Below are positions 1 through 45,146 of a DNA stretch of 45,146 nt, one piece after another. Position numbers and translations under genes: made by a program. The stretch comes from a virus: the IMG/VR virus record IMGVR_UViG_3300037760_000304, positions 1 through 45,146 of that record; one strand, given 5' to 3'. The notes beneath the pieces were generated by a model that ran no database searches, was not told the DNA's origin, and saw only the letters and a list, made by a program, of their open reading frames with translations. How positions within the stretch are numbered: position 1 is the first letter of the stretch; the number at the start of each line of letters is the position of its first letter.

Positions 1-127
1 CCGCGCGCGAGGAAGAGCTCGCGGCGAGCCGGGCGGAGGTTGAGTGGCTACAAGAGATGCTCGTCGAAGCGGCAACGGCGTGGAGCGCGGGCGTCTCGTT
101 CGATGGCGCGTTCACGTCCAGTTGGCG
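1..127. repeat. Left copy of exact 127-bp terminal duplication (= 45020..45146); circular-closure overlap
   Basis: Read directly: bases 1-127 are identical to 45020-45146 (offset 45019). The segment lies inside an ORF that leaves the right end and continues in frame at the left end. Confidence 0.95.
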
Positions 128-218
128 CGAGAGCGTGAAGAAGGTCATGGCGAGGTACTACACGCGGCGCGAGGGCATTCTCGCCGCCCTCACCCCGGAG
201 GCCCCCGATGCCGACTGA
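3..218 (+). CDS. 3' part of wrap-around hypothetical coiled-coil protein (continues from 44704..45146; about 177 aa once one repeat copy is removed)
   Basis: The frame opened by GTG 44704 has no stop to 45146. Position 3 is the same codon phase (45022 = position 3) and the frame ends at TGA 216-218. High GC3. Confidence 0.6.
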   Translation, partial: AREEELAASRAEVEWLQEMLVEAATAWSAGVSFDGAFTSSWRESVKKVMARYYTRREGILAALTPEAPDAD

Positions 219-612
219 GCACAGAGAGATGACCGCCGACGAATGCCGAGCGATCCTCGATCGCTTCGCCAACTGGAACCACAGCCAGCGCGGCGGGTCG
301 AACTGGAGCGGTGTGCGCGACGCCGAGGACGACATCCTCGACGAACGCCGCGCGCTGATCTTGGCTGCGACGAAGCGGTTGCGAAGGTTGGCCGAGCCGC
401 GCTTCGACCTTGCCCAGGACGCGACAGACCGAATCATCGCCCTGGAGACGACCGTGATGCTGCTCAAGGCCGATGTCGCATCCGCATGGAAGGTTGCTGG
501 TCACGCGCAGTCGCTGGCCATGCGTGTCGAGGACGCAGCGAAGGCGAAGGCTCAACGCCGCCCGTTCAGTCTGCTTCGCTTTCTTGGACTGGAGGCCCCC
601 GATGCTCCCTAG
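208..612 (+). CDS. Hypothetical protein (134 aa)
   Basis: Track ORF. GGAGG at 197-201 lies upstream of ATG 208. The start overlaps the upstream stop by 11 nt (ATGCCGACTGA). Composition is protein-like, unlike the shadow frames. Confidence 0.6.
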   Translation: MPTEHREMTADECRAILDRFANWNHSQRGGSNWSGVRDAEDDILDERRALILAATKRLRRLAEPRFDLAQDATDRIIALETTVMLLKADVASAWKVAGHAQSLAMRVEDAAKAKAQRRPFSLLRFLGLEAPDAP

Positions 613-964
613 CGACGGCTTCAAAGCCTGCGGCGTGGCGGTGGAGCGACTCGCGCCCGCGTTGGTGCTGCTGCGCGACGGGACGGGTGTACGTCCAGCC
701 GGCGACATGGAGTGCCGCCTGCTCGCCGAGGTCGAGCGGCTACGCGGGGCGCTCGATCTGATGCGCGACCTCGCGCTGAGCCGGTCAGGGTCGAGCCACG
801 GCAAGGATGGCAAGTGCGAGTACGACGACGTTGGAACTGGATCGTCCGGGATGAGCCCGAAGCCGTGCGCGAAGCATCGGCCGGGGAGAGAAGAGTGGTG
901 GTGCTGGCCGTGTCAGGTCAAGGCGAAGTACGAGCGCGCCGCGCTGCGCGAGGAGAAGCACTGA
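602..964 (+). CDS. Hypothetical Cys-containing protein (120 aa)
   Basis: In-frame ATG within track ORF 473..964. GGAGGCCCCCGATG context (591-604) matches that at 197-210. 11-nt overlap with the upstream TAG. C-terminus reads PCAKH...WWCWPC...ALREEKH. Confidence 0.5.
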   Translation: MLPSDGFKACGVAVERLAPALVLLRDGTGVRPAGDMECRLLAEVERLRGALDLMRDLALSRSGSSHGKDGKCEYDDVGTGSSGMSPKPCAKHRPGREEWWCWPCQVKAKYERAALREEKH

Positions 965-1224
965 TGCCGACTGAGACGACGTTCGCGCCGACCATCCGCA
1001 AGAACGGGCGCACGCTGTATCTGCTGCGCGTGGAGGACTACTCGCCCGCGTGCAAGCATCCTGGATGCAGCGAGCGTGCTTCGGTCTACCGAGGTCGGGG
1101 CAAGAACAGCAAGGCGCTGTGCCGCCAGCATGCGTGGCACAACGACTACTACCGCCTGCGCGCTCTTGCGTTCCCGGGAGGCGGCAAGAGAGCGGTCTAC
1201 GCGCTGCGCGAGGAGAAGCAATGA
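964..1224 (+). CDS. Small zinc-binding-type protein (86 aa; CKHPGC...LCRQHAWH)
   Basis: In-frame ATG of track ORF 712..1224 with a TGATG overlap on the upstream stop. The Cys/His pattern resembles zinc fingers seen next to HNH-type phage proteins. Ends ALREEKQ like the upstream gene. Confidence 0.55.
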   Translation: MPTETTFAPTIRKNGRTLYLLRVEDYSPACKHPGCSERASVYRGRGKNSKALCRQHAWHNDYYRLRALAFPGGGKRAVYALREEKQ

Positions 1225-1316
1225 TGCCTGATATGTCCGTCTGGTGGGTGTATGCGGCCGGCGCGGTGATCGTCGTGCTCTTGATTTTCGGCGATTCAGG
1301 TAAAGGAAAGCGATGA
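1221..1316 (+). CDS. Possible 31-aa single-TM peptide
   Basis: ATGATG at 1221 overlaps stop 1222-1224. MMPDMSVWWVYAAGAVIVVLLIFGDSGKGKR has a hydrophobic core and a basic tail. Very short. Confidence 0.35.
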   Translation: MMPDMSVWWVYAAGAVIVVLLIFGDSGKGKR

Positions 1317-1813
1317 TACCGACTGACCACCTTTCCCCCGCCGAGCGCGCGTGGCTCGATCTGGCGGAGCGGGCGACGGAGGGGCCGTGCCCGTGGTGTG
1401 GCTGCACCGATTGGCGCTACGTTTGCGTCTCCTCAGAGGGGATCGTCGCGAGGCTGCTGCGAAAGGGCGCGTCCACGTACCGAGTCGCGTGCTCGCTTCC
1501 CGGTTGTGAGTCGCGTGGACCGGAGCGAGCCACGAAGAGCGAGGCCCTTGCCGCATGGCGCTTCCCTGGGAACGTGCGCGCCGCCACGGCATCCCGCGAG
1601 GCCGTCCCCGCGCTCGCCCACACGCTGCAAGCGGAGCGAGAGCGGGTCGCGGAGTTGGAGGCGCTGGTGCTGAGTGTGCCGGTAGTTAGCGGGATCGACG
1701 GCGTCCTCGTGACCGAACACTGCCCGGACGCGGAACACGGCGGCCCCTGGCTCAACGCCATCGCCGCCGAGCAAGCGCGCATCGCAGCGCGCGGGGAGCA
1801 ATCCAATGCTTGA
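1313..1813 (+). CDS. Lar-like (restriction-alleviation family) zinc-ribbon protein with C-terminal extension (166 aa)
   Basis: Track ORF with an ATGA overlap. PCPWCGC...YRVACSLPGCESRGPERATKSEALAAWRFPG resembles the Lar-family pattern CPFCG...C..CG.......eAi.aWN. Confidence 0.5.
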   Translation: MIPTDHLSPAERAWLDLAERATEGPCPWCGCTDWRYVCVSSEGIVARLLRKGASTYRVACSLPGCESRGPERATKSEALAAWRFPGNVRAATASREAVPALAHTLQAERERVAELEALVLSVPVVSGIDGVLVTEHCPDAEHGGPWLNAIAAEQARIAARGEQSNA

Positions 1814-2102
1814 ACGCTGGCTCATCCACGACGGCCACGGAAACGGACTCGTCGAGCGCGAGGACGGATCGCGCGCGTTCGTTGATCGCGAGCACCCCGA
1901 GGAACGCTGGATCCGCACGATGACGGAACAGGCAGACTTCGATTGGGACGCGCACGAGCGCGAGCTTGCCATCGAAGCTGAGCGTGAGGCCGAGCGCGAC
2001 CGCTGGGCTCGCGAGGACAACGAGTGGCCGTGGCGTCGGCGCGAGCGGCCCGCTGGGCTCATGTACGGCGTCGCGGCCGGCGACCAGGACCAAGAATGCT
2101 GA
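1806..2102 (+). CDS. Hypothetical acidic/Trp-rich protein (98 aa)
   Basis: Track ORF. 8-nt overlap with the upstream stop. Protein-like composition. Confidence 0.55.
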   Translation: MLERWLIHDGHGNGLVEREDGSRAFVDREHPEERWIRTMTEQADFDWDAHERELAIEAEREAERDRWAREDNEWPWRRRERPAGLMYGVAAGDQDQEC

Positions 2103-2179
2103 CCCCGCCTCGCGTACCATCGCGCGCGGCTCCATCACCTTGACGGGCACCGAGACCAACCCTCTCCCGAGGAACCCAC

Positions 2180-2746
2180 ATGCACAGACTCCTGATGCTC
2201 GTGTCCGCCGTCCTGCTCTCCGCGCTCGCCTTCGCCGGCGACGGCTTCCGCCCGGCCGGCGCTCAGGTCTACGAGACCAAGCCAGTCGAGGGTCCCGCTG
2301 ACACCGACCTCACACTCGATGCGGTCCCGCCCGGCATCGAGACGGTGACGATCCGCCTGCGGCTCACGCTCGACGAGACATCCTCGATCGTGCATCCGCC
2401 ATTCCCGCCCGGGTCGGGGATGGGCACATTCGTCTGGCTTGGGCGCTCGTCGGTGTCGATCTCGTTCCCGGGCACCGGCCTGCCTGTCGTGGATGCGGAC
2501 GCCGACTCTGGCATCGGCGTCGGTTGGCCGCTCGAAGAGGGCGGAGGGATCTGGAACGCGATCACGCCGGGCCTCGATGTCGAAGTGTCAGGCGTCCCCG
2601 CATGGAGCGAGGAGTTGCTCTGCAAAGTCCGCTTCGAGCTGGCACTCACCGGCATGAGCACCAACGTCACACCGTGCGAGATGTACGTCTCGCCGCTCCA
2701 GATCGCGACGGTGACAATCATCCCGGAAGGCGTCCCGCAGCCCTGA
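2180..2746 (+). CDS. Secreted protein with Sec-type signal peptide (188 aa), function unknown
   Basis: N-terminus MHRLLMLVSAVLLSALAFA/GD has a basic n-region, hydrophobic core and AxA site. Preceded by a 77-nt gap and followed by hairpin 2756-2776. Confidence 0.65.
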   Translation: MHRLLMLVSAVLLSALAFAGDGFRPAGAQVYETKPVEGPADTDLTLDAVPPGIETVTIRLRLTLDETSSIVHPPFPPGSGMGTFVWLGRSSVSISFPGTGLPVVDADADSGIGVGWPLEEGGGIWNAITPGLDVEVSGVPAWSEELLCKVRFELALTGMSTNVTPCEMYVSPLQIATVTIIPEGVPQP

Positions 2747-2755
2747 CCCACACGC

Positions 2756-2776
2756 GCGCCCGGCCTGCGCGGGCGC
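2756..2776 (+). terminator. GC hairpin (7-bp stem GCGCCCG/CGGGCGC, 7-nt loop) after the secreted-protein gene
   Basis: Read from sequence. No U-tract follows. Confidence 0.35.
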
Positions 2777-2789
2777 AACTCGAACACCG

Positions 2790-3524
2790 ATGGACCCCTA
2801 CTACACGGACTCGACGGGCGGCATCGTCATCTATCACGGGGATTGCCTCTCCGTGCTCGCGTCGCTTGAGGAGAACTCGATCGACGTGCTGATGTCGGAC
2901 CCACCGTACAGCAGCGGTGCGCGCCAGTCTGCGCAGATGCGCTCGCGTGGCTCCATGATTCGGAACGACAGCGAGTTGGGCGCGCAGCGCTGGTTTGGGA
3001 CCGACAACCTGAGCGCGCACGGCTTCGCGATGCTCATTCGGATGTTCGGCGTCGAGTCATTCCGCGTCTCGAAACGAGACGGTCACTTCTTCTCGTTCAT
3101 CGACTGGAGGCAGTGGCCGGTGATGGCGGGCTCGATCGAGTCGTCCGGCTGGTCGCTAAGAGCCTGTCTCGTGTGGGACAAGCTGAGCTTCGGAATGGGC
3201 AACGGGTTCAGGCAGCAGGCCGAGTTCATCCTGCACGCCAGCAAGGGCGTTGCCGACAACTTCCTACGGCACGACATCGGCACTGTCTTACGGGCCGCGC
3301 GCGAAGACGATGCGGAGCACCCCACGGCCAAGCCCGTTTCGCTGCTCGAAAGGCTGCTTTCGGCTGTCCCTGGCAACACGGTACTCGACCCCTTCATGGG
3401 CAGCGGCACCACGCTCCGCGCTGCGAAGGGTCTCGGCCGCCGCGCCATCGGAATTGAGATCGAAGAACGCTACTGCGAGATCGCGGCGAAGCGACTCGCC
3501 CAAGAAGTCCTGCCCTTCGCCTGA
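2790..3524 (+). CDS. DNA methyltransferase, beta-class N6/N4 family (DPPY before FxGxG)
   Basis: Motif IV SDPPYSS lies near the N-terminus. AdoMet motif I DPFMGSGTT and HPTAKPVSLLERLL lie near the C-terminus. This order is typical of the N6_N4 MTase family; DPPY favours N6-adenine. Confidence 0.9.
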   Translation: MDPYYTDSTGGIVIYHGDCLSVLASLEENSIDVLMSDPPYSSGARQSAQMRSRGSMIRNDSELGAQRWFGTDNLSAHGFAMLIRMFGVESFRVSKRDGHFFSFIDWRQWPVMAGSIESSGWSLRACLVWDKLSFGMGNGFRQQAEFILHASKGVADNFLRHDIGTVLRAAREDDAEHPTAKPVSLLERLLSAVPGNTVLDPFMGSGTTLRAAKGLGRRAIGIEIEERYCEIAAKRLAQEVLPFA

Positions 3525-3553
3525 CCCGAACACCCCGAACCTGAGCCGCCGCC

Positions 3554-5200
3554 ATGTCCGACCGCCGCAACATCGCCCGCCGCTTCGACCAGCTCCGCTC
3601 CAACCTGCGCTCGCTAGAAGACGCCGTGCTCGGCGAGCCTGAGAACCCGGTGCCGGAACCGGAGCCCGAGCCCGATCCTCGACCGGAGCCGGAACCCGAC
3701 CCGCCGGTGAGGCCGAGACCGGATCCCGAGCCCACCACCGGGTCCGCCCGCTTCCAGCTCGACGACCTTCGCGCCGTCGATCTGACGCCCGACGATCCGT
3801 GGTCCACCATCGGCGGATGGCTCCACGTTCGCGCGTGGTTCGAGCCGCGCGGCGTCACGGTCTACGCGACCAACGCCTACCCCGGCATGGGCCGCCGCCA
3901 CATCGGACGCCTGCGCGTCACGGTCGACGGCAAGGCGGCGCTCTTGGTCGAGAACAAGCCGCTGCCGCCGGGTTACGCCTACATCGCATCGACGATCCCG
4001 GCGAGCGCGGAGGCGTGGCAGGTCGATGACGATCGCTGGTTCCCGGAGTGGTCTGAGGGGCGCGTCGCGGGCGAGCTTGCATCGCACACCCAGCGCGTGC
4101 TCGATCACCCCGTCTGGTGGAGCGACCGCAACCCCGGTGCGCCCGCCGGTCACGGCGTCGCGCCCGGATGCGGAGGCGAGTGGGAATGGCTCTGCGGCCC
4201 CGCCGGGAAGGCGCTGCGCTGGCAGATGATCCTCGGCGAGTTGTGGACCAACGTTCACCGGATCGACCCCGCGACCGGCGAGCCGCTGCGCGTGCGCGAG
4301 GCGTGGTGGACAGGCAACACGGCAGCGAACCAGCTCCCGGGCTACCAGTGGACGCCCGCGACGCCCGACGAGCAAACGCTCTGGTCGCAAGGCCGAATGC
4401 ACGACGGCTATCACCGCCGCCGCGCGCTCGGGCCGTGCTCTGCGCTCGCGCGATGGAGCGAGCCCGCGAGGTTCCTCTTGCGGATGCTCTGGAACGACGT
4501 GGCGATGGAGTGGTCGATGGACCCGAAGCGCGCGCGCGACACGAACCCGCTGCTAATGCCCATGTGGCAGCGGATCGAGGAGTCGATGCCGGGCAAGAAG
4601 TACGCGGTGCCCGCATACGACCCGTGGGGGCATCGTGGGTTCGCGCACGCGGCCAACACGCTCAACGAGGTCAAACCGTACATTCCCGCCGCCGAGGCCG
4701 CCGAGTACGCCGAGGGGTTCGCCGCGCTCGCCGTGAACATCCACGACCACCACGGCATCTGCGGACGCGACGCGAGCGGCGATGCGGGACAGTGGGCGGC
4801 CCCGCCGTTCAACATGAAGCCGCCGTTCGCGATGACATTCCACGACCAGCTCGTCGGCGACGCGCTGGAGCGGCTCGGCCGCGTCTTCGGGATCGTCAAC
4901 GCGACGGAGATCGCGAAGCGCAAGCGGGCGTTCCTCACCCAAGACGTGCCGCCCTACGGGTTCGAGAGCACGCCGACCTCGAACCGGCGCGAAAACGTGT
5001 GGGCGCGCAAGCACACCGGCACTCAGGGCAACTTCGCCTACCCCGGCTACGGCGTCTTCGTGAACGGCGCGTGGATCGACGCGGACGGCTGGCGCTCGCT
5101 CGACGAACTCGACGCGCTGGCGCGGAACGATTCGCTCACGGGGCTTCCGAGGTACGAGTGCGTGCCGCCGAAGTTGCGGCCGGGAGGGGGAGTGCGATGA
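3554..5200 (+). CDS. Large orphan protein (548 aa): short N-terminal helix, PE/PEP linker, Trp/His-rich globular body
   Basis: Track ORF. Linker reads PEPEPEPDPRPEPEPDPPVRPRPDPEP. I recognise no catalytic motif. Confidence 0.75.
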   Translation: MSDRRNIARRFDQLRSNLRSLEDAVLGEPENPVPEPEPEPDPRPEPEPDPPVRPRPDPEPTTGSARFQLDDLRAVDLTPDDPWSTIGGWLHVRAWFEPRGVTVYATNAYPGMGRRHIGRLRVTVDGKAALLVENKPLPPGYAYIASTIPASAEAWQVDDDRWFPEWSEGRVAGELASHTQRVLDHPVWWSDRNPGAPAGHGVAPGCGGEWEWLCGPAGKALRWQMILGELWTNVHRIDPATGEPLRVREAWWTGNTAANQLPGYQWTPATPDEQTLWSQGRMHDGYHRRRALGPCSALARWSEPARFLLRMLWNDVAMEWSMDPKRARDTNPLLMPMWQRIEESMPGKKYAVPAYDPWGHRGFAHAANTLNEVKPYIPAAEAAEYAEGFAALAVNIHDHHGICGRDASGDAGQWAAPPFNMKPPFAMTFHDQLVGDALERLGRVFGIVNATEIAKRKRAFLTQDVPPYGFESTPTSNRRENVWARKHTGTQGNFAYPGYGVFVNGAWIDADGWRSLDELDALARNDSLTGLPRYECVPPKLRPGGGVR

Positions 5201-5223
5201 GCGTTAGCGCGGCGGCCCTGCGC

Positions 5224-5631
5224 TCACTTCCTGTTGCGGCGAAGCGCTCCGAACGTGCCATGTCGAATCGCATCGGCCGCGTTCGCGGATCGTGTGTCCC
5301 AGCGAAGGTTTGCAACCCGATTGTCGGTCGGAACCCCGTTCCAGTGGCACGCCTCTGTGTCGTCCGGCTGAGGGCCGGTGAAGGCCAGCAGCACGAGCCG
5401 ATGCACGGCGAGTTGAGTGACCTTCCCGCCAAGGGAGAGGTTCACCTTGGGGTAGCCCTTGCTGTCGAGGATCTGTGCGAGGACTCGCCCTCCGCGCCGG
5501 CGCATGAAGCCGCGAGTCCAGTGCTCGACGCGCGGAAGCGACCGCACCCGCCCGAGATCGCTCACCTCGTAGAGCCCCTCGTACCCAACGACAGGACGCC
5601 ACCGCTCGCTACCATGTTCATCAGCCATCAT
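5224..5631 (-). CDS. HNH homing endonuclease (NUMOD4 + HNH_3 type)
   Basis: WRPVVGYEGLYEVSDLGRVRS (NUMOD4-like) and HRLVLLAF...CHWNGVPTDNRVANLRWDT (HNH_3-like). SD AAGGAGG upstream. Antisense to the surrounding plus-strand operon. Confidence 0.85.
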   Translation of the reverse strand: MMADEHGSERWRPVVGYEGLYEVSDLGRVRSLPRVEHWTRGFMRRRGGRVLAQILDSKGYPKVNLSLGGKVTQLAVHRLVLLAFTGPQPDDTEACHWNGVPTDNRVANLRWDTRSANAADAIRHGTFGALRRNRK

Positions 5632-5759
5632 CGCCTCCTTGGGGCGTTCGTGGTCAGCGCCGCGTCGGGGGTAGATCCCCGATGCGGCGCGTTCATTCTA
5701 CCGCGCGGGCTCAGCGAGAACCCGCTGGACTCGGTGCCGCCGAGCGCGCGGAGGTGGTA

Positions 5760-6074
5760 GTGAGCGCCGACGACGACCCGCGCCGCGCCGTGCACTCCTT
5801 CGGCGTCCACGGGTGCTGCATCAAGCACGTCGAGGCCACCAAGGCCCTCCCCGACGAGCCGAAGGAGGGCGACCGGCTCAACTGCCCGACATGCCGGCGA
5901 GACGTCGAGTGGAGCCGTGGCGCGTGGCGGTGCCCTGAGCGCCCCCACGTCTTCAAGAGCAAGAGCGAGGAGAACGCGCGCGACCGTCGCAAGTGGGAGG
6001 ACGATGCGCGCGGTCTCCACCGAATGAACGACCCCGACGATGAGGTCGAGTACCGGAGAGCGCTCGAGCGGTGA
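5760..6074 (+). CDS. Zinc-ribbon protein (about 104 aa; track ORF 5682..6074)
   Basis: GGAGG at 5750-5754 then GTG 5760. Contains CC..H...NCPTC...WRCPERPH. Ends in a GTGA overlap with the next gene. Start uncertain. Confidence 0.45.
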   Translation: MSADDDPRRAVHSFGVHGCCIKHVEATKALPDEPKEGDRLNCPTCRRDVEWSRGAWRCPERPHVFKSKSEENARDRRKWEDDARGLHRMNDPDDEVEYRRALER

Positions 6075-6442
6075 AGGGGCGGCGCACCGTGAGGCCCGAG
6101 GAGGGAATGCAGCGCTCCCTCATGGAGTGGCTCGGCCTCCAGCACCCGGCGCTCGCCGAGCTGACCATCCACGTCCCGAACGGCCGCGACGCCGGCAGCG
6201 CGAAGCTGGGTGGGCTCTGGAAGGCGATGGGGGTCAAGGCCGGCGTGCCCGATGTCCTGTGCTTCGCGCGCAGGGGCGGGCTCGCCGGCCTCGCCCTCGA
6301 GCTCAAGGTGGCGCCGAACAAGCCGAGCGCTGAGCAGCTCTGGTGGCGCGCGCGGCTCTCCTCGGAGGGCTGGGCCTCGGGCTTCGCCTACACGCTCGAC
6401 GAGGCGATGGCGGCCTTCGACCGCTACGCGCGGCTGACCTAG
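6071..6442 (+). CDS. VRR-NUC (PD-(D/E)xK) nuclease
   Basis: GVPDVLCF...GLALELKV...LSSEGW matches the VRR-NUC core D...ExK. GTG start overlaps the upstream stop. Confidence 0.8.
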   Translation: MKGRRTVRPEEGMQRSLMEWLGLQHPALAELTIHVPNGRDAGSAKLGGLWKAMGVKAGVPDVLCFARRGGLAGLALELKVAPNKPSAEQLWWRARLSSEGWASGFAYTLDEAMAAFDRYARLT

Positions 6443-8220
6443 CCGAACCGCGGACGCTCCGGCAGCATCCCCGTGCGCCCGCCGCGGCGCATGAAGCCGA
6501 TCCCGCGGTTCGTGCCCAGGCTGTTCGGCTCGAGCTGGCCCGCCCTGAGCCCGGTGTCGCCGAGCCAGCGCCGCATGTCGGCGTCGGCCTTCTCCTGCTT
6601 GCGGCGCTCGAGGAAGCGCGCGGTGTTCCCCTCGACGCGCTCTGAGTAGTAGGCGACGGCGATCGCCAGCGCGTCGATCCGGTCGTCGAAGTGCAGGCAG
6701 CCCGGCGCCCCGGTGATGCGCGAGAGCTGGTGCGCGAGCGAGCGGTAGATCCAGCCGTCGCCGCCGTACTGCTGCGCCAGGCGGATGTCCTCTCGGAGCA
6801 CGGCCGGCGAGGTGACGAGCTTGTGGTTCGCCATGACCGGCTCGAGCGTCCGAAGGATGCGCTGCTCCTTCTTGACGTTGTGGTTCACCTCGATCACCTG
6901 GCACGGGTAGACGTCGCGCAGCGCGTCCTTTAGGAGCTTGTTGTAGGAGCCCCCGCCGAAGTTGGCCTCGGTGACGATCGCGTTCACGCCGTAGCGCGAG
7001 GCGGCGATGGCGATGCGGGGCAGCGCCTCGAAGCCGTCGATCTCCGCGCCGAGCCCGAGGAGGAAGAGCTGGCCGTTGAGGATCTTGACCGCCACCCACG
7101 CGAGCTCGTCGCGCCCGCGGCCGGAGGGGTCGACGGCGAGGATGCCGCCCTCGTAGGGGCGGAACTCACCGAGGACCGTGAGCGGCTTCACGTAGTAGTC
7201 GCCGTCGCGCCCGAGGCACTGGATGTCCGCGATGGCGAGGAGCTCGTCGGAGCTCCACATGACCTGCTCGGGGGCCGCGCGCGGATCGAGGTCCATGACG
7301 ATCAGGTCGCGCAGGCGCAGCGGGTAGAGGTCCGCGTCGCTGAGGCTCGTGTCGAGTTGGAACTGGAGCGCGAAGCCCTGGCGGCGGTACTCGATCTCGG
7401 CGGCGCGCAGCGTCTCCTCGTCGTAGCGCTCGGGATCGGTCGGCGTGCCGGCCAGCAGGGGGTCGGCGGCGAGCTCCTCTCGGATCGCCTTGGCGAGTTG
7501 GCCGCGGTAGGGCCCGAGTCCGTTCGGATCGGGGAAGCGCGCGGGCCAGCGGCGCACGGTGTAGCCCTTCTCCTCGAAGCCGTTGTAGATCGAGTCCTCT
7601 GTCTGAGGCGTGCCCAGGTTGCGGATGAAGCCGTTGGGGTTGAGCAGGGCGCCGCCGAGCTCGGCCTGGCGCGCAGCGAGCTTCATGCGGGCGCCGGGGG
7701 TCTCCGAGTTGTTCGGGATCTCCACGTCGTCGCCGCACACCGCGTCGGCGTGGAAGCCCGTCGCCTGGCCCATGATGCCCACGACGCGGACGCTCGTGTC
7801 GGCCATCGGGATTGCACCGGCTACGTCGAAGGCGAGCGCGTTGTCGCGCTCGATGCCCTTGCGCGGCTTCAGGTGCCGCACGGGCTCGAACTCCTCGAGG
7901 ATCCTTCGGACGTACTGCCCGTTCGCCAGGGCGCGCGTCTCGGCCGCGCTCGCTGTCACGATGCGCTTCTGCGGCCACCAGTAGAGGAGCCAGACGAGCA
8001 GGAAGTTCGTGATGGCCGACTTGCCGACGCCGCGGTAGCCCATGACGAGGGCCTTCTTGGGCGCGTGCTGCAAGAAGATGGCGATCTCGTACTGGCGCTT
8101 GGTCGGCTCGCCGAGCCCCATCGCCGTGAAGCCCGCGTAGAGCCACGCGCGGAAGTCGCGCAGGCGCGAGTCGTGCTCGTCGTCGTCGGGGAAGATCCAG
8201 CCTGGGCGGTTGCCGATCAC
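6439..8220 (-). CDS. terL: Terminase large subunit (T7 gp19-like)
   Basis: 593 aa. The following parallel T7 gp19 segments: VMGYRGVGKS, VCGDDVEIPNNSETPGAR, NLGTPQTE, GTPTDPERYD, FALQFQLDTSLSDADLYPLRLRD, ILAVDPSGRGRDE, TEANFGGG, TLEPVM, FDDRIDALA. Confidence 0.95.
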   Translation of the reverse strand: MIGNRPGWIFPDDDEHDSRLRDFRAWLYAGFTAMGLGEPTKRQYEIAIFLQHAPKKALVMGYRGVGKSAITNFLLVWLLYWWPQKRIVTASAAETRALANGQYVRRILEEFEPVRHLKPRKGIERDNALAFDVAGAIPMADTSVRVVGIMGQATGFHADAVCGDDVEIPNNSETPGARMKLAARQAELGGALLNPNGFIRNLGTPQTEDSIYNGFEEKGYTVRRWPARFPDPNGLGPYRGQLAKAIREELAADPLLAGTPTDPERYDEETLRAAEIEYRRQGFALQFQLDTSLSDADLYPLRLRDLIVMDLDPRAAPEQVMWSSDELLAIADIQCLGRDGDYYVKPLTVLGEFRPYEGGILAVDPSGRGRDELAWVAVKILNGQLFLLGLGAEIDGFEALPRIAIAASRYGVNAIVTEANFGGGSYNKLLKDALRDVYPCQVIEVNHNVKKEQRILRTLEPVMANHKLVTSPAVLREDIRLAQQYGGDGWIYRSLAHQLSRITGAPGCLHFDDRIDALAIAVAYYSERVEGNTARFLERRKQEKADADMRRWLGDTGLRAGQLEPNSLGTNRGIGFMRRGGRTGMLPERPRFG

Positions 8221-8513
8221 TCGTAGGGGAGCCGCTCTGGCAGCACGAAGCCGCGGCTGGGCTTGAGCTCCTGCGCAGCGGCCTTGGCCGGGCCGCGGAT
8301 GGAGGGGACGGCCGGCGCCGCGTCGGGGCCGTAGCGCACGGTGTCGATGGTGAAGCCCTGCTCGTTGAGGAAGCCCCTGATCTCGCGCAGCGTGCGCGCG
8401 ACCGTGGGGCTGGGCCGACCGCCGGCGGCCAGGTCCGCGAGGTGCTGCGAGCTGACGCGCACGAAGCGGTCGTACAGCTCGACGAGCTCCTGCTCTCGGC
8501 GGTCGGGGATCAC
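8217..8513 (-). CDS. terS: Terminase small subunit (T7 gp18-like), 98 aa from GTG 8513 (track ORF extends to 8600)
   Basis: ATGA overlap with terL. ADLAAGGRPSPTVARTLREIRGFLNEQGFTI parallels T7 gp18 ADLSDHERRSPQLYNAINKLLDRHKFQI. GTG 8513 follows the upstream stop (8516) and GGAGG. The longer form would overlap the upstream gene by 85 nt. Confidence 0.65.
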   Translation of the reverse strand: MIPDRREQELVELYDRFVRVSSQHLADLAAGGRPSPTVARTLREIRGFLNEQGFTIDTVRYGPDAAPAVPSIRGPAKAAAQELKPSRGFVLPERLPYE

Positions 8514-8515
8514 GC

Positions 8516-8824
8516 TCAGTTGCCGCCTCCGACGCCGCCGTAGGCGTCGATCAAGTCCTGGATCTGCTTCTTGTGGTAGGCCGCGCAGGTGCCCTCCCAC
8601 GTCTCGGGGATCCGATCGCAGTAGGTGCGAACGGTGTGTGTGATTCCGCCAGCCTCGACCTGCGCCTCGTAGTCAGGTAGTTGAGCCATGTCAGTGACGA
8701 TCTCCTCGATGGTGACGATGCGGGACTCGTGAATGCGTGTCCGAATCAGCATAACCCAGGTTGGGGTTAGGCCGGTGAGGAGCGCAGCTAGGACGATGAG
8801 CAGCGGCGTCCGCCATCGACTCAC
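8516..8824 (-). CDS. Single-TM protein (102 aa), lysis-cassette position (i-spanin/holin-like)
   Basis: N-terminal TM TPLLIVLAALLTGLTPTWVMLI. ATGA overlap with the upstream gene. Confidence 0.55.
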   Translation of the reverse strand: MSRWRTPLLIVLAALLTGLTPTWVMLIRTRIHESRIVTIEEIVTDMAQLPDYEAQVEAGGITHTVRTYCDRIPETWEGTCAAYHKKQIQDLIDAYGGVGGGN

Positions 8825-9150
8825 CCTTTTGGTCCCTGGTCCTTGGGCAGGTTGGCCGTGAACTTGTCGACGACATCCTGCACGGTGTCTCGGTGTCGTT
8901 CCATCTGGTGCGCGAAGGCGGCCGTGAGCTTGTCGAGGGACTTGTCGTAGGCGATGCGCTCGCGGTCGAGGCTCTCTGTGAACTTGTCGACAGAGCGGTC
9001 TCGCGCTGCGCGCTCCGCGGCGAGCTCGTCGCTGAACGCCTTGAGCGTGCGCGGGCCGGTGACGACGATCAGGTAGAAGGCGAGGCCGGCGAAGCCGACG
9101 GACGACGCGATCTCTACCCAGCCGATGTCGAAGGGGCCCGCTTCCATCAT
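8821..9150 (-). CDS. Single-TM plus coiled-coil protein (109 aa), holin/i-spanin-like
   Basis: TM IASSVGFAGLAFYLIVVTG then a charged helical tail. ATGA overlaps on both sides. Confidence 0.55.
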   Translation of the reverse strand: MMEAGPFDIGWVEIASSVGFAGLAFYLIVVTGPRTLKAFSDELAAERAARDRSVDKFTESLDRERIAYDKSLDKLTAAFAHQMERHRDTVQDVVDKFTANLPKDQGPKG

Positions 9151-9419
9151 GGCCCGGTCGGAACGTTGACGCGCTCCGCGAGCGTCTCTACGCGGTCGGC
9201 GAGGTAGGTGAGCGCCTGCACGGTTTCGGAGCGCTGCGCTTGGTTCGACGACTCGAAGGCCGCGATGAGCTTCGTTCGCGCCTCCCTCTCGTCGCGCAGA
9301 TCGTCGCGCGCCTCGACCGCCAGGCGTCGCGCGGTCGAGTGCAGGATGAGCAGGCTGGCGAGCTGCGCTGCGCCGAACACGGCGAGGCCGAGCGAGAATA
9401 TTTGCAGGTCGGACATCAT
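9147..9419 (-). CDS. Single-TM plus coiled-coil protein (90 aa), holin-like (T7 gp17.5 position)
   Basis: TM IFSLGLAVFGAAQLASLLIL then a charged tail. Lies directly after the gp16-like gene. Confidence 0.55.
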   Translation of the reverse strand: MMSDLQIFSLGLAVFGAAQLASLLILHSTARRLAVEARDDLRDEREARTKLIAAFESSNQAQRSETVQALTYLADRVETLAERVNVPTGP

Positions 9420-12400
9420 GGACCCCCTGGCGTCACGAGGCCGGGCAGGCGCAGCGATGCACCTCCGGGCAGGAGCGACGGTAGCCCCTGTCCGCTCTGC
9501 GCCCGACGCCGGCGCACTCCGAGGGCATCGTACTGCCTCCGCAGGTCGGAGTATTCCCTGAGCACCTGATCGAAGGCGCGATCGCGGTACTGGCGGATGA
9601 CGTTCTCGACGAGCGAGACGCGCGGGCTCTCCAGGTCCGGGGTGCTCTCGGCGGGGAGAGCCTGGTAGCGGCGGCTCGTGACGAGCTGGCGCAGGGCCGT
9701 GCGCAGGTCGCGCCCGCCCACCTGCACGTCACCGTGGAGCTGTTGCCAGCGATCGAAGGCGGTCTGCCCGCTCGTGCTGCGGTAGCTGAGCAGGTCGACG
9801 CCGCCGCGAGTCGGCGAGGGGGCGCCGAAGCCGTGGTTGAGCATGGCGAGCTGCTGGTCGACCACGCTGTCCGAGACCTCGCTGTAGGCGACCGGCATCC
9901 AGATCCGGGTGAGCTGGCCCAGCGTGTCCTCGCCGAGGCGCCGGGTGCGCTCGATCGGCTCGCCGAGCACGTTGCGCCGCGGCTCCAGGCCGGCGGAGAG
10001 GCCGGGGATGCGGTTGCGGATCGCGTCGAGGATGCCGCGCACCTCGCGCATGTTCTGGTCGCCCGCGAGGTCGACACCGGAGGCGATGGCGGAGGGGACG
10101 ACGAACGAGCCGACGAGCTGCTCGAGGAAGCGCTCGGCGCGGCGCTCGGGCGCCGAGAGGGCCTCCACGAAGTTGCGGATGCCCGTCAGGTAGCTCTTCT
10201 GCGTGAGCTGGTTCGAGAGCGCGACGACGGCGCTGGCGCCGAGGGTTGTCACCGTGTCCTGATCGCTCGTGTCCGTCCACTGCGCGTATTCGTGCAGGTC
10301 GGCGGCGACACCCACGATGGCGGCGAAGGGGTCGAGGCGCTCGTAGCTGATCCAGCGGTCGCCGACGCGCACGGAGTAGGGGCGCCAACCGGCGTTCATC
10401 AGCGCGGCGCGGCGGTTCGGCTCGTCAGGCCCGCGGCCGGTGATCTTCCCGGATGCGGTCATGCCGTAGAAGAAGCCGAGCGTCCCGAAGCCGAGCGTGA
10501 GCCGGCCCACCGCGTCGGCCTTGCGCGCGGGCGAGCCGGAGAGCATGTCCTTCAGGAAGACGTTGCGTGTCCGCTCGAGCGCCGGCATTGGCAGCAGGCC
10601 GATCTTGGCTCCTGCCAGGTGCCCAGGGCCGAGCACGTCGACACGGCGCGCGGCGAACTTGAGCAGGTTGATCGGGGTGCCGATGAAGGGCACGACGAGC
10701 CGCAGTGTCGGGTGCGCCACAACGGCGTCCTGGAGCTTCTTCGAGAGCGTGCCCTTCTCCAGTCCGCCGGTGGCCGTCACCTCGTCGGCGCGCTGGAGCG
10801 CGGTGTCGATGATCTCCTTCGAGCGCTCGTCGAAGTTCGCTTGCAGGTACGCCTTCGCGTCGTCGAGCGCGGCCGTGCCGCGCAGGCCCTTGCGGTTGGC
10901 GAGCTCCATGCCCTCGCGCAGGAGCCTCCCGCTCGTCTCGGCCTGGCCGTCGCGGATGACCCTCGCCATGCCGCTCTCGACGTACTCGGCGAGCGCCTCG
11001 TCCTTGAGGCCGAGCTTCATCGCGTCGCGGTGGAGCTCGTCGCGCGAGACCGAGCGGAAGTTGATCTGTTTCGTGAACTCGTCGATGGAACCGATCGCCG
11101 CGGACGGGAGCGGGATGATCGTGTCCATCGCGCGGAGCATGGCGCCGCCGAACTCGCTGCGCGCGAAGCTGCGGACGAGCGGGCTGCCGGCCTCGCCCAG
11201 GATGTCGGGCGAGAAGGCTCCGGGGCGGCGCGTGCCGTTGATCTCGGCTCGCAGGTGAGCGCTCGACTCCGCGTACTTGCCGGCCGTGCGCAGTTCGGGG
11301 CGCACCAGCTTCGGCGAGAGCACTCCGCGTCGGTTGCGGAATGCCTGACCGGCGACCCTGAATGCCTCGCTCGTTCCCCGGAAGAGCCCCGTGAACTGCC
11401 GCACGCCGCTCGCGATCTCGTCGGCGTTGCCGATCAGGGCGCCACCGAGCACGCGCTCGAGCGGGCGCGTCATGCTCGTGAGCACCGGGCCGACGAAGTT
11501 GATCGTGAGCGTGCGCGCGCCGGAGAGCAGGCCGTTGATCCAGACCTCGTTGAGGATGTTGAAGCCGTGGTCGGCGCCGACGGAGCGCACCACGCTCCCC
11601 AAGCCAGCGGCGCCGGCGAGACCGCCTTCGTCCATCGCCGCGCGGATCTTGCGCAGCGCGTCAAGGGCGCGCGCCTCGCCGCCGAGCTCGCGCAGGATGC
11701 CGTCCGCCTGCTCGTCGACCGCGCGCTGGAAGATGCCCGGTCCCTCCTCGCGCAGCTTCTTGGTCAGGGTGCGCAGGGGGATGCCGAAGGCGCGCAGCGC
11801 GCGCCCGGTGTCGGCCTGGAGGCTGAGGACGCCGGCTGTGAGGTCGGTGAAGAACTGCACATCCTCGAACGCGCGCGCGAGCTTGATCTTGCGCAGCGCC
11901 GGGTCGAACTCGGCGAGCGCTGCGTCGAGCGAGCGCTGCACCGAGCCAGACGTCGAGAGCATGATCGTCTCCCACGCCTGGGTGCGCGTGGTGAGCGCGC
12001 GCAGGTCGCCCGCGTCCTTGGCGATCGCAGCGCGCAGCACGTCGCGGCTGTCGCCGGCCTGCACGATGTCGGACACCGCGGCCTCGCTGGCGAGCCGCAT
12101 CTCCTCGAGGCTGCGCGGGGAGAGCGACTCCAGGTTGCCGGCGCCGTAGGTGCGCGAGAGGCCCTCGACGACGCGGACGAAGCGCGCGATGCCCTTCGGC
12201 CCCTGGAAGCGAGCGAGGTTGAGGTCGTTCGGGGCGAGCAGGTTGTCCGAGAGCTCCTCCGGGGTCATGCCCCGCGGCTGCGTCTTCGGGTCGATGCCGG
12301 CGCGCGCGGCGCGGCGGGCGTCGAGCACCCCGGCAACCGCCTCCGGATCAACAGGCAGCGGTGCCAGCGGCTCCTTGCGGGGCGCGCGCGCTTCGAGCTG

Positions 12401-13279
12401 GCGCTGGACCGCGGCCACCGCCTCGGGGTCGTCGAAGAGCTCGCGGAGCAGGCCCTCCGGGTCGTCCGGGATCGGCTCCTCCTTCGGCGCTTTCCCGACC
12501 TCGATCGTCTCCTGCGGCCGGTTGGGGTCGCGCGGCGCCGGGTCGAGCGCCCGCGCGATCTCCTCGGGCGGCGCGGCCTCACGCACCTCGCGCGCGACGG
12601 CCTTGAGGCTCTTGCCCTCCTGGAGCGCCCGTCGCTGCGCACGCAGGCCGCGGAGGCCCAGGGCGAAGAGGTCGACGAAGCCGCCGACCAGCGCGCCCTC
12701 GAGCGCGTTCTTGAGCCTGCCCTCGACCTCCCCGTCATCGGGGTCGGCGGCGAGGAACTCGGTGACGGGGTTCGAGAGCGAGGGGAACTGCTCGAGCAGG
12801 TTGGAGAGCCGCTCCTCGTGGGCCTCGAACACGGCGAAGTCGGCGATGGCCCCGGCGGCGGCCGTCTTCCCCACGGCGACGAGTCGCGCCTGGGCGGCCG
12901 TGCGCGCAGCGGTGCGGGCGGCGTTGCCGGCGGAGAAGAGCCGCGAGGCCGCGCCGACGGCGGGCAGTCCGACCCCGACGAAGCCGGTCGCGAAGGTGGC
13001 GACCCCCTCGACGATGCCGCCGGCCAGGGTGCGGCTCGACCCGAGGAGCCGCAGGTCCGCATCGGGCAGCGCGTCGAAGGCCAGCGCGTCGACCAGGCCG
13101 TACAGGCTGTCCGCGGCCCCCAGGACGCCGCGCACGGGCGCGAGGGCGATGTCGCCGACCACCCCGCCGAACGAGAGCTCCTCGTCGTCACGGGCTCGCT
13201 GGGCGCCCTGGGCGCCTCCTCGCGCGAAGCGGGACGTGAGACCGGGGGCGACGACCTGATCGAATCCGAAGTCGGGCAT
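9416..13279 (-). CDS. Internal virion/ejection protein, gp16-like by size and position (1287 aa from ATG 13279)
   Basis: Track ORF 9416..13345. ATG 13279 shares one base with the upstream TGA (TGATG). T7 gp16 is 1318 aa at the same position. No lytic transglycosylase motif seen. Confidence 0.75.
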   Translation of the reverse strand: MPDFGFDQVVAPGLTSRFARGGAQGAQRARDDEELSFGGVVGDIALAPVRGVLGAADSLYGLVDALAFDALPDADLRLLGSSRTLAGGIVEGVATFATGFVGVGLPAVGAASRLFSAGNAARTAARTAAQARLVAVGKTAAAGAIADFAVFEAHEERLSNLLEQFPSLSNPVTEFLAADPDDGEVEGRLKNALEGALVGGFVDLFALGLRGLRAQRRALQEGKSLKAVAREVREAAPPEEIARALDPAPRDPNRPQETIEVGKAPKEEPIPDDPEGLLRELFDDPEAVAAVQRQLEARAPRKEPLAPLPVDPEAVAGVLDARRAARAGIDPKTQPRGMTPEELSDNLLAPNDLNLARFQGPKGIARFVRVVEGLSRTYGAGNLESLSPRSLEEMRLASEAAVSDIVQAGDSRDVLRAAIAKDAGDLRALTTRTQAWETIMLSTSGSVQRSLDAALAEFDPALRKIKLARAFEDVQFFTDLTAGVLSLQADTGRALRAFGIPLRTLTKKLREEGPGIFQRAVDEQADGILRELGGEARALDALRKIRAAMDEGGLAGAAGLGSVVRSVGADHGFNILNEVWINGLLSGARTLTINFVGPVLTSMTRPLERVLGGALIGNADEIASGVRQFTGLFRGTSEAFRVAGQAFRNRRGVLSPKLVRPELRTAGKYAESSAHLRAEINGTRRPGAFSPDILGEAGSPLVRSFARSEFGGAMLRAMDTIIPLPSAAIGSIDEFTKQINFRSVSRDELHRDAMKLGLKDEALAEYVESGMARVIRDGQAETSGRLLREGMELANRKGLRGTAALDDAKAYLQANFDERSKEIIDTALQRADEVTATGGLEKGTLSKKLQDAVVAHPTLRLVVPFIGTPINLLKFAARRVDVLGPGHLAGAKIGLLPMPALERTRNVFLKDMLSGSPARKADAVGRLTLGFGTLGFFYGMTASGKITGRGPDEPNRRAALMNAGWRPYSVRVGDRWISYERLDPFAAIVGVAADLHEYAQWTDTSDQDTVTTLGASAVVALSNQLTQKSYLTGIRNFVEALSAPERRAERFLEQLVGSFVVPSAIASGVDLAGDQNMREVRGILDAIRNRIPGLSAGLEPRRNVLGEPIERTRRLGEDTLGQLTRIWMPVAYSEVSDSVVDQQLAMLNHGFGAPSPTRGGVDLLSYRSTSGQTAFDRWQQLHGDVQVGGRDLRTALRQLVTSRRYQALPAESTPDLESPRVSLVENVIRQYRDRAFDQVLREYSDLRRQYDALGVRRRRAQSGQGLPSLLPGGASLRLPGLVTPGGP

Positions 13280-15987
13280 CAGCGTCCGTTCCTGGCCGCG
13301 GCGGCTTCTTGGCGGCGCGCGAGGGCGAGCTGGGTGTCGCGCCACACCTGCTGCGCGGCCGGCGTGGTGATACCCCAGGCGAGCAGGAGGCGGTCGAGGT
13401 CGTCGCCGCGCGTGTTCCAGAACCGGCGAAAGCTGGCCTCGCTGTCGAAGAAGGGCGTCGAGAAGGGGGGGATGTCCTTCACCGGCAGGCTCACCTCGAC
13501 CTCCTCGAGCCCGACCGGCTGCCCATCGACGAAGCGGTTGGCGAGGATCTTGGCCTTGCCGGCCACCACCTCCTCGATCGGAATGCCGACCGGCCCCATG
13601 ACGGCCACGTACTGCCCGCCGGCCTTCGAGCGGTCCTCGCCGAGGTCGGTCGCGAGGCGCTGGCGCAGGCGCGCGCGGGCGTTCGAGAGGGGCAGGCGGC
13701 GGGCCAGGAGCCCGCTGGCGTAGGGTGCGGCCTGGATCGAGGCGAAGAGGCTTGGGTCGCTCACCGCGGCGCGCGCGGCCAGCCGCTCGTTCCCCTGCGT
13801 CGTCAGGGTGTTCGGGGCGCCGTCGGCGATCGCGAGCCCGCGCGTGACGTCGATGCGGAAGTCGGCCTCGCGGATCTCCGCCTGCCGCACCGCGTCACCC
13901 TCCAACCCTTCGGAGAGGCCGAGGAACTGCCCTTGCGCTTCGATGTCGGAGCCGCCGAGATCCTTCAGCCGCTCGCGCGCGAGCTCCGTCCCGGTCTGAA
14001 TCAGGGTTCGCTCGACGTTCGTGGGGTCGACCGGCTTCCCGCGCAGGCGCTCGAGAGCACGCTCCCGGAGCTCGACGTCGAGCTCGAGCAGGGCGCTCGC
14101 GCGGCCGGCGGGGCCGACACCGGCGAGCTTGAGCTGTTCCTCCATTGCCGCGCGCACGTCCTGTGTCGTGGCCTGCACCCGCGGCGAGAGCAGCGTCCCG
14201 TCGATGTCCTGCTGGCGCTTCTCGGCGGAGAGCGTCCACTGGCGCAACTCGTCCTCGTCGAAGCGCCCCTGGAACTCGCGTCGCATCTGCGCCGCCGAGG
14301 CGTTGTCGAGCAGGGCCGTCAGGGCCTCCTTCTTGGCCGTCTCCAGGCGCACGGCCCCCGCCTGGGCCTTCTCGACCATCCGGGCCTCGAAGCGCGCAGC
14401 GAGCTTCTCCGTGGCCTCCACGTCGAGCTGGCCGTTCGACCATGCCCCGCTCTCGCGCAGGGCGGCGTTGAAGGCCGCGCGGTCCGTGCGCAGCTCCTCC
14501 TCCAGGGCGAGCCCCTCGCCCGTGGGCAGCCCGGCGGGGGCCCCGATGCGGTTCAGCCGGTCGCTGGCCTGGCGGTAGATCGACGAGTTGGTGAACCCCT
14601 CGCGCACCTCCTGGATGCGCGCGCGCACGAGACTCATCGTGCTCTCGAGCTCCGGGCCCTGGAGCCCCGCGCCGGCGAGCGCGCGCACGGAATCCTCCAG
14701 GTCGACGAGCTCCGCCTCGGTGCGGGCCAGTGTGATGGCCTGCCGGGTCTCCTCCAGCACGGCCGGATCGGAGCGGTGCTCGTTGTCGAGGATCGCGTCG
14801 ATGAAGAGCAGCCCGTCGCGTCGCAGGTGCTCCGCGTTGGGCCTGACGTCATCGGACTGCGCCTCGTACTCGACGCGCGCCTCGAGCTCCGAGCGAAGCT
14901 GGCGCCGCGCCTCGCTGGCCGGCAGCCCCTCCTCGCGCAGGGCGCGGGCCGAGCCGAGCAGGTACTCCTCCTGCGCGCGCTGCTGCTCCTGGCGCGCGAC
15001 GGCCTGATCCCGAAGCTGCTCGCGCTGCTGGTAGTCGGCCTCCTGGCGCAGCTTCTCGCGCTTCGTGGCGAGGAGGATCGCGGTCCCCGGGTACTCGTCG
15101 AGCGTCTGCTGGCCGACCTTGAAGTCCGAGATGACCGTGTTCAGCGAGAGCAGCGCGCGGTCGGGGTCGTCCTGGGCCAAGAGGTCGACGCCGCGCAGAA
15201 GCCCCTGCGCCGTGACCTCGCGCCAGTTCTCGACGCCGGCCCGCCACAGGTCGTCCGCGCGCTGCTGCACGGCGGCGCCGATCACGAGCACCTCCTCGGC
15301 CGGGGCGCCGCGCGTGCGCAGCGCGAGGTTCGTGAGCTCGTCCCCCACGTTGCGCTGGAGTTGGCGCAACTCGGCCGCGTCGATCGAGGCCTGCGCCTCG
15401 GCCATGAGCCCGGGCCCCAGGCGCTCGAGCTCGTTGGCGAAGGCGGCGCTGCCGAGCGTCGACTGGAGGAACACGCCGCCGCGGTAGCGCGCGACCTCCT
15501 CGCCGTAGATCGCGAGGGCGTCCGTGCCGGGCAGGAACGCGCCGGTTGCCGGGTCGACGCGCGGCAGATGCTCGCCCTGACCGAGGCGCTGCTGCACCGC
15601 AAGGAGAGCCCGCTGCCCGGCCGCGCGCCCCTCGGCCGTGCGCAGCGCGATCGAGAAGTAGGGGTTCTCGGCGCGCGAGATGAGCCCCCGGCTGACCGCG
15701 CGGCCGAGGATCCTGGCGCGGGCGTCCGGGTCGTCCGGCGCGGCATCGAGGAGCTCCTGCACGAGCTCGGGGTTTGCCGCGACCTGGCCGCGCTCCTTCT
15801 CGAACTGCCGCGCGCCCTCGATCCGCCCGCGCTGGATGAGCGCGGCCTCGATGCCGCCGAGCTCCTGGGAGATCGGGGCGAAGGAGGAGCCGACCACGGG
15901 GGCGGAGATCGCCGCCGACGCCTGCACGCCCGCCGCCGGCACGAGCCGGGGGAAGCGCGGGCCACCCTGGACCTGCGGGCGAGCCAT
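13279..15987 (-). CDS. Internal virion protein, gp15-like by position (902 aa)
   Basis: Track ORF. TAATG overlap with the upstream gene. Helical, Ala/Glu/Arg/Leu-rich. Confidence 0.75.
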   Translation of the reverse strand: MARPQVQGGPRFPRLVPAAGVQASAAISAPVVGSSFAPISQELGGIEAALIQRGRIEGARQFEKERGQVAANPELVQELLDAAPDDPDARARILGRAVSRGLISRAENPYFSIALRTAEGRAAGQRALLAVQQRLGQGEHLPRVDPATGAFLPGTDALAIYGEEVARYRGGVFLQSTLGSAAFANELERLGPGLMAEAQASIDAAELRQLQRNVGDELTNLALRTRGAPAEEVLVIGAAVQQRADDLWRAGVENWREVTAQGLLRGVDLLAQDDPDRALLSLNTVISDFKVGQQTLDEYPGTAILLATKREKLRQEADYQQREQLRDQAVARQEQQRAQEEYLLGSARALREEGLPASEARRQLRSELEARVEYEAQSDDVRPNAEHLRRDGLLFIDAILDNEHRSDPAVLEETRQAITLARTEAELVDLEDSVRALAGAGLQGPELESTMSLVRARIQEVREGFTNSSIYRQASDRLNRIGAPAGLPTGEGLALEEELRTDRAAFNAALRESGAWSNGQLDVEATEKLAARFEARMVEKAQAGAVRLETAKKEALTALLDNASAAQMRREFQGRFDEDELRQWTLSAEKRQQDIDGTLLSPRVQATTQDVRAAMEEQLKLAGVGPAGRASALLELDVELRERALERLRGKPVDPTNVERTLIQTGTELARERLKDLGGSDIEAQGQFLGLSEGLEGDAVRQAEIREADFRIDVTRGLAIADGAPNTLTTQGNERLAARAAVSDPSLFASIQAAPYASGLLARRLPLSNARARLRQRLATDLGEDRSKAGGQYVAVMGPVGIPIEEVVAGKAKILANRFVDGQPVGLEEVEVSLPVKDIPPFSTPFFDSEASFRRFWNTRGDDLDRLLLAWGITTPAAQQVWRDTQLALARRQEAAAARNGR

Positions 15988-16565
15988 TACGGGGCGCTCC
16001 CCGCGCTCGTGTCCACCTGCTCCCCGCCGCCGAGGCCGAGGAAGCTCCCCTCGGGCGCCGAGTTCTGAGCGAAGATGACGCTCTTGCCGATGCCGAGGAT
16101 GGGGACGAGCAGCGAGGGCTCGGGGGTGAGCTGGCTGTGCGCGCGCAGGAGGCCCTGCTCGTAGGACAGGTGGCCGACGCGCAGTTGCTCCTCGATCGCC
16201 TGGTCGCGCGCGCGCAGGTTCTCCTCGACGCCGAAGATCCGATTGAGCTCGATCGAGGTGAAGTCGCTCAGGAGCGCGTTGAGCGAGGCCCCACTGACCC
16301 CGCCCTCGGCGGCCGACGCGGCGAAGATCCCCTTGCGGCCGAGGCTGTCCTGGAGAATCTCCTGGATCTCGAAGCCGGCCGCGCGGCGCTCCTCCCCTTG
16401 CCGACGGCGGAGACTCGCGGTTTCGAGGCTGAAGACCTGATCCGAGAGCTTCTTCTGCGCGTTGAAGTTCTGGCGTTGCTTCGTCGCCGCCTGCCGCGCG
16501 CTGGCGTACTCACCGGCCTGCTGGACGGCCGCGATGGCGACGGCGGCGATGAGCGGGTTGCACAT
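15987..16565 (-). CDS. Internal virion protein, gp14-like (192 aa)
   Basis: The MC... hydrophobic N-terminus (MCNPLIAAVAIAAVQQAG) and the size mirror T7 gp14 (196 aa, MCWAAAIPIAISGAQAISG). Confidence 0.7.
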   Translation of the reverse strand: MCNPLIAAVAIAAVQQAGEYASARQAATKQRQNFNAQKKLSDQVFSLETASLRRRQGEERRAAGFEIQEILQDSLGRKGIFAASAAEGGVSGASLNALLSDFTSIELNRIFGVEENLRARDQAIEEQLRVGHLSYEQGLLRAHSQLTPEPSLLVPILGIGKSVIFAQNSAPEGSFLGLGGGEQVDTSAGSAP

Positions 16566-17043
16566 GATGGAGGCGGAACGGCCAGAACGGCACGGCCGGA
16601 TCGGCCTGGTAGACCTCGCGGCCAGCGTAGACCTCCGCGCCCAGCCGCCGCAAGAACCGCAGGTGCACCACGTTCCGCGAGTCGACCACGTTCACCCCCG
16701 CGCGACCGGCCAACATCCGCGGCAGATAGGCCCGCGCGACGAGCAGGAGCTCGCGCCGCAGACGAGCGATCTCGTCGCTGCCCACCATCCAGATCAGCAC
16801 CTCGCCGGCGGCGCTCCCCGCGTGCACGGCGCCGAACAGCGCGACGGGCCGCCCGTCGGCTTCAGCGAGGTAGCTGCTCTCGCCCTCTCGGATGCCCCGC
16901 TCGAGCTGCGCGGCCGGCGGAACGGGCCCGATGGCGGCCAGGAGCTCCGCGCGGTCTGCGGCCCGAAGGCGCTCGGCCATCGCCGCACCGTCGCCGGCTC
17001 GGGCCGCTCGAACCGTCACCCGCCCTGTGCGTTCATCCGCCAT
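16510..17043 (-). CDS. gp13-position internal virion/assembly protein (177 aa)
   Basis: Track ORF between the gp12-like and gp14-like genes. Overlaps neighbours by 28 and 56 nt. Called by position only. Confidence 0.55.
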   Translation of the reverse strand: MADERTGRVTVRAARAGDGAAMAERLRAADRAELLAAIGPVPPAAQLERGIREGESSYLAEADGRPVALFGAVHAGSAAGEVLIWMVGSDEIARLRRELLLVARAYLPRMLAGRAGVNVVDSRNVVHLRFLRRLGAEVYAGREVYQADPAVPFWPFRLHHVQPAHRRRRHRGRPAGR

Positions 17044-20000
17044 TCGAGCGCGTCGATGTGGGTCGCGAGGTGCGAGTGCGCCTCGATTGTCACCACCGTC
17101 TCGGCGGGATCGGCCAGCACCGAGAACTCCCGGATCCTCGGGTAGCGCTGGACCTCACCGAAGGGGGCGCCCGGGCCGATCTCGTCGCGCAGCGGCTCGA
17201 GCTGAGAGCCGCCGCCGAAGCGGTCGGTGACGCGCAGGTCGAGGTGGATCGGGCCGCGCAGCCCGAACGCGCCGCCGAGCAGGAGGCGCCCGCCGCGCAG
17301 GTGCGGGGCGATCGAGCCGTCGCGCGCCTCGGTGCTCACGATCTGCTCGCCCGGCTTGACGACCATCGAGTACGCCTGCCCCGCCCACAGCGGGGTCTCC
17401 GAGTGGTCGCCCTCGATGACGATAGAGGTCGGGGTTGTCCGCGCGATCGCGAGCGGCTCGCCGCCCTCCGCGCCGGGAACCGCCCGCGTGACGACGCGCG
17501 CGAGCGACTCGTCGCTGAGCGTGTACGGCAGCGTGAGCGTCGTCTCGCGCTCGAGCGGGTCGTAGACGGGCGAGAGGTCGGCGTCAGAGACGCGGCGATC
17601 GAGGCACACCTGGAGCTCGCTGTCGTCGTCGAGCGCACCGGAGATCATGCGCATGACCTCCAGGTCGAGCTCGCGGTTGCGCTCGATCGCGAGGTAGAGC
17701 CGATCCTCGATCCAGTCGAGCCCGATGAGTCGCGCGCCGTCGAGCGGGTAGCGCCACCACGCGCTCTGCACGCGCCGGCCGCCGGTGACGTGAGCCTTGT
17801 AGATGTAGAGCACCGAGAGGTCGGCGTCCGCGCGCATCGCGACGACCATCTCGTTCTCGATGCTGCTCGCCACCAGGTCGAGCACGTTGCCGCGCACGTA
17901 GGTTGGAGCCTGCTCGGCGAGGTCGTTGCGGCGCAGCACGAAGCCGCTCGCGCTGTCTCCGGGCACGAAGCCCTCGCGGAGCAGGCTGAACCCACGACTC
18001 GGCGCGCACCAGAGGACGGAGGCACCAGAGGTTGCGGGGACGAGCGTGGTCAGCACGTCCGACTCGTGCACGGCCGGCATCTCCACGGTGCGCGGGGAGA
18101 GGATTGGGTCGCCGCCGACGGCGAAGATGCTGTTTTCGCTGAAGGCGAGCAGGCGCCCCTCGAAGGGCACCGCGGCGATCAGCTTGTTCACCTTGCGGTG
18201 GGCGGCGAGCGCGTCGATCGGATCGCTGTCGGGCAAGCTCAGGATCGTCGAGCGGAAGAACCGCCCGTACTTCCCGACCTCCGACATGATGACGTTCGCT
18301 GCGGAGAGCAGGCCGAGGCGATCCTTGAAGTAGAAGACATCGACGATGAAGCGGTTGGCCTCGCCGGGCGGTGTCACGAAGGACGGGAAGGGATTGCTCT
18401 CGTCGTCGCCCGTGAGCCTGTCGCCCCACTCGAACGGACCGAACTCGAAGTAGATCCCGCCCGGGGTCCCGCTTGCCGAGCCCGCGCCATCATCGAACTT
18501 GCGCAGCAGGACGTGCGGCATTGTCGCCGCGTCGAGCTCGATGTCGATGAGCGGCGCGTTGCTCTCGTGCCACTGGCCGGCTCCGATGCCGGTCCCTTGG
18601 TCGGCGCGGAACTCGACCCAGTAGTCATCCTCGGTGCCCGACGAAGTGCCGATCACGAGCGCCTTCTGGCCGTGGTAGTAGGTCGTGGGCAGGTCGTCGA
18701 GCGTCTTCACCTCGTCGGTCACGAGCTGCATGGCCTGGCTGCCGAGGCCGTCTTCGAGCGTGAACTGTTGGAAGAAGTCGTTGGGGTCCGTCGGGTTGAT
18801 GACGAGCAGACTTCCGTGCACCTCCGCGTCGATCGAGGGCTCGGCCTTGAGGAGCTCCGAGAGTGCGGCGGCGATGATCTGCGTCTCGCTGCCCCCGATC
18901 GCCTCCACGTTGATACCGAGCTGCCAAAAGATGCCCGTGGGGAAGCCGCCTGCGGGCGCGGTCGAGTCGGAGAACTGCTGCACGCTCCCGGTGAAGACCG
19001 ACTTTTCGATCACCGGCCCAAGGGAGGTCTTGACCCGCACGGTGTAGAGCTTGAGCGCGCCCCCCTGCCGCACCCACACGACGCGCTGATTCGCCGGCAC
19101 GACCTGCCCACCAGACTGCCCCGCACCGCGCCGCACGGTGGTTGTCCCGTTCACGAGCCATGTCGTGTCCTGCACGGTTGTCATGCGGACGTGCTGGGCA
19201 ACCCCGGCGATCCCGCCCCTCAGGTAGGGCGGGTAGTTCTCGAAGGTGCGCAGGTCTGTATCGGCGAACTGCGCCCCCCAGCAATCGAGCAGGTGGTCGG
19301 GCCCGAGCACTCCCTGGGCGAGCAGCTCGATTCGGATGAAGTCGACCGTCGAGAGCGCCACGCCGTCGGGCTGGTAGGTCATCTCCAGCCGCCACCAGCC
19401 TTCGCCCGCGTCGACCTCGCGCGCCTGCACGCCCGGCGATCCGGGGCTCGACTGCGAAGGCACGCCGTCGGTGAAGAGCCACGCGGCCTCGTAGCTCACG
19501 CTGGCAGGAGCCGTCTCGTGGATCACCAAGCGGATGCCGGCGACGGGTCCCGCGACGTCGGGCGCGCGCACGTAGACCGACAGGTGCTTGCGCGCCGACT
19601 GCGACGTGCCGGGTGTCGCGTGCTGATAGATGCCGTCGAAGCCGACCGTCTGGTTCGCGTGGCCGAGGCGGGCTGCGGACCCGAAGCCGAGCGGCGCCGG
19701 GATCGTCGTGGCCTGCGGCACTGTCGCGTCCTCCAGGCGCGACCAGTTGGGGCCATCGAAGGTCTCCGGGTTCGTGAGGAGCTGCGCGCCGCTGCGTGTG
19801 TCGATGTAGGTGAAGTCTGGATCGAACGGGGCGCTGGGCCCGCGCACCGGGTACTCAGCCCCGTCGGTCCCGAAGACCTGCAAGAGCCCGGGCTGGGCGA
19901 GCACGAGGTACTCCTCGTCTCCCCGGTGGATCGCGTGCAGCTTCGCCTCGCGCGTCCCCGGGGCCTCGACGACTCGCGCGAGGTGCTCTGTCGGGTGGCG

Positions 20001-20132
20001 CTTGCGCATCCCGTCCACCGGCGAGGCCCAGGCGTTGTCCATTGCCTCGACTTGGGTGGAGAGGCGCCGCGTCGGGCCTTGCTGGCTCACGCCCCCGATC
20101 AGCGCCGGGGCGCGCATGTCGATCATCGTCAC
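17016..20132 (-). CDS. Tail tubular protein B (T7 gp12-like)
   Basis: LIGGVSQQGPTRR...NAWASPVDGMRKRHP parallels T7 gp12 LKGGISQQPDILR...NGWSSETEGLQKRPP. PFPSFV...DVFYFKDRLGLLS...DSDPIDA...AVPFEGRLLAFSE parallels PWPSFV...DVFFFRNRLGFLS...DDDPIDV...AVPFSEELLIWSD. Confidence 0.95.
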   Translation of the reverse strand: MTMIDMRAPALIGGVSQQGPTRRLSTQVEAMDNAWASPVDGMRKRHPTEHLARVVEAPGTREAKLHAIHRGDEEYLVLAQPGLLQVFGTDGAEYPVRGPSAPFDPDFTYIDTRSGAQLLTNPETFDGPNWSRLEDATVPQATTIPAPLGFGSAARLGHANQTVGFDGIYQHATPGTSQSARKHLSVYVRAPDVAGPVAGIRLVIHETAPASVSYEAAWLFTDGVPSQSSPGSPGVQAREVDAGEGWWRLEMTYQPDGVALSTVDFIRIELLAQGVLGPDHLLDCWGAQFADTDLRTFENYPPYLRGGIAGVAQHVRMTTVQDTTWLVNGTTTVRRGAGQSGGQVVPANQRVVWVRQGGALKLYTVRVKTSLGPVIEKSVFTGSVQQFSDSTAPAGGFPTGIFWQLGINVEAIGGSETQIIAAALSELLKAEPSIDAEVHGSLLVINPTDPNDFFQQFTLEDGLGSQAMQLVTDEVKTLDDLPTTYYHGQKALVIGTSSGTEDDYWVEFRADQGTGIGAGQWHESNAPLIDIELDAATMPHVLLRKFDDGAGSASGTPGGIYFEFGPFEWGDRLTGDDESNPFPSFVTPPGEANRFIVDVFYFKDRLGLLSAANVIMSEVGKYGRFFRSTILSLPDSDPIDALAAHRKVNKLIAAVPFEGRLLAFSENSIFAVGGDPILSPRTVEMPAVHESDVLTTLVPATSGASVLWCAPSRGFSLLREGFVPGDSASGFVLRRNDLAEQAPTYVRGNVLDLVASSIENEMVVAMRADADLSVLYIYKAHVTGGRRVQSAWWRYPLDGARLIGLDWIEDRLYLAIERNRELDLEVMRMISGALDDDSELQVCLDRRVSDADLSPVYDPLERETTLTLPYTLSDESLARVVTRAVPGAEGGEPLAIARTTPTSIVIEGDHSETPLWAGQAYSMVVKPGEQIVSTEARDGSIAPHLRGGRLLLGGAFGLRGPIHLDLRVTDRFGGGSQLEPLRDEIGPGAPFGEVQRYPRIREFSVLADPAETVVTIEAHSHLATHIDALEWRMNAQGG

Positions 20133-20707
20133 CAGATCCGCCTACGCCGCATGGGCCTCCCGGTGATGCGCCGCACCGTCGGGTTCTCGGAGCTCGAATA
20201 CCGGACCATCGCCTGATCGGCGTTGCGAGCGACGGCCTGCGCGCGCTGCTCCATCCCGATCGCGTCGCGCGCGCCAGCGACGTCGCCGCGGTACTGCGCC
20301 TGCATCCTGCGCCCGGCCGAGATCGCCACGTAGTCGCGGTAGGCCAGCGGGCAGCTCTCGAATGGGATCGGCCGAACGAATCGGCCGGTGCGCGCGGCCA
20401 GGAACTCGTCGGTCTCGTTCTCGGTGTCGAAGAGCCGGCCGTCGCGGATGGTGATGAAGGGCGAGGCTTCGTCCTCCCAGCGGATCGCGTCGACTCCGAC
20501 CTCGATGTGGTTCTCGGCGTCGGGATAGCGCGTCACCCGCTCGAAGACGTTGAACGACCAGCCCTCGTTGAGGATCGAGACGTGCTGCTCCTCGAGCAAG
20601 CGCTGCGCGAGAGCCGTCGTGGCGGACACAGCGCCGTCGAGCGTCGCCACGGGACGAAGCCCCACGGTGGAGAGCACGCGGTTCACGGCGTCGAGCGTGA
20701 GGGTCAT
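20129..20707 (-). CDS. Tail tubular protein A (T7 gp11-like)
   Basis: 192 aa. AVNRVLSTVGLRPVATLDG...NEGWSFN parallels T7 gp11 AVNDILASIGEPPVSTLEG...SRGWTFN. Confidence 0.9.
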   Translation of the reverse strand: MTLTLDAVNRVLSTVGLRPVATLDGAVSATTALAQRLLEEQHVSILNEGWSFNVFERVTRYPDAENHIEVGVDAIRWEDEASPFITIRDGRLFDTENETDEFLAARTGRFVRPIPFESCPLAYRDYVAISAGRRMQAQYRGDVAGARDAIGMEQRAQAVARNADQAMVRYSSSENPTVRRITGRPMRRRRIW

Positions 20708-20719
20708 GGTGGTGGCCGA

Positions 20720-20737
20720 GGCCCGCGCAGGCGGGCC
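20720..20737 (-). terminator. Hairpin GGCCCGC-CUGC-GCGGGCC between capsid and tail tubular A
   Basis: 7-bp GC stem with a 4-nt loop in the 42-nt gap after the capsid stop. Same location as T7 T-phi. No U-tract. Confidence 0.4.
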
Positions 20738-20749
20738 CCGGCGGGAGGA

Positions 20750-21781
20750 TCAGAGGGCGGGTTGCGAGGCGGCCGAGCTGATCTCGACCACGGCCTCGTA
20801 CCGGACCGGAGCGATGCCCCGGACTGTCTCCGAGATGACGCCCCAGCCGCGCTTCTCGAAGAGCTTTTCGGCTTCCATCGTCGGCGGCTTCGCTTCGACG
20901 ATGCCGAGGGCCGAGCGGTGGAAGGTGGCTGTGTGCACCGCCGTATTGTCCCCGGTGTAGGTGTTGTTGGCGCCGGTCGGGTTCACCGTGAGATCGTCGG
21001 CCGGGATGTTGTTGGTCTTGATGAAGCCGAAGCCGGCCCCGATGAAGACCGTCCCGTCGAAGAAGACGCCGTTGCCCTCGTTGCCGAAGTCGCGGTCGAT
21101 GAGCTCGCGGTTGCGGGTGAGGTAGTTGTAGTGCACCGGCTTGAGGGGCGCGAACCGATCCATCTCGGGCACGTCCTTCTCGTCCAAGAGCTGCTGCGCG
21201 GCGAAGAGGGCGTCGAGCAGGATCCCGCCCCGGACCGCGGGCGTGTCGCCCACGCCGGCAAGGTCGACCAAGCCGACGAAGCCGCCGTCGCCCGCGCCGC
21301 CGGTCATGTCGGCGGGCACGAGGGTCGCCGAGTTGGTGATGTTCGTGCGCGCGCCGCGGATCAGCGCCCGGATGCCGAAGACGTCGTAGGTCCGGGCGAG
21401 GGCGTTGGCGAGCTCCATCGTGTAGGGCTGGCGCTCGTCGAACTCGCTGCGGATTTCGTCCAGCTCGTCCACGAAGGTCGCGGCGAGCAGGAGGTCGTCG
21501 AGCGTCACGGGGCGCTTGACGTGGTTGAAGGCGTCGGCTTCGCCGTCCTCGAAGACGTCGTTGCCGGTCGCGTGGAAGACCGCGGGGATGCGGCCCATCG
21601 CACGCCATTCGGTCGTCTTCGCACCGCGCAGGGTCTTGCGGGGGAAGATGCGGTCGATCCAGTTCATTCGCTCGAACTGCATCAGCAGTTCGCCCGACCA
21701 GGTGGTCAGGAACAGAGCCCGCACGTCGCCGGAAGCGTTGACGCGACCGGAGCGAGTGATGCTTGCGGCATCGACGGCCAT
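20750..21781 (-). CDS. Major capsid protein (T7 gp10-like)
   Basis: 343 aa. ALFLTTWSGELLMQFER parallels T7 LALFLKVFGGEVLTAFAR. HRSALGIVE parallels HRSAVGTVK. Strong SD AAGGAGGTGA at 21786-21795. Confidence 0.95.
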   Translation of the reverse strand: MAVDAASITRSGRVNASGDVRALFLTTWSGELLMQFERMNWIDRIFPRKTLRGAKTTEWRAMGRIPAVFHATGNDVFEDGEADAFNHVKRPVTLDDLLLAATFVDELDEIRSEFDERQPYTMELANALARTYDVFGIRALIRGARTNITNSATLVPADMTGGAGDGGFVGLVDLAGVGDTPAVRGGILLDALFAAQQLLDEKDVPEMDRFAPLKPVHYNYLTRNRELIDRDFGNEGNGVFFDGTVFIGAGFGFIKTNNIPADDLTVNPTGANNTYTGDNTAVHTATFHRSALGIVEAKPPTMEAEKLFEKRGWGVISETVRGIAPVRYEAVVEISSAASQPAL

Positions 21782-21906
21782 GCCGTCACCTCCTTCTGGA
21801 GAGGGTATCGAGGATCACGCTGGCCTTGATCCCAACCCTTCCATCGCTGCCCGGGCGCGAGTTGTCCGCCGCGGCGGGCTCGGCCGTGCTGGCGACGGCG
21901 TGGCGT

Positions 21907-21945
21907 CGGCACGTCGCCGGTTCCAGCAGGGCCGACGACGTGCCG
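21907..21945 (-). terminator. Strong stem-loop (14-bp stem with one G.U, 11-nt loop) in the 182-nt gap upstream of the capsid gene
   Basis: Minus-strand RNA CGGCACGUCGUCGG...CCGGCGACGUGCCG. Could be a terminator, an RNA-processing site or an mRNA stabiliser. Confidence 0.45.
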
Positions 21946-21963
21946 AAGCTAGGAGACCATGGG

Positions 21964-22308
21964 CTACTCCGTCAAGCCCGCGATCTGCTCGAGCTCTCCG
22001 GGCTCGAACAGCTCGAGGAACCACGCGGGCGCCTCGGAGAGGGGTCCGGCCCAGGCCACGTCCGCATCGAGACGCCGCCCCCATGCGCCGCCCCTGGCGA
22101 CCTGGACCGGGACGTAGACGGCCCCGCCCGCGAGCGGGACCGAGACCATGAGGTCGGCCTCGCCGACGACCGCCACGGCGGTCTGGTTGACCCGCACGTC
22201 GCCGTGCAGGTATCCGGTGGCCCGGATCGCCGTGGACGCGGCGCAGCCCGCGAGCAGCGCCAGGGCGAGGATCAGGACACGCGCGGGCGCACGAGGGGAT
22301 CGTTCCAT
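21964..22308 (-). CDS. Lipoprotein (114 aa), lipobox LLAG/C
   Basis: MERSPRAPARVLILALALLAGCAAS. SD AAGGAG lies 7 nt upstream of ATG 22308. High GC3 throughout. Inserted between the scaffold and capsid genes. Confidence 0.7.
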   Translation of the reverse strand: MERSPRAPARVLILALALLAGCAASTAIRATGYLHGDVRVNQTAVAVVGEADLMVSVPLAGGAVYVPVQVARGGAWGRRLDADVAWAGPLSEAPAWFLELFEPGELEQIAGLTE

Positions 22309-23078
22309 CCACCACTCCTTTCGGCCTGCTCGACGACCCACGGGGACGCCGCGAGGCGTGCCTGCACGTCGGCGCGGTAGGCCGGGTCCATCTGGTACTT
22401 GAGGTTGCCGGCCTTGTCGGTCTCCCGCATGGCGCGCTGGTAGTCGTCGCGATCGCGGTAGCCGCTCGTGTGCGCCGCGGCCTGATTGCCGACCACGCGC
22501 ATGGCCGGGTCGCCCCCGACGGCGCCGCGCCAGCGCGCGTGCAGCCCGGCCACGAGGGTCTGGAACATGCCGGGGTCGGTGCAGGTGTTGAACTGCTGGC
22601 GCTCCTGCTGAGTCAGGTTGTCGCGCGCCCAGCCCATCATGGCCTGCCAGGTCTGTTCGCCGCCCACGGACTGCTGGGCCTGCATCTCGGCGAGGCGCCC
22701 TTGGGCGACCATGCCGGAGAGGCCCATGTCGACGGCCTCGCGCTCGTAGCCCTGGGAGGCGAGCTTCTGGTAGCTCTGGTCGGAGAGCTTGCCGCTGTTC
22801 GCCACGTACTCCTCGGCGAAGGGGCGCATCCGGTCGGCGAAGGGCGCGCGCTGCTCGGGTATGCGCGTTGGCTGGCCGTTGGGCTGAGGAGTCGCGGGCT
22901 GGGCCGGCTGGGCCTGCGTGCGCGAGCTGAGCGCGCGCTCGGCCTCCTGGTGCATGGCGATCACCTGGTCGATCGTCTTGCCGGCGTACTTCTCGGGCAC
23001 CTGGGGCGGTGCCTGCGAGTTGTCGACGTGGGCCTGGGCGGGCGCGGCGTTGGCCGCGGGCTGGATGAGCTCGGGCAT
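22272..23078 (-). CDS. Scaffolding protein (gp9 position), 268 aa from ATG 23078
   Basis: Track ORF 22272..23111. TGATG overlap with the upstream stop. Gln/Ala/Pro-rich. Lies between portal and capsid. Confidence 0.65.
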   Translation of the reverse strand: MPELIQPAANAAPAQAHVDNSQAPPQVPEKYAGKTIDQVIAMHQEAERALSSRTQAQPAQPATPQPNGQPTRIPEQRAPFADRMRPFAEEYVANSGKLSDQSYQKLASQGYEREAVDMGLSGMVAQGRLAEMQAQQSVGGEQTWQAMMGWARDNLTQQERQQFNTCTDPGMFQTLVAGLHARWRGAVGGDPAMRVVGNQAAAHTSGYRDRDDYQRAMRETDKAGNLKYQMDPAYRADVQARLAASPWVVEQAERSGGWNDPLVRPRVS

Positions 23079-23479
23079 CAGCGCACGTCCTGGAAGTGGG
23101 TGCCTGTCCACGCCTTGCCCTGCGCGGCCATCTCGTCGATGTGCTCCTGGCTCGGCTGGTCGACGGTCACTCGAGTTCCGAAACGCAGGAACCTGTCGAC
23201 GGAGGCGGCCGAGATCACCTTGGCGTCGAGGACGCGCCGCTGGCTGAGCAGCTCCTCCATCTCCGGCGAGCCGGCGGAGCCCGCGCGGTGGTCCGCCTGG
23301 GCGATGCCGGCGGCGGCCATGCGGCTGCCGATGAGCTTCTTCGCCAGCGGGCTCTTGCTCATGTTGTCGACGACTCCGGGCGCGCTGGCGCGGGTCGGGA
23401 CGGGCGCGGAAGGGGACTCGTGGGCGGCCGGGATGCGGTTCTTGTCCGCGCTCGAGATGCTCTTGGGGTTCACGCTCAT
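23078..23479 (-). CDS. Hypothetical protein (133 aa) between portal and scaffold
   Basis: Track ORF with an ATGA overlap on the portal stop. Confidence 0.55.
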   Translation of the reverse strand: MSVNPKSISSADKNRIPAAHESPSAPVPTRASAPGVVDNMSKSPLAKKLIGSRMAAAGIAQADHRAGSAGSPEMEELLSQRRVLDAKVISAASVDRFLRFGTRVTVDQPSQEHIDEMAAQGKAWTGTHFQDVR

Positions 23480-25029
23480 TGGGATGCTCCGTTGGTGGGG
23501 GCGAGTCGCTCGCGCACGGCCCCGCCGATCTGGCGGGTGAGCTCGGGCGCGACGTTCTGGAGGGCCGCCTGCTGCTGGGCGGCGTTGCTCATCTTCGTGG
23601 CCTCGTCGGGCTTGCGCAGGATGTTCAGGCTCACCCCGGAGGACTTCGCGAGCATCTCGAAGACGAGCCGCGTGTCGAGCTGGTAGTTGGTCGCCTGCTC
23701 GACCGGGACGAGCGCGAGGGACTGGAGGAAGCGCTGGAGCTGCTGGAACTCGATGCCGCGGCCGAGGCCCTCGATGCCGGCCACGATCTTGCGCTTGATC
23801 GAGCCGTCGTTGGAGAGGTCGTTGAGGATGCCGGCGCGCACGAGCGCGGCCTCTTCCATGCGCAGCACGGGGGTCTGGAGCTCCAGGGCGAGGCCGGAGT
23901 AGACGCCGCCAAGGGTCGTGTCGAGCTCGCGCGCGAGGGTCTGGACCTCCAGGGCGGTGACGCGCTCGGCGTCGCGCTGGATCGAGTCGAGCATGTGGAA
24001 GGAGCGCTTCAGGTCCTCCCGCAGGCTGGCGCGCATCTCGGCGACGACGCGGATGTCCTGGAGCTTGTCGACCTGGAGGGCCTTCACGTCCTCCGGGTTG
24101 CCGTGCATGTGGCCCCCGTTGGGCGTGGCGGAGAGCCGCTCGGGGGTGACGGTCGAGCCCTCGCGGATCATCCAGACGAGGCGCGCGGCCTCGGCGGCGA
24201 GCTCGACGCCGGCCTGGGTGAGGCCCTCGAGGCTGGCGAGGTCGCCGATCAGCCGCTCGACGAGCGAGCGCCCGTAGGGGGCGCCGCAGCAGGGGTCGAA
24301 GCGCGCCGGGTGGATGGGGAGCTTGTCGAGCGGGTATTCGGCGTCGGTGCCCTCGATCCGGTTGCCGTCGACCTCCTGGTAGGCGTCGAAGGTCTTGGTT
24401 CCCGGGCGGCGCACCCAGCCGGAGAAGATCGTGAGGCTGTCGTCCTCGTCCTCGTTCGTCGCCGGGTTGGCCGCGGCGCGCACTTCCGGGGGGGCCGCGC
24501 TGCGCCGAATGGTCTCGGTCGTGACGACGGCGAGCAGGTTGTCGGCGGCGTCGAAGTCGACGACGTAGCTGGGCAGCCGCCAGAGGCGGTAGCCCCCTTC
24601 CTTCATGCGATCGAGCAGGACGGAGCCGCCGACGACGAGGTTCTCGATGGCCTCCTTCGCGCGCACGCGGAAGGTCTCGGTTTCCACGTGGAACTGGAGT
24701 GTCGCGGCGCGCGTCTCGGCGTCGCGGCGCGCGGCATCGACGGATGCGCCGTCGTCGCTCTCGAGCGCCTGGGCGACGGCCAGCGGGTCGAGCTGGTACT
24801 CGAAGAAGCGCAGGCCCGGGGGGAACAGGGTGAGCAGGAGCTTGCTCGTCAGGCTGTTCGCGCCCTGGGCGCCGATCGACTGGTAGGGGTCGTCGAACTC
24901 GTCGGAGCCACCGAAGCTCTCCTCGGGGAAGAGCGTTGGCAGGGTGAGGCTCGCGTTGTCGCGCGCGCGCTCGAGGTAGGGCTGGCGGACGATGGCGAGC
25001 TGTCCGTAGAGCTCAGCGAGGGTCGGCAT
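23476..25029 (-). CDS. Portal / head-tail connector (T7 gp8-like)
   Basis: The following parallel T7 gp8: RQPYLERARDNASLTLPTLFP, YGRSLVERLIGDLASLEGLTQA, ERVTALEVQTLARELDTTLGGVYSGLALELQTPVLR. Confidence 0.95.
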   Translation of the reverse strand: MPTLAELYGQLAIVRQPYLERARDNASLTLPTLFPEESFGGSDEFDDPYQSIGAQGANSLTSKLLLTLFPPGLRFFEYQLDPLAVAQALESDDGASVDAARRDAETRAATLQFHVETETFRVRAKEAIENLVVGGSVLLDRMKEGGYRLWRLPSYVVDFDAADNLLAVVTTETIRRSAAPPEVRAAANPATNEDEDDSLTIFSGWVRRPGTKTFDAYQEVDGNRIEGTDAEYPLDKLPIHPARFDPCCGAPYGRSLVERLIGDLASLEGLTQAGVELAAEAARLVWMIREGSTVTPERLSATPNGGHMHGNPEDVKALQVDKLQDIRVVAEMRASLREDLKRSFHMLDSIQRDAERVTALEVQTLARELDTTLGGVYSGLALELQTPVLRMEEAALVRAGILNDLSNDGSIKRKIVAGIEGLGRGIEFQQLQRFLQSLALVPVEQATNYQLDTRLVFEMLAKSSGVSLNILRKPDEATKMSNAAQQQAALQNVAPELTRQIGGAVRERLAPTNGASQ

Positions 25030-25206
25030 CTAGAGCCCCACGTTGCGGGGCGGGAGGATCCGCAGGGAGGCGATGCCGAAGGGCGCATCCTCGTCGCCGG
25101 GGTTGTCCGGGTCGAAGGGCACTTCGGGCGCGGCCTGCCCGGGCTCGCGGGCCGAGGGGGGCGGCGGCGGAGGCGGCGGCGCATCGGGGTAGCTCGACAT
25201 GCACAT
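25030..25206 (-). CDS. Possible small Pro-rich protein (58 aa, PPPPPPPP run)
   Basis: In-frame ATG of track ORF 25030..25347 with GGGAGG upstream. Its stop TAG abuts the portal ATG. Confidence 0.4.
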   Translation of the reverse strand: MCMSSYPDAPPPPPPPPSAREPGQAAPEVPFDPDNPGDEDAPFGIASLRILPPRNVGL

Positions 25207-25208
25207 GC

Positions 25209-25460
25209 TCAGCCTCCCGCCTGGCGCTCGAACTCGGCGAGGATCTCTTCGACGAGCCCGCGGCGGCCGATGGAGCGTGCGACGGCGAGCGGATCGCGCA
25301 GCTCCTCGAGCGAGGGGAGCCAGTTCGGGGCGAGGCGATCGAGCCACACGGCGAACTCCTGGGAGATGATCGGCGCGGGCGTCGGCTCGCCGTTCGGCGT
25401 GGGTCCGCGCGCCGCGGCGCGGACGCGGGCAAGGCGGGTCGGGCGTCCAGGCTGTTCCAT
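25209..25460 (-). CDS. Hypothetical protein (83 aa), first gene of the late minus-strand operon
   Basis: In-frame ATG 25460 of track ORF 25209..25511. Protein-like C-terminal part. Confidence 0.5.
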   Translation of the reverse strand: MEQPGRPTRLARVRAAARGPTPNGEPTPAPIISQEFAVWLDRLAPNWLPSLEELRDPLAVARSIGRRGLVEEILAEFERQAGG

Positions 25461-25501
25461 CGTGGGCCCCTGATGCTCATGCTTCGGGTGGAGGTTTGCA
25501 G

Positions 25502-28270
25502 ATGCCCGCACCCTACTCCGAGACCACCTACGTTGGGGTCTCTGGCGTCCAGGTCTACACGATCGGCTTCCCGTTCCTCAAGGCGTCGTACCTGTCGGTC
25601 TCGGTGACGCCAGTGGGGGGATCGCCTTCGCCGGCCACCTTCACGGTCATCAACGACCTCGCGGACGTCTCGATCAGCTCGCCTCTGATCGCGGGCGGAG
25701 AGACCATCCTGATTCAGCGGATGACCTCGCTCGAGGCGAGGCTCGTCGACTGGGAGAGCCCTGCGGCGCTGCGCGAGGACCAGATGGACCTCGCCGACGA
25801 CCAGTTCTTCCACCTGCTCCAGGAGCTCTACGACGACCTGGCGGGGTTGACGGTCATCGTCAACGAGCAGTCGCTCCCGCCGGGCGGTGCCGCGGGGGAC
25901 GTGCTGACGAAGGCCAGCGCGGTCGACTACGACGTGTTCTGGACGCCCCCTCCGGGCGGCGGTTCGGGCAGCGGGATCACCGGGGGCCTCAACGTCGGCG
26001 GCGGCGAGGAGGTGTTCCGCGACGTGACGGGCGCGGCGCTGGCCTTCCGCACGCTGGTCGCCGGCGCGGGCATCACGATCACGCAGGTCGGGGACACGCT
26101 CGAGCTGGAGTCGACGGCCGCGGGCGGCGGCGAGGTGAACACCGGCTCGAACGTGGGCGTGGACGGCACGGGCGTCTTCGACGGGAAGGTGGGCGCCGAT
26201 CTTCAGTTCCGCCACATCGCGGCGCTCGCCGGCGGGGGCCTCCAGGTCGACTTCGACGCGGGCCAGAACGACATCGACATCTCGATCGCGACCAGCGGCG
26301 TCACGCAGACGAAGATCGCTGACGGCCATGTGACGCTGACGAAGCTTGCCGACATCGCGCAGCACACCCTCCTAGGGCGCTTCGGCGCGGGCTCTGGTGT
26401 GCCGCAGCAGCTCCGCGCGAGCGACCTCGTGCTCGTCACCAGTGCGGCGACGGCCGACCTGCTGCTGCTCTACAAGTCGACGGGCGAGCTGCGTGCGATC
26501 TCGCCTTCGGACGTGCTGCCGCCCGGGAGCGTGGGCAACCCCGACCTCTCGCAGATGCCGGGGAACAGCCTGAAGGGCAACGCGATGGGCAGCGCGGCGA
26601 CGCCGCAGGATCTCATCATCTCCTCGATCACGACGGAGGCGGTGCCGGTCACGGCGGACTTCTCGATCGGCTTCACGGCTTCGGGCAACCTGCGGAAGTT
26701 CCCGCTGTCGGCCCTGCCCTCCGCCGGCGCGGCGGTCTCCTTCGTGACCATCGCCTGCCCGTCGGGCACGAACCCGGTGGCGGACCTGGCGGCCGACACG
26801 CTGACCCTGCTCGCGCCCGGCGCCGTCTCGGTCGTGGGCAGCGCGGCCGCCGACTCGGTGACGCTCGACCTGGCCGCGAACGGGGTGACGAACCTGCACC
26901 TCGCGGACATGGCGGCCGACCGGCTGAAGGGCCGGCTGTCCGGCTCCGGCGACCCGCAGGACATCGCGCTCGCGGACATGACGGAGGTGGGCGTTCCCGC
27001 GGCGGGCCACAAGCTGCTCGGCTACTCGGGCGGCGCGCTGCGCGTCTTCGACGTGGGCAACCTGCCGTCGGTCGGCGGCGGCACGGTCAACGCCGGGGCC
27101 AACATCAACGTCGGCGGGGTCGGCGTCTTCGACAGCATCAACGCCGACACGCTCCAGTTCCGCGGCATCAACGCGATCACGCTGGGGGGCATCCAAGTCA
27201 CGCTCGACGCGGGCAACGCCGAGATCGACCTGGAGATCGCCGACGGCGGCGTGACCAACGTGAAGCTCGCGAACGTCGGCTCGAGCACACTCAAGGGCCG
27301 CACGACCGCGGGCACCGGGACACCCCAAGACCTCGTTGAGACGGACTTCACCACCGGCGTCCCGTCGACGACGAACACGCTGATCTTTTGGGCTGGCCCG
27401 AACCTGCGTAAGGCCACCTTCCAGTCGATCGCCCCCTCGCTTTCGCTCACCGAAAGCCACCTGCCGAACATTGGCGCCTGGACAATCGTTGGGCGCAACT
27501 CGTCCTCGACGGGCTCTCGCCAGGCGTTCACGGTGCCGGGCCTCGCGCTGGCGACGCCGGCCGGCTCCGATCTCGTACTGGGCGCGCTGGCCTCCGGCGA
27601 GCTTCGGCACTTCACCGTCTCCTCGCTTGCCACGGGCGGCATCGTCGCCGAGGACGTCTTCTGGGCCACCTGGCACTCGCAGGGTGCGCGCGTCGTGGAC
27701 TTCCAGAACACCTCCGCGCAGCCCGGCAGCCCCACGAACTACGACGCCTACATCCTCCCCGCGTCGCCCACGGGCGTCAACTGGTCGGGGCAGGGCAACA
27801 AGGTCGCCCTTTTCAAGGACATCTGGTACTTCCGCAGCTTCACGGACGGCCTGCACGTGCACGTCAAGAAGAGCTCGACGCACCACTTCGCCGGCGTCGG
27901 CGCGATTTGGGAAGCGACGCAGGGCGAGTGGTATCCCGACATCGAAATCTACTCCGCGGTCGAGCACTACACAGGGAAGCGCAGCCGCGAGACGGGCGGC
28001 CCCCTCTACCGCAAGTCGCTCTTCTTCAACATGAGCGGCGCCGTCTCCACGGTTGCCGCCCACGGCATCAGCGGCATCCTCACAGGCGACGCGCAGACGA
28101 CGGTGAAGGCCACGATGACGGCGGGCAGCCAGTGCGTGCAGCTCCCGCAGAACTTCTCCGGCTTCGTCGTCGAGCTCAAGGTGAACACGACCAACGTGCT
28201 CGTCGACTCGAACCCCGCGGTCTCCTCCTCCTTCCAGGTCGTCGCCACAGTCGAGGCGGCCAAGGCATAA
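25502..28270 (+). CDS. Tail fibre (T7 gp17-type N-terminal adaptor domain, repeat-rich shaft, distinct C-terminal domain)
   Basis: GGAGG at 25490-25494 then ATG 25502. The N-terminus (...ILIQRMTSLEARLVDWESPAALREDQMDLADDQ...QE) parallels T7 gp17 (...[33 protein letters not shown]...EE). Confidence 0.9.
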   Translation: MPAPYSETTYVGVSGVQVYTIGFPFLKASYLSVSVTPVGGSPSPATFTVINDLADVSISSPLIAGGETILIQRMTSLEARLVDWESPAALREDQMDLADDQFFHLLQELYDDLAGLTVIVNEQSLPPGGAAGDVLTKASAVDYDVFWTPPPGGGSGSGITGGLNVGGGEEVFRDVTGAALAFRTLVAGAGITITQVGDTLELESTAAGGGEVNTGSNVGVDGTGVFDGKVGADLQFRHIAALAGGGLQVDFDAGQNDIDISIATSGVTQTKIADGHVTLTKLADIAQHTLLGRFGAGSGVPQQLRASDLVLVTSAATADLLLLYKSTGELRAISPSDVLPPGSVGNPDLSQMPGNSLKGNAMGSAATPQDLIISSITTEAVPVTADFSIGFTASGNLRKFPLSALPSAGAAVSFVTIACPSGTNPVADLAADTLTLLAPGAVSVVGSAAADSVTLDLAANGVTNLHLADMAADRLKGRLSGSGDPQDIALADMTEVGVPAAGHKLLGYSGGALRVFDVGNLPSVGGGTVNAGANINVGGVGVFDSINADTLQFRGINAITLGGIQVTLDAGNAEIDLEIADGGVTNVKLANVGSSTLKGRTTAGTGTPQDLVETDFTTGVPSTTNTLIFWAGPNLRKATFQSIAPSLSLTESHLPNIGAWTIVGRNSSSTGSRQAFTVPGLALATPAGSDLVLGALASGELRHFTVSSLATGGIVAEDVFWATWHSQGARVVDFQNTSAQPGSPTNYDAYILPASPTGVNWSGQGNKVALFKDIWYFRSFTDGLHVHVKKSSTHHFAGVGAIWEATQGEWYPDIEIYSAVEHYTGKRSRETGGPLYRKSLFFNMSGAVSTVAAHGISGILTGDAQTTVKATMTAGSQCVQLPQNFSGFVVELKVNTTNVLVDSNPAVSSSFQVVATVEAAKA
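25973..27631 (+). repeat. Internal protein-level repeats within the tail fibre (about five divergent ~55-100-aa units)
   Basis: GVTQTKIADGHVTLTKLADIAQHTLLGRFGAGSGVPQQL, GVTNLHLADMAADRLKGRLSGSGDPQDI, GVTNVKLANVGSSTLKGRTTAGTGTPQDL and LSQMPGNSLKGNAMGSAATPQDL. GGGEVNTGSNVGVDGTGVFDG...LQFRHI also parallels GGGTVNAGANINVGGVGVFDS...LQFRGI. Confidence 0.8.
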
Positions 28271-28282
28271 GGAATCCCCCTC

Positions 28283-28993
28283 ATGGCAACCGAAGCATTC
28301 TGGAACGTCGTCCAATTCGGCCTCAACACCCCGCCGGGCAGTCCGGCCGCCAACGCCGAGTACCTCACAGGCGCCGCGCCGACCGGCGTGTGGGCGCTCC
28401 ACCCCAACAAGATCGCGCGCGAGACATTCGGCACCGGCGAGTGGGCCTTCTTCGACCTGGCGCTCGGCCACCGCATCTACGCGCAGGATCTCAACGCCCA
28501 CTACTTCCACGACGGGCTCGAGCCGATCCGCGCCTCGGCCGGCGCCGCCTTCTCGGCGAAGCTCACCGCGAACCAGACGGTCACCGCCTCTTACGCCGAC
28601 ATCGTTGGATGGGACGGGGCCGACCTCATCGACTCCAACACCTTCTCGTGGGTCGCCGCCACGGGCATCCTCACAGTCAACCGCAAGATCAGGAAGCTCC
28701 AGATCGAGGCCGCGATCCGCATCGACTACTCCTCCGGGTCGGCCTCGAACTGCGCCACAGTCAAGCTCCAGCGCGACCCCGGGACCGGCTCGTGGGCCGA
28801 CGTCGCCGGCACCGAGACGGGCGCGGGCGTCAGCAGCGCCACGGCCTTGAACATCAACGCCTCGCCGCTGCGCAAGCTCATCACCGCGAGCCCTGGGCAC
28901 CGCTTCAAGCTCCAGGTCGACCAGAACACAGGCGGCGGCGTCATGGTCGTCACCGCGGCCGGCACCACACTGGCCGCCACCGAGATCCTCTAA
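28283..28993 (+). CDS. Tail-fibre-associated protein (236 aa) with DUF2793-like N-terminal motif
   Basis: PPGSPAANAEYLTGAAPTGVWALHPNKIARETFGTGEWAFFDLALGH repeats a motif in the fibre C-terminus and resembles DUF2793 as I remember it. Confidence 0.65.
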   Translation: MATEAFWNVVQFGLNTPPGSPAANAEYLTGAAPTGVWALHPNKIARETFGTGEWAFFDLALGHRIYAQDLNAHYFHDGLEPIRASAGAAFSAKLTANQTVTASYADIVGWDGADLIDSNTFSWVAATGILTVNRKIRKLQIEAAIRIDYSSGSASNCATVKLQRDPGTGSWADVAGTETGAGVSSATALNINASPLRKLITASPGHRFKLQVDQNTGGGVMVVTAAGTTLAATEIL

Positions 28994-29032
28994 CCCTTTC
29001 ACCTCTCACTCACTCCATTTGGAGCTACTCAC

Positions 29033-29446
29033 ATGGTTCTCCTCGAACGTTCGGCCGCCCGCGGCGGCGCCATCGACACCTGGACCGGCACCGTCACGGC
29101 CCGGCTCTCCCCTTCGATCCCCGTCGCCTCCAACCTCGGCGGGTCCATCAAGTCCGAGACGCCGACCGGCGGCGAAGCGACCGACACCGCCCGGCTCACC
29201 ATCAACTGCCTCGGCGACCCGGACGCCGCGGGCGGCACCGTCGCCTGCACCGTCCAGGGCTCCGCCGACAACGTGAACTGGCAGACCATCGCCACGATCG
29301 CCCAAACCGACTTCGCCGCCGTCGCCGTCGGCGTGGCCACCACTCAGACGGCCTCCAAGACCTTCTCCCCCTTCCCCTTCAACCGCATCTCCACAACGAC
29401 CGTCGGGCAGACCACCCAGGTCTACACCGCCTACTTCCAGTTCTGA
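29033..29446 (+). CDS. Hypothetical beta-rich (Thr/Ala/Gly) protein, 137 aa, probable virion/fibre accessory
   Basis: Track ORF. TGGAG lies upstream of the ATG. Confidence 0.6.
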   Translation: MVLLERSAARGGAIDTWTGTVTARLSPSIPVASNLGGSIKSETPTGGEATDTARLTINCLGDPDAAGGTVACTVQGSADNVNWQTIATIAQTDFAAVAVGVATTQTASKTFSPFPFNRISTTTVGQTTQVYTAYFQF

Positions 29447-29450
29447 GCCC

Positions 29451-29666
29451 ATGACGGCCCGCCGCACCCCTGTCGCCCTGATCGGAGGCCCCCGTTGCGG
29501 CGAGTCCCTCCATCTCCCGGCGGGCAAGAACGGCGGGCCGTCCTCCTTCCGCCTCGCCATCCCCACGGCCGACGGGCTGCGCCTCCACCTCTACGAGCTC
29601 GTCGCCCCCCGCCCGCCCTGGCGCTTCCTCCACTCCGCCATCCGCCTCACCACCGCCTCCAGATGA
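29451..29666 (+). CDS. Hypothetical protein (71 aa)
   Basis: Track ORF. ATGA overlap with the next gene. Confidence 0.45.
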   Translation: MTARRTPVALIGGPRCGESLHLPAGKNGGPSSFRLAIPTADGLRLHLYELVAPRPPWRFLHSAIRLTTASR

Positions 29667-29998
29667 AGCCCCAACCCTTCACCTGCCCAGCCTGCGGCCG
29701 CGAGCAGACCGTCGAGCCCCGCGACCTCCGACGTCACCCCCGCTACCCCAACGACTGCTTCGAGGTCCGCTGCCGCTTCCGCGACTGCACCACCCCCTCC
29801 GCCGTCGCCGTCGACGCCCGCGGCACCCTCTCCCAATGGGCCGCCCGCACAGACCGCCGACGCCCCGGCCAGCTCGAGGTCGCCCCACGCTCCGAAGCCG
29901 ACCACTGGGGGCCCAAGCCCACCCACACCCCCATGGACCTCGCCGAATACTCCGCCACCCGCTCGGGCCGCCCAGGGCGACTCAAGGCCGTCCCGTGA
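29663..29998 (+). CDS. Zinc-ribbon protein (111 aa; CPACG...CRFRDC)
   Basis: In-frame ATG 29663 of track ORF 29495..29998, overlapping the upstream TGA. Confidence 0.5.
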   Translation: MKPQPFTCPACGREQTVEPRDLRRHPRYPNDCFEVRCRFRDCTTPSAVAVDARGTLSQWAARTDRRRPGQLEVAPRSEADHWGPKPTHTPMDLAEYSATRSGRPGRLKAVP

Positions 29999-30255
29999 GG
30001 AAGAAGCCCGAGATCCCCAGCGCCCTGCCCGCCGGCGAAGACCTCGGCGCCGAGGACGGCCTCGAAGGCTGCCTCCTCCTCGACCTCCGCACCGTCCTCG
30101 ACGGATACAAGCGCTCTGGCCTCACGATGGCCGCCGTCACCGGCTGCGTCTCCCTCCTCCTCCAAGAAGAGCTCGAGGCCATGCGCGAGCCCTACGCCCG
30201 CGACACCGAGACCTGCGACGAGGACGAAGGCGAAGACTGGAAGGCCCCCGCCTAG
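29995..30255 (+). CDS. Hypothetical acidic protein (86 aa)
   Basis: GTG 29995 overlaps the upstream TGA (GTGA), in frame with track ORF 29836..30255. Confidence 0.4.
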   Translation: MRKKPEIPSALPAGEDLGAEDGLEGCLLLDLRTVLDGYKRSGLTMAAVTGCVSLLLQEELEAMREPYARDTETCDEDEGEDWKAPA

Positions 30256-30425
30256 CCCCCGCTCACCGGCGCCCCGAACACCGCCCAGCCGATCAGCAGG
30301 AACAGCACGAAGGGGATCAGACCGCCCCACACCAGCGGCCCCTCCGACCTGCGGGTGTACCCGCCGTGCACGCCGAGGAAGAACAGCAGCGCCAGGAAGA
30401 TCCAGTACCAGAAGGGGATGCTCAT
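30252..30425 (-). CDS. Small membrane protein (57 aa, two predicted TM helices)
   Basis: MSIPFWYWIFLALLFFLGVHGG...GGLIPFVLFLLIGWAVFGAP, from the in-frame ATG of track ORF 30252..30500. Confidence 0.5.
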   Translation of the reverse strand: MSIPFWYWIFLALLFFLGVHGGYTRRSEGPLVWGGLIPFVLFLLIGWAVFGAPVSGG

Positions 30426-30471
30426 GCGCCCACCTTCGACCGCCGCGTCCGCGCGGGCAACTGCCTGACGC

Positions 30472-30681
30472 TCAGCACTCCAGGTCCGCGCCCGCGGCAC
30501 CGCGCGCCATGATCTGCCGGTCCAGCCCGCGCGCTATCCCCTCCACCACCGCACGGTGAGCCTCCCGCAGCGGATCCGCCTCCCGCAGCAACGCCTCGCA
30601 CCGCGGGCACTCGAGCGGCTCCTCCCCCGCCCCACCCCATCGGCACGACCAGCACACCCAGGAGTCCGCGCTCGAGCTCAT
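30472..30681 (-). CDS. Zinc-ribbon protein (69 aa; CWSC...CPRC)
   Basis: In-frame ATG 30681 with an ATGA overlap on the upstream stop. Confidence 0.5.
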   Translation of the reverse strand: MSSSADSWVCWSCRWGGAGEEPLECPRCEALLREADPLREAHRAVVEGIARGLDRQIMARGAAGADLEC

Positions 30682-30890
30682 GCCGGCGCCCAAACGCCCT
30701 TCCTGACCTCGGAGTACCCCATCAGCTCGAGCCGCTTCCGGCCACCCGGGGTGCACGGATCGGCCAGGAGGTAGATTTCCCCGGTCTCCGGCTCGAATTG
30801 ACTGCGCTCGTGTTGCGGGACCGCCTTGGCGTCCAGGATCCGCACGGCCTCGAGCATCTCGTCGAGAGGGATGTCGCTCACGCTCAGCAT
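30678..30890 (-). CDS. Hypothetical protein (70 aa)
   Basis: C-terminal 70 aa of track ORF 30678..31235 are protein-like (MLSVSDIPLDEMLEAVRILDAK...). The upstream part is a low-complexity translation of the G/C-rich island. No SD seen. Confidence 0.45.
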   Translation of the reverse strand: MLSVSDIPLDEMLEAVRILDAKAVPQHERSQFEPETGEIYLLADPCTPGGRKRLELMGYSEVRKGVWAPA

Positions 30891-30893
30891 CTC

Positions 30894-31076
30894 AGCAGGG
30901 GGGGAGGCCAGCCCGGAGGGAGGCGAAGGTCCCAACCGGGCCGGCGCAGGGGAAGAGCCCACGCAGCCTACCACGGGCAGGGAAGCACGCGCACCAGCAG
31001 GGGGGGGCCGGGGCCACCGAACCGAAGGCCCCAGCCCCCGATACAGGGCCCAGGGGAAGGGTAGCAGGGGGGGAGG
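30894..31076 (+). repeat. Two copies of AGCAGGGGGGGAGG (30894-30907 and 31063-31076)
   Basis: Exact 14-mer read twice, 169 bp apart. Confidence 0.85.
31046..31073 (+). other. Canonical G-quadruplex motif GGG-N4-GGGG-N2-GGG-N5-GGGGGGG
   Basis: Read from sequence. Fits G3+N1-7 repeated four times. Confidence 0.5.
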
Positions 31077-31122
31077 ACCGCAGACTTTCGTGGGGGCTAG
31101 AACGTCCACCTTGCCGCGGCTT

Positions 31123-31156
31123 CCCCCCCCTTGGGGCTCGAGGGGGGTGGGGGGGG
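31123..31156 (+). other. C8 tract followed by G4, G6 and G8 tracts (C8:G8 hairpin or second G4 motif)
   Basis: CCCCCCCC at 31123-31130, GGGG at 31133-31136, GGGGGG at 31142-31147, GGGGGGGG at 31149-31156. Confidence 0.6.
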
Positions 31157-31414
31157 TCGGCCTTCGACCTCGCCGGGCTCGATCGGCGCGGCGCTGCGAG
31201 CCTAAGCCCTTGCGCTGCATGGCCGAGCATCGCATTGCCTATGCGATAGCGCTCCCGGACCGGGCTCGAGCTCTGGCGTGGCGCGCCAACTTGAACCTCA
31301 CGTGAGAGTTGACCCACCTCTGACTGAGGCCCTGCTGCCTCTCTCACTCTCCTGCCCAGTGTGACCTCTCGGCCGCTCGGAGAAGCCCGGAAGGGCTCTG
31401 AGCTCTGGTCCATC

Positions 31415-31557
31415 CTCTGCTCTGCCTGCCCTGGCCTGCTCTGAGTCTCCTGCCTGCTTCTGCTGCCGCCTTCCGGCGCCGGGCTTCCTGAGCCGCAGTC
31501 CTGGACTCTGAGCCTGCCTGCTCTGTGCTGAGGGTACCGAGGCCCTGTCCTGCTCTG
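31415..31557 (+). repeat. Pyrimidine-rich tract with four copies of (C/T)CTGCTCTG
   Basis: CCTGCTCTG at 31435-31443, 31517-31525 and 31549-31557. TCTGCTCTG at 31416-31424. Spacing is irregular. Confidence 0.6.
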
Positions 31558-31748
31558 TCAAGCCTTGCGTCCCGGATGTTGTGAGCGTCGGGCTGGAGCT
31601 CGAGCCCTGCCCTCCTGGTCCGCATTCGCATTCCGTGCGATTTCTCCGGGTTTGTTGACACCTTCTGCTCGCCGGCGGCGTTTAGTGGTGCGGTGCTCGA
31701 TTGGTTCGAGCGCTCGGGCTCGGATTGACCTTCCGGGCTCGGACCGAT

Positions 31749-31766
31749 GACCTTGCAACTGGAGGA
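31749..31766 (+). promoter_or_regulatory. Copy 1 of conserved motif GACCTTGCAAC(T)GGAGGA, upstream of ATG 31774
   Basis: Exact string read. GGAGGA lies 7 nt from the ATG. Confidence 0.6.
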
Positions 31767-31773
31767 TGGACCG

Positions 31774-32124
31774 ATGACCGCTACCGACTTCGCGCGCTGC
31801 GTCTCCTGCCACGTGCCGACTCGTCGCTCGTTCCGTGGGGATGCGAGCTGCAAGGGCTGCACGCGCTCGAGGCTCTCGGAGCTCTGGAGCGATGCGAGCC
31901 TCGCGGGCTGGAAGGCTCTGGGCTCGGGCGCTACGGCGCCGCTGCTGCACGCGGAGAACTGTGCCACGGATGCGCTCGCCTTCCTGGACGCGGGGGACCG
32001 GGCGAAGGCCCTCGAGTTGTCGGAGCTCGCGGCGGGCTCGAGCGTGCACTTCGCGGGCTTCGCGCGCGCGGTCGCCGCGGCGGTCGAGCCGCATCCGCGC
32101 GGCTGGTTCCAGACTGAGGGTTAG
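31774..32124 (+). CDS. Zinc-ribbon protein (116 aa; CVSC...CKGC); alternative start 31747
   Basis: Track ORF 31747..32124. ATG 31774 is the one preceded by the motif and SD. GGACCGATGACC is duplicated at 31741 and 31768, so both ATGs share the same context. Confidence 0.6.
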   Translation: MTATDFARCVSCHVPTRRSFRGDASCKGCTRSRLSELWSDASLAGWKALGSGATAPLLHAENCATDALAFLDAGDRAKALELSELAAGSSVHFAGFARAVAAAVEPHPRGWFQTEG

Positions 32125-32134
32125 GCCCGGTGCG

Positions 32135-32152
32135 GCGCGGCTCCGGCCGCGC
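32135..32152 (+). terminator. GC hairpin (GCGCGGC-UCCG-GCCGCGC) after the 31774..32124 gene
   Basis: 7-bp stem read from sequence. No U-tract. Confidence 0.4.
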
Positions 32153-32187
32153 GTCCCGATACTCCGCGCTCTACCGGGAGAGCGCAC

Positions 32188-32205
32188 GACCTTGCAACTG
32201 GAGGA
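32188..32205 (+). promoter_or_regulatory. Copy 2 of conserved motif GACCTTGCAACTGGAGGA, upstream of ATG 32214
   Basis: Identical 18-mer to copy 1. Confidence 0.6.
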
Positions 32206-32213
32206 CTGAGGCT

Positions 32214-33419
32214 ATGCAGGTTCCGAAGGGATTGGAGCTCGAGCGCGCGTGCTCGAAGGGCCCGAGCCGCTACGGCGCGCTCGACTCGATCAGTGTCGAG
32301 CAGGAGGGGACTGGGCACGTGGCCGTGGCAACCGATGGGAAGGTTCTGGCGGTGGTGCCGGTCAACCTCGAGGAGGGTGACGAGCCGGGCCTGATCCCGG
32401 CGCGTGCATGGGCGGATGCGCGGCGCGCGTCGAGGGATGGGGGGCGCCTGTCGCCGAACGGGCTCGTGCGCTGGGCCGTGAAGGGCGGCGCCGTGGCGAG
32501 CGCGGAGCGGCCGTCCGGTGACTTCCCGAAGTGGCGGGCCGTGCTGCCGCCCGCGGATGCGAAGGCGCCCGTCCTGGCCTTCAACGCGGAGTACCTGGCG
32601 GACCTGGCGCGGGCGCTCGGGAGCGACTCGGGCTCCGTGCGGCTGGAGCTCCCGGTGGACGAGGAGGGCCGGCTCCGCACTCTCGCTCCCTTCCGCGTCG
32701 TCGCGGGGTGCGGCTTCGGCGCCATCATGCCCGTCACCCTCGACTCGGACGGCGGGAAGGGGCCCGTCGTGCGCGCTGGCGCAGCGGAGCCGCTCGGGGC
32801 GCCTTCCGGGCCCTCGGCCGATGCTCTGCTCGTCGCCGAGCTCCGGGGCGATCTGGCGGAGCTCCGCGGCGCGATGGACGAGTGCGAGCGCAAGCTCACG
32901 GCCGCGGCCGGTGCTCGTGACCTAGCGCTGGACACTGCGCGCGAGCTCCGCATCCGGCTCGAGACGGCCGAGCGCGAGCGGGATGCCGCCGTGTTCGCGC
33001 GGAGCGCGGCGGTTGCCGAGCTCGAGGGATCCGCTCCGCTCCCGGAGCTCCCGCCCGACGCGCAGGAGCTCGAGGGCCCGACCGTCCGGGCCGGCAAGGC
33101 GCCCGGTTACGTCGAGGTGCTCTTCCCGGAGAAGCCCGGATACCTCGTGCGCGCTGACCTGAAGGCCGCGGGCTTCCGCTGGTCGAAGGCCGACGGGCTC
33201 TGGTGGGGGCGGGAGGACCGGCTCCCCTCGCGGCTCGGTGTGCGGGCGAGCGTGGAGCCCGTCACGGTCGCCGAGGTCGAGCTCGAGGACGCGCGGGCGC
33301 AGCACGAGCCGGCTCCGAAGGCGCGGCCGCGCGTCAAGGCGCCGAGTCGCGAGCACGGCGCCGCGCCGAGCCGCAAGCGCGCGAGCGCTCCGGCTCCCGG
33401 CGGGTCCATCGCGTTCTAG
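32214..33419 (+). CDS. Beta-sliding-clamp-like (DnaN-fold) N-terminal region fused to a coiled coil and a small C-terminal domain (401 aa)
   Basis: VATDGKVLAVVP, GDFPKWRAVLPP, FNAEYLADLARAL and GAIMPVTLD parallel DnaN ATDGHRLA, GRFPDYRRVLP, FNVSYVLDVLNAL and YVVMPMRL. Only about 200 aa are clamp-like. The C-terminus reads YVEVLFPEKPGYLVRADLKAAGFRWSKADGLWWG. Confidence 0.65.
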   Translation: MQVPKGLELERACSKGPSRYGALDSISVEQEGTGHVAVATDGKVLAVVPVNLEEGDEPGLIPARAWADARRASRDGGRLSPNGLVRWAVKGGAVASAERPSGDFPKWRAVLPPADAKAPVLAFNAEYLADLARALGSDSGSVRLELPVDEEGRLRTLAPFRVVAGCGFGAIMPVTLDSDGGKGPVVRAGAAEPLGAPSGPSADALLVAELRGDLAELRGAMDECERKLTAAAGARDLALDTARELRIRLETAERERDAAVFARSAAVAELEGSAPLPELPPDAQELEGPTVRAGKAPGYVEVLFPEKPGYLVRADLKAAGFRWSKADGLWWGREDRLPSRLGVRASVEPVTVAEVELEDARAQHEPAPKARPRVKAPSREHGAAPSRKRASAPAPGGSIAF

Positions 33420-33429
33420 GCGTCGAAAC

Positions 33430-33507
33430 GGCCGGGGGCCCGCGCTCCCGGCCCGTAGACGGGTCGCTCCCGTCCTGAAGATGACTCCGCGCGGCTCGCT
33501 CCCGCGC
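33430..33507 (+). terminator. Three consecutive GC hairpins in the 33420-33530 gap
   Basis: GGCCGGG/CCCGGCC at 33430-33453, GACGGG/CCCGTC at 33458-33474, GCGCGG/CCGCGC at 33489-33507. Confidence 0.4.
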
Positions 33508-33509
33508 AT

Positions 33510-33525
33510 GACCTTGCAACGGAGA
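33510..33525 (+). promoter_or_regulatory. Copy 3 of conserved motif (GACCTTGCAACGGAGA), upstream of ATG 33531
   Basis: Read from sequence. Confidence 0.55.
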
Positions 33526-33530
33526 TTCCA

Positions 33531-34697
33531 ATGGTGAGTGTGAACCTGACTCAGGCTCACGACCAGTGGGCGAACCGCCCGGCTGACGAGCGATTCTGGA
33601 CCGTGGCCGAGATGCGCGGCGCGTGCCTGAAGCGCGCGACCGCAACGGCGCTCGCGAGCGTGAACCCGCGCGAGCTCGAGGGGCGCTCCGATGGCGCCGA
33701 GCCTTTCCTGGTCGGGCCGACGGGCACGGCCGCGCGCTTCACCTTCTCGGGCTTCGGCTCGCTCGCCGCGCTCGCCGGGGCGCCGGCGAACTACTTGCGC
33801 TCGCTCCCGGCCGAGCTCGCCGCGGATGCGCTGACCTACGGGCTGCGCAACGGGCCCGGCTGCGCGCGCTCCCTCATGCTGACGCGGCGCGAGGAGGGCG
33901 GGCTGCTCGAGCTCCGCGGCGCGACGAGCGAGCGCTACGCGCGGGTCTGGGACTTCGAGGTGTGCGAGGCCCTCGAGCGGCTCGCCGCGCTCGGATGGGT
34001 CGCTCCGCCGGCGCGCGTGCCGCACGGGTACAAGGGTGAGACGCGCACGGCCGGCGCCGGCGACGTCATCGCTCTCGGCTCCGGGGGCGGCGCGGCCGTG
34101 CGGGTCGGTGACGAGATCGCGCCCGCGGGGCTCTACTCCTCGGATGCGGAGATGTTCGCCTTCCTGGTCCAGCCCGAGGCCCGGATCGAGCTCGGCACTG
34201 GCAACTCGCTCGCGCGCGGCGTGTTCGTGCGCAACTCGGAGACCGGCGGGGGCGCGCTCGAGCTCTGCTCGTTCCTGCTCGAGGGGGTGTGTGGCAACCA
34301 TATCGTCTGGGGCGCGAGCGAGGTGCAGACGCTCCGGGTCGCGCACGTCGGGGACGTCCGGGCGACCTTCGACGCGGCCGGCGCCGAGCTCGAGCGCTAC
34401 GCGGAGTCGAGCACGCGAGACGAGCTCGAGGCGATCGGGCGCGCGCGGCGCTACCGGCTCGCCGAGTCCGCGGATGACCTGGTGACGCGCTTGCACGGCG
34501 CGCGGCTGCTCCCGCAACGCACGGCGCGCGAAGCGTTCGGGCTGGCCGAGCAGCACGACCAGTGGGGCGGCGACCCGCTGACCGCCTGGGGCTTCGTGCA
34601 CGGGCTCACGCGGCTGTCGCAACGCGAGCAGCACGCCGACGCGCGGCTCGGGCTGGATCGCGTCGGGGGCCGCATCCTGGAGCTCGTGCCGCGATGA
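33531..34697 (+). CDS. DUF932-like (phage/plasmid-like protein, TIGR03299-type), 388 aa
   Basis: Size and segments such as YSSDAEMFAFLV and GVFVRNSETGGGALELCSFLLEGVCGNHIVWG resemble DUF932 as I remember it. Not verified by search. Confidence 0.6.
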   Translation: MVSVNLTQAHDQWANRPADERFWTVAEMRGACLKRATATALASVNPRELEGRSDGAEPFLVGPTGTAARFTFSGFGSLAALAGAPANYLRSLPAELAADALTYGLRNGPGCARSLMLTRREEGGLLELRGATSERYARVWDFEVCEALERLAALGWVAPPARVPHGYKGETRTAGAGDVIALGSGGGAAVRVGDEIAPAGLYSSDAEMFAFLVQPEARIELGTGNSLARGVFVRNSETGGGALELCSFLLEGVCGNHIVWGASEVQTLRVAHVGDVRATFDAAGAELERYAESSTRDELEAIGRARRYRLAESADDLVTRLHGARLLPQRTAREAFGLAEQHDQWGGDPLTAWGFVHGLTRLSQREQHADARLGLDRVGGRILELVPR

Positions 34698-34903
34698 GCG
34701 CTCACCGGATCACCCTCTCGGTGCTCGGCTGGATCCACGGGAGCCGCACGCCCCGACCCTTCCGGCTGGACGGCAGGGGGCGCGGGCTCGACCTGGCGCG
34801 CGCTGAAGCGCTGAAGCTCCCGCCGCGCCAGTGGTCGAGCGAGGCCCGGCTCGTGCGCGCGGCCCTGCTCGCCCGGGCGAAGCGCGAAGGCGCGCGGCGC
34901 TGA
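34694..34903 (+). CDS. Hypothetical basic protein (69 aa)
   Basis: ATGA overlap with the upstream stop. In-frame part of track ORF 34562..34903. Confidence 0.4.
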   Translation: MSAHRITLSVLGWIHGSRTPRPFRLDGRGRGLDLARAEALKLPPRQWSSEARLVRAALLARAKREGARR

Positions 34904-34910
34904 ACGGAAC

Positions 34911-34936
34911 GCGCGGGGGCCCTGCGGCTCCCGCGC
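34911..34936 (+). terminator. GC hairpin (GCGCGGG/CCCGCGC, 12-nt loop); a second hairpin at 34979-34997
   Basis: Read from sequence in the 34904-35032 gap. Confidence 0.35.
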
Positions 34937-35007
34937 ATGGCGCGCACTCACCCGAGCCTGCACGCGGCGCGCGCTGCACTCCCGCACGGGGCGGGAGACC
35001 GATCGGG

Positions 35008-35024
35008 GACCTTGCAACGGAGGA
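35008..35024 (+). promoter_or_regulatory. Copy 4 of conserved motif (GACCTTGCAACGGAGGA), upstream of ATG 35033
   Basis: Read from sequence. Confidence 0.55.
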
Positions 35025-35032
35025 TCGGAGCG

Positions 35033-35209
35033 ATGGAAGAGAAGCATGTTCAAGCCGGGCGCGGTTGCGCCTGCGGCGCCGTGCGCGCGGCGCTCGAGGC
35101 CCTGCTCGACTGGTGCCGCGAGCACACGGGGCCGACGCAACCCGACTCGCCGCACGCGCTGCTCGTCGCGGCGCACGAAGCGCTCGCGAGCGCGGAGCTC
35201 CGCTCATGA
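35033..35209 (+). CDS. Hypothetical protein (58 aa) immediately upstream of the integrase (excisionase position)
   Basis: In-frame ATG of track ORF 34937..35209, preceded by the motif and SD. ATGA overlap with the integrase start. Confidence 0.45.
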   Translation: MEEKHVQAGRGCACGAVRAALEALLDWCREHTGPTQPDSPHALLVAAHEALASAELRS

Positions 35210-36054
35210 CCTCCTCGAAGTCCGCGCCGCTCACCCTGGCCGAGCTCGTGGAGCTCACCTATCGCACGCGCTGGGCTGGTCAGGCGAGCGAGGAGACGAG
35301 CATGGGGAACGCGCGCGCCGTGGCCGAGCTGCTCGGGCCCGATCGCCGGGCCGACCGGCTCACGCAAGCGCACCTGGACCGGCTCGTGTCGAAGCTCGCG
35401 GCGCAGCACGCTCCGGCGACGGTCGCGCGCAAGCTCGCCGCGCTCTCGGCCATGCTCGCCACGGCGCGCGCTCACGGCGCCCAGGTCGGGCCCCTACGGC
35501 TTGCACCGCCTCGGGTGCGCAACGGGCGCCACCGCGTACTGACCGACGATGAGGAGGAGGCGCTGCTCGGCGCGCTGGCCGAACGCGAGGACGCGCCGGG
35601 CCGCACGGCCTGCCGGCTCGTCATGTTCCTGCTCGCCACCGGCGCGCGGGCCGGCGAGGCGCTGGGGCTTGCACCTTCTCGGGTCGAGCGCGAGCTCGGC
35701 GCGGTCTACGTCACCTTCGAGGCGACGAAGAACAACACGAGCCGGCGCCTGCCGCTCCCATCGTCGTACTGGTCGGCGCTCGAGATGGATGAGGCTGGAG
35801 AGCGGGTCTTCCCGATCACCTACATGAGTTTCATTCGCATCTTTGCCGCGGCTCGGGTCGCGGCGGGGATCAGTGACGACGTGACGCCCCACGTTCTGCG
35901 GCACACCTGCCTCACGCGCTTGATTCGGGCGGGTATGGACCCGATGAAGGTCATGCGCTGGGCGGGGCACAAGAACATCAAGACGACACAGGGGTACGTG
36001 CACCTCTGCGGGGCCGATCTGCTCGACCTCGCAGAGGCGCTCGATAAGGGCTAG
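35206..36054 (+). CDS. int: Tyrosine integrase/recombinase, short XerC/D-like form (282 aa)
   Basis: ATGARAGEAL (Arg), HVLRHTCLTRL (H-x-x-R) and GHKNIKTTQGYVH (His...Tyr). An N-terminal SAM-like core-binding region is present but there is no arm-binding domain. The track ORF's upstream extension is rejected. Confidence 0.9.
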   Translation: MTSSKSAPLTLAELVELTYRTRWAGQASEETSMGNARAVAELLGPDRRADRLTQAHLDRLVSKLAAQHAPATVARKLAALSAMLATARAHGAQVGPLRLAPPRVRNGRHRVLTDDEEEALLGALAEREDAPGRTACRLVMFLLATGARAGEALGLAPSRVERELGAVYVTFEATKNNTSRRLPLPSSYWSALEMDEAGERVFPITYMSFIRIFAAARVAAGISDDVTPHVLRHTCLTRLIRAGMDPMKVMRWAGHKNIKTTQGYVHLCGADLLDLAEALDKG

Positions 36055-36356
36055 GAGCCGTCCCGCGTGCGCGCTGTCCCGGCCGTCTCTTCGGTCGGGA
36101 TCCCCTCGTCCTGGGTCTCCCACAGGTGGAAGCAGTACGGGTGCGCGTTGACGTACTCGGCGCGGGGCGGCAGCAGCATCGCCATGCGCAGCGCGTCGGG
36201 CAGCAAGTCGTAGCGCGCGTCGGCGATCTCGTCCCATGTCGGATATCGCGTGGGCGTCGAGATCGACAGGTGCCACCGGCCTTCTTCCTGCGCGAGCAGG
36301 ACGGTGAGCGGGCCGCGCTTGAACTGCTGCGCGGAACCGCCGCAGACGAGCGGCAT
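36051..36356 (-). CDS. Hypothetical protein (101 aa; GRWHLSIS...PTWDEI...CFHLWE)
   Basis: In-frame ATG 36356 of track ORF 36051..36476. The upstream part is Arg-rich shadow. Confidence 0.5.
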   Translation of the reverse strand: MPLVCGGSAQQFKRGPLTVLLAQEEGRWHLSISTPTRYPTWDEIADARYDLLPDALRMAMLLPPRAEYVNAHPYCFHLWETQDEGIPTEETAGTARTRDGS

Positions 36357-36385
36357 TCGCCCGCATGGCGTCCAGTTGATCGCGC

Positions 36386-37351
36386 TCAAGTCTCCTCCCC
36401 GCGCGGCTCCCGGCCGATCAGTTGCCCGATGTCGTCGAAGGCGAGCACGAGGATCTCGTCGATGTCGGAGCGGCACCAGACCTCGGGCACGGTCACGGCC
36501 TCGAGCTCGGCGAGGAACGCCGCGACCTTCTCGCGGTCGGGCGCGCGGTCGGCCTCGAGCTTGGCCTGCTCGCGCGCCTGCCGCTTCTGGTACTCGGCCT
36601 GCGCTTCGCGCTTGGCCTTCGCTTCCTCGTCGCGCGCACGGTTCGCCTCGGCCATCGCGGCAGCCTCGGCCTCGGCACGCTGAGCGTCCTCGCGCTCCTT
36701 CACGGCCCTCTCGCGCGCAGCGACAGCCTCACGCTCCTGGGCCACGCGCTGCTGCTCGGCGCGGTTCGCGGCCTCCTGCTCGGCCCACACTGCGGCGAGC
36801 CGCGCCTTCTCGGCTTCGATCGCGGCCTGCTCTGCCGCCTTGAGCTCCGCCTCTTCGGCCGCCTTGGCGGCCCGCGCCTCGGCCGCGGCTTGGCACTCCC
36901 GAAGGAGATCCTCGAAGTTCGCGTCGCTCATCTTCTCGACGGCGCGCACGTCGATCATCGTGGGGTTCGTGGCCTCCAGCGCATCGAGCCGCACGCGCAG
37001 CGCCTCGGCGGCCTGCGCCGCCTTGTGCTCCTCGACCTTGCGCTCCTCGGCGGCGAGATGCTCCTCGATGGGCTCCATGAGCGCCGTGATTCGCTTCGCC
37101 TCGCCGTCGACCACCTTGCCCCAGCGCAGCGCGTCCTCCTTCAGCCGCTTGCGCGTCTTCTCCACCTCGACGCGCGCGCTCTTGACGGTCATCCGCGCCT
37201 CGTGCACGACGGCGAGTTGAGCCCGGCTCTCGACGTCGGTGACGGCGAGGGCCATGAACTGCTCGCGCCACACTGCGATCTGCTGCTCGGGGGCGACGAG
37301 TCGGTACTCCTCGTTGGCCCGAACCAGGTCCGTCTTGGTCTCCGGGCTCAT
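36386..37351 (-). CDS. Coiled-coil protein (321 aa), Ala/Glu/Lys/Arg-rich
   Basis: In-frame ATG 37351 with an ATGA overlap on the DnaC-like stop. Long heptad-like AEEAELKAAEQAAIEAEKARL tracts. Confidence 0.65.
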   Translation of the reverse strand: MSPETKTDLVRANEEYRLVAPEQQIAVWREQFMALAVTDVESRAQLAVVHEARMTVKSARVEVEKTRKRLKEDALRWGKVVDGEAKRITALMEPIEEHLAAEERKVEEHKAAQAAEALRVRLDALEATNPTMIDVRAVEKMSDANFEDLLRECQAAAEARAAKAAEEAELKAAEQAAIEAEKARLAAVWAEQEAANRAEQQRVAQEREAVAARERAVKEREDAQRAEAEAAAMAEANRARDEEAKAKREAQAEYQKRQAREQAKLEADRAPDREKVAAFLAELEAVTVPEVWCRSDIDEILVLAFDDIGQLIGREPRGEET

Positions 37352-38190
37352 CGGTAGCCCTCCCAGGCGCACTCGAAGAACGCTCCGGTCTCGTTCACGC
37401 GCGAGGCGACGGACGAGCCGATCACGCGCTCGAGCTCGGCCATGCCCTGCACCGAGGTCACGAGGATCGTGCGGCGCATCCAGCCGTAGCGGCGGTCGAC
37501 CACGCGCGTCAGGCGTTCGGTCGCGAACTCGGTGCCGGGGTCCTGCACCTCGTCGAGCACCACGACGTCGGGCGCGTACAGCCCGGCGATGGCGCCCTTC
37601 CCGCCCTCCTCGCGGAACACTCCGCGTTCGAGGTCGACGATCTCGGGCCACGAGGCGTAGATCGCCTTCGGCCGCTCGGGCAGGTCGGCGGTGACGAGGA
37701 CGTGGCCGGCGAGGAAGGTCGCGAGCTGGGTCTTGCCCCGACCGCGCGGGCCGTAGAGCACGACCGTCGAGCCGGGGCGCATCGCCGCGTCGCACAGGCC
37801 GGCGAAGCGGTCGGGCCGGATGCGGGCGAAGAACTGCGCCCCGCCCTCCCGGGTGAGGATCGCCTGCCGGGTCTGCCCGTCGCCGAGCAGCAGGGCGTCG
37901 CGGTGGCGCGGCCAGAAGCCGCCGGCCCGCCAGGCTTCGAGGCGTGCCGTGAGCTCCCGCTGGGCCTGCCGGGCTCCCAGGGCCTCGAGATGGGCCTTCG
38001 CTTCTAAGGCCCCTGGGAGCGCGTCTGCCGAGACTTCGCCATCGGACGACTCGGAGGGCGTCTCGGGCTCCGATCGTGCAGCGGCGGCGGCGGGAGGGCC
38101 GTCGTCGTGGTCAGATCTGCTTGAGGACTCTGGGAGGTTCGGATCCTGAGTGTCGGGAAGGAGGTCTCTGAGGGGGCGCGGTCCGGTCAT
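37348..38190 (-). CDS. DnaC/IstB-like AAA+ ATPase (helicase-loader type)
   Basis: Walker A VVLYGPRGRGKT and Walker B VVVLDEV. N-terminal start uncertain, with an 80-nt overlap on the upstream gene. Confidence 0.75.
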   Translation of the reverse strand: MTGPRPLRDLLPDTQDPNLPESSSRSDHDDGPPAAAAARSEPETPSESSDGEVSADALPGALEAKAHLEALGARQAQRELTARLEAWRAGGFWPRHRDALLLGDGQTRQAILTREGGAQFFARIRPDRFAGLCDAAMRPGSTVVLYGPRGRGKTQLATFLAGHVLVTADLPERPKAIYASWPEIVDLERGVFREEGGKGAIAGLYAPDVVVLDEVQDPGTEFATERLTRVVDRRYGWMRRTILVTSVQGMAELERVIGSSVASRVNETGAFFECAWEGYR

Positions 38191-38965
38191 GGGTTCTCCC
38201 GTGGGTTGGGGGCAGGACGAGCTTGGCGTAGCTCCCGGCGAGGGAGTTCGAGACGGCCGCCTCGAGCTCGTCGGGGGTCCAGGCGGCGACTTCGGTGAGC
38301 GCCGCGATGGCGCTCTCGTTCGAGTAGGGGCGCGAGAGGGTCGCGCGGAGGTGGTTCTCCCACAGCTCGAGCTGCGCGGCCTTGCGGCCTTCGAGGAGCT
38401 GCGGGAAGCGAGCGACCTTCTGCGAGTGCCAGGCCTTCAGCAGGTTCCGGGATCTCGGGAGGTGGTCTTCCTCCCCCGCCGGCTCGGCCGGCTCACCGGC
38501 GGCGAAGCCGCTGCCTGCGACCTGGCCGGAGGGTAGGGGGGCTACGGGGGGTTGCAGGGTCTCTGGTTCTGGTTCTGGTTCTGGAGGTGGAGAGGATTGC
38601 CGCTGGAGTCCATTTGGAGGTCCATTTGGATTGCGCTTGGACTCCCATCGGACCGCATTGGCAGCGACGGCGCGGCCCGACTGCCCGAGTGCCTCGGCCC
38701 GCTCCAGCTCGAGCCGCTTCTGGATCCAGCCGGCGGGCGTCTCGGTCCAACACGGGCGGATGTCGCTCGCCCACAGCGCCGGGTCCCAGCCGAGGCCCCG
38801 GATCACGCGCTCCGGGTCGACGATCGGGCCGACCTGCCACGAGTGGTCAAGGAGCTCGCGGTACGCGCCGCGGGCGGCGGGCGGCATCGTCCGCACGAGT
38901 GGGTCGCCGTGGAAGTCCTCGGGGTACCACGCGAACCAGTGGAGCCGACCCTTGCGGCGTGCCAC
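38111..38965 (-). CDS. Replication initiator/organiser with DUF1376-like N-terminal domain (284 aa)
   Basis: LHWFAWYPEDFHGDPLVRTMPPAARGAYRELLDHSW resembles the DUF1376 signature. PEPEPEPE linker. GTG start abuts the stop of the XRE gene. Confidence 0.65.
   Translation of the reverse strand: MARRKGRLHWFAWYPEDFHGDPLVRTMPPAARGAYRELLDHSWQVGPIVDPERVIRGLGWDPALWASDIRPCWTETPAGWIQKRLELERAEALGQSGRAVAANAVRWESKRNPNGPPNGLQRQSSPPPEPEPEPETLQPPVAPLPSGQVAGSGFAAGEPAEPAGEEDHLPRSRNLLKAWHSQKVARFPQLLEGRKAAQLELWENHLRATLSRPYSNESAIAALTEVAAWTPDELEAAVSNSLAGSYAKLVLPPTHGRTHDRTAPPQRPPSRHSGSEPPRVLKQI
38562..38585. repeat. Tandem hexamer TCTGGT x4 (last copy imperfect), encoding the PEPEPE linker on the minus strand
   Basis: Read from sequence. 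Confidence 0.8.
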
Positions 38966-39211
38966 CTACCTGAGCTCCAGCAGGTCCCGGGGGTCCACGT
39001 CGAGGGCGAGGCAGAGCTCGCGGACGCGCCGGAGGGCCCCGGCCTGTCGGCCCCGCTCCATGTTGCACACGCTCTGGCGGCTCATTCGCAGCCGCTCGGC
39101 GAGCTCCTCCTGGCTGATCCCGGCCGCGACCCGGGCCCGGGCGAGTTGGTAGCCGAGCCGTGTTTCCAGGGCCCGACCCTTGCGGGCCAGCGTCGAGATG
39201 GGCTTCACCAT
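38966..39211 (-). CDS. XRE-family HTH transcriptional regulator (81 aa)
   Basis: LGYQLARARVAAGISQEELAERLRMSRQSVCNMERG. ATG 39211 is preferred over 39265 because the 18 extra codons use AT-ending codons (TTT TAT CTT CGT GCT GCA GAT CCT) atypical of this genome. Confidence 0.8.
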   Translation of the reverse strand: MVKPISTLARKGRALETRLGYQLARARVAAGISQEELAERLRMSRQSVCNMERGRQAGALRRVRELCLALDVDPRDLLELR

Positions 39212-39212
39212 G

Positions 39213-39230
39213 CGGGAAGGATCCTTCCCG
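39213..39230. promoter_or_regulatory. Perfect 18-bp palindrome CGGGAAGGATCCTTCCCG, 2 nt upstream of the XRE start
   Basis: Read from sequence. It covers the only SD-like element (AAGGA) of the XRE gene. Confidence 0.6.
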
Positions 39231-39240
39231 ATTGCAGCAC

Positions 39241-39263
39241 GGTCAAGATAAAACTCCTTGACC
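39241..39263. promoter_or_regulatory. Inverted repeat GGTCAAG-N9-CTTGACC (AT-rich spacer)
   Basis: Read from sequence. The right arm coincides with the -35-like TTGACC. Confidence 0.55.
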
Positions 39264-39286
39264 ATTGCGCTTCGCCTCGCTCTACT
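39258..39286 (+). promoter_or_regulatory. Sigma-70-like promoter candidate TTGACC-N17-TCTACT for the rightward operon
   Basis: -35 matches TTGACA at 5 of 6 positions; spacer is 17 nt; -10 matches TATAAT at 4 of 6. Host sigma specificity is unknown. Confidence 0.35.
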
Positions 39287-39372
39287 CCCGTTCCCAGTGG
39301 CGCTCCCAAGGTCACGGGGCTCGCGCTGGAGCGCCGCCGCCGACTCCCTCCATGCGGCGCGAGCCCCACCCC

Positions 39373-39747
39373 ATGAAGCCCGAAGAGTTCCAACCTCCCC
39401 CGCCGCGGCTGCCGACCAGACTGCGGACCTTCAAGAAGATCGACCGCTCGCATAGGGTCTTCACGCGGCGCTATCCGGGCCTCAAGGAAAACGAGGACAA
39501 CGGCTCCGAGCTCGCACGCCGCTTAGGTGTGCGCGCCATCGTGATTCGCAAGCAACCGCACGACCGCTTCAGCCGCATCTACGTCGCTGCGGACGACGGA
39601 ACGCTAACGCCGCTTCAAGGTCTTCCCGAGGGCCTGTTAGAACGCACACGCTGGCATCATTGCGCGCACGTCATGGTGGGAATGCTTCACCTCGCGCGGA
39701 TGCTCGGCATGGAGAATGGACGAGTCAACGCAGGAGCAGACCTTTGA
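39373..39747 (+). CDS. Hypothetical protein, first gene of the rightward operon (124 aa; alternative start 39352), possible HTH (GSELARRLGVRAI)
   Basis: In-frame ATGs of track ORF 39265..39747. GC is lower than the genome norm. No clear SD. Confidence 0.45.
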   Translation: MKPEEFQPPPPRLPTRLRTFKKIDRSHRVFTRRYPGLKENEDNGSELARRLGVRAIVIRKQPHDRFSRIYVAADDGTLTPLQGLPEGLLERTRWHHCAHVMVGMLHLARMLGMENGRVNAGADL

Positions 39748-40712
39748 AGATCCTTGGCATCGCGCCGCTCACGCCCGCGTGGTTCGAGCAGCGCCGGCAG
39801 AGCATCACAGCGACGGACGTTCCGAAGATCCTCGGGGTGTCCGACTACGGCACCGGGCTCGACGTGTGGGCTCGCATCACGGGCAAGCTGTCCGAGGACG
39901 AGCTCGACGCGAGCGACAAGCCCTGGCTCGAGTGGGGCAACCGCACGGAGCAGATGCACCGCGAATGGGTCGGCGAGCTCGCAGGCGTCGCCGTCTCGTG
40001 CAGCCCCGGGCTCGTGCAGCACGCGGACCTGCCGTGGCTCATGGCGACGCCGGACGGGCTCTACTTCGCTGGCGTAGTCGATCACTTCCCGGACGGCGAC
40101 CCCGACCTCAGCGCCGTCGGCTTCCAGACCTTCCAGTGGTGCGGCTCCATCGAGACCAAGGCCCCCGGCCCGTGGACCTCCTTCGATCCGCAGGACGCGC
40201 CGCTCGGCTTCCAGGCGCAAGTCGCCGTGCAGGTCGCGTGCACCGGGCTCGACGAGGCGATCCTCTCCTCGCTCGCCTGGCCCGCGCCGAAGTGGGCGCG
40301 CTTCGAGCGCGACGACAAGCTCATCGACGACCTGCTCAACGGCCTCACGAACTGGCACGAGGAGCACATCGTCAAGGACCGGATGCCCGAGCTCGGCGCG
40401 CGCGACCTCGGCACGATCAAGCGGCTCTGGCCCAAGTCGACCGGGCGCATCATCGAGCTCGGCGCGGAGCACCAGGAGCTCATCGACGGCTACGTGGCGG
40501 CCTCCGACGTGCTCGCGCTCCTGCGACAGGAAGAGCGCGACGCCGAGGCCGAGCGAGACAGCATCGAGGCGCGGCTCCGCGCAGCGATGGGTGACGCGAC
40601 CTACGCCACCGGCGGCGGGGTCATCTTCAAGTGCGCGACCGTCGACCGCGCAGGCTACAGCGTCGACGCAACCAGATACCGGACGTTCCGCACCGTCAAG
40701 GAGATCAAGTGA
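39744..40712 (+). CDS. YqaJ/lambda-Exo-type recombination exonuclease
   Basis: TTG 39744 after AGGAG, with a TTGA overlap. ITATDVPKILGVSDYGTGLDVW, ATPDG and GSIETKAP (D...ExK) are typical of YqaJ-like viral recombinase exonucleases. Confidence 0.8.
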   Translation: MKILGIAPLTPAWFEQRRQSITATDVPKILGVSDYGTGLDVWARITGKLSEDELDASDKPWLEWGNRTEQMHREWVGELAGVAVSCSPGLVQHADLPWLMATPDGLYFAGVVDHFPDGDPDLSAVGFQTFQWCGSIETKAPGPWTSFDPQDAPLGFQAQVAVQVACTGLDEAILSSLAWPAPKWARFERDDKLIDDLLNGLTNWHEEHIVKDRMPELGARDLGTIKRLWPKSTGRIIELGAEHQELIDGYVAASDVLALLRQEERDAEAERDSIEARLRAAMGDATYATGGGVIFKCATVDRAGYSVDATRYRTFRTVKEIK

Positions 40713-41452
40713 GCCAGAGCAGATCAGCAGTGGCGCCCGCCAAGAAGCAGAACGAGCAGGAGCTCATGGTCGAGCTCGCCAAGAGCTACGGCTTCGACCT
40801 CGACGGCCTGAGCACCGCCCTGAAGGCGACCGTGCTCCCGGACGTGAAGGATCCGAAGTCGGGAGTGAAGCGCCCCGCCACGCTCGGCGAGGTCTACGGC
40901 TTCTGCGTCGTCGCCAAGGAGTACGCGCTCAACCCGTTCACAAAGGAAATCTATGCCTTCCCCGCGAAGGGCGGCGGCATGGTTCCGGTGGTCGGGGTCG
41001 ACGGCTGGCTCAAGATCGCGAACCGGCACCCGCAATTCGATGGGATGGAGCTCACCTTCGAGTGGAGCGAAGACCTCTCGCGTGGTCCGAACTCCTGCAC
41101 GATCACGCTGCACCGCAAGGACCGCTCGCACCCGACGGTCATCACGGAGTACCTGCACGAGTGCTACCGGAACACCGACCCGTGGAACAACCAGCCGGCG
41201 CGGATGCTGCGCAACCGGACAATCGCACAGGGCGTGCGCGTCGCCTTCGGCGTCAGTGGGATCATGGAGGAGGACGAGGCCGAGGGCATCCGCGACGTCG
41301 AGTACGAGGTGAAGGCGCAGACGGAGACCACCGCGCCGACGCTGGGCTCGATCGTCTCGAGCTTCGCCGGCTCCGCGAAGGACGAAGCGCCCGAGGCCGA
41401 CGACGACCCGCCCGGCGCCTCGGCGTTCGCCGGGCTCAAGGACCAGGCGTGA
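40709..41452 (+). CDS. recT: RecT/Bet-family single-strand annealing protein
   Basis: GTG 40709 after AAGGAG, with a GTGA overlap. ALNPFTKEIYAFPAKGGGMVPVVGVDGWLKIANRHPQFDGME is characteristic of RecT. Confidence 0.85.
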   Translation: MSQSRSAVAPAKKQNEQELMVELAKSYGFDLDGLSTALKATVLPDVKDPKSGVKRPATLGEVYGFCVVAKEYALNPFTKEIYAFPAKGGGMVPVVGVDGWLKIANRHPQFDGMELTFEWSEDLSRGPNSCTITLHRKDRSHPTVITEYLHECYRNTDPWNNQPARMLRNRTIAQGVRVAFGVSGIMEEDEAEGIRDVEYEVKAQTETTAPTLGSIVSSFAGSAKDEAPEADDDPPGASAFAGLKDQA

Positions 41453-41460
41453 AGGCCGCC

Positions 41461-41541
41461 ATGCGCGGGTTCCTGTTCGCCCTGATCTGCGCCGTGCCGA
41501 TGGCGGCGTGGTGGATCCTGATGGCGGCGTTCCTGCCGTGA
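41461..41541 (+). CDS. Possible 26-aa hydrophobic peptide (or 30 aa from GTG 41449)
   Basis: MRGFLFALICAVPMAAWWILMAAFLP. Very short and weakly supported. Confidence 0.25.
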   Translation: MRGFLFALICAVPMAAWWILMAAFLP

Positions 41542-41547
41542 GAGAAC

Positions 41548-41613
41548 AGGGCGCGGGCGTCCGCAATGTGCGGAGCGTCGCGACGACGGGCGCGATAGCA
41601 GCGCCCGCGCTCT
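41548..41613 (+). other. Structured intergenic element with alternative pairings
   Basis: The outer 12-bp stem 41548-41559/41602-41613 encloses hairpin TCCGCA-AUG-UGCGGA (41560-41574) and palindrome CGTCGCGACG (41576-41585). It competes with the local hairpin GGGCGC/GCGCCC (41588-41593/41601-41606). Confidence 0.4.
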
Positions 41614-41638
41614 GCCTGACCAGAGAAGGAGGAAGACG

Positions 41639-42115
41639 ATGGACGCGAAGATGATCGACGCGCTGCCCTACAAGGGGTACGGGCGCATTTTCATCCTGGA
41701 TGGGACCTCGGCCGAGGATGTCGAAAGGGTTGTCCGCGACGTGGACTCGTTCGAGCACGACTACATGCCGAGCGATGTCATCGCCCCGTACAAGGGGAAC
41801 CCGCTTGACCTTGTGTACCTGCACAAGTTCGCGCCCTGCCGCGTCGCGCTTGAGCTTGAGTTGGGCTCGCAGCATGCGCGTGCTGATCGTCGCGACAGGA
41901 TCCGATCCGAGGGGAGTGCTATGAGCGACTCTGACACCCCGCGCGGCGACGCGCCGGCAAGCGAGATGACGATCCGGGAGCGGTTCGCGATGGCGGCGAT
42001 GCAGGGGCTTTGCGCTCAATCTGCATGGACGCGACCGGAAACATCGGCGGAGATTGGTGTGGAGTGCGCCGACGCCCTGCTCGCCGCGCTGGCAAAGGAG
42101 CGGGCAGGTGAGTGA
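41639..42115 (+). CDS. Hypothetical protein (158 aa)
   Basis: Track ORF with strong SD GAAGGAGGA. Appears to be two parts: an N-terminal domain of lower GC, and a C-terminal TIRERFAMAAMQGL segment common in small phage proteins. Confidence 0.6.
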   Translation: MDAKMIDALPYKGYGRIFILDGTSAEDVERVVRDVDSFEHDYMPSDVIAPYKGNPLDLVYLHKFAPCRVALELELGSQHARADRRDRIRSEGSAMSDSDTPRGDAPASEMTIRERFAMAAMQGLCAQSAWTRPETSAEIGVECADALLAALAKERAGE

Positions 42116-42428
42116 GCAGATCAAGCCGCGCCCGGGGCAGCACGAAGGCGAGAGCGCTGCGGAATACATGTCCCGCGTCGTGAGCAACCTCGGCCATGAG
42201 GTGTGCGCGCTCTACGACGAGTTGCCGTGCGTCGAGGCCGTGCTCCAGTTCTTCGAGCTTTGGCACACCTACGACACTGACCTCTGGAGCGGCGTGCTCG
42301 AAGCGATTTCGGATGGCGAATCGTCGGAGCCCGCTCGTCGGTGGGCTCGTCGGTGGAAGCAAAGCGAGCGACTCGCCGATATCCGGTGGGCGGTCAAGCA
42401 GCGCACAGGAGCCCCCGATGCCGACTGA
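42108..42428 (+). CDS. Hypothetical protein (106 aa)
   Basis: GTG 42108 after AAGGAG. 8-nt overlap with the upstream stop. In frame with track ORF 42054..42428. Confidence 0.5.
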   Translation: MSEQIKPRPGQHEGESAAEYMSRVVSNLGHEVCALYDELPCVEAVLQFFELWHTYDTDLWSGVLEAISDGESSEPARRWARRWKQSERLADIRWAVKQRTGAPDAD

Positions 42429-43989
42429 CCACCCCACGCGCCTGCGCGCAATCGCCGACCGGATCAGCCGCTACGGCGGCGCGGAGACAGCGGAGGAGCG
42501 GGACATGCTCTACGGGGTTGCGGCGGAGATGGACGGCGTGCCCCGCGTGACGCCGCCCGCCGCCAGCGAGCGCGAGTGGTGTCGCGTTTGTGGTGCGCGT
42601 CGGGGCACTCCTCACGGGTCGTATTGCAGTGAGCCCCGGGCCGAGATGGAGCGGCTGCAAGCGCGGGTGGCGGAGCTGGAGCGCGAGGTTGCGGCGACAT
42701 CGAGCATGGCGCGCAGCTGCGCCTCACGGGCCCGCGCGAACCACTCACGCGCGGAGACCATACTGCGCGTGCGCGACGCATTCGAGTCCCGCCTCTCCGC
42801 GCTCTCCGCCGCGAGGCCGACGGCGGAGGAGGTCGAGGCGGCGGGCAGATCCGTGGGCGCATGCGAAGCGACACGCGCGGCGTTCGCGGTTCCAACGTCC
42901 GCGAAGTCTGACCGCGAGTTCCTCGCCCGCGCCGTGCAGCGCATCGCGGCGGCGCACGAGGAAGCCGAGCAGCCGCCCGAGCCCCCCACGTTCCGCTGCG
43001 TCGAAGTCGGTTCCCCTGGCATCGGCGCGGTTATGCGGGAGCCCGCCCCGGAAGCGCGGGCGGAGACGGGCGAGCTGGAACATGGCGAGTTGCTGCCCGG
43101 ACTCAAGGAAGCGAATCGCGCGGCGAACGAGCGGCTCGCGCATCTCACGAGCAAGGGGTACATGGCGAACGTCACGCCCGCCCCCTCCCCCACGGGCGGC
43201 GGGGCGGCGGAGGAAGGCGAGGCGCTGGCGGACGCGATCATGAAGCTCAGCGCGGACGCGATCATGACGCGCGACCTCGACGGCTTCGATCTGGTCGGGC
43301 TGGCGTCTCGCGCACGCTCCCTCGCCTCCCGCCTGCGCGCCGCCGAGCAGGAGCGCGACGCGGCGAAACGTGCCGTGAGCGGGCTCCTGAGCAGCGCCGA
43401 CAGCGCATGGGAGGAACGCGGCGACGGGCACGACTGGCGCGAGGCGTGCCAAGAGGCGCGCGGTGTGCTCGGGTGGGCTGGGCGGATCTGGCCCACGCGG
43501 GAGGCGGCGAAGGCGGGCGATGCGGATTCCAAGCGCCGATTCCTTGCCGAGATCAAGCGCGTCGGCGGAAAGGCTGAGCCGCTCTCCGCCCTCTCCGCGC
43601 GCGTCGCAGCGCTGGAGGCGCGCGGTGGAGACGCCGAGCAGCGTGCCTCCACCGAAGAGGCGCGCGTGCGCGAGATACGGAAGGAACTCCGCGCCGCCGA
43701 GGCACGCACAGGGAAGGCCGAGCGAGACGCAACGGACATGCGGCAACTCGCGTGCGAGAACAAGGTGCGCCTCGACGCCGCCGAGAAGTGCGGGTGGGAG
43801 TTGCGTGCCGTCGCGACGGACCTGGAGGGCAGCTTCCGCCGTTCCGCTGAGAACCTGCTCGTCGCCGAAGGGAGCCCGAGCCAGAGCGCGCTGTCGGACA
43901 CGTTCCGCAGCGTCGCGGATCGCCTTCGCAGCGCGCTCTTCCCGCCCTCTCCGCGCGCGGCGGACGACGCCGAAGGAGCCGGGGCGTGA
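42418..43989 (+). CDS. Large coiled-coil protein (523 aa) with one CxxC...C cluster
   Basis: In-frame ATG 42418 of track ORF 42196..43989, within the conserved junction GGAGCCCCCGATGCCGACTGA. Confidence 0.6.
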   Translation: MPTDHPTRLRAIADRISRYGGAETAEERDMLYGVAAEMDGVPRVTPPAASEREWCRVCGARRGTPHGSYCSEPRAEMERLQARVAELEREVAATSSMARSCASRARANHSRAETILRVRDAFESRLSALSAARPTAEEVEAAGRSVGACEATRAAFAVPTSAKSDREFLARAVQRIAAAHEEAEQPPEPPTFRCVEVGSPGIGAVMREPAPEARAETGELEHGELLPGLKEANRAANERLAHLTSKGYMANVTPAPSPTGGGAAEEGEALADAIMKLSADAIMTRDLDGFDLVGLASRARSLASRLRAAEQERDAAKRAVSGLLSSADSAWEERGDGHDWREACQEARGVLGWAGRIWPTREAAKAGDADSKRRFLAEIKRVGGKAEPLSALSARVAALEARGGDAEQRASTEEARVREIRKELRAAEARTGKAERDATDMRQLACENKVRLDAAEKCGWELRAVATDLEGSFRRSAENLLVAEGSPSQSALSDTFRSVADRLRSALFPPSPRAADDAEGAGA

Positions 43990-44495
43990 AATCACCCCAC
44001 AGCTACTACCCGCTGTGCGTTGAATGCGGCGGAACTGGGGCCGTCGAGCACTTCGGCATCGACCAGACGTGTTTGGTGTGTCACGGCACCGGAGAGAACC
44101 GTCCATCGCCGCCCGTGACCCCCTCCCCTGAGATCCCGGACGGCTCGCGGCCTGTCGCGGGGGCGGAGATGTCCGACGTCCTCGTGTGGGCCTACGAGGG
44201 CGGCATTGAGATCCATGTTGCGCGGCAGCCGAATGGGGCCGCGAAGTTCTCCATCTTGGAAGCGTTCGGTATCGAGACGCGCATCCTCGCTACCGCGACA
44301 GTGGCGGCGTTCCGTCTGCCGCGCATCGTGGCCGTGCTCGGTGTCGAAGCCCGCCCCCGCATCCCCAGCGAGGCGGTCGAGGCGGCGCGGATCGTTGTGG
44401 ATGAATGGGGCAGCCTGAGCCATGCGTCGCGTAAAGGGCTGGCCGATGCGGTCGCCCGCGCGCTGCTTGCGGCGGCAGAGGAGCAAGAGCGATGA
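43986..44495 (+). CDS. Protein with DnaJ-type zinc finger (CxxCxGxG twice) plus an unknown C-terminal domain (169 aa)
   Basis: CVECGGTG...CLVCHGTG. GTGA overlap with the upstream stop. Confidence 0.6.
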   Translation: MKSPHSYYPLCVECGGTGAVEHFGIDQTCLVCHGTGENRPSPPVTPSPEIPDGSRPVAGAEMSDVLVWAYEGGIEIHVARQPNGAAKFSILEAFGIETRILATATVAAFRLPRIVAVLGVEARPRIPSEAVEAARIVVDEWGSLSHASRKGLADAVARALLAAAEEQER

Positions 44496-44707
44496 GCCCG
44501 AATCAAGATCCCGCCCCGCCCGAGCCCGGCGACGGCTGGAAGGAAGTCATGCCGGACGGTTCCAAGCGAGACGCGGACCCCAAGCTCTACGCGCCCGACT
44601 GGTCGAGGAAGTGCGAGGTTTGCAGCGCCACGCCCATCGTCCCAGTGACTGGCATGTGCGGGCCTTGCACGTTCGGAGAAGCGGAGACCGCAGGAGGCAA
44701 TTGGTGA
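44492..44707 (+). CDS. Zinc-ribbon protein (71 aa; CEVC...CGPC...GGNW)
   Basis: Track ORF with an ATGA overlap. Confidence 0.6.
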   Translation: MSPNQDPAPPEPGDGWKEVMPDGSKRDADPKLYAPDWSRKCEVCSATPIVPVTGMCGPCTFGEAETAGGNW

Positions 44708-45146
44708 CGAACAAGCACGAGCATCCCGCGCGCGAGCGGGTGGACGTGAGGGATCTAGTCGGGAAGGTGGCCGCAATGGCTATCCACGGACCAGCGCAGA
44801 CGCGCGAGGAAGTCGACCGCCTACGAGACGCGGTGTTCGCCCTCGGAGCGGAGCGCGACGCCGCCGAGTCCGCGCTCGCGGCGAGCCGGGCGGAGCGGGA
44901 TGCGCTGGCGGTCGGCATTGGTCGGTCTGTCGGTGGCGGATTTGCACACCCCGGCGAGCGGATCACCCGTTCGGTTGCTCGACTCCGTGATGAGCACACC
45001 GCATTCGCGATGCGATTGGCCGCGCGCGAGGAAGAGCTCGCGGCGAGCCGGGCGGAGGTTGAGTGGCTACAAGAGATGCTCGTCGAAGCGGCAACGGCGT
45101 GGAGCGCGGGCGTCTCGTTCGATGGCGCGTTCACGTCCAGTTGGCG
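44704..45146 (+). CDS. 5' part of wrap-around hypothetical coiled-coil protein (continues at 3..218)
   Basis: GTG 44704 overlaps TGA 44705-44707. I translated the frame to 45146 and found no stop. An alternative start is ATG 44776. Confidence 0.6.
   Translation, partial: MTNKHEHPARERVDVRDLVGKVAAMAIHGPAQTREEVDRLRDAVFALGAERDAAESALAASRAERDALAVGIGRSVGGGFAHPGERITRSVARLRDEHTAFAMRLAAREEELAASRAEVEWLQEMLVEAATAWSAGVSFDGAFTSSW
45020..45146. repeat. Right copy of exact 127-bp terminal duplication (= 1..127)
   Basis: Same as left copy. Confidence 0.95.

Follow-up and report, generated by a model that had tools for sequence, protein, structure and literature searches.

The window examined here, the whole of IMG/VR record IMGVR_UViG_3300037760_000304 (an uncultivated podovirus, 45,146 nt), raises the question of how a phage whose virion appears from its genes to be of the T7/Autographiviridae type, in a genome otherwise laid out like that of a temperate phage, came to have no recognisable polymerase of its own. 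The first 127 nt were an exact copy of the last 127, indicating that the genome is complete, either circular or terminally redundant, with 45,019 unique bp. As the contig is closed by this overlap, gene absences are meaningful. The GC content was ~70%, and both GC and codon bias were uniform along the window. All virion and early ORFs were intact and closely packed, with strong codon bias, and the genome contained three strand switches. Many small zinc-ribbon or HTH proteins were also encoded.

Table 1. Features of the window, with positions, strand and the evidence for each call (values after accessions are E-values)
Feature	Position	Strand	Evidence
Terminal overlap	1..127	none	exact prefix = suffix, identical to 45020-45146 (127 nt)
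N6/N4 DNA methyltransferase	2790..3524	+	PF01555 4e-31; phrog_67 1e-58
548-aa orphan, Pro/Glu linker then Trp-rich globular domain	3554..5200	+	no polymerase signature
Nuclease candidate, Holliday-junction-resolvase-like	6071..6442	+	phrog_824 1e-28; phrog_5702 1e-10
Large terminase TerL, T7 gp19 type	6439..8220	-	PF22530 4e-26; phrog_38 1e-79; local TerL profile 1.3e-152
98-aa protein, T7 gp18 (small terminase) position	8217..8513	-	position alone; overlaps TerL start
Two small proteins (109 + 90 aa), holin/spanin position (T7 gp17.5/18.5)	8821..9419	-	position, hydropathy scan
Internal virion protein D, T7 gp16 slot, 1287 aa	9416..13279	-	phrog_6651 8e-54
Internal virion protein, gp15 slot, 902 aa	13279..15987	-	synteny; 35% identical over full length to relA 905-aa protein
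Internal virion protein gp14	15987..16565	-	PF24072 7.5e-19; phrog_805
Internal virion protein gp13	16510..17043	-	phrog_308 9e-23; local gp13 profile 1.9e-20
Nozzle / tail tubular protein B (gp12)	17016..20132	-	PF25675 3.6e-136; phrog_457 2e-131
Tail tubular protein A (gp11)	20129..20707	-	PF17212 1.5e-26; phrog_446 1e-34
Major capsid protein (MCP), gp10A type	20750..21781	-	PF21703 8e-16; phrog_267 6e-52
Conserved single-copy leader, 5' of capsid gene	21832..21910	-	alignment; nhmmer
Scaffolding protein gp9	22272..23111	-	PF05396 1.5e-6; phrog_1052 4e-29
Portal gp8	23476..25029	-	PF12236 8e-47; phrog_449 2e-122; local profile 2.7e-100
Two small genes (56 + 83 aa) opening leftward late operon	25030..25460	-	codon-usage gene calls
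Divergent fibre operon	25502..28993	+	PF03906 6e-7; PF10983
Non-coding pyrimidine-rich region, 511 bp, CTGCTCTG x4	31236..31746	none	between leftward and rightward gene blocks
Two conserved genes 5' of integrase: 404-aa protein + 388-aa DUF932 protein	32205..34697	+	PF06067 7e-6; phrog_1362 1e-22; phrog_947 3.6e-9; phrog_19458 1.9e-5
Tyrosine integrase, 282 aa	35206..36054	+	PF00589 6e-26; phrog_1 4e-44
DUF7694 protein (141 aa) + 321-aa coiled-coil protein, end of leftward replication operon	36051..37351	-	PF24746 4e-19
DnaC/IstB-like AAA+ helicase-loader candidate	37348..38190	-	phrog_50 8.5e-15; PF01695 5.5e-5 (below threshold)
Replication-initiator candidate, DUF1376-like N-terminal domain (weak)	38111..38965	-	PF07120 1e-3; phrog_9327 'primosomal protein' 9e-5
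XRE-family HTH regulator, 81 aa from ATG 39211	38966..39211	-	PF13560 6e-11; PF01381 3e-10
Operator-like dyads	39215..39263	none	perfect 16-bp palindrome GGGAAGGATCCTTCCC + GGTCAAG-N9-CTTGACC
YqaJ/RecE-like exonuclease + RecT/Bet-like annealase	39744..41452	+	PF09588 6e-17, phrog_434 6e-46; PF03837 3e-22, phrog_252 3e-56
523-aa coiled-coil-rich orphan	42418..43989	+	absent from relA and relB

Profile HMM searches (Pfam, PHROGs) revealed a complete set of T7-type virion genes on the minus strand (6439-25460), the gp13-16 ejectosome included, each element of the gene set named in the original prediction lying at or very near its predicted place. The two nearest informative relatives (portal identity to the window 52% and 45%) were relA (JGI Ga0180007_10001134 = IMGVR_UViG_3300014656_000066; 38.2 kb, contig not closed), which was independently assembled and also recovered in an ENA assembly, and relB (Logan SRR14194075_48723; 41.7 kb, read except for 8.3 kb). 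Both are GC-rich and carried their T7-type virion genes in the same order as the window at 35−53% identity. The gp16-slot protein was colinear over residues 1-1284 with its counterparts in relA (1248 aa) and relB (1247 aa) and matched the IVP-D of CRP-125 (E 7e-73). The gp15-slot protein matched no family (Pfam, PHROGs) or PDB entry. The 98-aa protein matched no family, nor the local TerS profile, and the 109- and 90-aa proteins each showed a single transmembrane helix at the N-terminus and coiled coil after it; by position and transmembrane prediction these are candidate TerS and holin proteins. The 8821-9150 protein had a relB homolog (42% identical), and the 83-aa protein a weak one.

The absence of polymerases was assessed independently of gene calling, by hmmsearch --max on six-frame stop-to-stop segments of the circularised genome. 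No significant match was obtained for RNAP (best E 0.31), DNAP (3.6), primase-helicase (7.1), gp2.5 (2.4), gp6 (0.49) or endonuclease I (2.7); the positive controls portal, TerL and gp13 were recovered in the same search at 2.7e-100, 1.3e-152 and 1.9e-20. Pfam scans of the ~60 called genes gave no polymerase, primase, helicase or sigma domain, and a T7 motif-A-like pattern was absent from all frames. These results bear out the original prediction that RNAP, DNAP and primase-helicase are missing. Having neither a phage RNAP nor a DNAP, the phage would have to depend on the polymerases of its host, unless another source provides an RNAP in trans.

In relA and relB, a T7-type RNAP gene was present directly 3' of the integrase. 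The relA enzyme (804 aa, E 2.2e-115) contained motifs A and C and aligned end to end with Autographiviridae RNAPs at 27−30% identity; that of relB (782 aa) matched PF00940. The window integrase, its start corrected to the ATG at 35206, was 46−47% identical to the relA and relB integrases and colinear with them from the MTS N-terminus, and the alignment showed intact catalytic residues (boxes ARAGEA, LRHTCLTRL and GYVHL). Judged from these alignments, it is the ortholog of the integrase directly preceding RNAP in both relatives. The new point is that in the nearest relatives with the same layout the orthologous integrase is, as read from their genes, immediately followed by a T7-type RNAP. In the window, the integrase stop codon overlaps that of the convergent DUF7694 gene, so that no RNAP slot is left. 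The DUF7694 and 321-aa proteins were 65% and 41% identical to products of relA genes located elsewhere in that genome. RNAP was thus absent from one of the three clade genomes with a readable slot, the window.

The operon ending in the integrase is headed by the 511-bp non-coding region, a candidate control region, origin or attP. Long non-coding regions in syntenic positions in relA (978 bp) and relB (736 bp) had no sequence similarity to it. The 404-aa protein gave weak beta-clamp-like and primase-C-like PHROG matches and was 35% identical to a 378-aa relA protein at the same position. The intact integrase suggests a temperate lifestyle, as originally proposed; however, no attP was found for the phage, and no prophage copy or further clade member in the JGI metagenomes, IMG/VR and GTDB genomes scanned.

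The phylogeny of TerL, portal and MCP, an analysis that the original prediction had called for, placed the window as sister of relA+relB within an RNAP-bearing radiation and far from SIO1 and Pf-WMP4 (clade 300/300, relA+relB 259/300, all outgroups with RNAP). Its virion proteins scored 200−414 bits against RNAP-bearing Autographiviridae and at most 44 bits against the RNAP-less SIO1 and Pf-WMP4. Most of the early module was also found in relA, with a DUF1376 N-domain (63% identity), RecT (53%), YqaJ (50%) and a DnaC-like gene in addition to DUF7694, so that it is older than the window branch. No T7 replication genes (DNAP, primase-helicase) were detected in the 38.2 kb of relA or in relB outside the 8.3 kb unread; relB, with that gap, gave no match to the early module. 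The notion of a host-polymerase-dependent lineage holds for the window, which has no polymerase, but not for its relatives, which carry RNAP, and is confined to one genome. The idea that only the T7 particle had been kept failed, as relA has likewise no T7 DNAP or primase-helicase and shares the early module, and the integrase operon was retained. By parsimony, the event specific to the window is best read as loss or replacement of RNAP. The reading as a whole, a T7-type particle with RNAP lost or replaced on the window branch, host-dependent transcription and replication and the capacity to integrate, is considered likely.

Alternatively, the window may preserve the ancestral state, a temperate T7-type phage that predates RNAP, the int-RNAP cassette having entered the relA/relB branch through, for instance, an exchange at the prophage edge next to attP. 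Because the window is sister to relA+relB and not nested, a single gain costs no more than a single loss within the clade. Reports on temperate T7-like phages commonly place attP between int and RNAP (PMC12361551), which puts RNAP at a recombination-prone prophage edge, and Hardies et al. foresaw RNAP reassorting independently of tail genes (PMC4819975). However, the outgroups closer than SIO1 and Pf-WMP4 all have int-RNAP or RNAP, so that a gain would need an earlier loss too. Moreover, divergence of the relA RNAP ranks the outgroups as the structural genes do (RNAP 27−30%, TerL/portal 30−38%), which fits vertical descent, and the orthologous integrase is kept in the same operon position in the window. 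Such a gain is judged unlikely.

Within the early module, the XRE regulator is the first gene of the leftward replication operon, and the adjacent dyads, which also gave a self-match when intergenic sequences were compared, lie where the early region is richest in AT (low-GC scan); in relA the place of XRE is taken by an RHH regulator and a second integrase. Most of the non-structural genes originally listed were recovered, namely integrase, XRE, Exo/RecT and DnaC-like (phrog_50), but the DUF1376 call fell under the Pfam threshold (19.9 bits versus a cutoff of 30.1). For the loader candidate, NCBIfam matches were at the domain level only.

The capsid leader was found by nhmmer in every clade genome, one copy each (E 1e-10 to 7e-17), and is therefore common to RNAP-plus and RNAP-minus members; its alignment gave no covariation support. 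The gp17-type fibre does lie in a divergent operon, as predicted: the plus-strand gene 25502-28270 (922 aa) combines the T7 gp17 N-terminal domain (PF03906) with DUF2793 and is followed by a gene for a 236-aa DUF2793 protein. The fibre operons of relA and relB showed the same inversion relative to the portal operon. Between the start of the leftward late operon and the fibre start codon there are only 41 bp. No host-type promoter could be predicted: sigma-70 consensus sites numbered 0 against 0.3 expected, a count that carries no information at 70% GC. No multi-copy promoter motif was found in relA. Neither a late activator nor a CI-type repressor, excisionase or endolysin was identified in the window.

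The missing host-type late promoter, the 41-bp spacing, the leader kept with and without RNAP, and the fact that a single RNAP-less clade genome is known could also fit a non-autonomous or defective element, either a decaying prophage or a phage whose late promoters, of the phage-RNAP type, are served in trans by a co-resident RNAP-bearing relative. This has only a slim chance of being correct, as the ORFs are intact, tightly packed and strongly codon-biased and assembly gave a closed 45-kb circle, with no chromosome around it; the leader is single-copy even where RNAP is present, and nothing marks it as a phage-RNAP promoter.

A block of ~9 kb in the early-right region, with the 523- and 548-aa orphans, the methylase and the nuclease, was unique to the window. 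The nuclease gene, the last of the rightward early operon and convergent with TerL, encodes a GVPDV...LELK motif and is a VRR-NUC-like candidate. The 548-aa orphan belongs to a very rare family (~13 homologs in 1.84 billion representatives), no member of which contained a Pfam domain. A profile of 13 members found nothing significant in the PDB (best E 0.043, an uncharacterised protein), and the AF2 model was unusable (pLDDT 38). The 523-aa orphan had no Pfam, PHROG, PDB or NCBIfam match beyond coiled-coil noise and was rejected as a polymerase, being mostly coiled coil.

With three large proteins lacking a family assignment, models of the large orphans failing (pLDDT 38 and 47) and the N4 vRNAP known to be embedded in an IVP-D homolog (PMC4819975), a cryptic polymerase might be sought in either orphan or in the gp15/gp16-slot proteins. 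It is very improbable: relatives that encode an RNAP of their own have colinear slot proteins of equal length, and the gp16-slot protein is, by its sequence, of normal size and contains no polymerase domain. The orphans, the largest non-virion proteins, are smaller than known single-subunit RNAPs (the smallest extra RNAPs reported for the family are ~650 aa, PMC12361551), in addition to the profile and motif-A results above. Least credible is a chimeric assembly in which a T7-like phage was joined to a temperate phage unrelated to it: although the window is a metagenome assembly, relA (an independent assembly, with its ENA counterpart) combines the same T7-type virion with DUF1376, DnaC-like, YqaJ, RecT and DUF7694, composition is uniform and the contig closes exactly.

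Among known phages, the temperate Autographiviridae (Rhizobium RHEph01 and TRX32-1, Roseobacter CRP-125, Pseudomonas LUZ100, pelagiphage HTVC019P and Agrobacterium Pasto) resemble the window in joining a T7-type virion to a tyrosine integrase (PMC10134795), with identities to it of ~41% (TerL), 33−37% (portal) and ~30% (nozzle). They differ in carrying regulator-int-RNAP followed by T7-type SSB, endonuclease, primase-helicase, DNAP and exonuclease, none of which enzymes the window has, in a MarR instead of an XRE regulator, and in having nearly all genes on one strand. The RNAP-less members of the T7 supergroup (cobaviruses/Zobellviridae SIO1 and CRP-4/5; VpV262; Saffermanviridae Pf-WMP3/4, PP and A-4L) share T7-related morphogenesis genes and the lack of RNAP; they are presumed to use host RNAP throughout (PMC6918029, PMC6129581, PMC4819975) and are described as distant, ancient branches. 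SIO1 and Pf-WMP4, however, encode their own T7-like DNAP and primase-helicase, whereas the window has no DNAP and has an integrase. DNAP-less Autographiviridae (cyanopodoviruses of Cai et al. 2023; AG-1.2 to 1.4, AG-11) also have no phage DNAP and presumably use host DNA polymerase (PMC12361551), but keep RNAP, the bait gene of their discovery; the window is without both. As in lambda (cro-O-P rightward, exo-bet leftward), two early operons diverge around an operator-bearing region, with a small HTH gene, initiator candidate and loader candidate in order and the exonuclease/annealase pair in the other operon. Unlike in lambda, neither a CI-type repressor carrying a peptidase domain nor an N or Q antiterminator was detected, the DUF1376-like and IstB/DnaC-like candidates are not homologs of O and P, and the integrase lies in a separate operon.

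Under the favoured reading of RNAP loss or replacement, the ancestor of this small GC-rich clade would already have been without the T7 replication enzymes, as can be read in relA, and have had the early module, the integrase operon being kept from a temperate T7-like ancestry. RNAP would then have been lost or replaced on the window branch, its former place now being taken by the 321-aa and DUF7694 genes. Host RNAP would transcribe everything, the 19-kb late operon as well as the divergent fibre operon, probably aided by a phage activator or antiterminator that would be one of the many small zinc-ribbon or HTH proteins. The initiator/loader pair would recruit host helicase and DNA polymerase III for replication, integration would proceed through the intact integrase, and the XRE regulator with its adjacent palindromes would form the lysis-lysogeny switch. 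The window and its closest relatives would thus make up a natural before-and-after pair for a T7-like phage rewired to host dependence.

The window is one whole JGI metagenome contig with a GC content of ~70% throughout; the database copy of its nozzle protein is recorded on a contig of exactly 45,146 bp. An exact match between its first and last 127 bases, as assemblers usually leave when they close a circular or terminally redundant genome, gives a unique genome of 45,019 bp. Because the genome is closed, gene absences in it are meaningful. Since high GC yields long spurious ORFs in all frames, genes were called by third-position GC together with a codon model trained on long ORFs; the least certain calls were in the region 1-2200, and the gene across the circular junction encoded a small coiled-coil protein. 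Unlike the genomes of Autographiviridae, which are colinear and essentially single-strand (early, then replication, then structural), the window switches strands: its late genes and replication operon are on the minus strand, whereas the fibre, integrase and early-right operons are on the plus strand. Several early genes have in common the start context GAGGAGAAGCA..ATGCCGACTGA (201-218, 950-975, 1210-1230, 1307-1326 and 42409-42428), with encoded N-termini of MPTD, MPTE or MIPTD; these genes may thus form a family, either as paralogs or through similar regulation.

Among GenBank phages, neither the virion module (megablast) nor the replication genes (blastn) had a match, an exact-protein look-up with the window TerL returned no record, no window protein matched NCBIfam above cutoffs, and PDB sequence searches with five large window proteins produced none that was significant. 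Zero Rfam families reached the gathering score in the window. ARAGORN called a tRNA-Arg(gcg) of 96 nt at 9980-10075 (+), antisense within the gp16-like gene; it is probably a false positive, as no Rfam tRNA attained the gathering score window-wide.

Relatives were found by portal and TerL searches of a 5.8-billion-protein collection, which revealed a small clade with portals 62%, 52%, 46%, 45% and 44% identical and TerLs 64-48% identical to those of the window. Beyond it, identity to ordinary Autographiviridae is at most 38% for the portal and 44% for TerL. The clade members with retrieved DNA all had 66-71% GC. The two most informative were JGI Ga0180007_10001134 (relA; IMGVR_UViG_3300014656_000066), rebuilt in full from three loci as an open contig of 38,241 bp, and Logan SRR14194075_48723 (relB), for which the comparison covers 33.3 of 41.7 kb. 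The start of the relA contig (end of locus L017) has four copies of ACGGCGGCGTCTGGC, a 15-bp tandem repeat that probably broke the assembly. A scan of IMG/VR with the portal gave no further match, and integrase-alignment scans of JGI metagenomes and IMG/VR recovered relA alone.

A full T7-type virion module on the minus strand had been claimed from the sequence, and profile searches (Pfam, PHROGs and local profiles) bore this out. The morphogenesis set comprised the portal (PF12236), gp9 scaffold, gp10 capsid, gp11, gp12, gp13-16, the gp17 N-domain and gp19 terminase, with the fibre, as predicted, relocated to an operon that diverges from that of the portal. In the gp15 slot lies a 902-aa protein that matched no family; it is assigned by synteny and by its homology to the syntenic protein of relatives (35% identity, full length). 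Four-sequence profiles of gp15, gp16 and TerS did not detect the window counterparts, which are too diverged, and these slots were assigned from PHROGs, synteny or relatives. Between gp16 and TerL lie four small genes, two of which encode a single N-terminal transmembrane helix followed by a coiled coil, and the TerS and holin labels are candidates by position alone. Far from the T7 holin position, a small leftward block encodes a 57-aa holin-like protein with two predicted transmembrane helices (30252-30425, -). No endolysin was identified anywhere in the window genome. The nozzle is 1038 aa in the window and 1028 aa in relA, compared with 1564-1588 aa in relB (L012 14918-19684) and two further loci (L013 6689-11401; L016, start cut, to 1113), which are ~550 aa longer. 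The window nozzle aligns solely to the first ~830 residues of the longer proteins, which thus have a large extra C-terminal part.

Coordinates of the assigned features in the window, with the profile evidence for each
Feature	Position	Strand	Evidence
N6/N4 DNA methylase	2790-3524	+	Pfam/PHROG profile match
TerL	6439-8220	-	PF22530; phrog_38 1e-79
gp16-like internal virion protein	9416-13279	-	phrog_6651 8e-54
gp14	15987-16565	-	PF24072 7.5e-19
gp13	16510-17043	-	phrog_308 9e-23
Nozzle/gp12	17016-20132	-	PF25675 3.6e-136
gp11	20129-20707	-	PF17212 1.5e-26
Capsid	20750-21781	-	PF21703; phrog_267 6e-52
Scaffold	22272-23111	-	PF05396; phrog_1052 4e-29
Portal	23476-25029	-	PF12236 8e-47; phrog_449 2e-122
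Fibre	25502-28270	+	T7 gp17 N-terminal domain PF03906 + DUF2793
DnaC/IstB-like ATPase	37348-38190	-	phrog_50 8.5e-15; Pfam and NCBIfam below cutoffs
DUF1376-like protein	38111-38965	-	19.9 bits against a cutoff of 30.1
XRE HTH	38966-39211	-	leftward operon

The same prediction held that no RNA polymerase, DNA polymerase or primase-helicase was recognisable. Profiles of T7 early proteins were built with the reference isolates T7, CRP-125, TRX32-1 and RHEph01 (the nearest by nozzle tblastn, at ~30% identity), all four of which have the T7-type single-subunit RNA polymerase (RNAP), the T7-type DNA polymerase (DNAP) and the primase-helicase. They were searched against every stop-to-stop segment of at least 30 aa in six frames of the circularised genome with the HMMER filters off. 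Autographiviridae encode a single-subunit RNAP, whereas the best E-value for RNAP in the window was 0.31; those for DNAP, primase-helicase, gp2.5, gp6 and endonuclease I were 3.6, 7.1, 2.4, 0.49 and 2.7, respectively. The portal, TerL and gp13 controls gave 2.7e-100, 1.3e-152 and 1.9e-20. Pfam scans of the ~60 called genes showed no polymerase, primase, replicative helicase or sigma domain, PF00940 and PF14700 were absent from every called gene, and no motif-A-like pattern occurred in any frame, all in agreement with the predicted absence.

Three large proteins had been named as possible hiding places for a polymerase, and none gave sign of one. N4 provides a precedent for a polymerase embedded in the internal virion protein of the gp16 slot (PMC4819975). 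The window protein in this slot was colinear over residues 1-1284 with the orthologs of RNAP-bearing relatives and of normal length (1287 aa versus 1248, 1247, 1301 and 1318 aa in the others), and thus lacks an N4-style embedded polymerase. The 523-aa protein at 42418-43989 was mostly coiled coil. The 548-aa protein at 3554-5200 (+) has a PEPEPEPDP-type linker and then a Trp-rich globular domain, and belongs to a family with only ~13 members detectable in 1.84 billion representative proteins. Pfam domains are absent from all of them, and a PDB search with the family profile gave nothing significant, polymerases included. Residues 285-331 matched E. coli YedJ, deposited as an uncharacterised protein, very weakly (E 0.04), and the invariant G, R, W, D..H and R residues of the family suggest an enzyme. 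In length, the two orphans fall below every known single-subunit RNAP; the shortest on record in the family has ~650 aa (PMC12361551). Single-sequence AlphaFold models had pLDDT values of 38 for the 548-aa protein and 47 for a 404-aa protein encoded upstream of the integrase; the case against a polymerase hidden in the orphans is made at the level of sequence, not of fold.

In place of these genes, the early region encodes recombination and putative replication functions. YqaJ (PF09588 6e-17; phrog_434 6e-46) adjoins RecT (PF03837 3e-22; phrog_252 3e-56) in the rightward operon, both above Pfam cutoffs, which upholds the predicted Exo/RecT pair, and the predicted XRE gene is the first of the leftward operon, which also holds a 321-aa coiled-coil protein and DUF7694. 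The proposed DUF1376 initiator and DnaC-like loader have candidates here whose gene order and conservation in relA are in their favour, although their Pfam scores are sub-cutoff (see table). Directly 5' of the XRE start codon, between the leftward and rightward operons, AT content is the highest of the early region; two dyads there, one of them a perfect palindrome of 16 bp, are plausible operators.

The window, relA and relB have a common layout: the fibre and portal operons diverge, and beyond the fibre operon come small genes, then a long non-coding region, then an operon whose last gene, short of any RNAP, is the integrase. In relA, the integrase is directly followed by an RNAP of 804 aa (PF14700 and PF00940; local profile 2.2e-115) with motifs A and C, which can be aligned over its entire length with Autographiviridae RNAPs (27-30% identity); in relB, it is directly followed by a 782-aa PF00940 RNAP. 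In the window, the integrase stop (36054) instead overlaps the stop of a convergent DUF7694 gene (36051), with neither remnant nor gap. As DUF7694 and the gene for the 321-aa protein are at another place in relA, the change involved a rearrangement rather than a clean deletion. Where the window has its XRE switch, relA has a second, unrelated tyrosine integrase beside an RHH regulator (L014 17360-18672).

The early module is shared with relA, with identities of 65% for DUF7694, 63% for the DUF1376 N-domain, 53% for RecT, 50% for YqaJ, 41% for the 321-aa protein and 29% for the DnaC-like protein. No T7 DNAP, primase-helicase, gp2.5, gp6 or endonuclease I was found in the 38.2 kb of the open relA contig. 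The host-dependent replication module is thus common to at least relA and older than the window's branch, while the absence of RNAP is specific to the window among the genomes compared. The picture of a temperate, host-polymerase-dependent lineage that had kept only the T7 particle was right in its core, in that there is no phage RNAP or DNAP; the early module, however, is shared with an RNAP-bearing relative.

Placement of the virion genes, by a tree with Autographiviridae and by bit scores against these, SIO1 and Pf-WMP4, put the window with RNAP-bearing phages. Its virion proteins scored 200-414 bits against RNAP-bearing Autographiviridae compared with ≤44 bits against SIO1 and Pf-WMP4 (TerL, 40 and 26 bits, respectively; portal, ≤25 bits; nozzle, no significant match). 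Its TerL, portal and major capsid protein (MCP) were 31-41% identical to those of T7, CRP-125 and RHEph01 over ungapped columns. Based on these comparisons, the core virion genes lie within the Autographiviridae radiation, and the high scores to RNAP-bearing phages together with the low scores to SIO1 and Pf-WMP4 indicate an independent RNAP-less state rather than membership of Zobellviridae or Saffermanviridae. In a neighbour-joining tree of TerL, portal and MCP (1,328 ungapped columns, six taxa), the window, relA and relB grouped in 300/300 bootstraps and relA and relB were sisters in 259/300. The outgroups CRP-125, RHEph01 and T7 each carry RNAP, and loss on the window's branch is therefore favoured by parsimony. 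Less probably, the RNAP was gained in relA and relB following an earlier loss, a reading with which the position of the window as sister of the pair, and not nested between them, is compatible.

The tyrosine integrase starts at ATG 35206 and is 282 aa long (PF00589 6e-26). It is 46-47% identical to those of relA and relB and colinear with them from the first residues. The alignment shows conserved Arg, HxxR and Tyr boxes, so that the predicted integrase is catalytically intact in these motifs. Temperate T7-like phages of the Boeckman 2022 type, LUZ100, HTVC019P and Pasto likewise have a tyrosine integrase; theirs adjoins the RNAP, under the control of a MarR-type regulator, whereas that of the window is followed by the convergent DUF7694 gene, and the genome has an XRE regulator but no RNAP and no MarR. 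Upstream, a 511-bp non-coding stretch (31236-31746) is 60% pyrimidine on the plus strand, with 51 A in all and four copies of CTGCTCTG, and is followed by a TTGACA...TTTAGT pair ~20 nt apart. Long non-coding regions occupy the syntenic position in relA (L010 5131-6108, full of G-runs) and relB (L012 2293-3028), with no sequence similarity. The 511-bp stretch could be the control region of the integrase(-RNAP) operon, an origin or attP. The motif GACCTTGCAAC(T/G)GGAG occurs directly 5' of consecutive rightward genes of the integrase operon (31749-31764, 32188-32203 and 35008-35023, with a variant near 33509), with three matches at ≤2 mismatches against 0.09 expected. Its GGAG may be a ribosome-binding site, and the motif could thus be a shared translational or operator element. 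The 404-aa protein (32205-33419, +) has a conserved counterpart next to the integrase in relA and contains a long central coiled coil. It showed weak PHROG matches to 'DNA polymerase processivity factor' (3.6e-9), RusA-like and primase C-terminal regions, and by our own reading FNAEYLADLARAL within it resembles a beta-clamp motif; if clamp-like, this putative factor would fit hijacking of the host polymerase.

As the closed genome lacks an RNAP, all transcription would have to be performed by host RNA polymerase, unless RNAP is supplied in trans. There are two late operons, a leftward one of 19 kb (25460 to 6439) and the rightward fibre operon, with starts 41 bp apart, so that their promoters must overlap coding sequence. 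An activator of the late operons is likely, several small zinc-ribbon and HTH proteins being candidates. A sigma-70 and terminator consensus scan covering 20-40 kb was uninformative (promoters, 0 found and 0.3 expected; terminators, 3 found and 6 expected). To start replication, the DUF1376-like protein and the DnaC-like loader presumably recruit host helicase and Pol III, and YqaJ/RecT would supply recombination-dependent concatemer formation for the T7-type terminase.

An ~80-nt block 5' of the capsid gene (21832-21910, -), preceded by a stem-loop, is kept in 5/5 clade members, RNAP-plus and RNAP-minus, and is single-copy in each genome. It lies roughly at the position of the T7 phi10 promoter and leader. 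With one copy per genome, it was ruled out as a multi-copy phage promoter, and as a structured RNA it had no covariation support. A comparison of relA with the window for a multi-copy promoter motif yielded a GC-rich word recurring in relA, partly in coding sequence, and no convincing family. That the window, having lost its RNAP, draws for late transcription on a T7-type RNAP from a co-resident RNAP-bearing relative, as a 'polymerase parasite' of temperate T7-like phages with this leader as the retained phage promoter, is very improbable.

Lysogeny would depend on the integrase, which is intact, and on the XRE/operator region. No excisionase, CI-type repressor or attP was found in the window, and tRNA fragments near the integrase were Rfam noise alone (E up to 5), hence no clue to a tRNA-derived attP. 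A TerL-pattern scan of GTDB representative genomes, which detects close relatives only, showed no GC-rich or close prophage; its matches, at ~40% identity, were in a Kluyvera fragment and in chromosomes of Negativicutes. According to work cited by PMC12361551, T7-like cyanophages integrate without stable lysogeny. For these reasons, the label 'temperate' is provisional. T7-type TerL genes 38-42% identical to that of the window also lay inside large chromosomal contigs of Veillonella, Phascolarctobacterium and Megasphaera (L006, L007 and L008) and of Bradyrhizobium (P0098 and P0140), and these loci are presumably integrated T7-type prophages.

Temperate T7-like phages are established (Boeckman 2022, cited in PMC10134795; LUZ100, HTVC019P and Pasto); all keep the RNAP and were found partly by RNAP searches (PMC10134795). 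Autographiviridae lacking DNAP are also known (PMC12361551). The RNAP-less T7-supergroup phages SIO1 and Pf-WMP4 are annotated with their own T7-like DNAP and primase-helicase, both of which the window lacks, and the known RNAP-less podoviruses of this supergroup are described as distant, ancient branches, whereas the window falls among RNAP-bearing phages. In the literature, incompletely covered, no genome nested in the RNAP-bearing radiation was reported to lack both polymerases and to have a lambdoid-style early region. In the words of Hardies et al. [quoted passage not shown] RNAP is both the defining gene of Autographiviridae and the bait with which relatives and prophages are sought (PMC10134795, PMC12361551). 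Members of the radiation that lack it are therefore systematically overlooked, a discovery bias that this genome exposes.

The basis is one metagenomic genome, and its significance is conditional on more members and on experiment. Together with its relatives, the window offers a comparative pair that is clean for RNAP loss or gain, matched for asking how a 19-kb T7-type late operon runs without a phage enzyme and whether RNAP moves as a cassette at the integrase/att edge. Both questions bear on the proposal that lytic T7-like phages derive from temperate ancestors.

Follow-up and report, generated by a model that had tools for sequence, protein, structure and literature searches.

Four start codons in one operon of a temperate phage are each preceded by the same 11-nt sequence, GACCTTGCAAC, placed directly upstream of a strong Shine-Dalgarno (SD) sequence. 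We propose that these elements are copies of a portable translation-initiation leader, and that the 11-mer is a phage-specific tag that is most probably recognised in the mRNA and would switch the four starts together. We assign this reading a probability of about 0.45. The window, i.e. the whole stretch of 45,146 nucleotides analysed, is the complete circular genome (45 kb) of an uncultivated temperate podovirus whose structural genes are T7-like. There is a weak hint of an alphaproteobacterial host.

The operon and its start codons

The operon has the order g1-g2-DUF932 (g3)-g4-g5-integrase and occupies an early-region position; in relatives, it continues into an RNA polymerase (RNAP) gene. 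Upstream lies a gene-free leader region that presumably contains the operon promoter.

30891..31773, + strand: gene-free leader region 5ʹ of the operon; no gene called; G-runs, then a pyrimidine-rich + strand
31774..32124, + strand: g1, 116 aa; N-terminal CxxC...CxxC
32214..33419, + strand: g2, 401 aa; beta sliding clamp-like domain, coiled coil and conserved C-terminal GFRW domain
33531..34697, + strand: g3, DUF932-family protein, 388 aa
34694..34903, + strand: g4, basic, 69 aa; start overlaps the g3 stop (ATGA); without the motif
35033..35209, + strand: g5, 58 aa
35206..36054, + strand: tyrosine integrase, 282 aa; ATGA overlap with g5; last gene of the operon

The starts at 31774, 32214, 33531 and 35033 were also called independently on this contig, and those of g2 and g3 agree with the N-termini of homologues as well. 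The best homologues of g3 and the integrase are 49% and 47% identical, respectively. g2 is common to the window and the related loci L178, L304, L306 and L308; for g1, neither a family match nor a homologue in the related loci was found. L308 has a comparable G-rich stretch without genes 5ʹ of its operon. From its ATGA overlap, the integrase is predicted to be translationally coupled to g5.

A sharp-edged motif at four start codons

The 11-mer, written as GACCUUGCAAC, is G-poor. It occurs exactly four times, always on the + strand, at 31749, 32188, 33510 and 35008, in each case 0–1 nt 5ʹ of GGAG and 10–15 nt 5ʹ of ATG.

31749..31766, + strand: copy 1, GACCTTGCAAC-T-GGAGGA, 7 nt 5ʹ of the g1 ATG
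32188..32205, + strand: copy 2, GACCTTGCAAC-T-GGAGGA, 8 nt 5ʹ of the g2 ATG
33510..33525, + strand: copy 3, GACCTTGCAAC-GGAGA, 5 nt 5ʹ of the g3 ATG
35008..35024, + strand: copy 4, GACCTTGCAAC-GGAGGA, 8 nt 5ʹ of the g5 ATG

The pattern CCTTGCAAC-N0-1-GGAG has four matches against 0.00 expected (100 dinucleotide shuffles). The 11-mer and GGAG show a mean pairwise identity of 1.00 among the four copies; the value drops to 0.28 in the 30 nt upstream and to ~0.3 after GGAG, bearing out the original prediction that conservation far exceeds what an SD sequence needs. All 44/44 motif positions are identical across the copies, and the flanks are at background identity. Such sharp edges differ from the gradual loss of identity that a recent duplication would leave.

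The original prediction had placed the four copies at these coordinates, with copies 1 and 2 identical at 18/18 positions and no further copy in the window. All of this holds, and exact, 1-mismatch and fuzzy searches agree. The sole 1-mismatch match in the window (38551-38561, − strand) lies within coding DNA and is not followed by GGAG or a start codon, and a fuzzy search of the window (≤3 edits, plus SD and start codon) gave nothing convincing beyond the four copies. The predicted constant proximity of GGAG(G)A to the ATG stands, although the spacing is 5–8 nt (7, 8, 5 and 8) rather than 6–8 nt. Similarly, ACTCCGCGC is present 5ʹ of copies 2 and 3, but begins 26–27 nt before the motif, not ~28 nt. 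The reported duplication of the 12-mer GGACCGATGACC at 31741 and 31768 is a direct repeat flanking copy 1 (31741-31752, 31768-31779); comparison with the L306 leader suggests a 27-nt insertion or duplication.

Within the operon, the four start codons that depend on fresh ribosome loading all carry the motif. It is found at every start preceded by a gap (880, 89, 111 and 129 nt), and is absent at g4 and the integrase, the starts of which both overlap the preceding stop. Hence, coverage tracks the need for ribosome loading. None of the other genes of the complete genome has the motif. Outside the window, GACCTTGCAAC gave single matches at about chance frequency: 58 in genomes, which is about the chance number as estimated, and 14 in IMG/VR; for metagenomes, this applies to the matches listed.

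Conserved hairpins upstream of the motif

The hairpins that the original prediction located at 32135-32152, 33430-33507, 34911-34936 and 34979-34997 are all present. They were described for the gaps of copies 2 to 4; copy 1 also has an upstream hairpin.

31716..31740, + strand: hairpin 5ʹ of copy 1, GGGCUCGGA / UCCGGGCUC, 9 bp; in centroid and MFE folds
32135..32152, + strand: hairpin A, g1-g2 gap, GCGCGGC-UCCG-GCCGCGC; UNCG-type loop; no U-tract after it
32161..32185, + strand: ACTCC and hairpin B, g1-g2 gap, GCGCUCU-ACCGGG-AGAGCGC
33430-33453 and 33458-33474, + strand: two hairpins, g2-g3 gap, from the fold
33484..33507, + strand: ACTCC and hairpin B, g2-g3 gap, GCGCGG-CUCGCUC-CCGCGC
34911..34936, + strand: hairpin A, g4-g5 gap, from the fold
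34978..34997, + strand: ACTCC-containing hairpin Bʹ, g4-g5 gap, CUCCCGC-ACGGG-GCGGGAG; then ACCGATCGGG

The energies of the hairpin regions are unexceptional relative to shuffles (z −2.0 to +0.6), and it is comparison with other phages, not energy, that indicates the hairpins are real. By alignment, the GC hairpins of the window are homologous to intergenic hairpins of three other metagenomic phages. Positions 32102-32186 of the window are 77% identical to L178 6589-6680 (E 9e-11), and four predicted pairs still pair after changes on both sides. Within this region, hairpin A (32135..32152), which was not terminator-like in a terminator scan, is conserved in structure with 3 compensatory pairs, and hairpin B (32161..32185) is homologous to L178 6655-6680 (GCGCGCU-ACCGGG-AGCGCGC), in which a G-C pair takes the place of U-A as a compensatory change. 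Relative to L306, the hairpin at 33458-33474 keeps its pairing through 2 compensatory changes. The ACTCC and hairpin B at 33484..33507 equal the pre-integrase gap of L306/L308 at 23/24 positions (GACTCCGCGCGGGTCGCTCCCGCGC), the leader holding the 31716..31740 hairpin aligns with the leader of a g2-like gene in L306, and the ACCGATCGGG after hairpin Bʹ also stands 5ʹ of the private motif of L306. Thus, hairpin cassettes that are homologous between phages flank different genes in each.

Related phages fill the same slot differently

What lies between the last hairpin and the SD sequence differs from phage to phage. In the window, this slot holds GACCTTGCAAC, in four copies, next to both hairpin-B types. 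In L306, L308 and L317 it holds GCGCCGACAACACC, in two copies that correspond to both gap-preceded starts; GCGCCGACAACACC is absent from the rest of 19.3 kb of L306/L308, a stretch with 10 kb of structural genes as well as the RNAP gene. In L178 it holds nothing: hairpin B runs directly into AGAGGAA, and the homologous gap lacks the 17 nt of copy 2. The sequence from hairpin B to the SD therefore groups by phage, not by cassette. Ordinary gene conversion does not fit, since it would not homogenise 11 nt and spare the hairpin next to them. This pattern, in which the private motifs of the relatives are present in just two copies each, would be explained by selection for a phage-specific recognition sequence; an asymmetric DNA-binding protein would account for it just as well, which counts against a tag read on the mRNA. 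The original prediction held that absence of the motif from orthologous positions in relatives, together with a lack of transcript 5ʹ ends or regulatory effects at the element, would reduce it to a duplicated RBS context. The motif is indeed missing from the relatives, but the homologous slot of one relative holds another repeated motif, and this points to phage-specific function rather than mere duplicated RBS context.

Alternative explanations

Could the element act on DNA? An asymmetric, stoperator-like operator, at which a phage-specific DNA-binding protein on the four 11-mers would block RNAP and so keep early genes and the integrase silent in lysogens, is in our view doubtful. The motif, in a temperate phage, is asymmetric and phage-specific, lies between genes and always follows the direction of transcription, properties shared by L5-type stoperators (PMC9283540). 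Variation among related phages, such as the slot contents show, would also be expected of immunity determinants. However, there are just 4 sites in one operon rather than >20 genome-wide, and their fixed position 0–1 nt from the SD within 89–129-nt gaps would be meaningless on DNA. The sole recognisable repressor-like protein is an 81-aa XRE protein with its own unique palindromic site; the XRE control region has no copy of the 11-mer, and no second DNA-binding protein was found in the window genome. The likely XRE operator is a perfect inverted repeat, GGTCAAG-N9-CTTGACC (39241-39263), which is unique and unrelated to the motif. An operator for a DNA-binding dimer, as originally suggested, is similarly weak: only TTGCAA is palindromic, and the copies are all co-oriented. 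We give least credence to the other DNA-level suggestion of the original prediction, a repeated promoter for host or phage polymerase with terminator hairpins insulating each cistron. The succession of hairpin, conserved box and GGAG recalls T7-group promoters, which end in GGGAGA, and the closest relatives of the integrase encode a T7-like RNAP. Nonetheless, the complete window genome encodes no RNAP or sigma factor, and tblastn against it with the RNAP of relatives was negative. Conservation spans only 11 nt, the hairpins have no U-tracts, and the RNAP-encoding relative has its private motif only at two early-operon starts and none in 10 kb of structural genes. A scan of 30500-36500 gave no sigma-70-like site, and a host promoter element is disfavoured because relatives hold a different sequence in the same slot. 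Two specific candidates were rejected: a sigma-54 site, for which GG at −24 is present in 0/4 copies, and TTGCAA as a −35 box, with which the −10 would land on unconserved start-codon sequence.

Other explanations place the element on RNA or give it no function. By analogy with RNase III processing of early RNA in T7, and given the T7-like structural genes of this phage and the early-region position of its operon, the polycistronic early RNA might be cut between hairpins A and B or at the tag, yielding stable monocistronic mRNAs that start with a protective hairpin and the tag. Each gap indeed has 2–3 structure-conserved hairpins without U-tracts, some with UNCG loops. We consider such a processing or 5ʹ-end-defining site very unlikely: the stems, at 6–11 bp, are shorter than classical RNase III sites need, the 11-mer is unlike the RNase E preference (R-N-cut-W-U-U), and a host nuclease site should be common to related phages, not private. 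It is also unlikely, if less so, that the motif and SD are a functionless young leader spread by short duplications or by recombination of intergenic cassettes, as at PeSL/moron boundaries. Consistent with spread, copy 1 is bracketed by the 12-nt direct repeat and, compared with the leader of L306, resembles a 27-nt insertion; different phages carry the hairpin cassettes at different gene junctions, like mobile boundary elements, and the window phage encodes RecT and YqaJ. The copies also show a reticulate pattern, with flanks grouping copies 1+4 and 2+3 and the T indel grouping 1+2 and 3+4. Set against this are the sharp edges of a motif identical at every position between flanks at background, and its presence at four of four loading-dependent starts and no others. 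Furthermore, the same 11-mer stands beside two different, older hairpin-B types that were never homogenised, and L306/L308 fill the same slot with a different private motif.

Comparison with known systems

The closest known analogue is SAS/ESAS of Cluster K mycobacteriophages (GGGATAGGAGCCC) and Cluster EF Microbacterium phages (GGGAAAGGACCCC), and there, too, the authors preferred an explanation through translation initiation (PMC3203893, PMC7302621). Like the window element, these actinophage motifs are short and asymmetric, are repeated in one orientation at the RBS position, a few nt 5ʹ of mostly ATG starts, include the SD core, and are conserved beyond the needs of 16S rRNA pairing; they are confined to non-structural genes after unusually long gaps, have inverted repeats directly upstream, and are absent elsewhere in sequence space (PMC3203893, PMC7302621). 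They share no sequence similarity with our motif. The conserved part lies wholly 5ʹ of the SD in the window, whereas SAS/ESAS flanks the SD, and there are 4 copies in one operon of a temperate T7-like podovirus, as against 10–19 in actinobacterial siphoviruses. Pairing in the upstream inverted repeats is kept by compensatory changes in the window, but the Cluster K authors found that theirs is not (PMC3203893). Lastly, the Cluster K SAS is common to subclusters, whereas in relatives of the window phage the homologous slot is empty or filled by another motif.

Cluster A stoperators (L5, Bxb1) are asymmetric, intergenic, transcription-oriented and immunity-group-specific 13-mers of temperate phages, and so resemble the window motif in asymmetry, intergenic site, orientation, phage specificity and temperate phage (PMC9283540). 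In contrast, they number >20 genome-wide, with an operator at the early promoter among them, are not tied in position to the SD, and have a dedicated two-domain monomeric repressor, features with no counterpart seen in the window. PeSL (promoter-early stem-loop) cassettes of T4-type phages are intergenic stem-loop composites between small early genes, at break-points of module exchange (PMC2839356, PMC4122927). Similarly, the hairpin cassettes of the window are homologous between phages and stand beside different genes. However, PeSL has a host sigma-70 early promoter, which is not detectable in the window operon, and its conserved part is common to phages, whereas the start-proximal part in the window is private to each phage.

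A model for joint control of translation initiation

Adjacency to the SD is meaningful only on RNA, which argues that the tag acts there. Anatomically, the translational operator among the original suggestions is the best fit, but the proposed masking of the SD by CCUU:GAGG is only 4 bp, and is seen in copies 1, 2 and 4 but not 3. Local folds contain two weak anti-SD pairings, this one (with CCUU in the tag) and CUCC:GGAG (with CUCC 5ʹ of hairpin B). The CUCC:GGAG fold, which is the MFE for copy 3 and within 0.6–1.0 kcal/mol of the MFE for copy 2 and L306, shows the tag as a 12–14-nt bulge. The helices that would mask the SD have only 4–5 bp, without covariation. The tag is predicted to be 0.40–0.69 unpaired, unevenly among copies and just slightly above a background of ~0.36. 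We found no trans factor or complementary RNA for the tag: a 1-mismatch anti-motif scan was within shuffle expectation, and the only match (38551-38561, + strand, one G:U) has no adjoining SD complement, with ~0.3 expected by chance as an estimate.

Joint shut-off by one trans-acting factor with SD-adjoining sites on several mRNAs is known for T4 RegA and the P1/P7 c4 antisense RNA. RegA recognises AU-rich sites of low conservation. Those of c4 are phage-specific immunity determinants confined to a single leader, whereas the window tag stands before each loading-dependent cistron. Neither a RegA homologue nor an antisense RNA was found in the window phage.

We propose a module consisting of a stable GC stem-loop, the 11-nt tag GACCUUGCAAC, a strong SD (GGAGGA) and the ATG, fronting each cistron from g1 to the integrase that would be beyond the reach of translational coupling. 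The module would act on the mRNA, with the hairpin insulating and protecting the initiation region and the tag lying 5ʹ of the SD, within the stretch covered by the 30S subunit. A dedicated phage-specific factor, protein or RNA, may read the tag and turn the four initiation sites on or off jointly, by activation or repression. Such joint switching would allow the integrase and the early proteins to be made in concert.

The genome and its early operon

The first 127 nt of the window (1-127) are repeated exactly at its end (45020-45146), and hence the assembly is circular and complete, with a length of 45,019 bp. By its predicted gene content it is a temperate podovirus: T7-type genes for portal, tail tube, internal core proteins, capsid and terminase are accompanied by genes for a tyrosine integrase, a small repressor-like protein (XRE), a DnaC-like loader and YqaJ/RecT. 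No RNA polymerase (RNAP) or sigma factor was found in the complete genome, either in a family search of large ORFs (no PF00940) or by tblastn with the RNAPs of L304 and L306, two loci from other sequences. The closest integrase relatives, L304 and L306/L308, have a T7-like RNAP gene directly after the integrase gene (int); the window has T7-like virion genes but no RNAP. The window matches one public contig only, and we found no sibling phage in any collection searched (phage database, genome collection, IMG/VR). A DNA search of the known phage database found no match, and the genome collection contained no close relatives of the DUF932 protein, the capsid protein or g2. The best homologues of g3 and the integrase are 49% and 47% identical, respectively. 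The nearest structural and integrase relatives are alphaproteobacterial (a weak hint).

The operon comprises six genes:

31774 (start), + strand: g1, first gene of the operon, 116 aa, CxxC...CxxC
32214-33419, + strand: g2, 401 aa, beta-clamp-like domain (PDB profile matches, E 2e-7)
33531 (start), + strand: g3, DUF932
between g3 and int, + strand: g4, start overlapping the preceding stop
35033 (start), between g3 and int, + strand: g5, preceded by the motif
3ʹ end of the operon, + strand: int, integrase, 282 aa, start overlapping the preceding stop

Family and PDB searches gave no informative match for g1, g4 or g5. In proteins of the g2 family, a coiled coil and a conserved GFRW...W.G domain at the C-terminus accompany a region homologous to one domain of the beta sliding clamp of bacteria. 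This family is conserved in early operons (window 32214-33419; L178 4144-5376; L306 201-1337).

Ahead of the operon lies an 880-bp gene-free stretch (30891-31773), with G-runs at ~30900-31150 and, at 31320-31560, a pyrimidine-rich + strand with short repeats of the CTCTG/CTGCC type. A comparable stretch of ~650 bp, also gene-free and G-rich, lies ahead of the L308 operon. The stretch at 30891-31773 could contain attP, the ends of the genome or a long leader subject to regulation. Elsewhere, ARAGORN called a 96-nt tRNA-Arg(GCG) at 9980-10075, inside the gene for a 1287-aa internal virion protein and on the opposite strand; this is probably a false positive.

An invariant 11-mer touches the Shine-Dalgarno sequence of four genes

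The 11-mer GACCTTGCAAC has exactly four exact copies in 45 kb, at 31749, 32188, 33510 and 35008, all on the + strand (both strands were scanned). Combined with the following GGAG, it has four matches versus 0.00 expected in shuffles. The full form of the motif is GACCTTGCAAC(T)GGAGGA, with 0-1 nt between the 11-mer and GGAG. Mean pairwise identity among the copies is 0.28 in the 30 nt upstream, 1.00 across the 11-mer and GGAG, and ~0.3 beyond. The motif is a real, non-random feature.

The end of the motif is 10-15 nt from the ATG at 31774, 32214, 33531 and 35033, and the start codon is ATG in all four cases. These starts are those of an independent gene call on the same contig and are supported by the N-termini of homologues. 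All four genes of the operon that begin after a gap (880, 89, 111 and 129 nt) carry the motif; g4 and int, whose starts overlap the preceding stop, do not. Within the 89-129-nt gaps, the motif is confined to the last 25 nt, constantly touching the Shine-Dalgarno sequence (SD). The structural, replication and recombination modules of the window contain no copies, and a fuzzy search of the window with indels allowed found no further copy. Exact, one-mismatch and fuzzy scans of the window thus bear out the original prediction of four copies and no others, and the start codons and the 18-nt identity between copies 1 and 2 also held up. The close, fixed spacing to the ATG that it described is correct, but the range is 5-8 nt after GGAG(G)A rather than 6-8 nt.

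The lone match with one mismatch (38551, - strand) falls within a proline-rich coding stretch and is followed by neither an SD nor a start. The + strand at 38551-38561 (GTTGCAGGGTC), inside a DUF1376 gene on the - strand, could pair with the 11-mer via one G:U; no SD complement lies alongside, and ~0.3 such matches are estimated to occur by chance. Beyond this one chance-level 11-mer, we found no antisense partner of the motif in the window. A string upstream of the XRE gene (GACCGTGCTGCAATCGGGAAGGA) would need at least five edits to count as a degenerate fifth copy and was treated as chance.

At copy 1, the 12-mer GGACCGATGACC flanks TTGCAACTGGAGGAT as a direct repeat (31741-31779). Comparison with the homologous L306 leader suggests that 27 nt were inserted or duplicated here, which would have placed the motif and a strong SD before g1. 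The change also gave an upstream in-frame ATG at 31747.

Searches for the exact motif in genomes, IMG/VR and metagenomes returned, among the matches listed, single matches only, at approximately the chance rate. In an Acidimicrobiaceae MAG (L032, 3200-3290), two motif copies are tandem 16-mers, GACCKTGCAACGGGAG. In the Acidimicrobiia MAGs L011, L033, L043, L045, L052, L188 and L222, GACCTTGCAACCGGAGGAG...TGATG occurs at an orthologous gene junction. We judged the recurrence in Acidimicrobiia to be coincidence because the string there is part of a coding sequence (..ADLATGG..) with a coupled start behind it.

Hairpins follow the cassette and the adjoining sequence follows the phage

Each motif copy has a hairpin 2-10 nt upstream. 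The hairpins, like the duplicated 12-mer at copy 1, are present as originally described, with minor corrections. They lack a U-tract and are not terminator-like (scan of 30500-36500), and Rfam gave no matches at the gathering threshold for the whole window. L178, a locus with g2 and g3 homologues, has a counterpart of the g1-g2 gap of the window: the intergenic stretch that follows its DUF932 gene is homologous to that gap (77% identity across 92 nt, E 9e-11), with both hairpins kept via four compensatory pair changes. These compensatory changes, and the UNCG-type loops, argue for selection on the hairpins as structures. L306, which belongs to one phage type with the IMG/VR contig L308/L317, has the gene order g2 homologue, DUF6876, integrase (47% identical to that of the window) and T7-like RNAP. 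The L306/L308 gap before int aligns with the g2-g3 gap of the window from the stop codon, TAG-R-CGTCGAAACG, onward, and ACTCCGCGCGG-S-TCGCTCCCGCGC matches at 23/24 positions.

What occupies the slot, i.e. the stretch between the last hairpin (hairpin B, preceded by ACTCC) and the SD, is different in each phage. In L178, the C-GACCTTGCAAC-TG of the window is missing and hairpin B directly joins AGAGGAA-N7-ATG. In the L306 gap, the sequence departs after the 23/24-matching part into CGACAACACC-GAGGAA. The original prediction called for a search for the motif in related phages: it is absent from L178, L304 and L306/L308, but another repeated motif, the 14-mer GCGCCGACAACACC, occupies the homologous slot of L306/L308. 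This 14-mer also occurs before the g2-like gene of L306, following ACCGATCGGG, a sequence that in the window precedes motif copy 4. The private 12-mer of L306/L308 is found only at these two starts in 19.3 kb, a stretch that covers the RNAP gene as well as 10 kb of structural genes. Slot sequences are G-poor in all phages compared. From these alignments it is clear that the hairpins group by cassette type (the hairpin-bearing intergenic gaps) across phages, and the slot sequence groups by phage. This suggests selection on the 11-mer as a sequence in its own right, apart from the hairpins, because conversion or common descent would otherwise carry the adjoining hairpin along.

Other loci have repeats of their own. 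In L179 (a DUF932 locus of lower GC; 658-4054), ACACCACA-N-AGAGA precedes four starts. In L178 (5375, 10382), GATCATCCCTGA precedes two genes on opposite strands, in the sense orientation each time. Just 3ʹ of the RNAP gene at the IMG/VR contig end, L317 carries four tandem copies of the 15-mer CGTGCCAGACGCCGC (19228-19290). The DUF932 loci L180, L301 and L303 are part of unrelated elements and carry no information on the motif.

Promoters, operators and other known elements

A repeated promoter, one of the explanations originally offered, is not supported: there are no partner boxes, the σ54 spacing is wrong, and the complete genome encodes no phage polymerase. A σ54 promoter has GG at -24 and GC at -12 (TGGCAC-N5-TTGC). 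The motif contains TTGCA but no GG at -24; counted from the GC in TTGCA, the two bases 12 and 11 nt farther upstream read GC, GC, TA and CA in the four copies. If TTGCAA is read as a -35 box, there is no conserved -10 downstream, and 30500-36500 contains no σ70-like promoter or U-tract terminator. Promoters of the T7 group have ~17-23 conserved bp spanning the start site and lie before middle and late genes; here there are 11 nt plus GGAG in one operon, positions -12 to -17 are random among the copies, and the window lacks a single-subunit RNAP. In the relative that does encode an RNAP, the private motif is limited to two early starts.

An operator for a DNA-binding dimer was also suggested originally; an operator for the XRE protein is unlikely, since XRE has its own site. 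A unique perfect inverted repeat, GGTCAAG-N9-CTTGACC, lies at 39241-39263, in the region that separates the XRE gene from its divergent neighbour; it has no relation to the motif and is probably the XRE operator, as predicted from sequence. A 16-nt palindrome, GGGAAGGATCCTTCCC, is located right before the XRE start codon (site region 39212-39235).

Several other candidates were rejected. The core departs from the RYYYAAC/GTTRRRY pattern of an integron attC or recombination site, the stems are simple (6-11 bp), and the integrase is at the 3ʹ end of the operon. Integrase arm-type sites are at odds with the spread of the copies over 3.3 kb and with an integrase that, at 282 aa, is too small for an arm-binding domain. 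The pattern of a CsrA-type site (A-N-GGA) fits copies 3 and 4 only, and the ATGACC prefix of an upstream mini-ORF is present in copies 1 and 3 only. The usual 3ʹ tail of 16S rRNA is CCUCC-UUU; the eleven invariant nt 5ʹ of GGAG are not complementary to this generic tail, which may not be that of the host. Extended 16S rRNA pairing comes down to a 6-nt match to the generic GUAACAAGGUA region, as expected by chance.

Similarity to start-associated sequences

Start-Associated Sequences (SAS) and their extended form (ESAS) have been described in Cluster K mycobacteriophages and Cluster EF Microbacterium phages. SAS are asymmetric 13-mers at the position of the RBS, 3-7 bp before mostly ATG starts of non-structural genes that follow gaps of >50 bp; inverted repeats (ESAS) lie just upstream, and neither element has an assigned function (PMC3203893, PMC7302621). 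The window motif appears to share all the descriptive features of SAS/ESAS. It is short, asymmetric and in one orientation (four + strand copies here, versus 10-19 in Cluster K/EF phages), it is at the RBS position with an SD core a few nt before ATG, it precedes non-structural genes after unusually long gaps, and inverted repeats lie right upstream of every copy. SAS conservation also goes beyond base pairing to the 16S rRNA 3ʹ end, and the same may hold for the eleven invariant nt here. There are also differences. Compensatory changes keep the pairing here, unlike in Cluster K, indicating real hairpins. There is no kinship to GGGATAGGAGCCC or GGGAAAGGACCCC, with the GGAG core alone in common, and the conserved part here is 5ʹ of the SD. 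SAS recur as the same motif at the same gene families in related phages, whereas the relatives of the window bear another tag or none. Finally, the phage here is a T7-like temperate podovirus.

Two other systems are less similar. Cluster A stoperators occur at >20 sites genome-wide, including the operator of the early lytic promoter, in an orientation that follows transcription, and are bound by a cognate monomeric repressor with an HTH domain and a stoperator domain (PMC9283540). All four motif copies are likewise sense-oriented with transcription, but they lie in one operon, and the only repressor-like protein found is the 81-aa XRE, with its own palindromic site. Promoter-early stem-loop (PeSL) cassettes combine a stem-loop with a host early promoter, at break-points of swapped gene modules (PMC4122927). 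The window has the stem-loops but not the promoter. Its cassettes are at module break-points: the g1-g2 gap and the L178 gap after DUF932 are homologous, as are the g2-g3 gap and the L306/L308 gap before int.

Possible functions of the motif

What is the function of the 11-mer? We propose that the motif acts in translation initiation on the mRNA, with a probability of roughly 0.45. Its constant contact with the SD, and its presence exactly where fresh ribosome loading is needed, point to this step. The 30S subunit occupies the mRNA upstream of the SD, and the tag falls within that stretch. The G-poor slot would stay single-stranded in a 70% GC transcript. G-poverty alone does not demand 11/11 identity, and hence we infer a phage-specific reader. 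The description that fits the element best is a start-associated leader module whose 11-nt tag is private to the phage; modules of this kind are known but unexplained.

The conserved CUCC before hairpin B can pair with GGAG; this is the minimum free energy (MFE) structure for copy 3, and within 0.6-1.0 kcal/mol of the MFE for copy 2 and L306. In local folds the helix forms a stack with hairpin B from which the tag bulges out as a loop of 12-14 nt. Masking of the SD by CCUU:GAGG pairing, as originally proposed, is permitted by local folds of copies 1, 2 and 4. However, both helices are 4-5 bp long and lack covariation, and accessibility and MFE analyses gave no consistent tag structure across copies. 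The arrangement of hairpin B, bulged tag and SD:anti-SD helix is a model only.

A more specific version, which we consider rather unlikely, is that the 11-mer serves as an address tag in a system for immunity or timing that acts after transcription, with a phage-encoded reader that gates early translation. A factor of matching specificity would bind the tag, bulged between the conserved hairpin and the SD:anti-SD helix, and would gate translation of every independently initiated early cistron, integrase included; in relatives, the gated unit would be the coupled integrase-RNAP pair. Related phages would have exchanged the tag (GACCUUGCAAC versus GCCGACAACACC) within otherwise homologous cassettes, which would be an RNA-level counterpart of operator/repressor specificity switching.

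The main rival to an action in translation is an asymmetric DNA roadblock, with a phage-specific protein bound to the 11-mer. This improbable alternative would account for both the orientation and the phage specificity of the motif, but leaves the fixed contact with the SD unexplained. Less probable still is that a portable leader spread neutrally: the mobility of the cassettes and the direct repeat of 12 nt at copy 1 support this, but the sharp edges of conservation and the slot pattern contradict such a spread. We place a processing site for a host nuclease likewise below the roadblock, since such a site would not be phage-specific.

Significance

Start-associated sequences have been on record since 2011 in two groups of actinobacteriophages, and in the literature searched we found no study that resolves their function. 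The phenomenon itself is already described in other phages; the same anatomy is now seen in an unrelated phage type. Two things are added: the upstream inverted repeats behave like true hairpins, with pairing preserved by compensatory changes, and the tag can be replaced by another sequence, or be missing, inside cassettes that are otherwise homologous between phages. This natural swap makes the function of such sequences directly testable, the question being whether the tags determine the specificity of a regulator, translational or transcriptional, that controls the early and integrase genes of temperate T7-like phages. Should the element be merely a favoured, portable ribosome-binding leader, it would be a useful expression part for high-GC hosts, and not a discovery. 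If the tag is indeed an address read by a phage-encoded factor, it would provide the first mechanistic handle on start-associated sequences generally.
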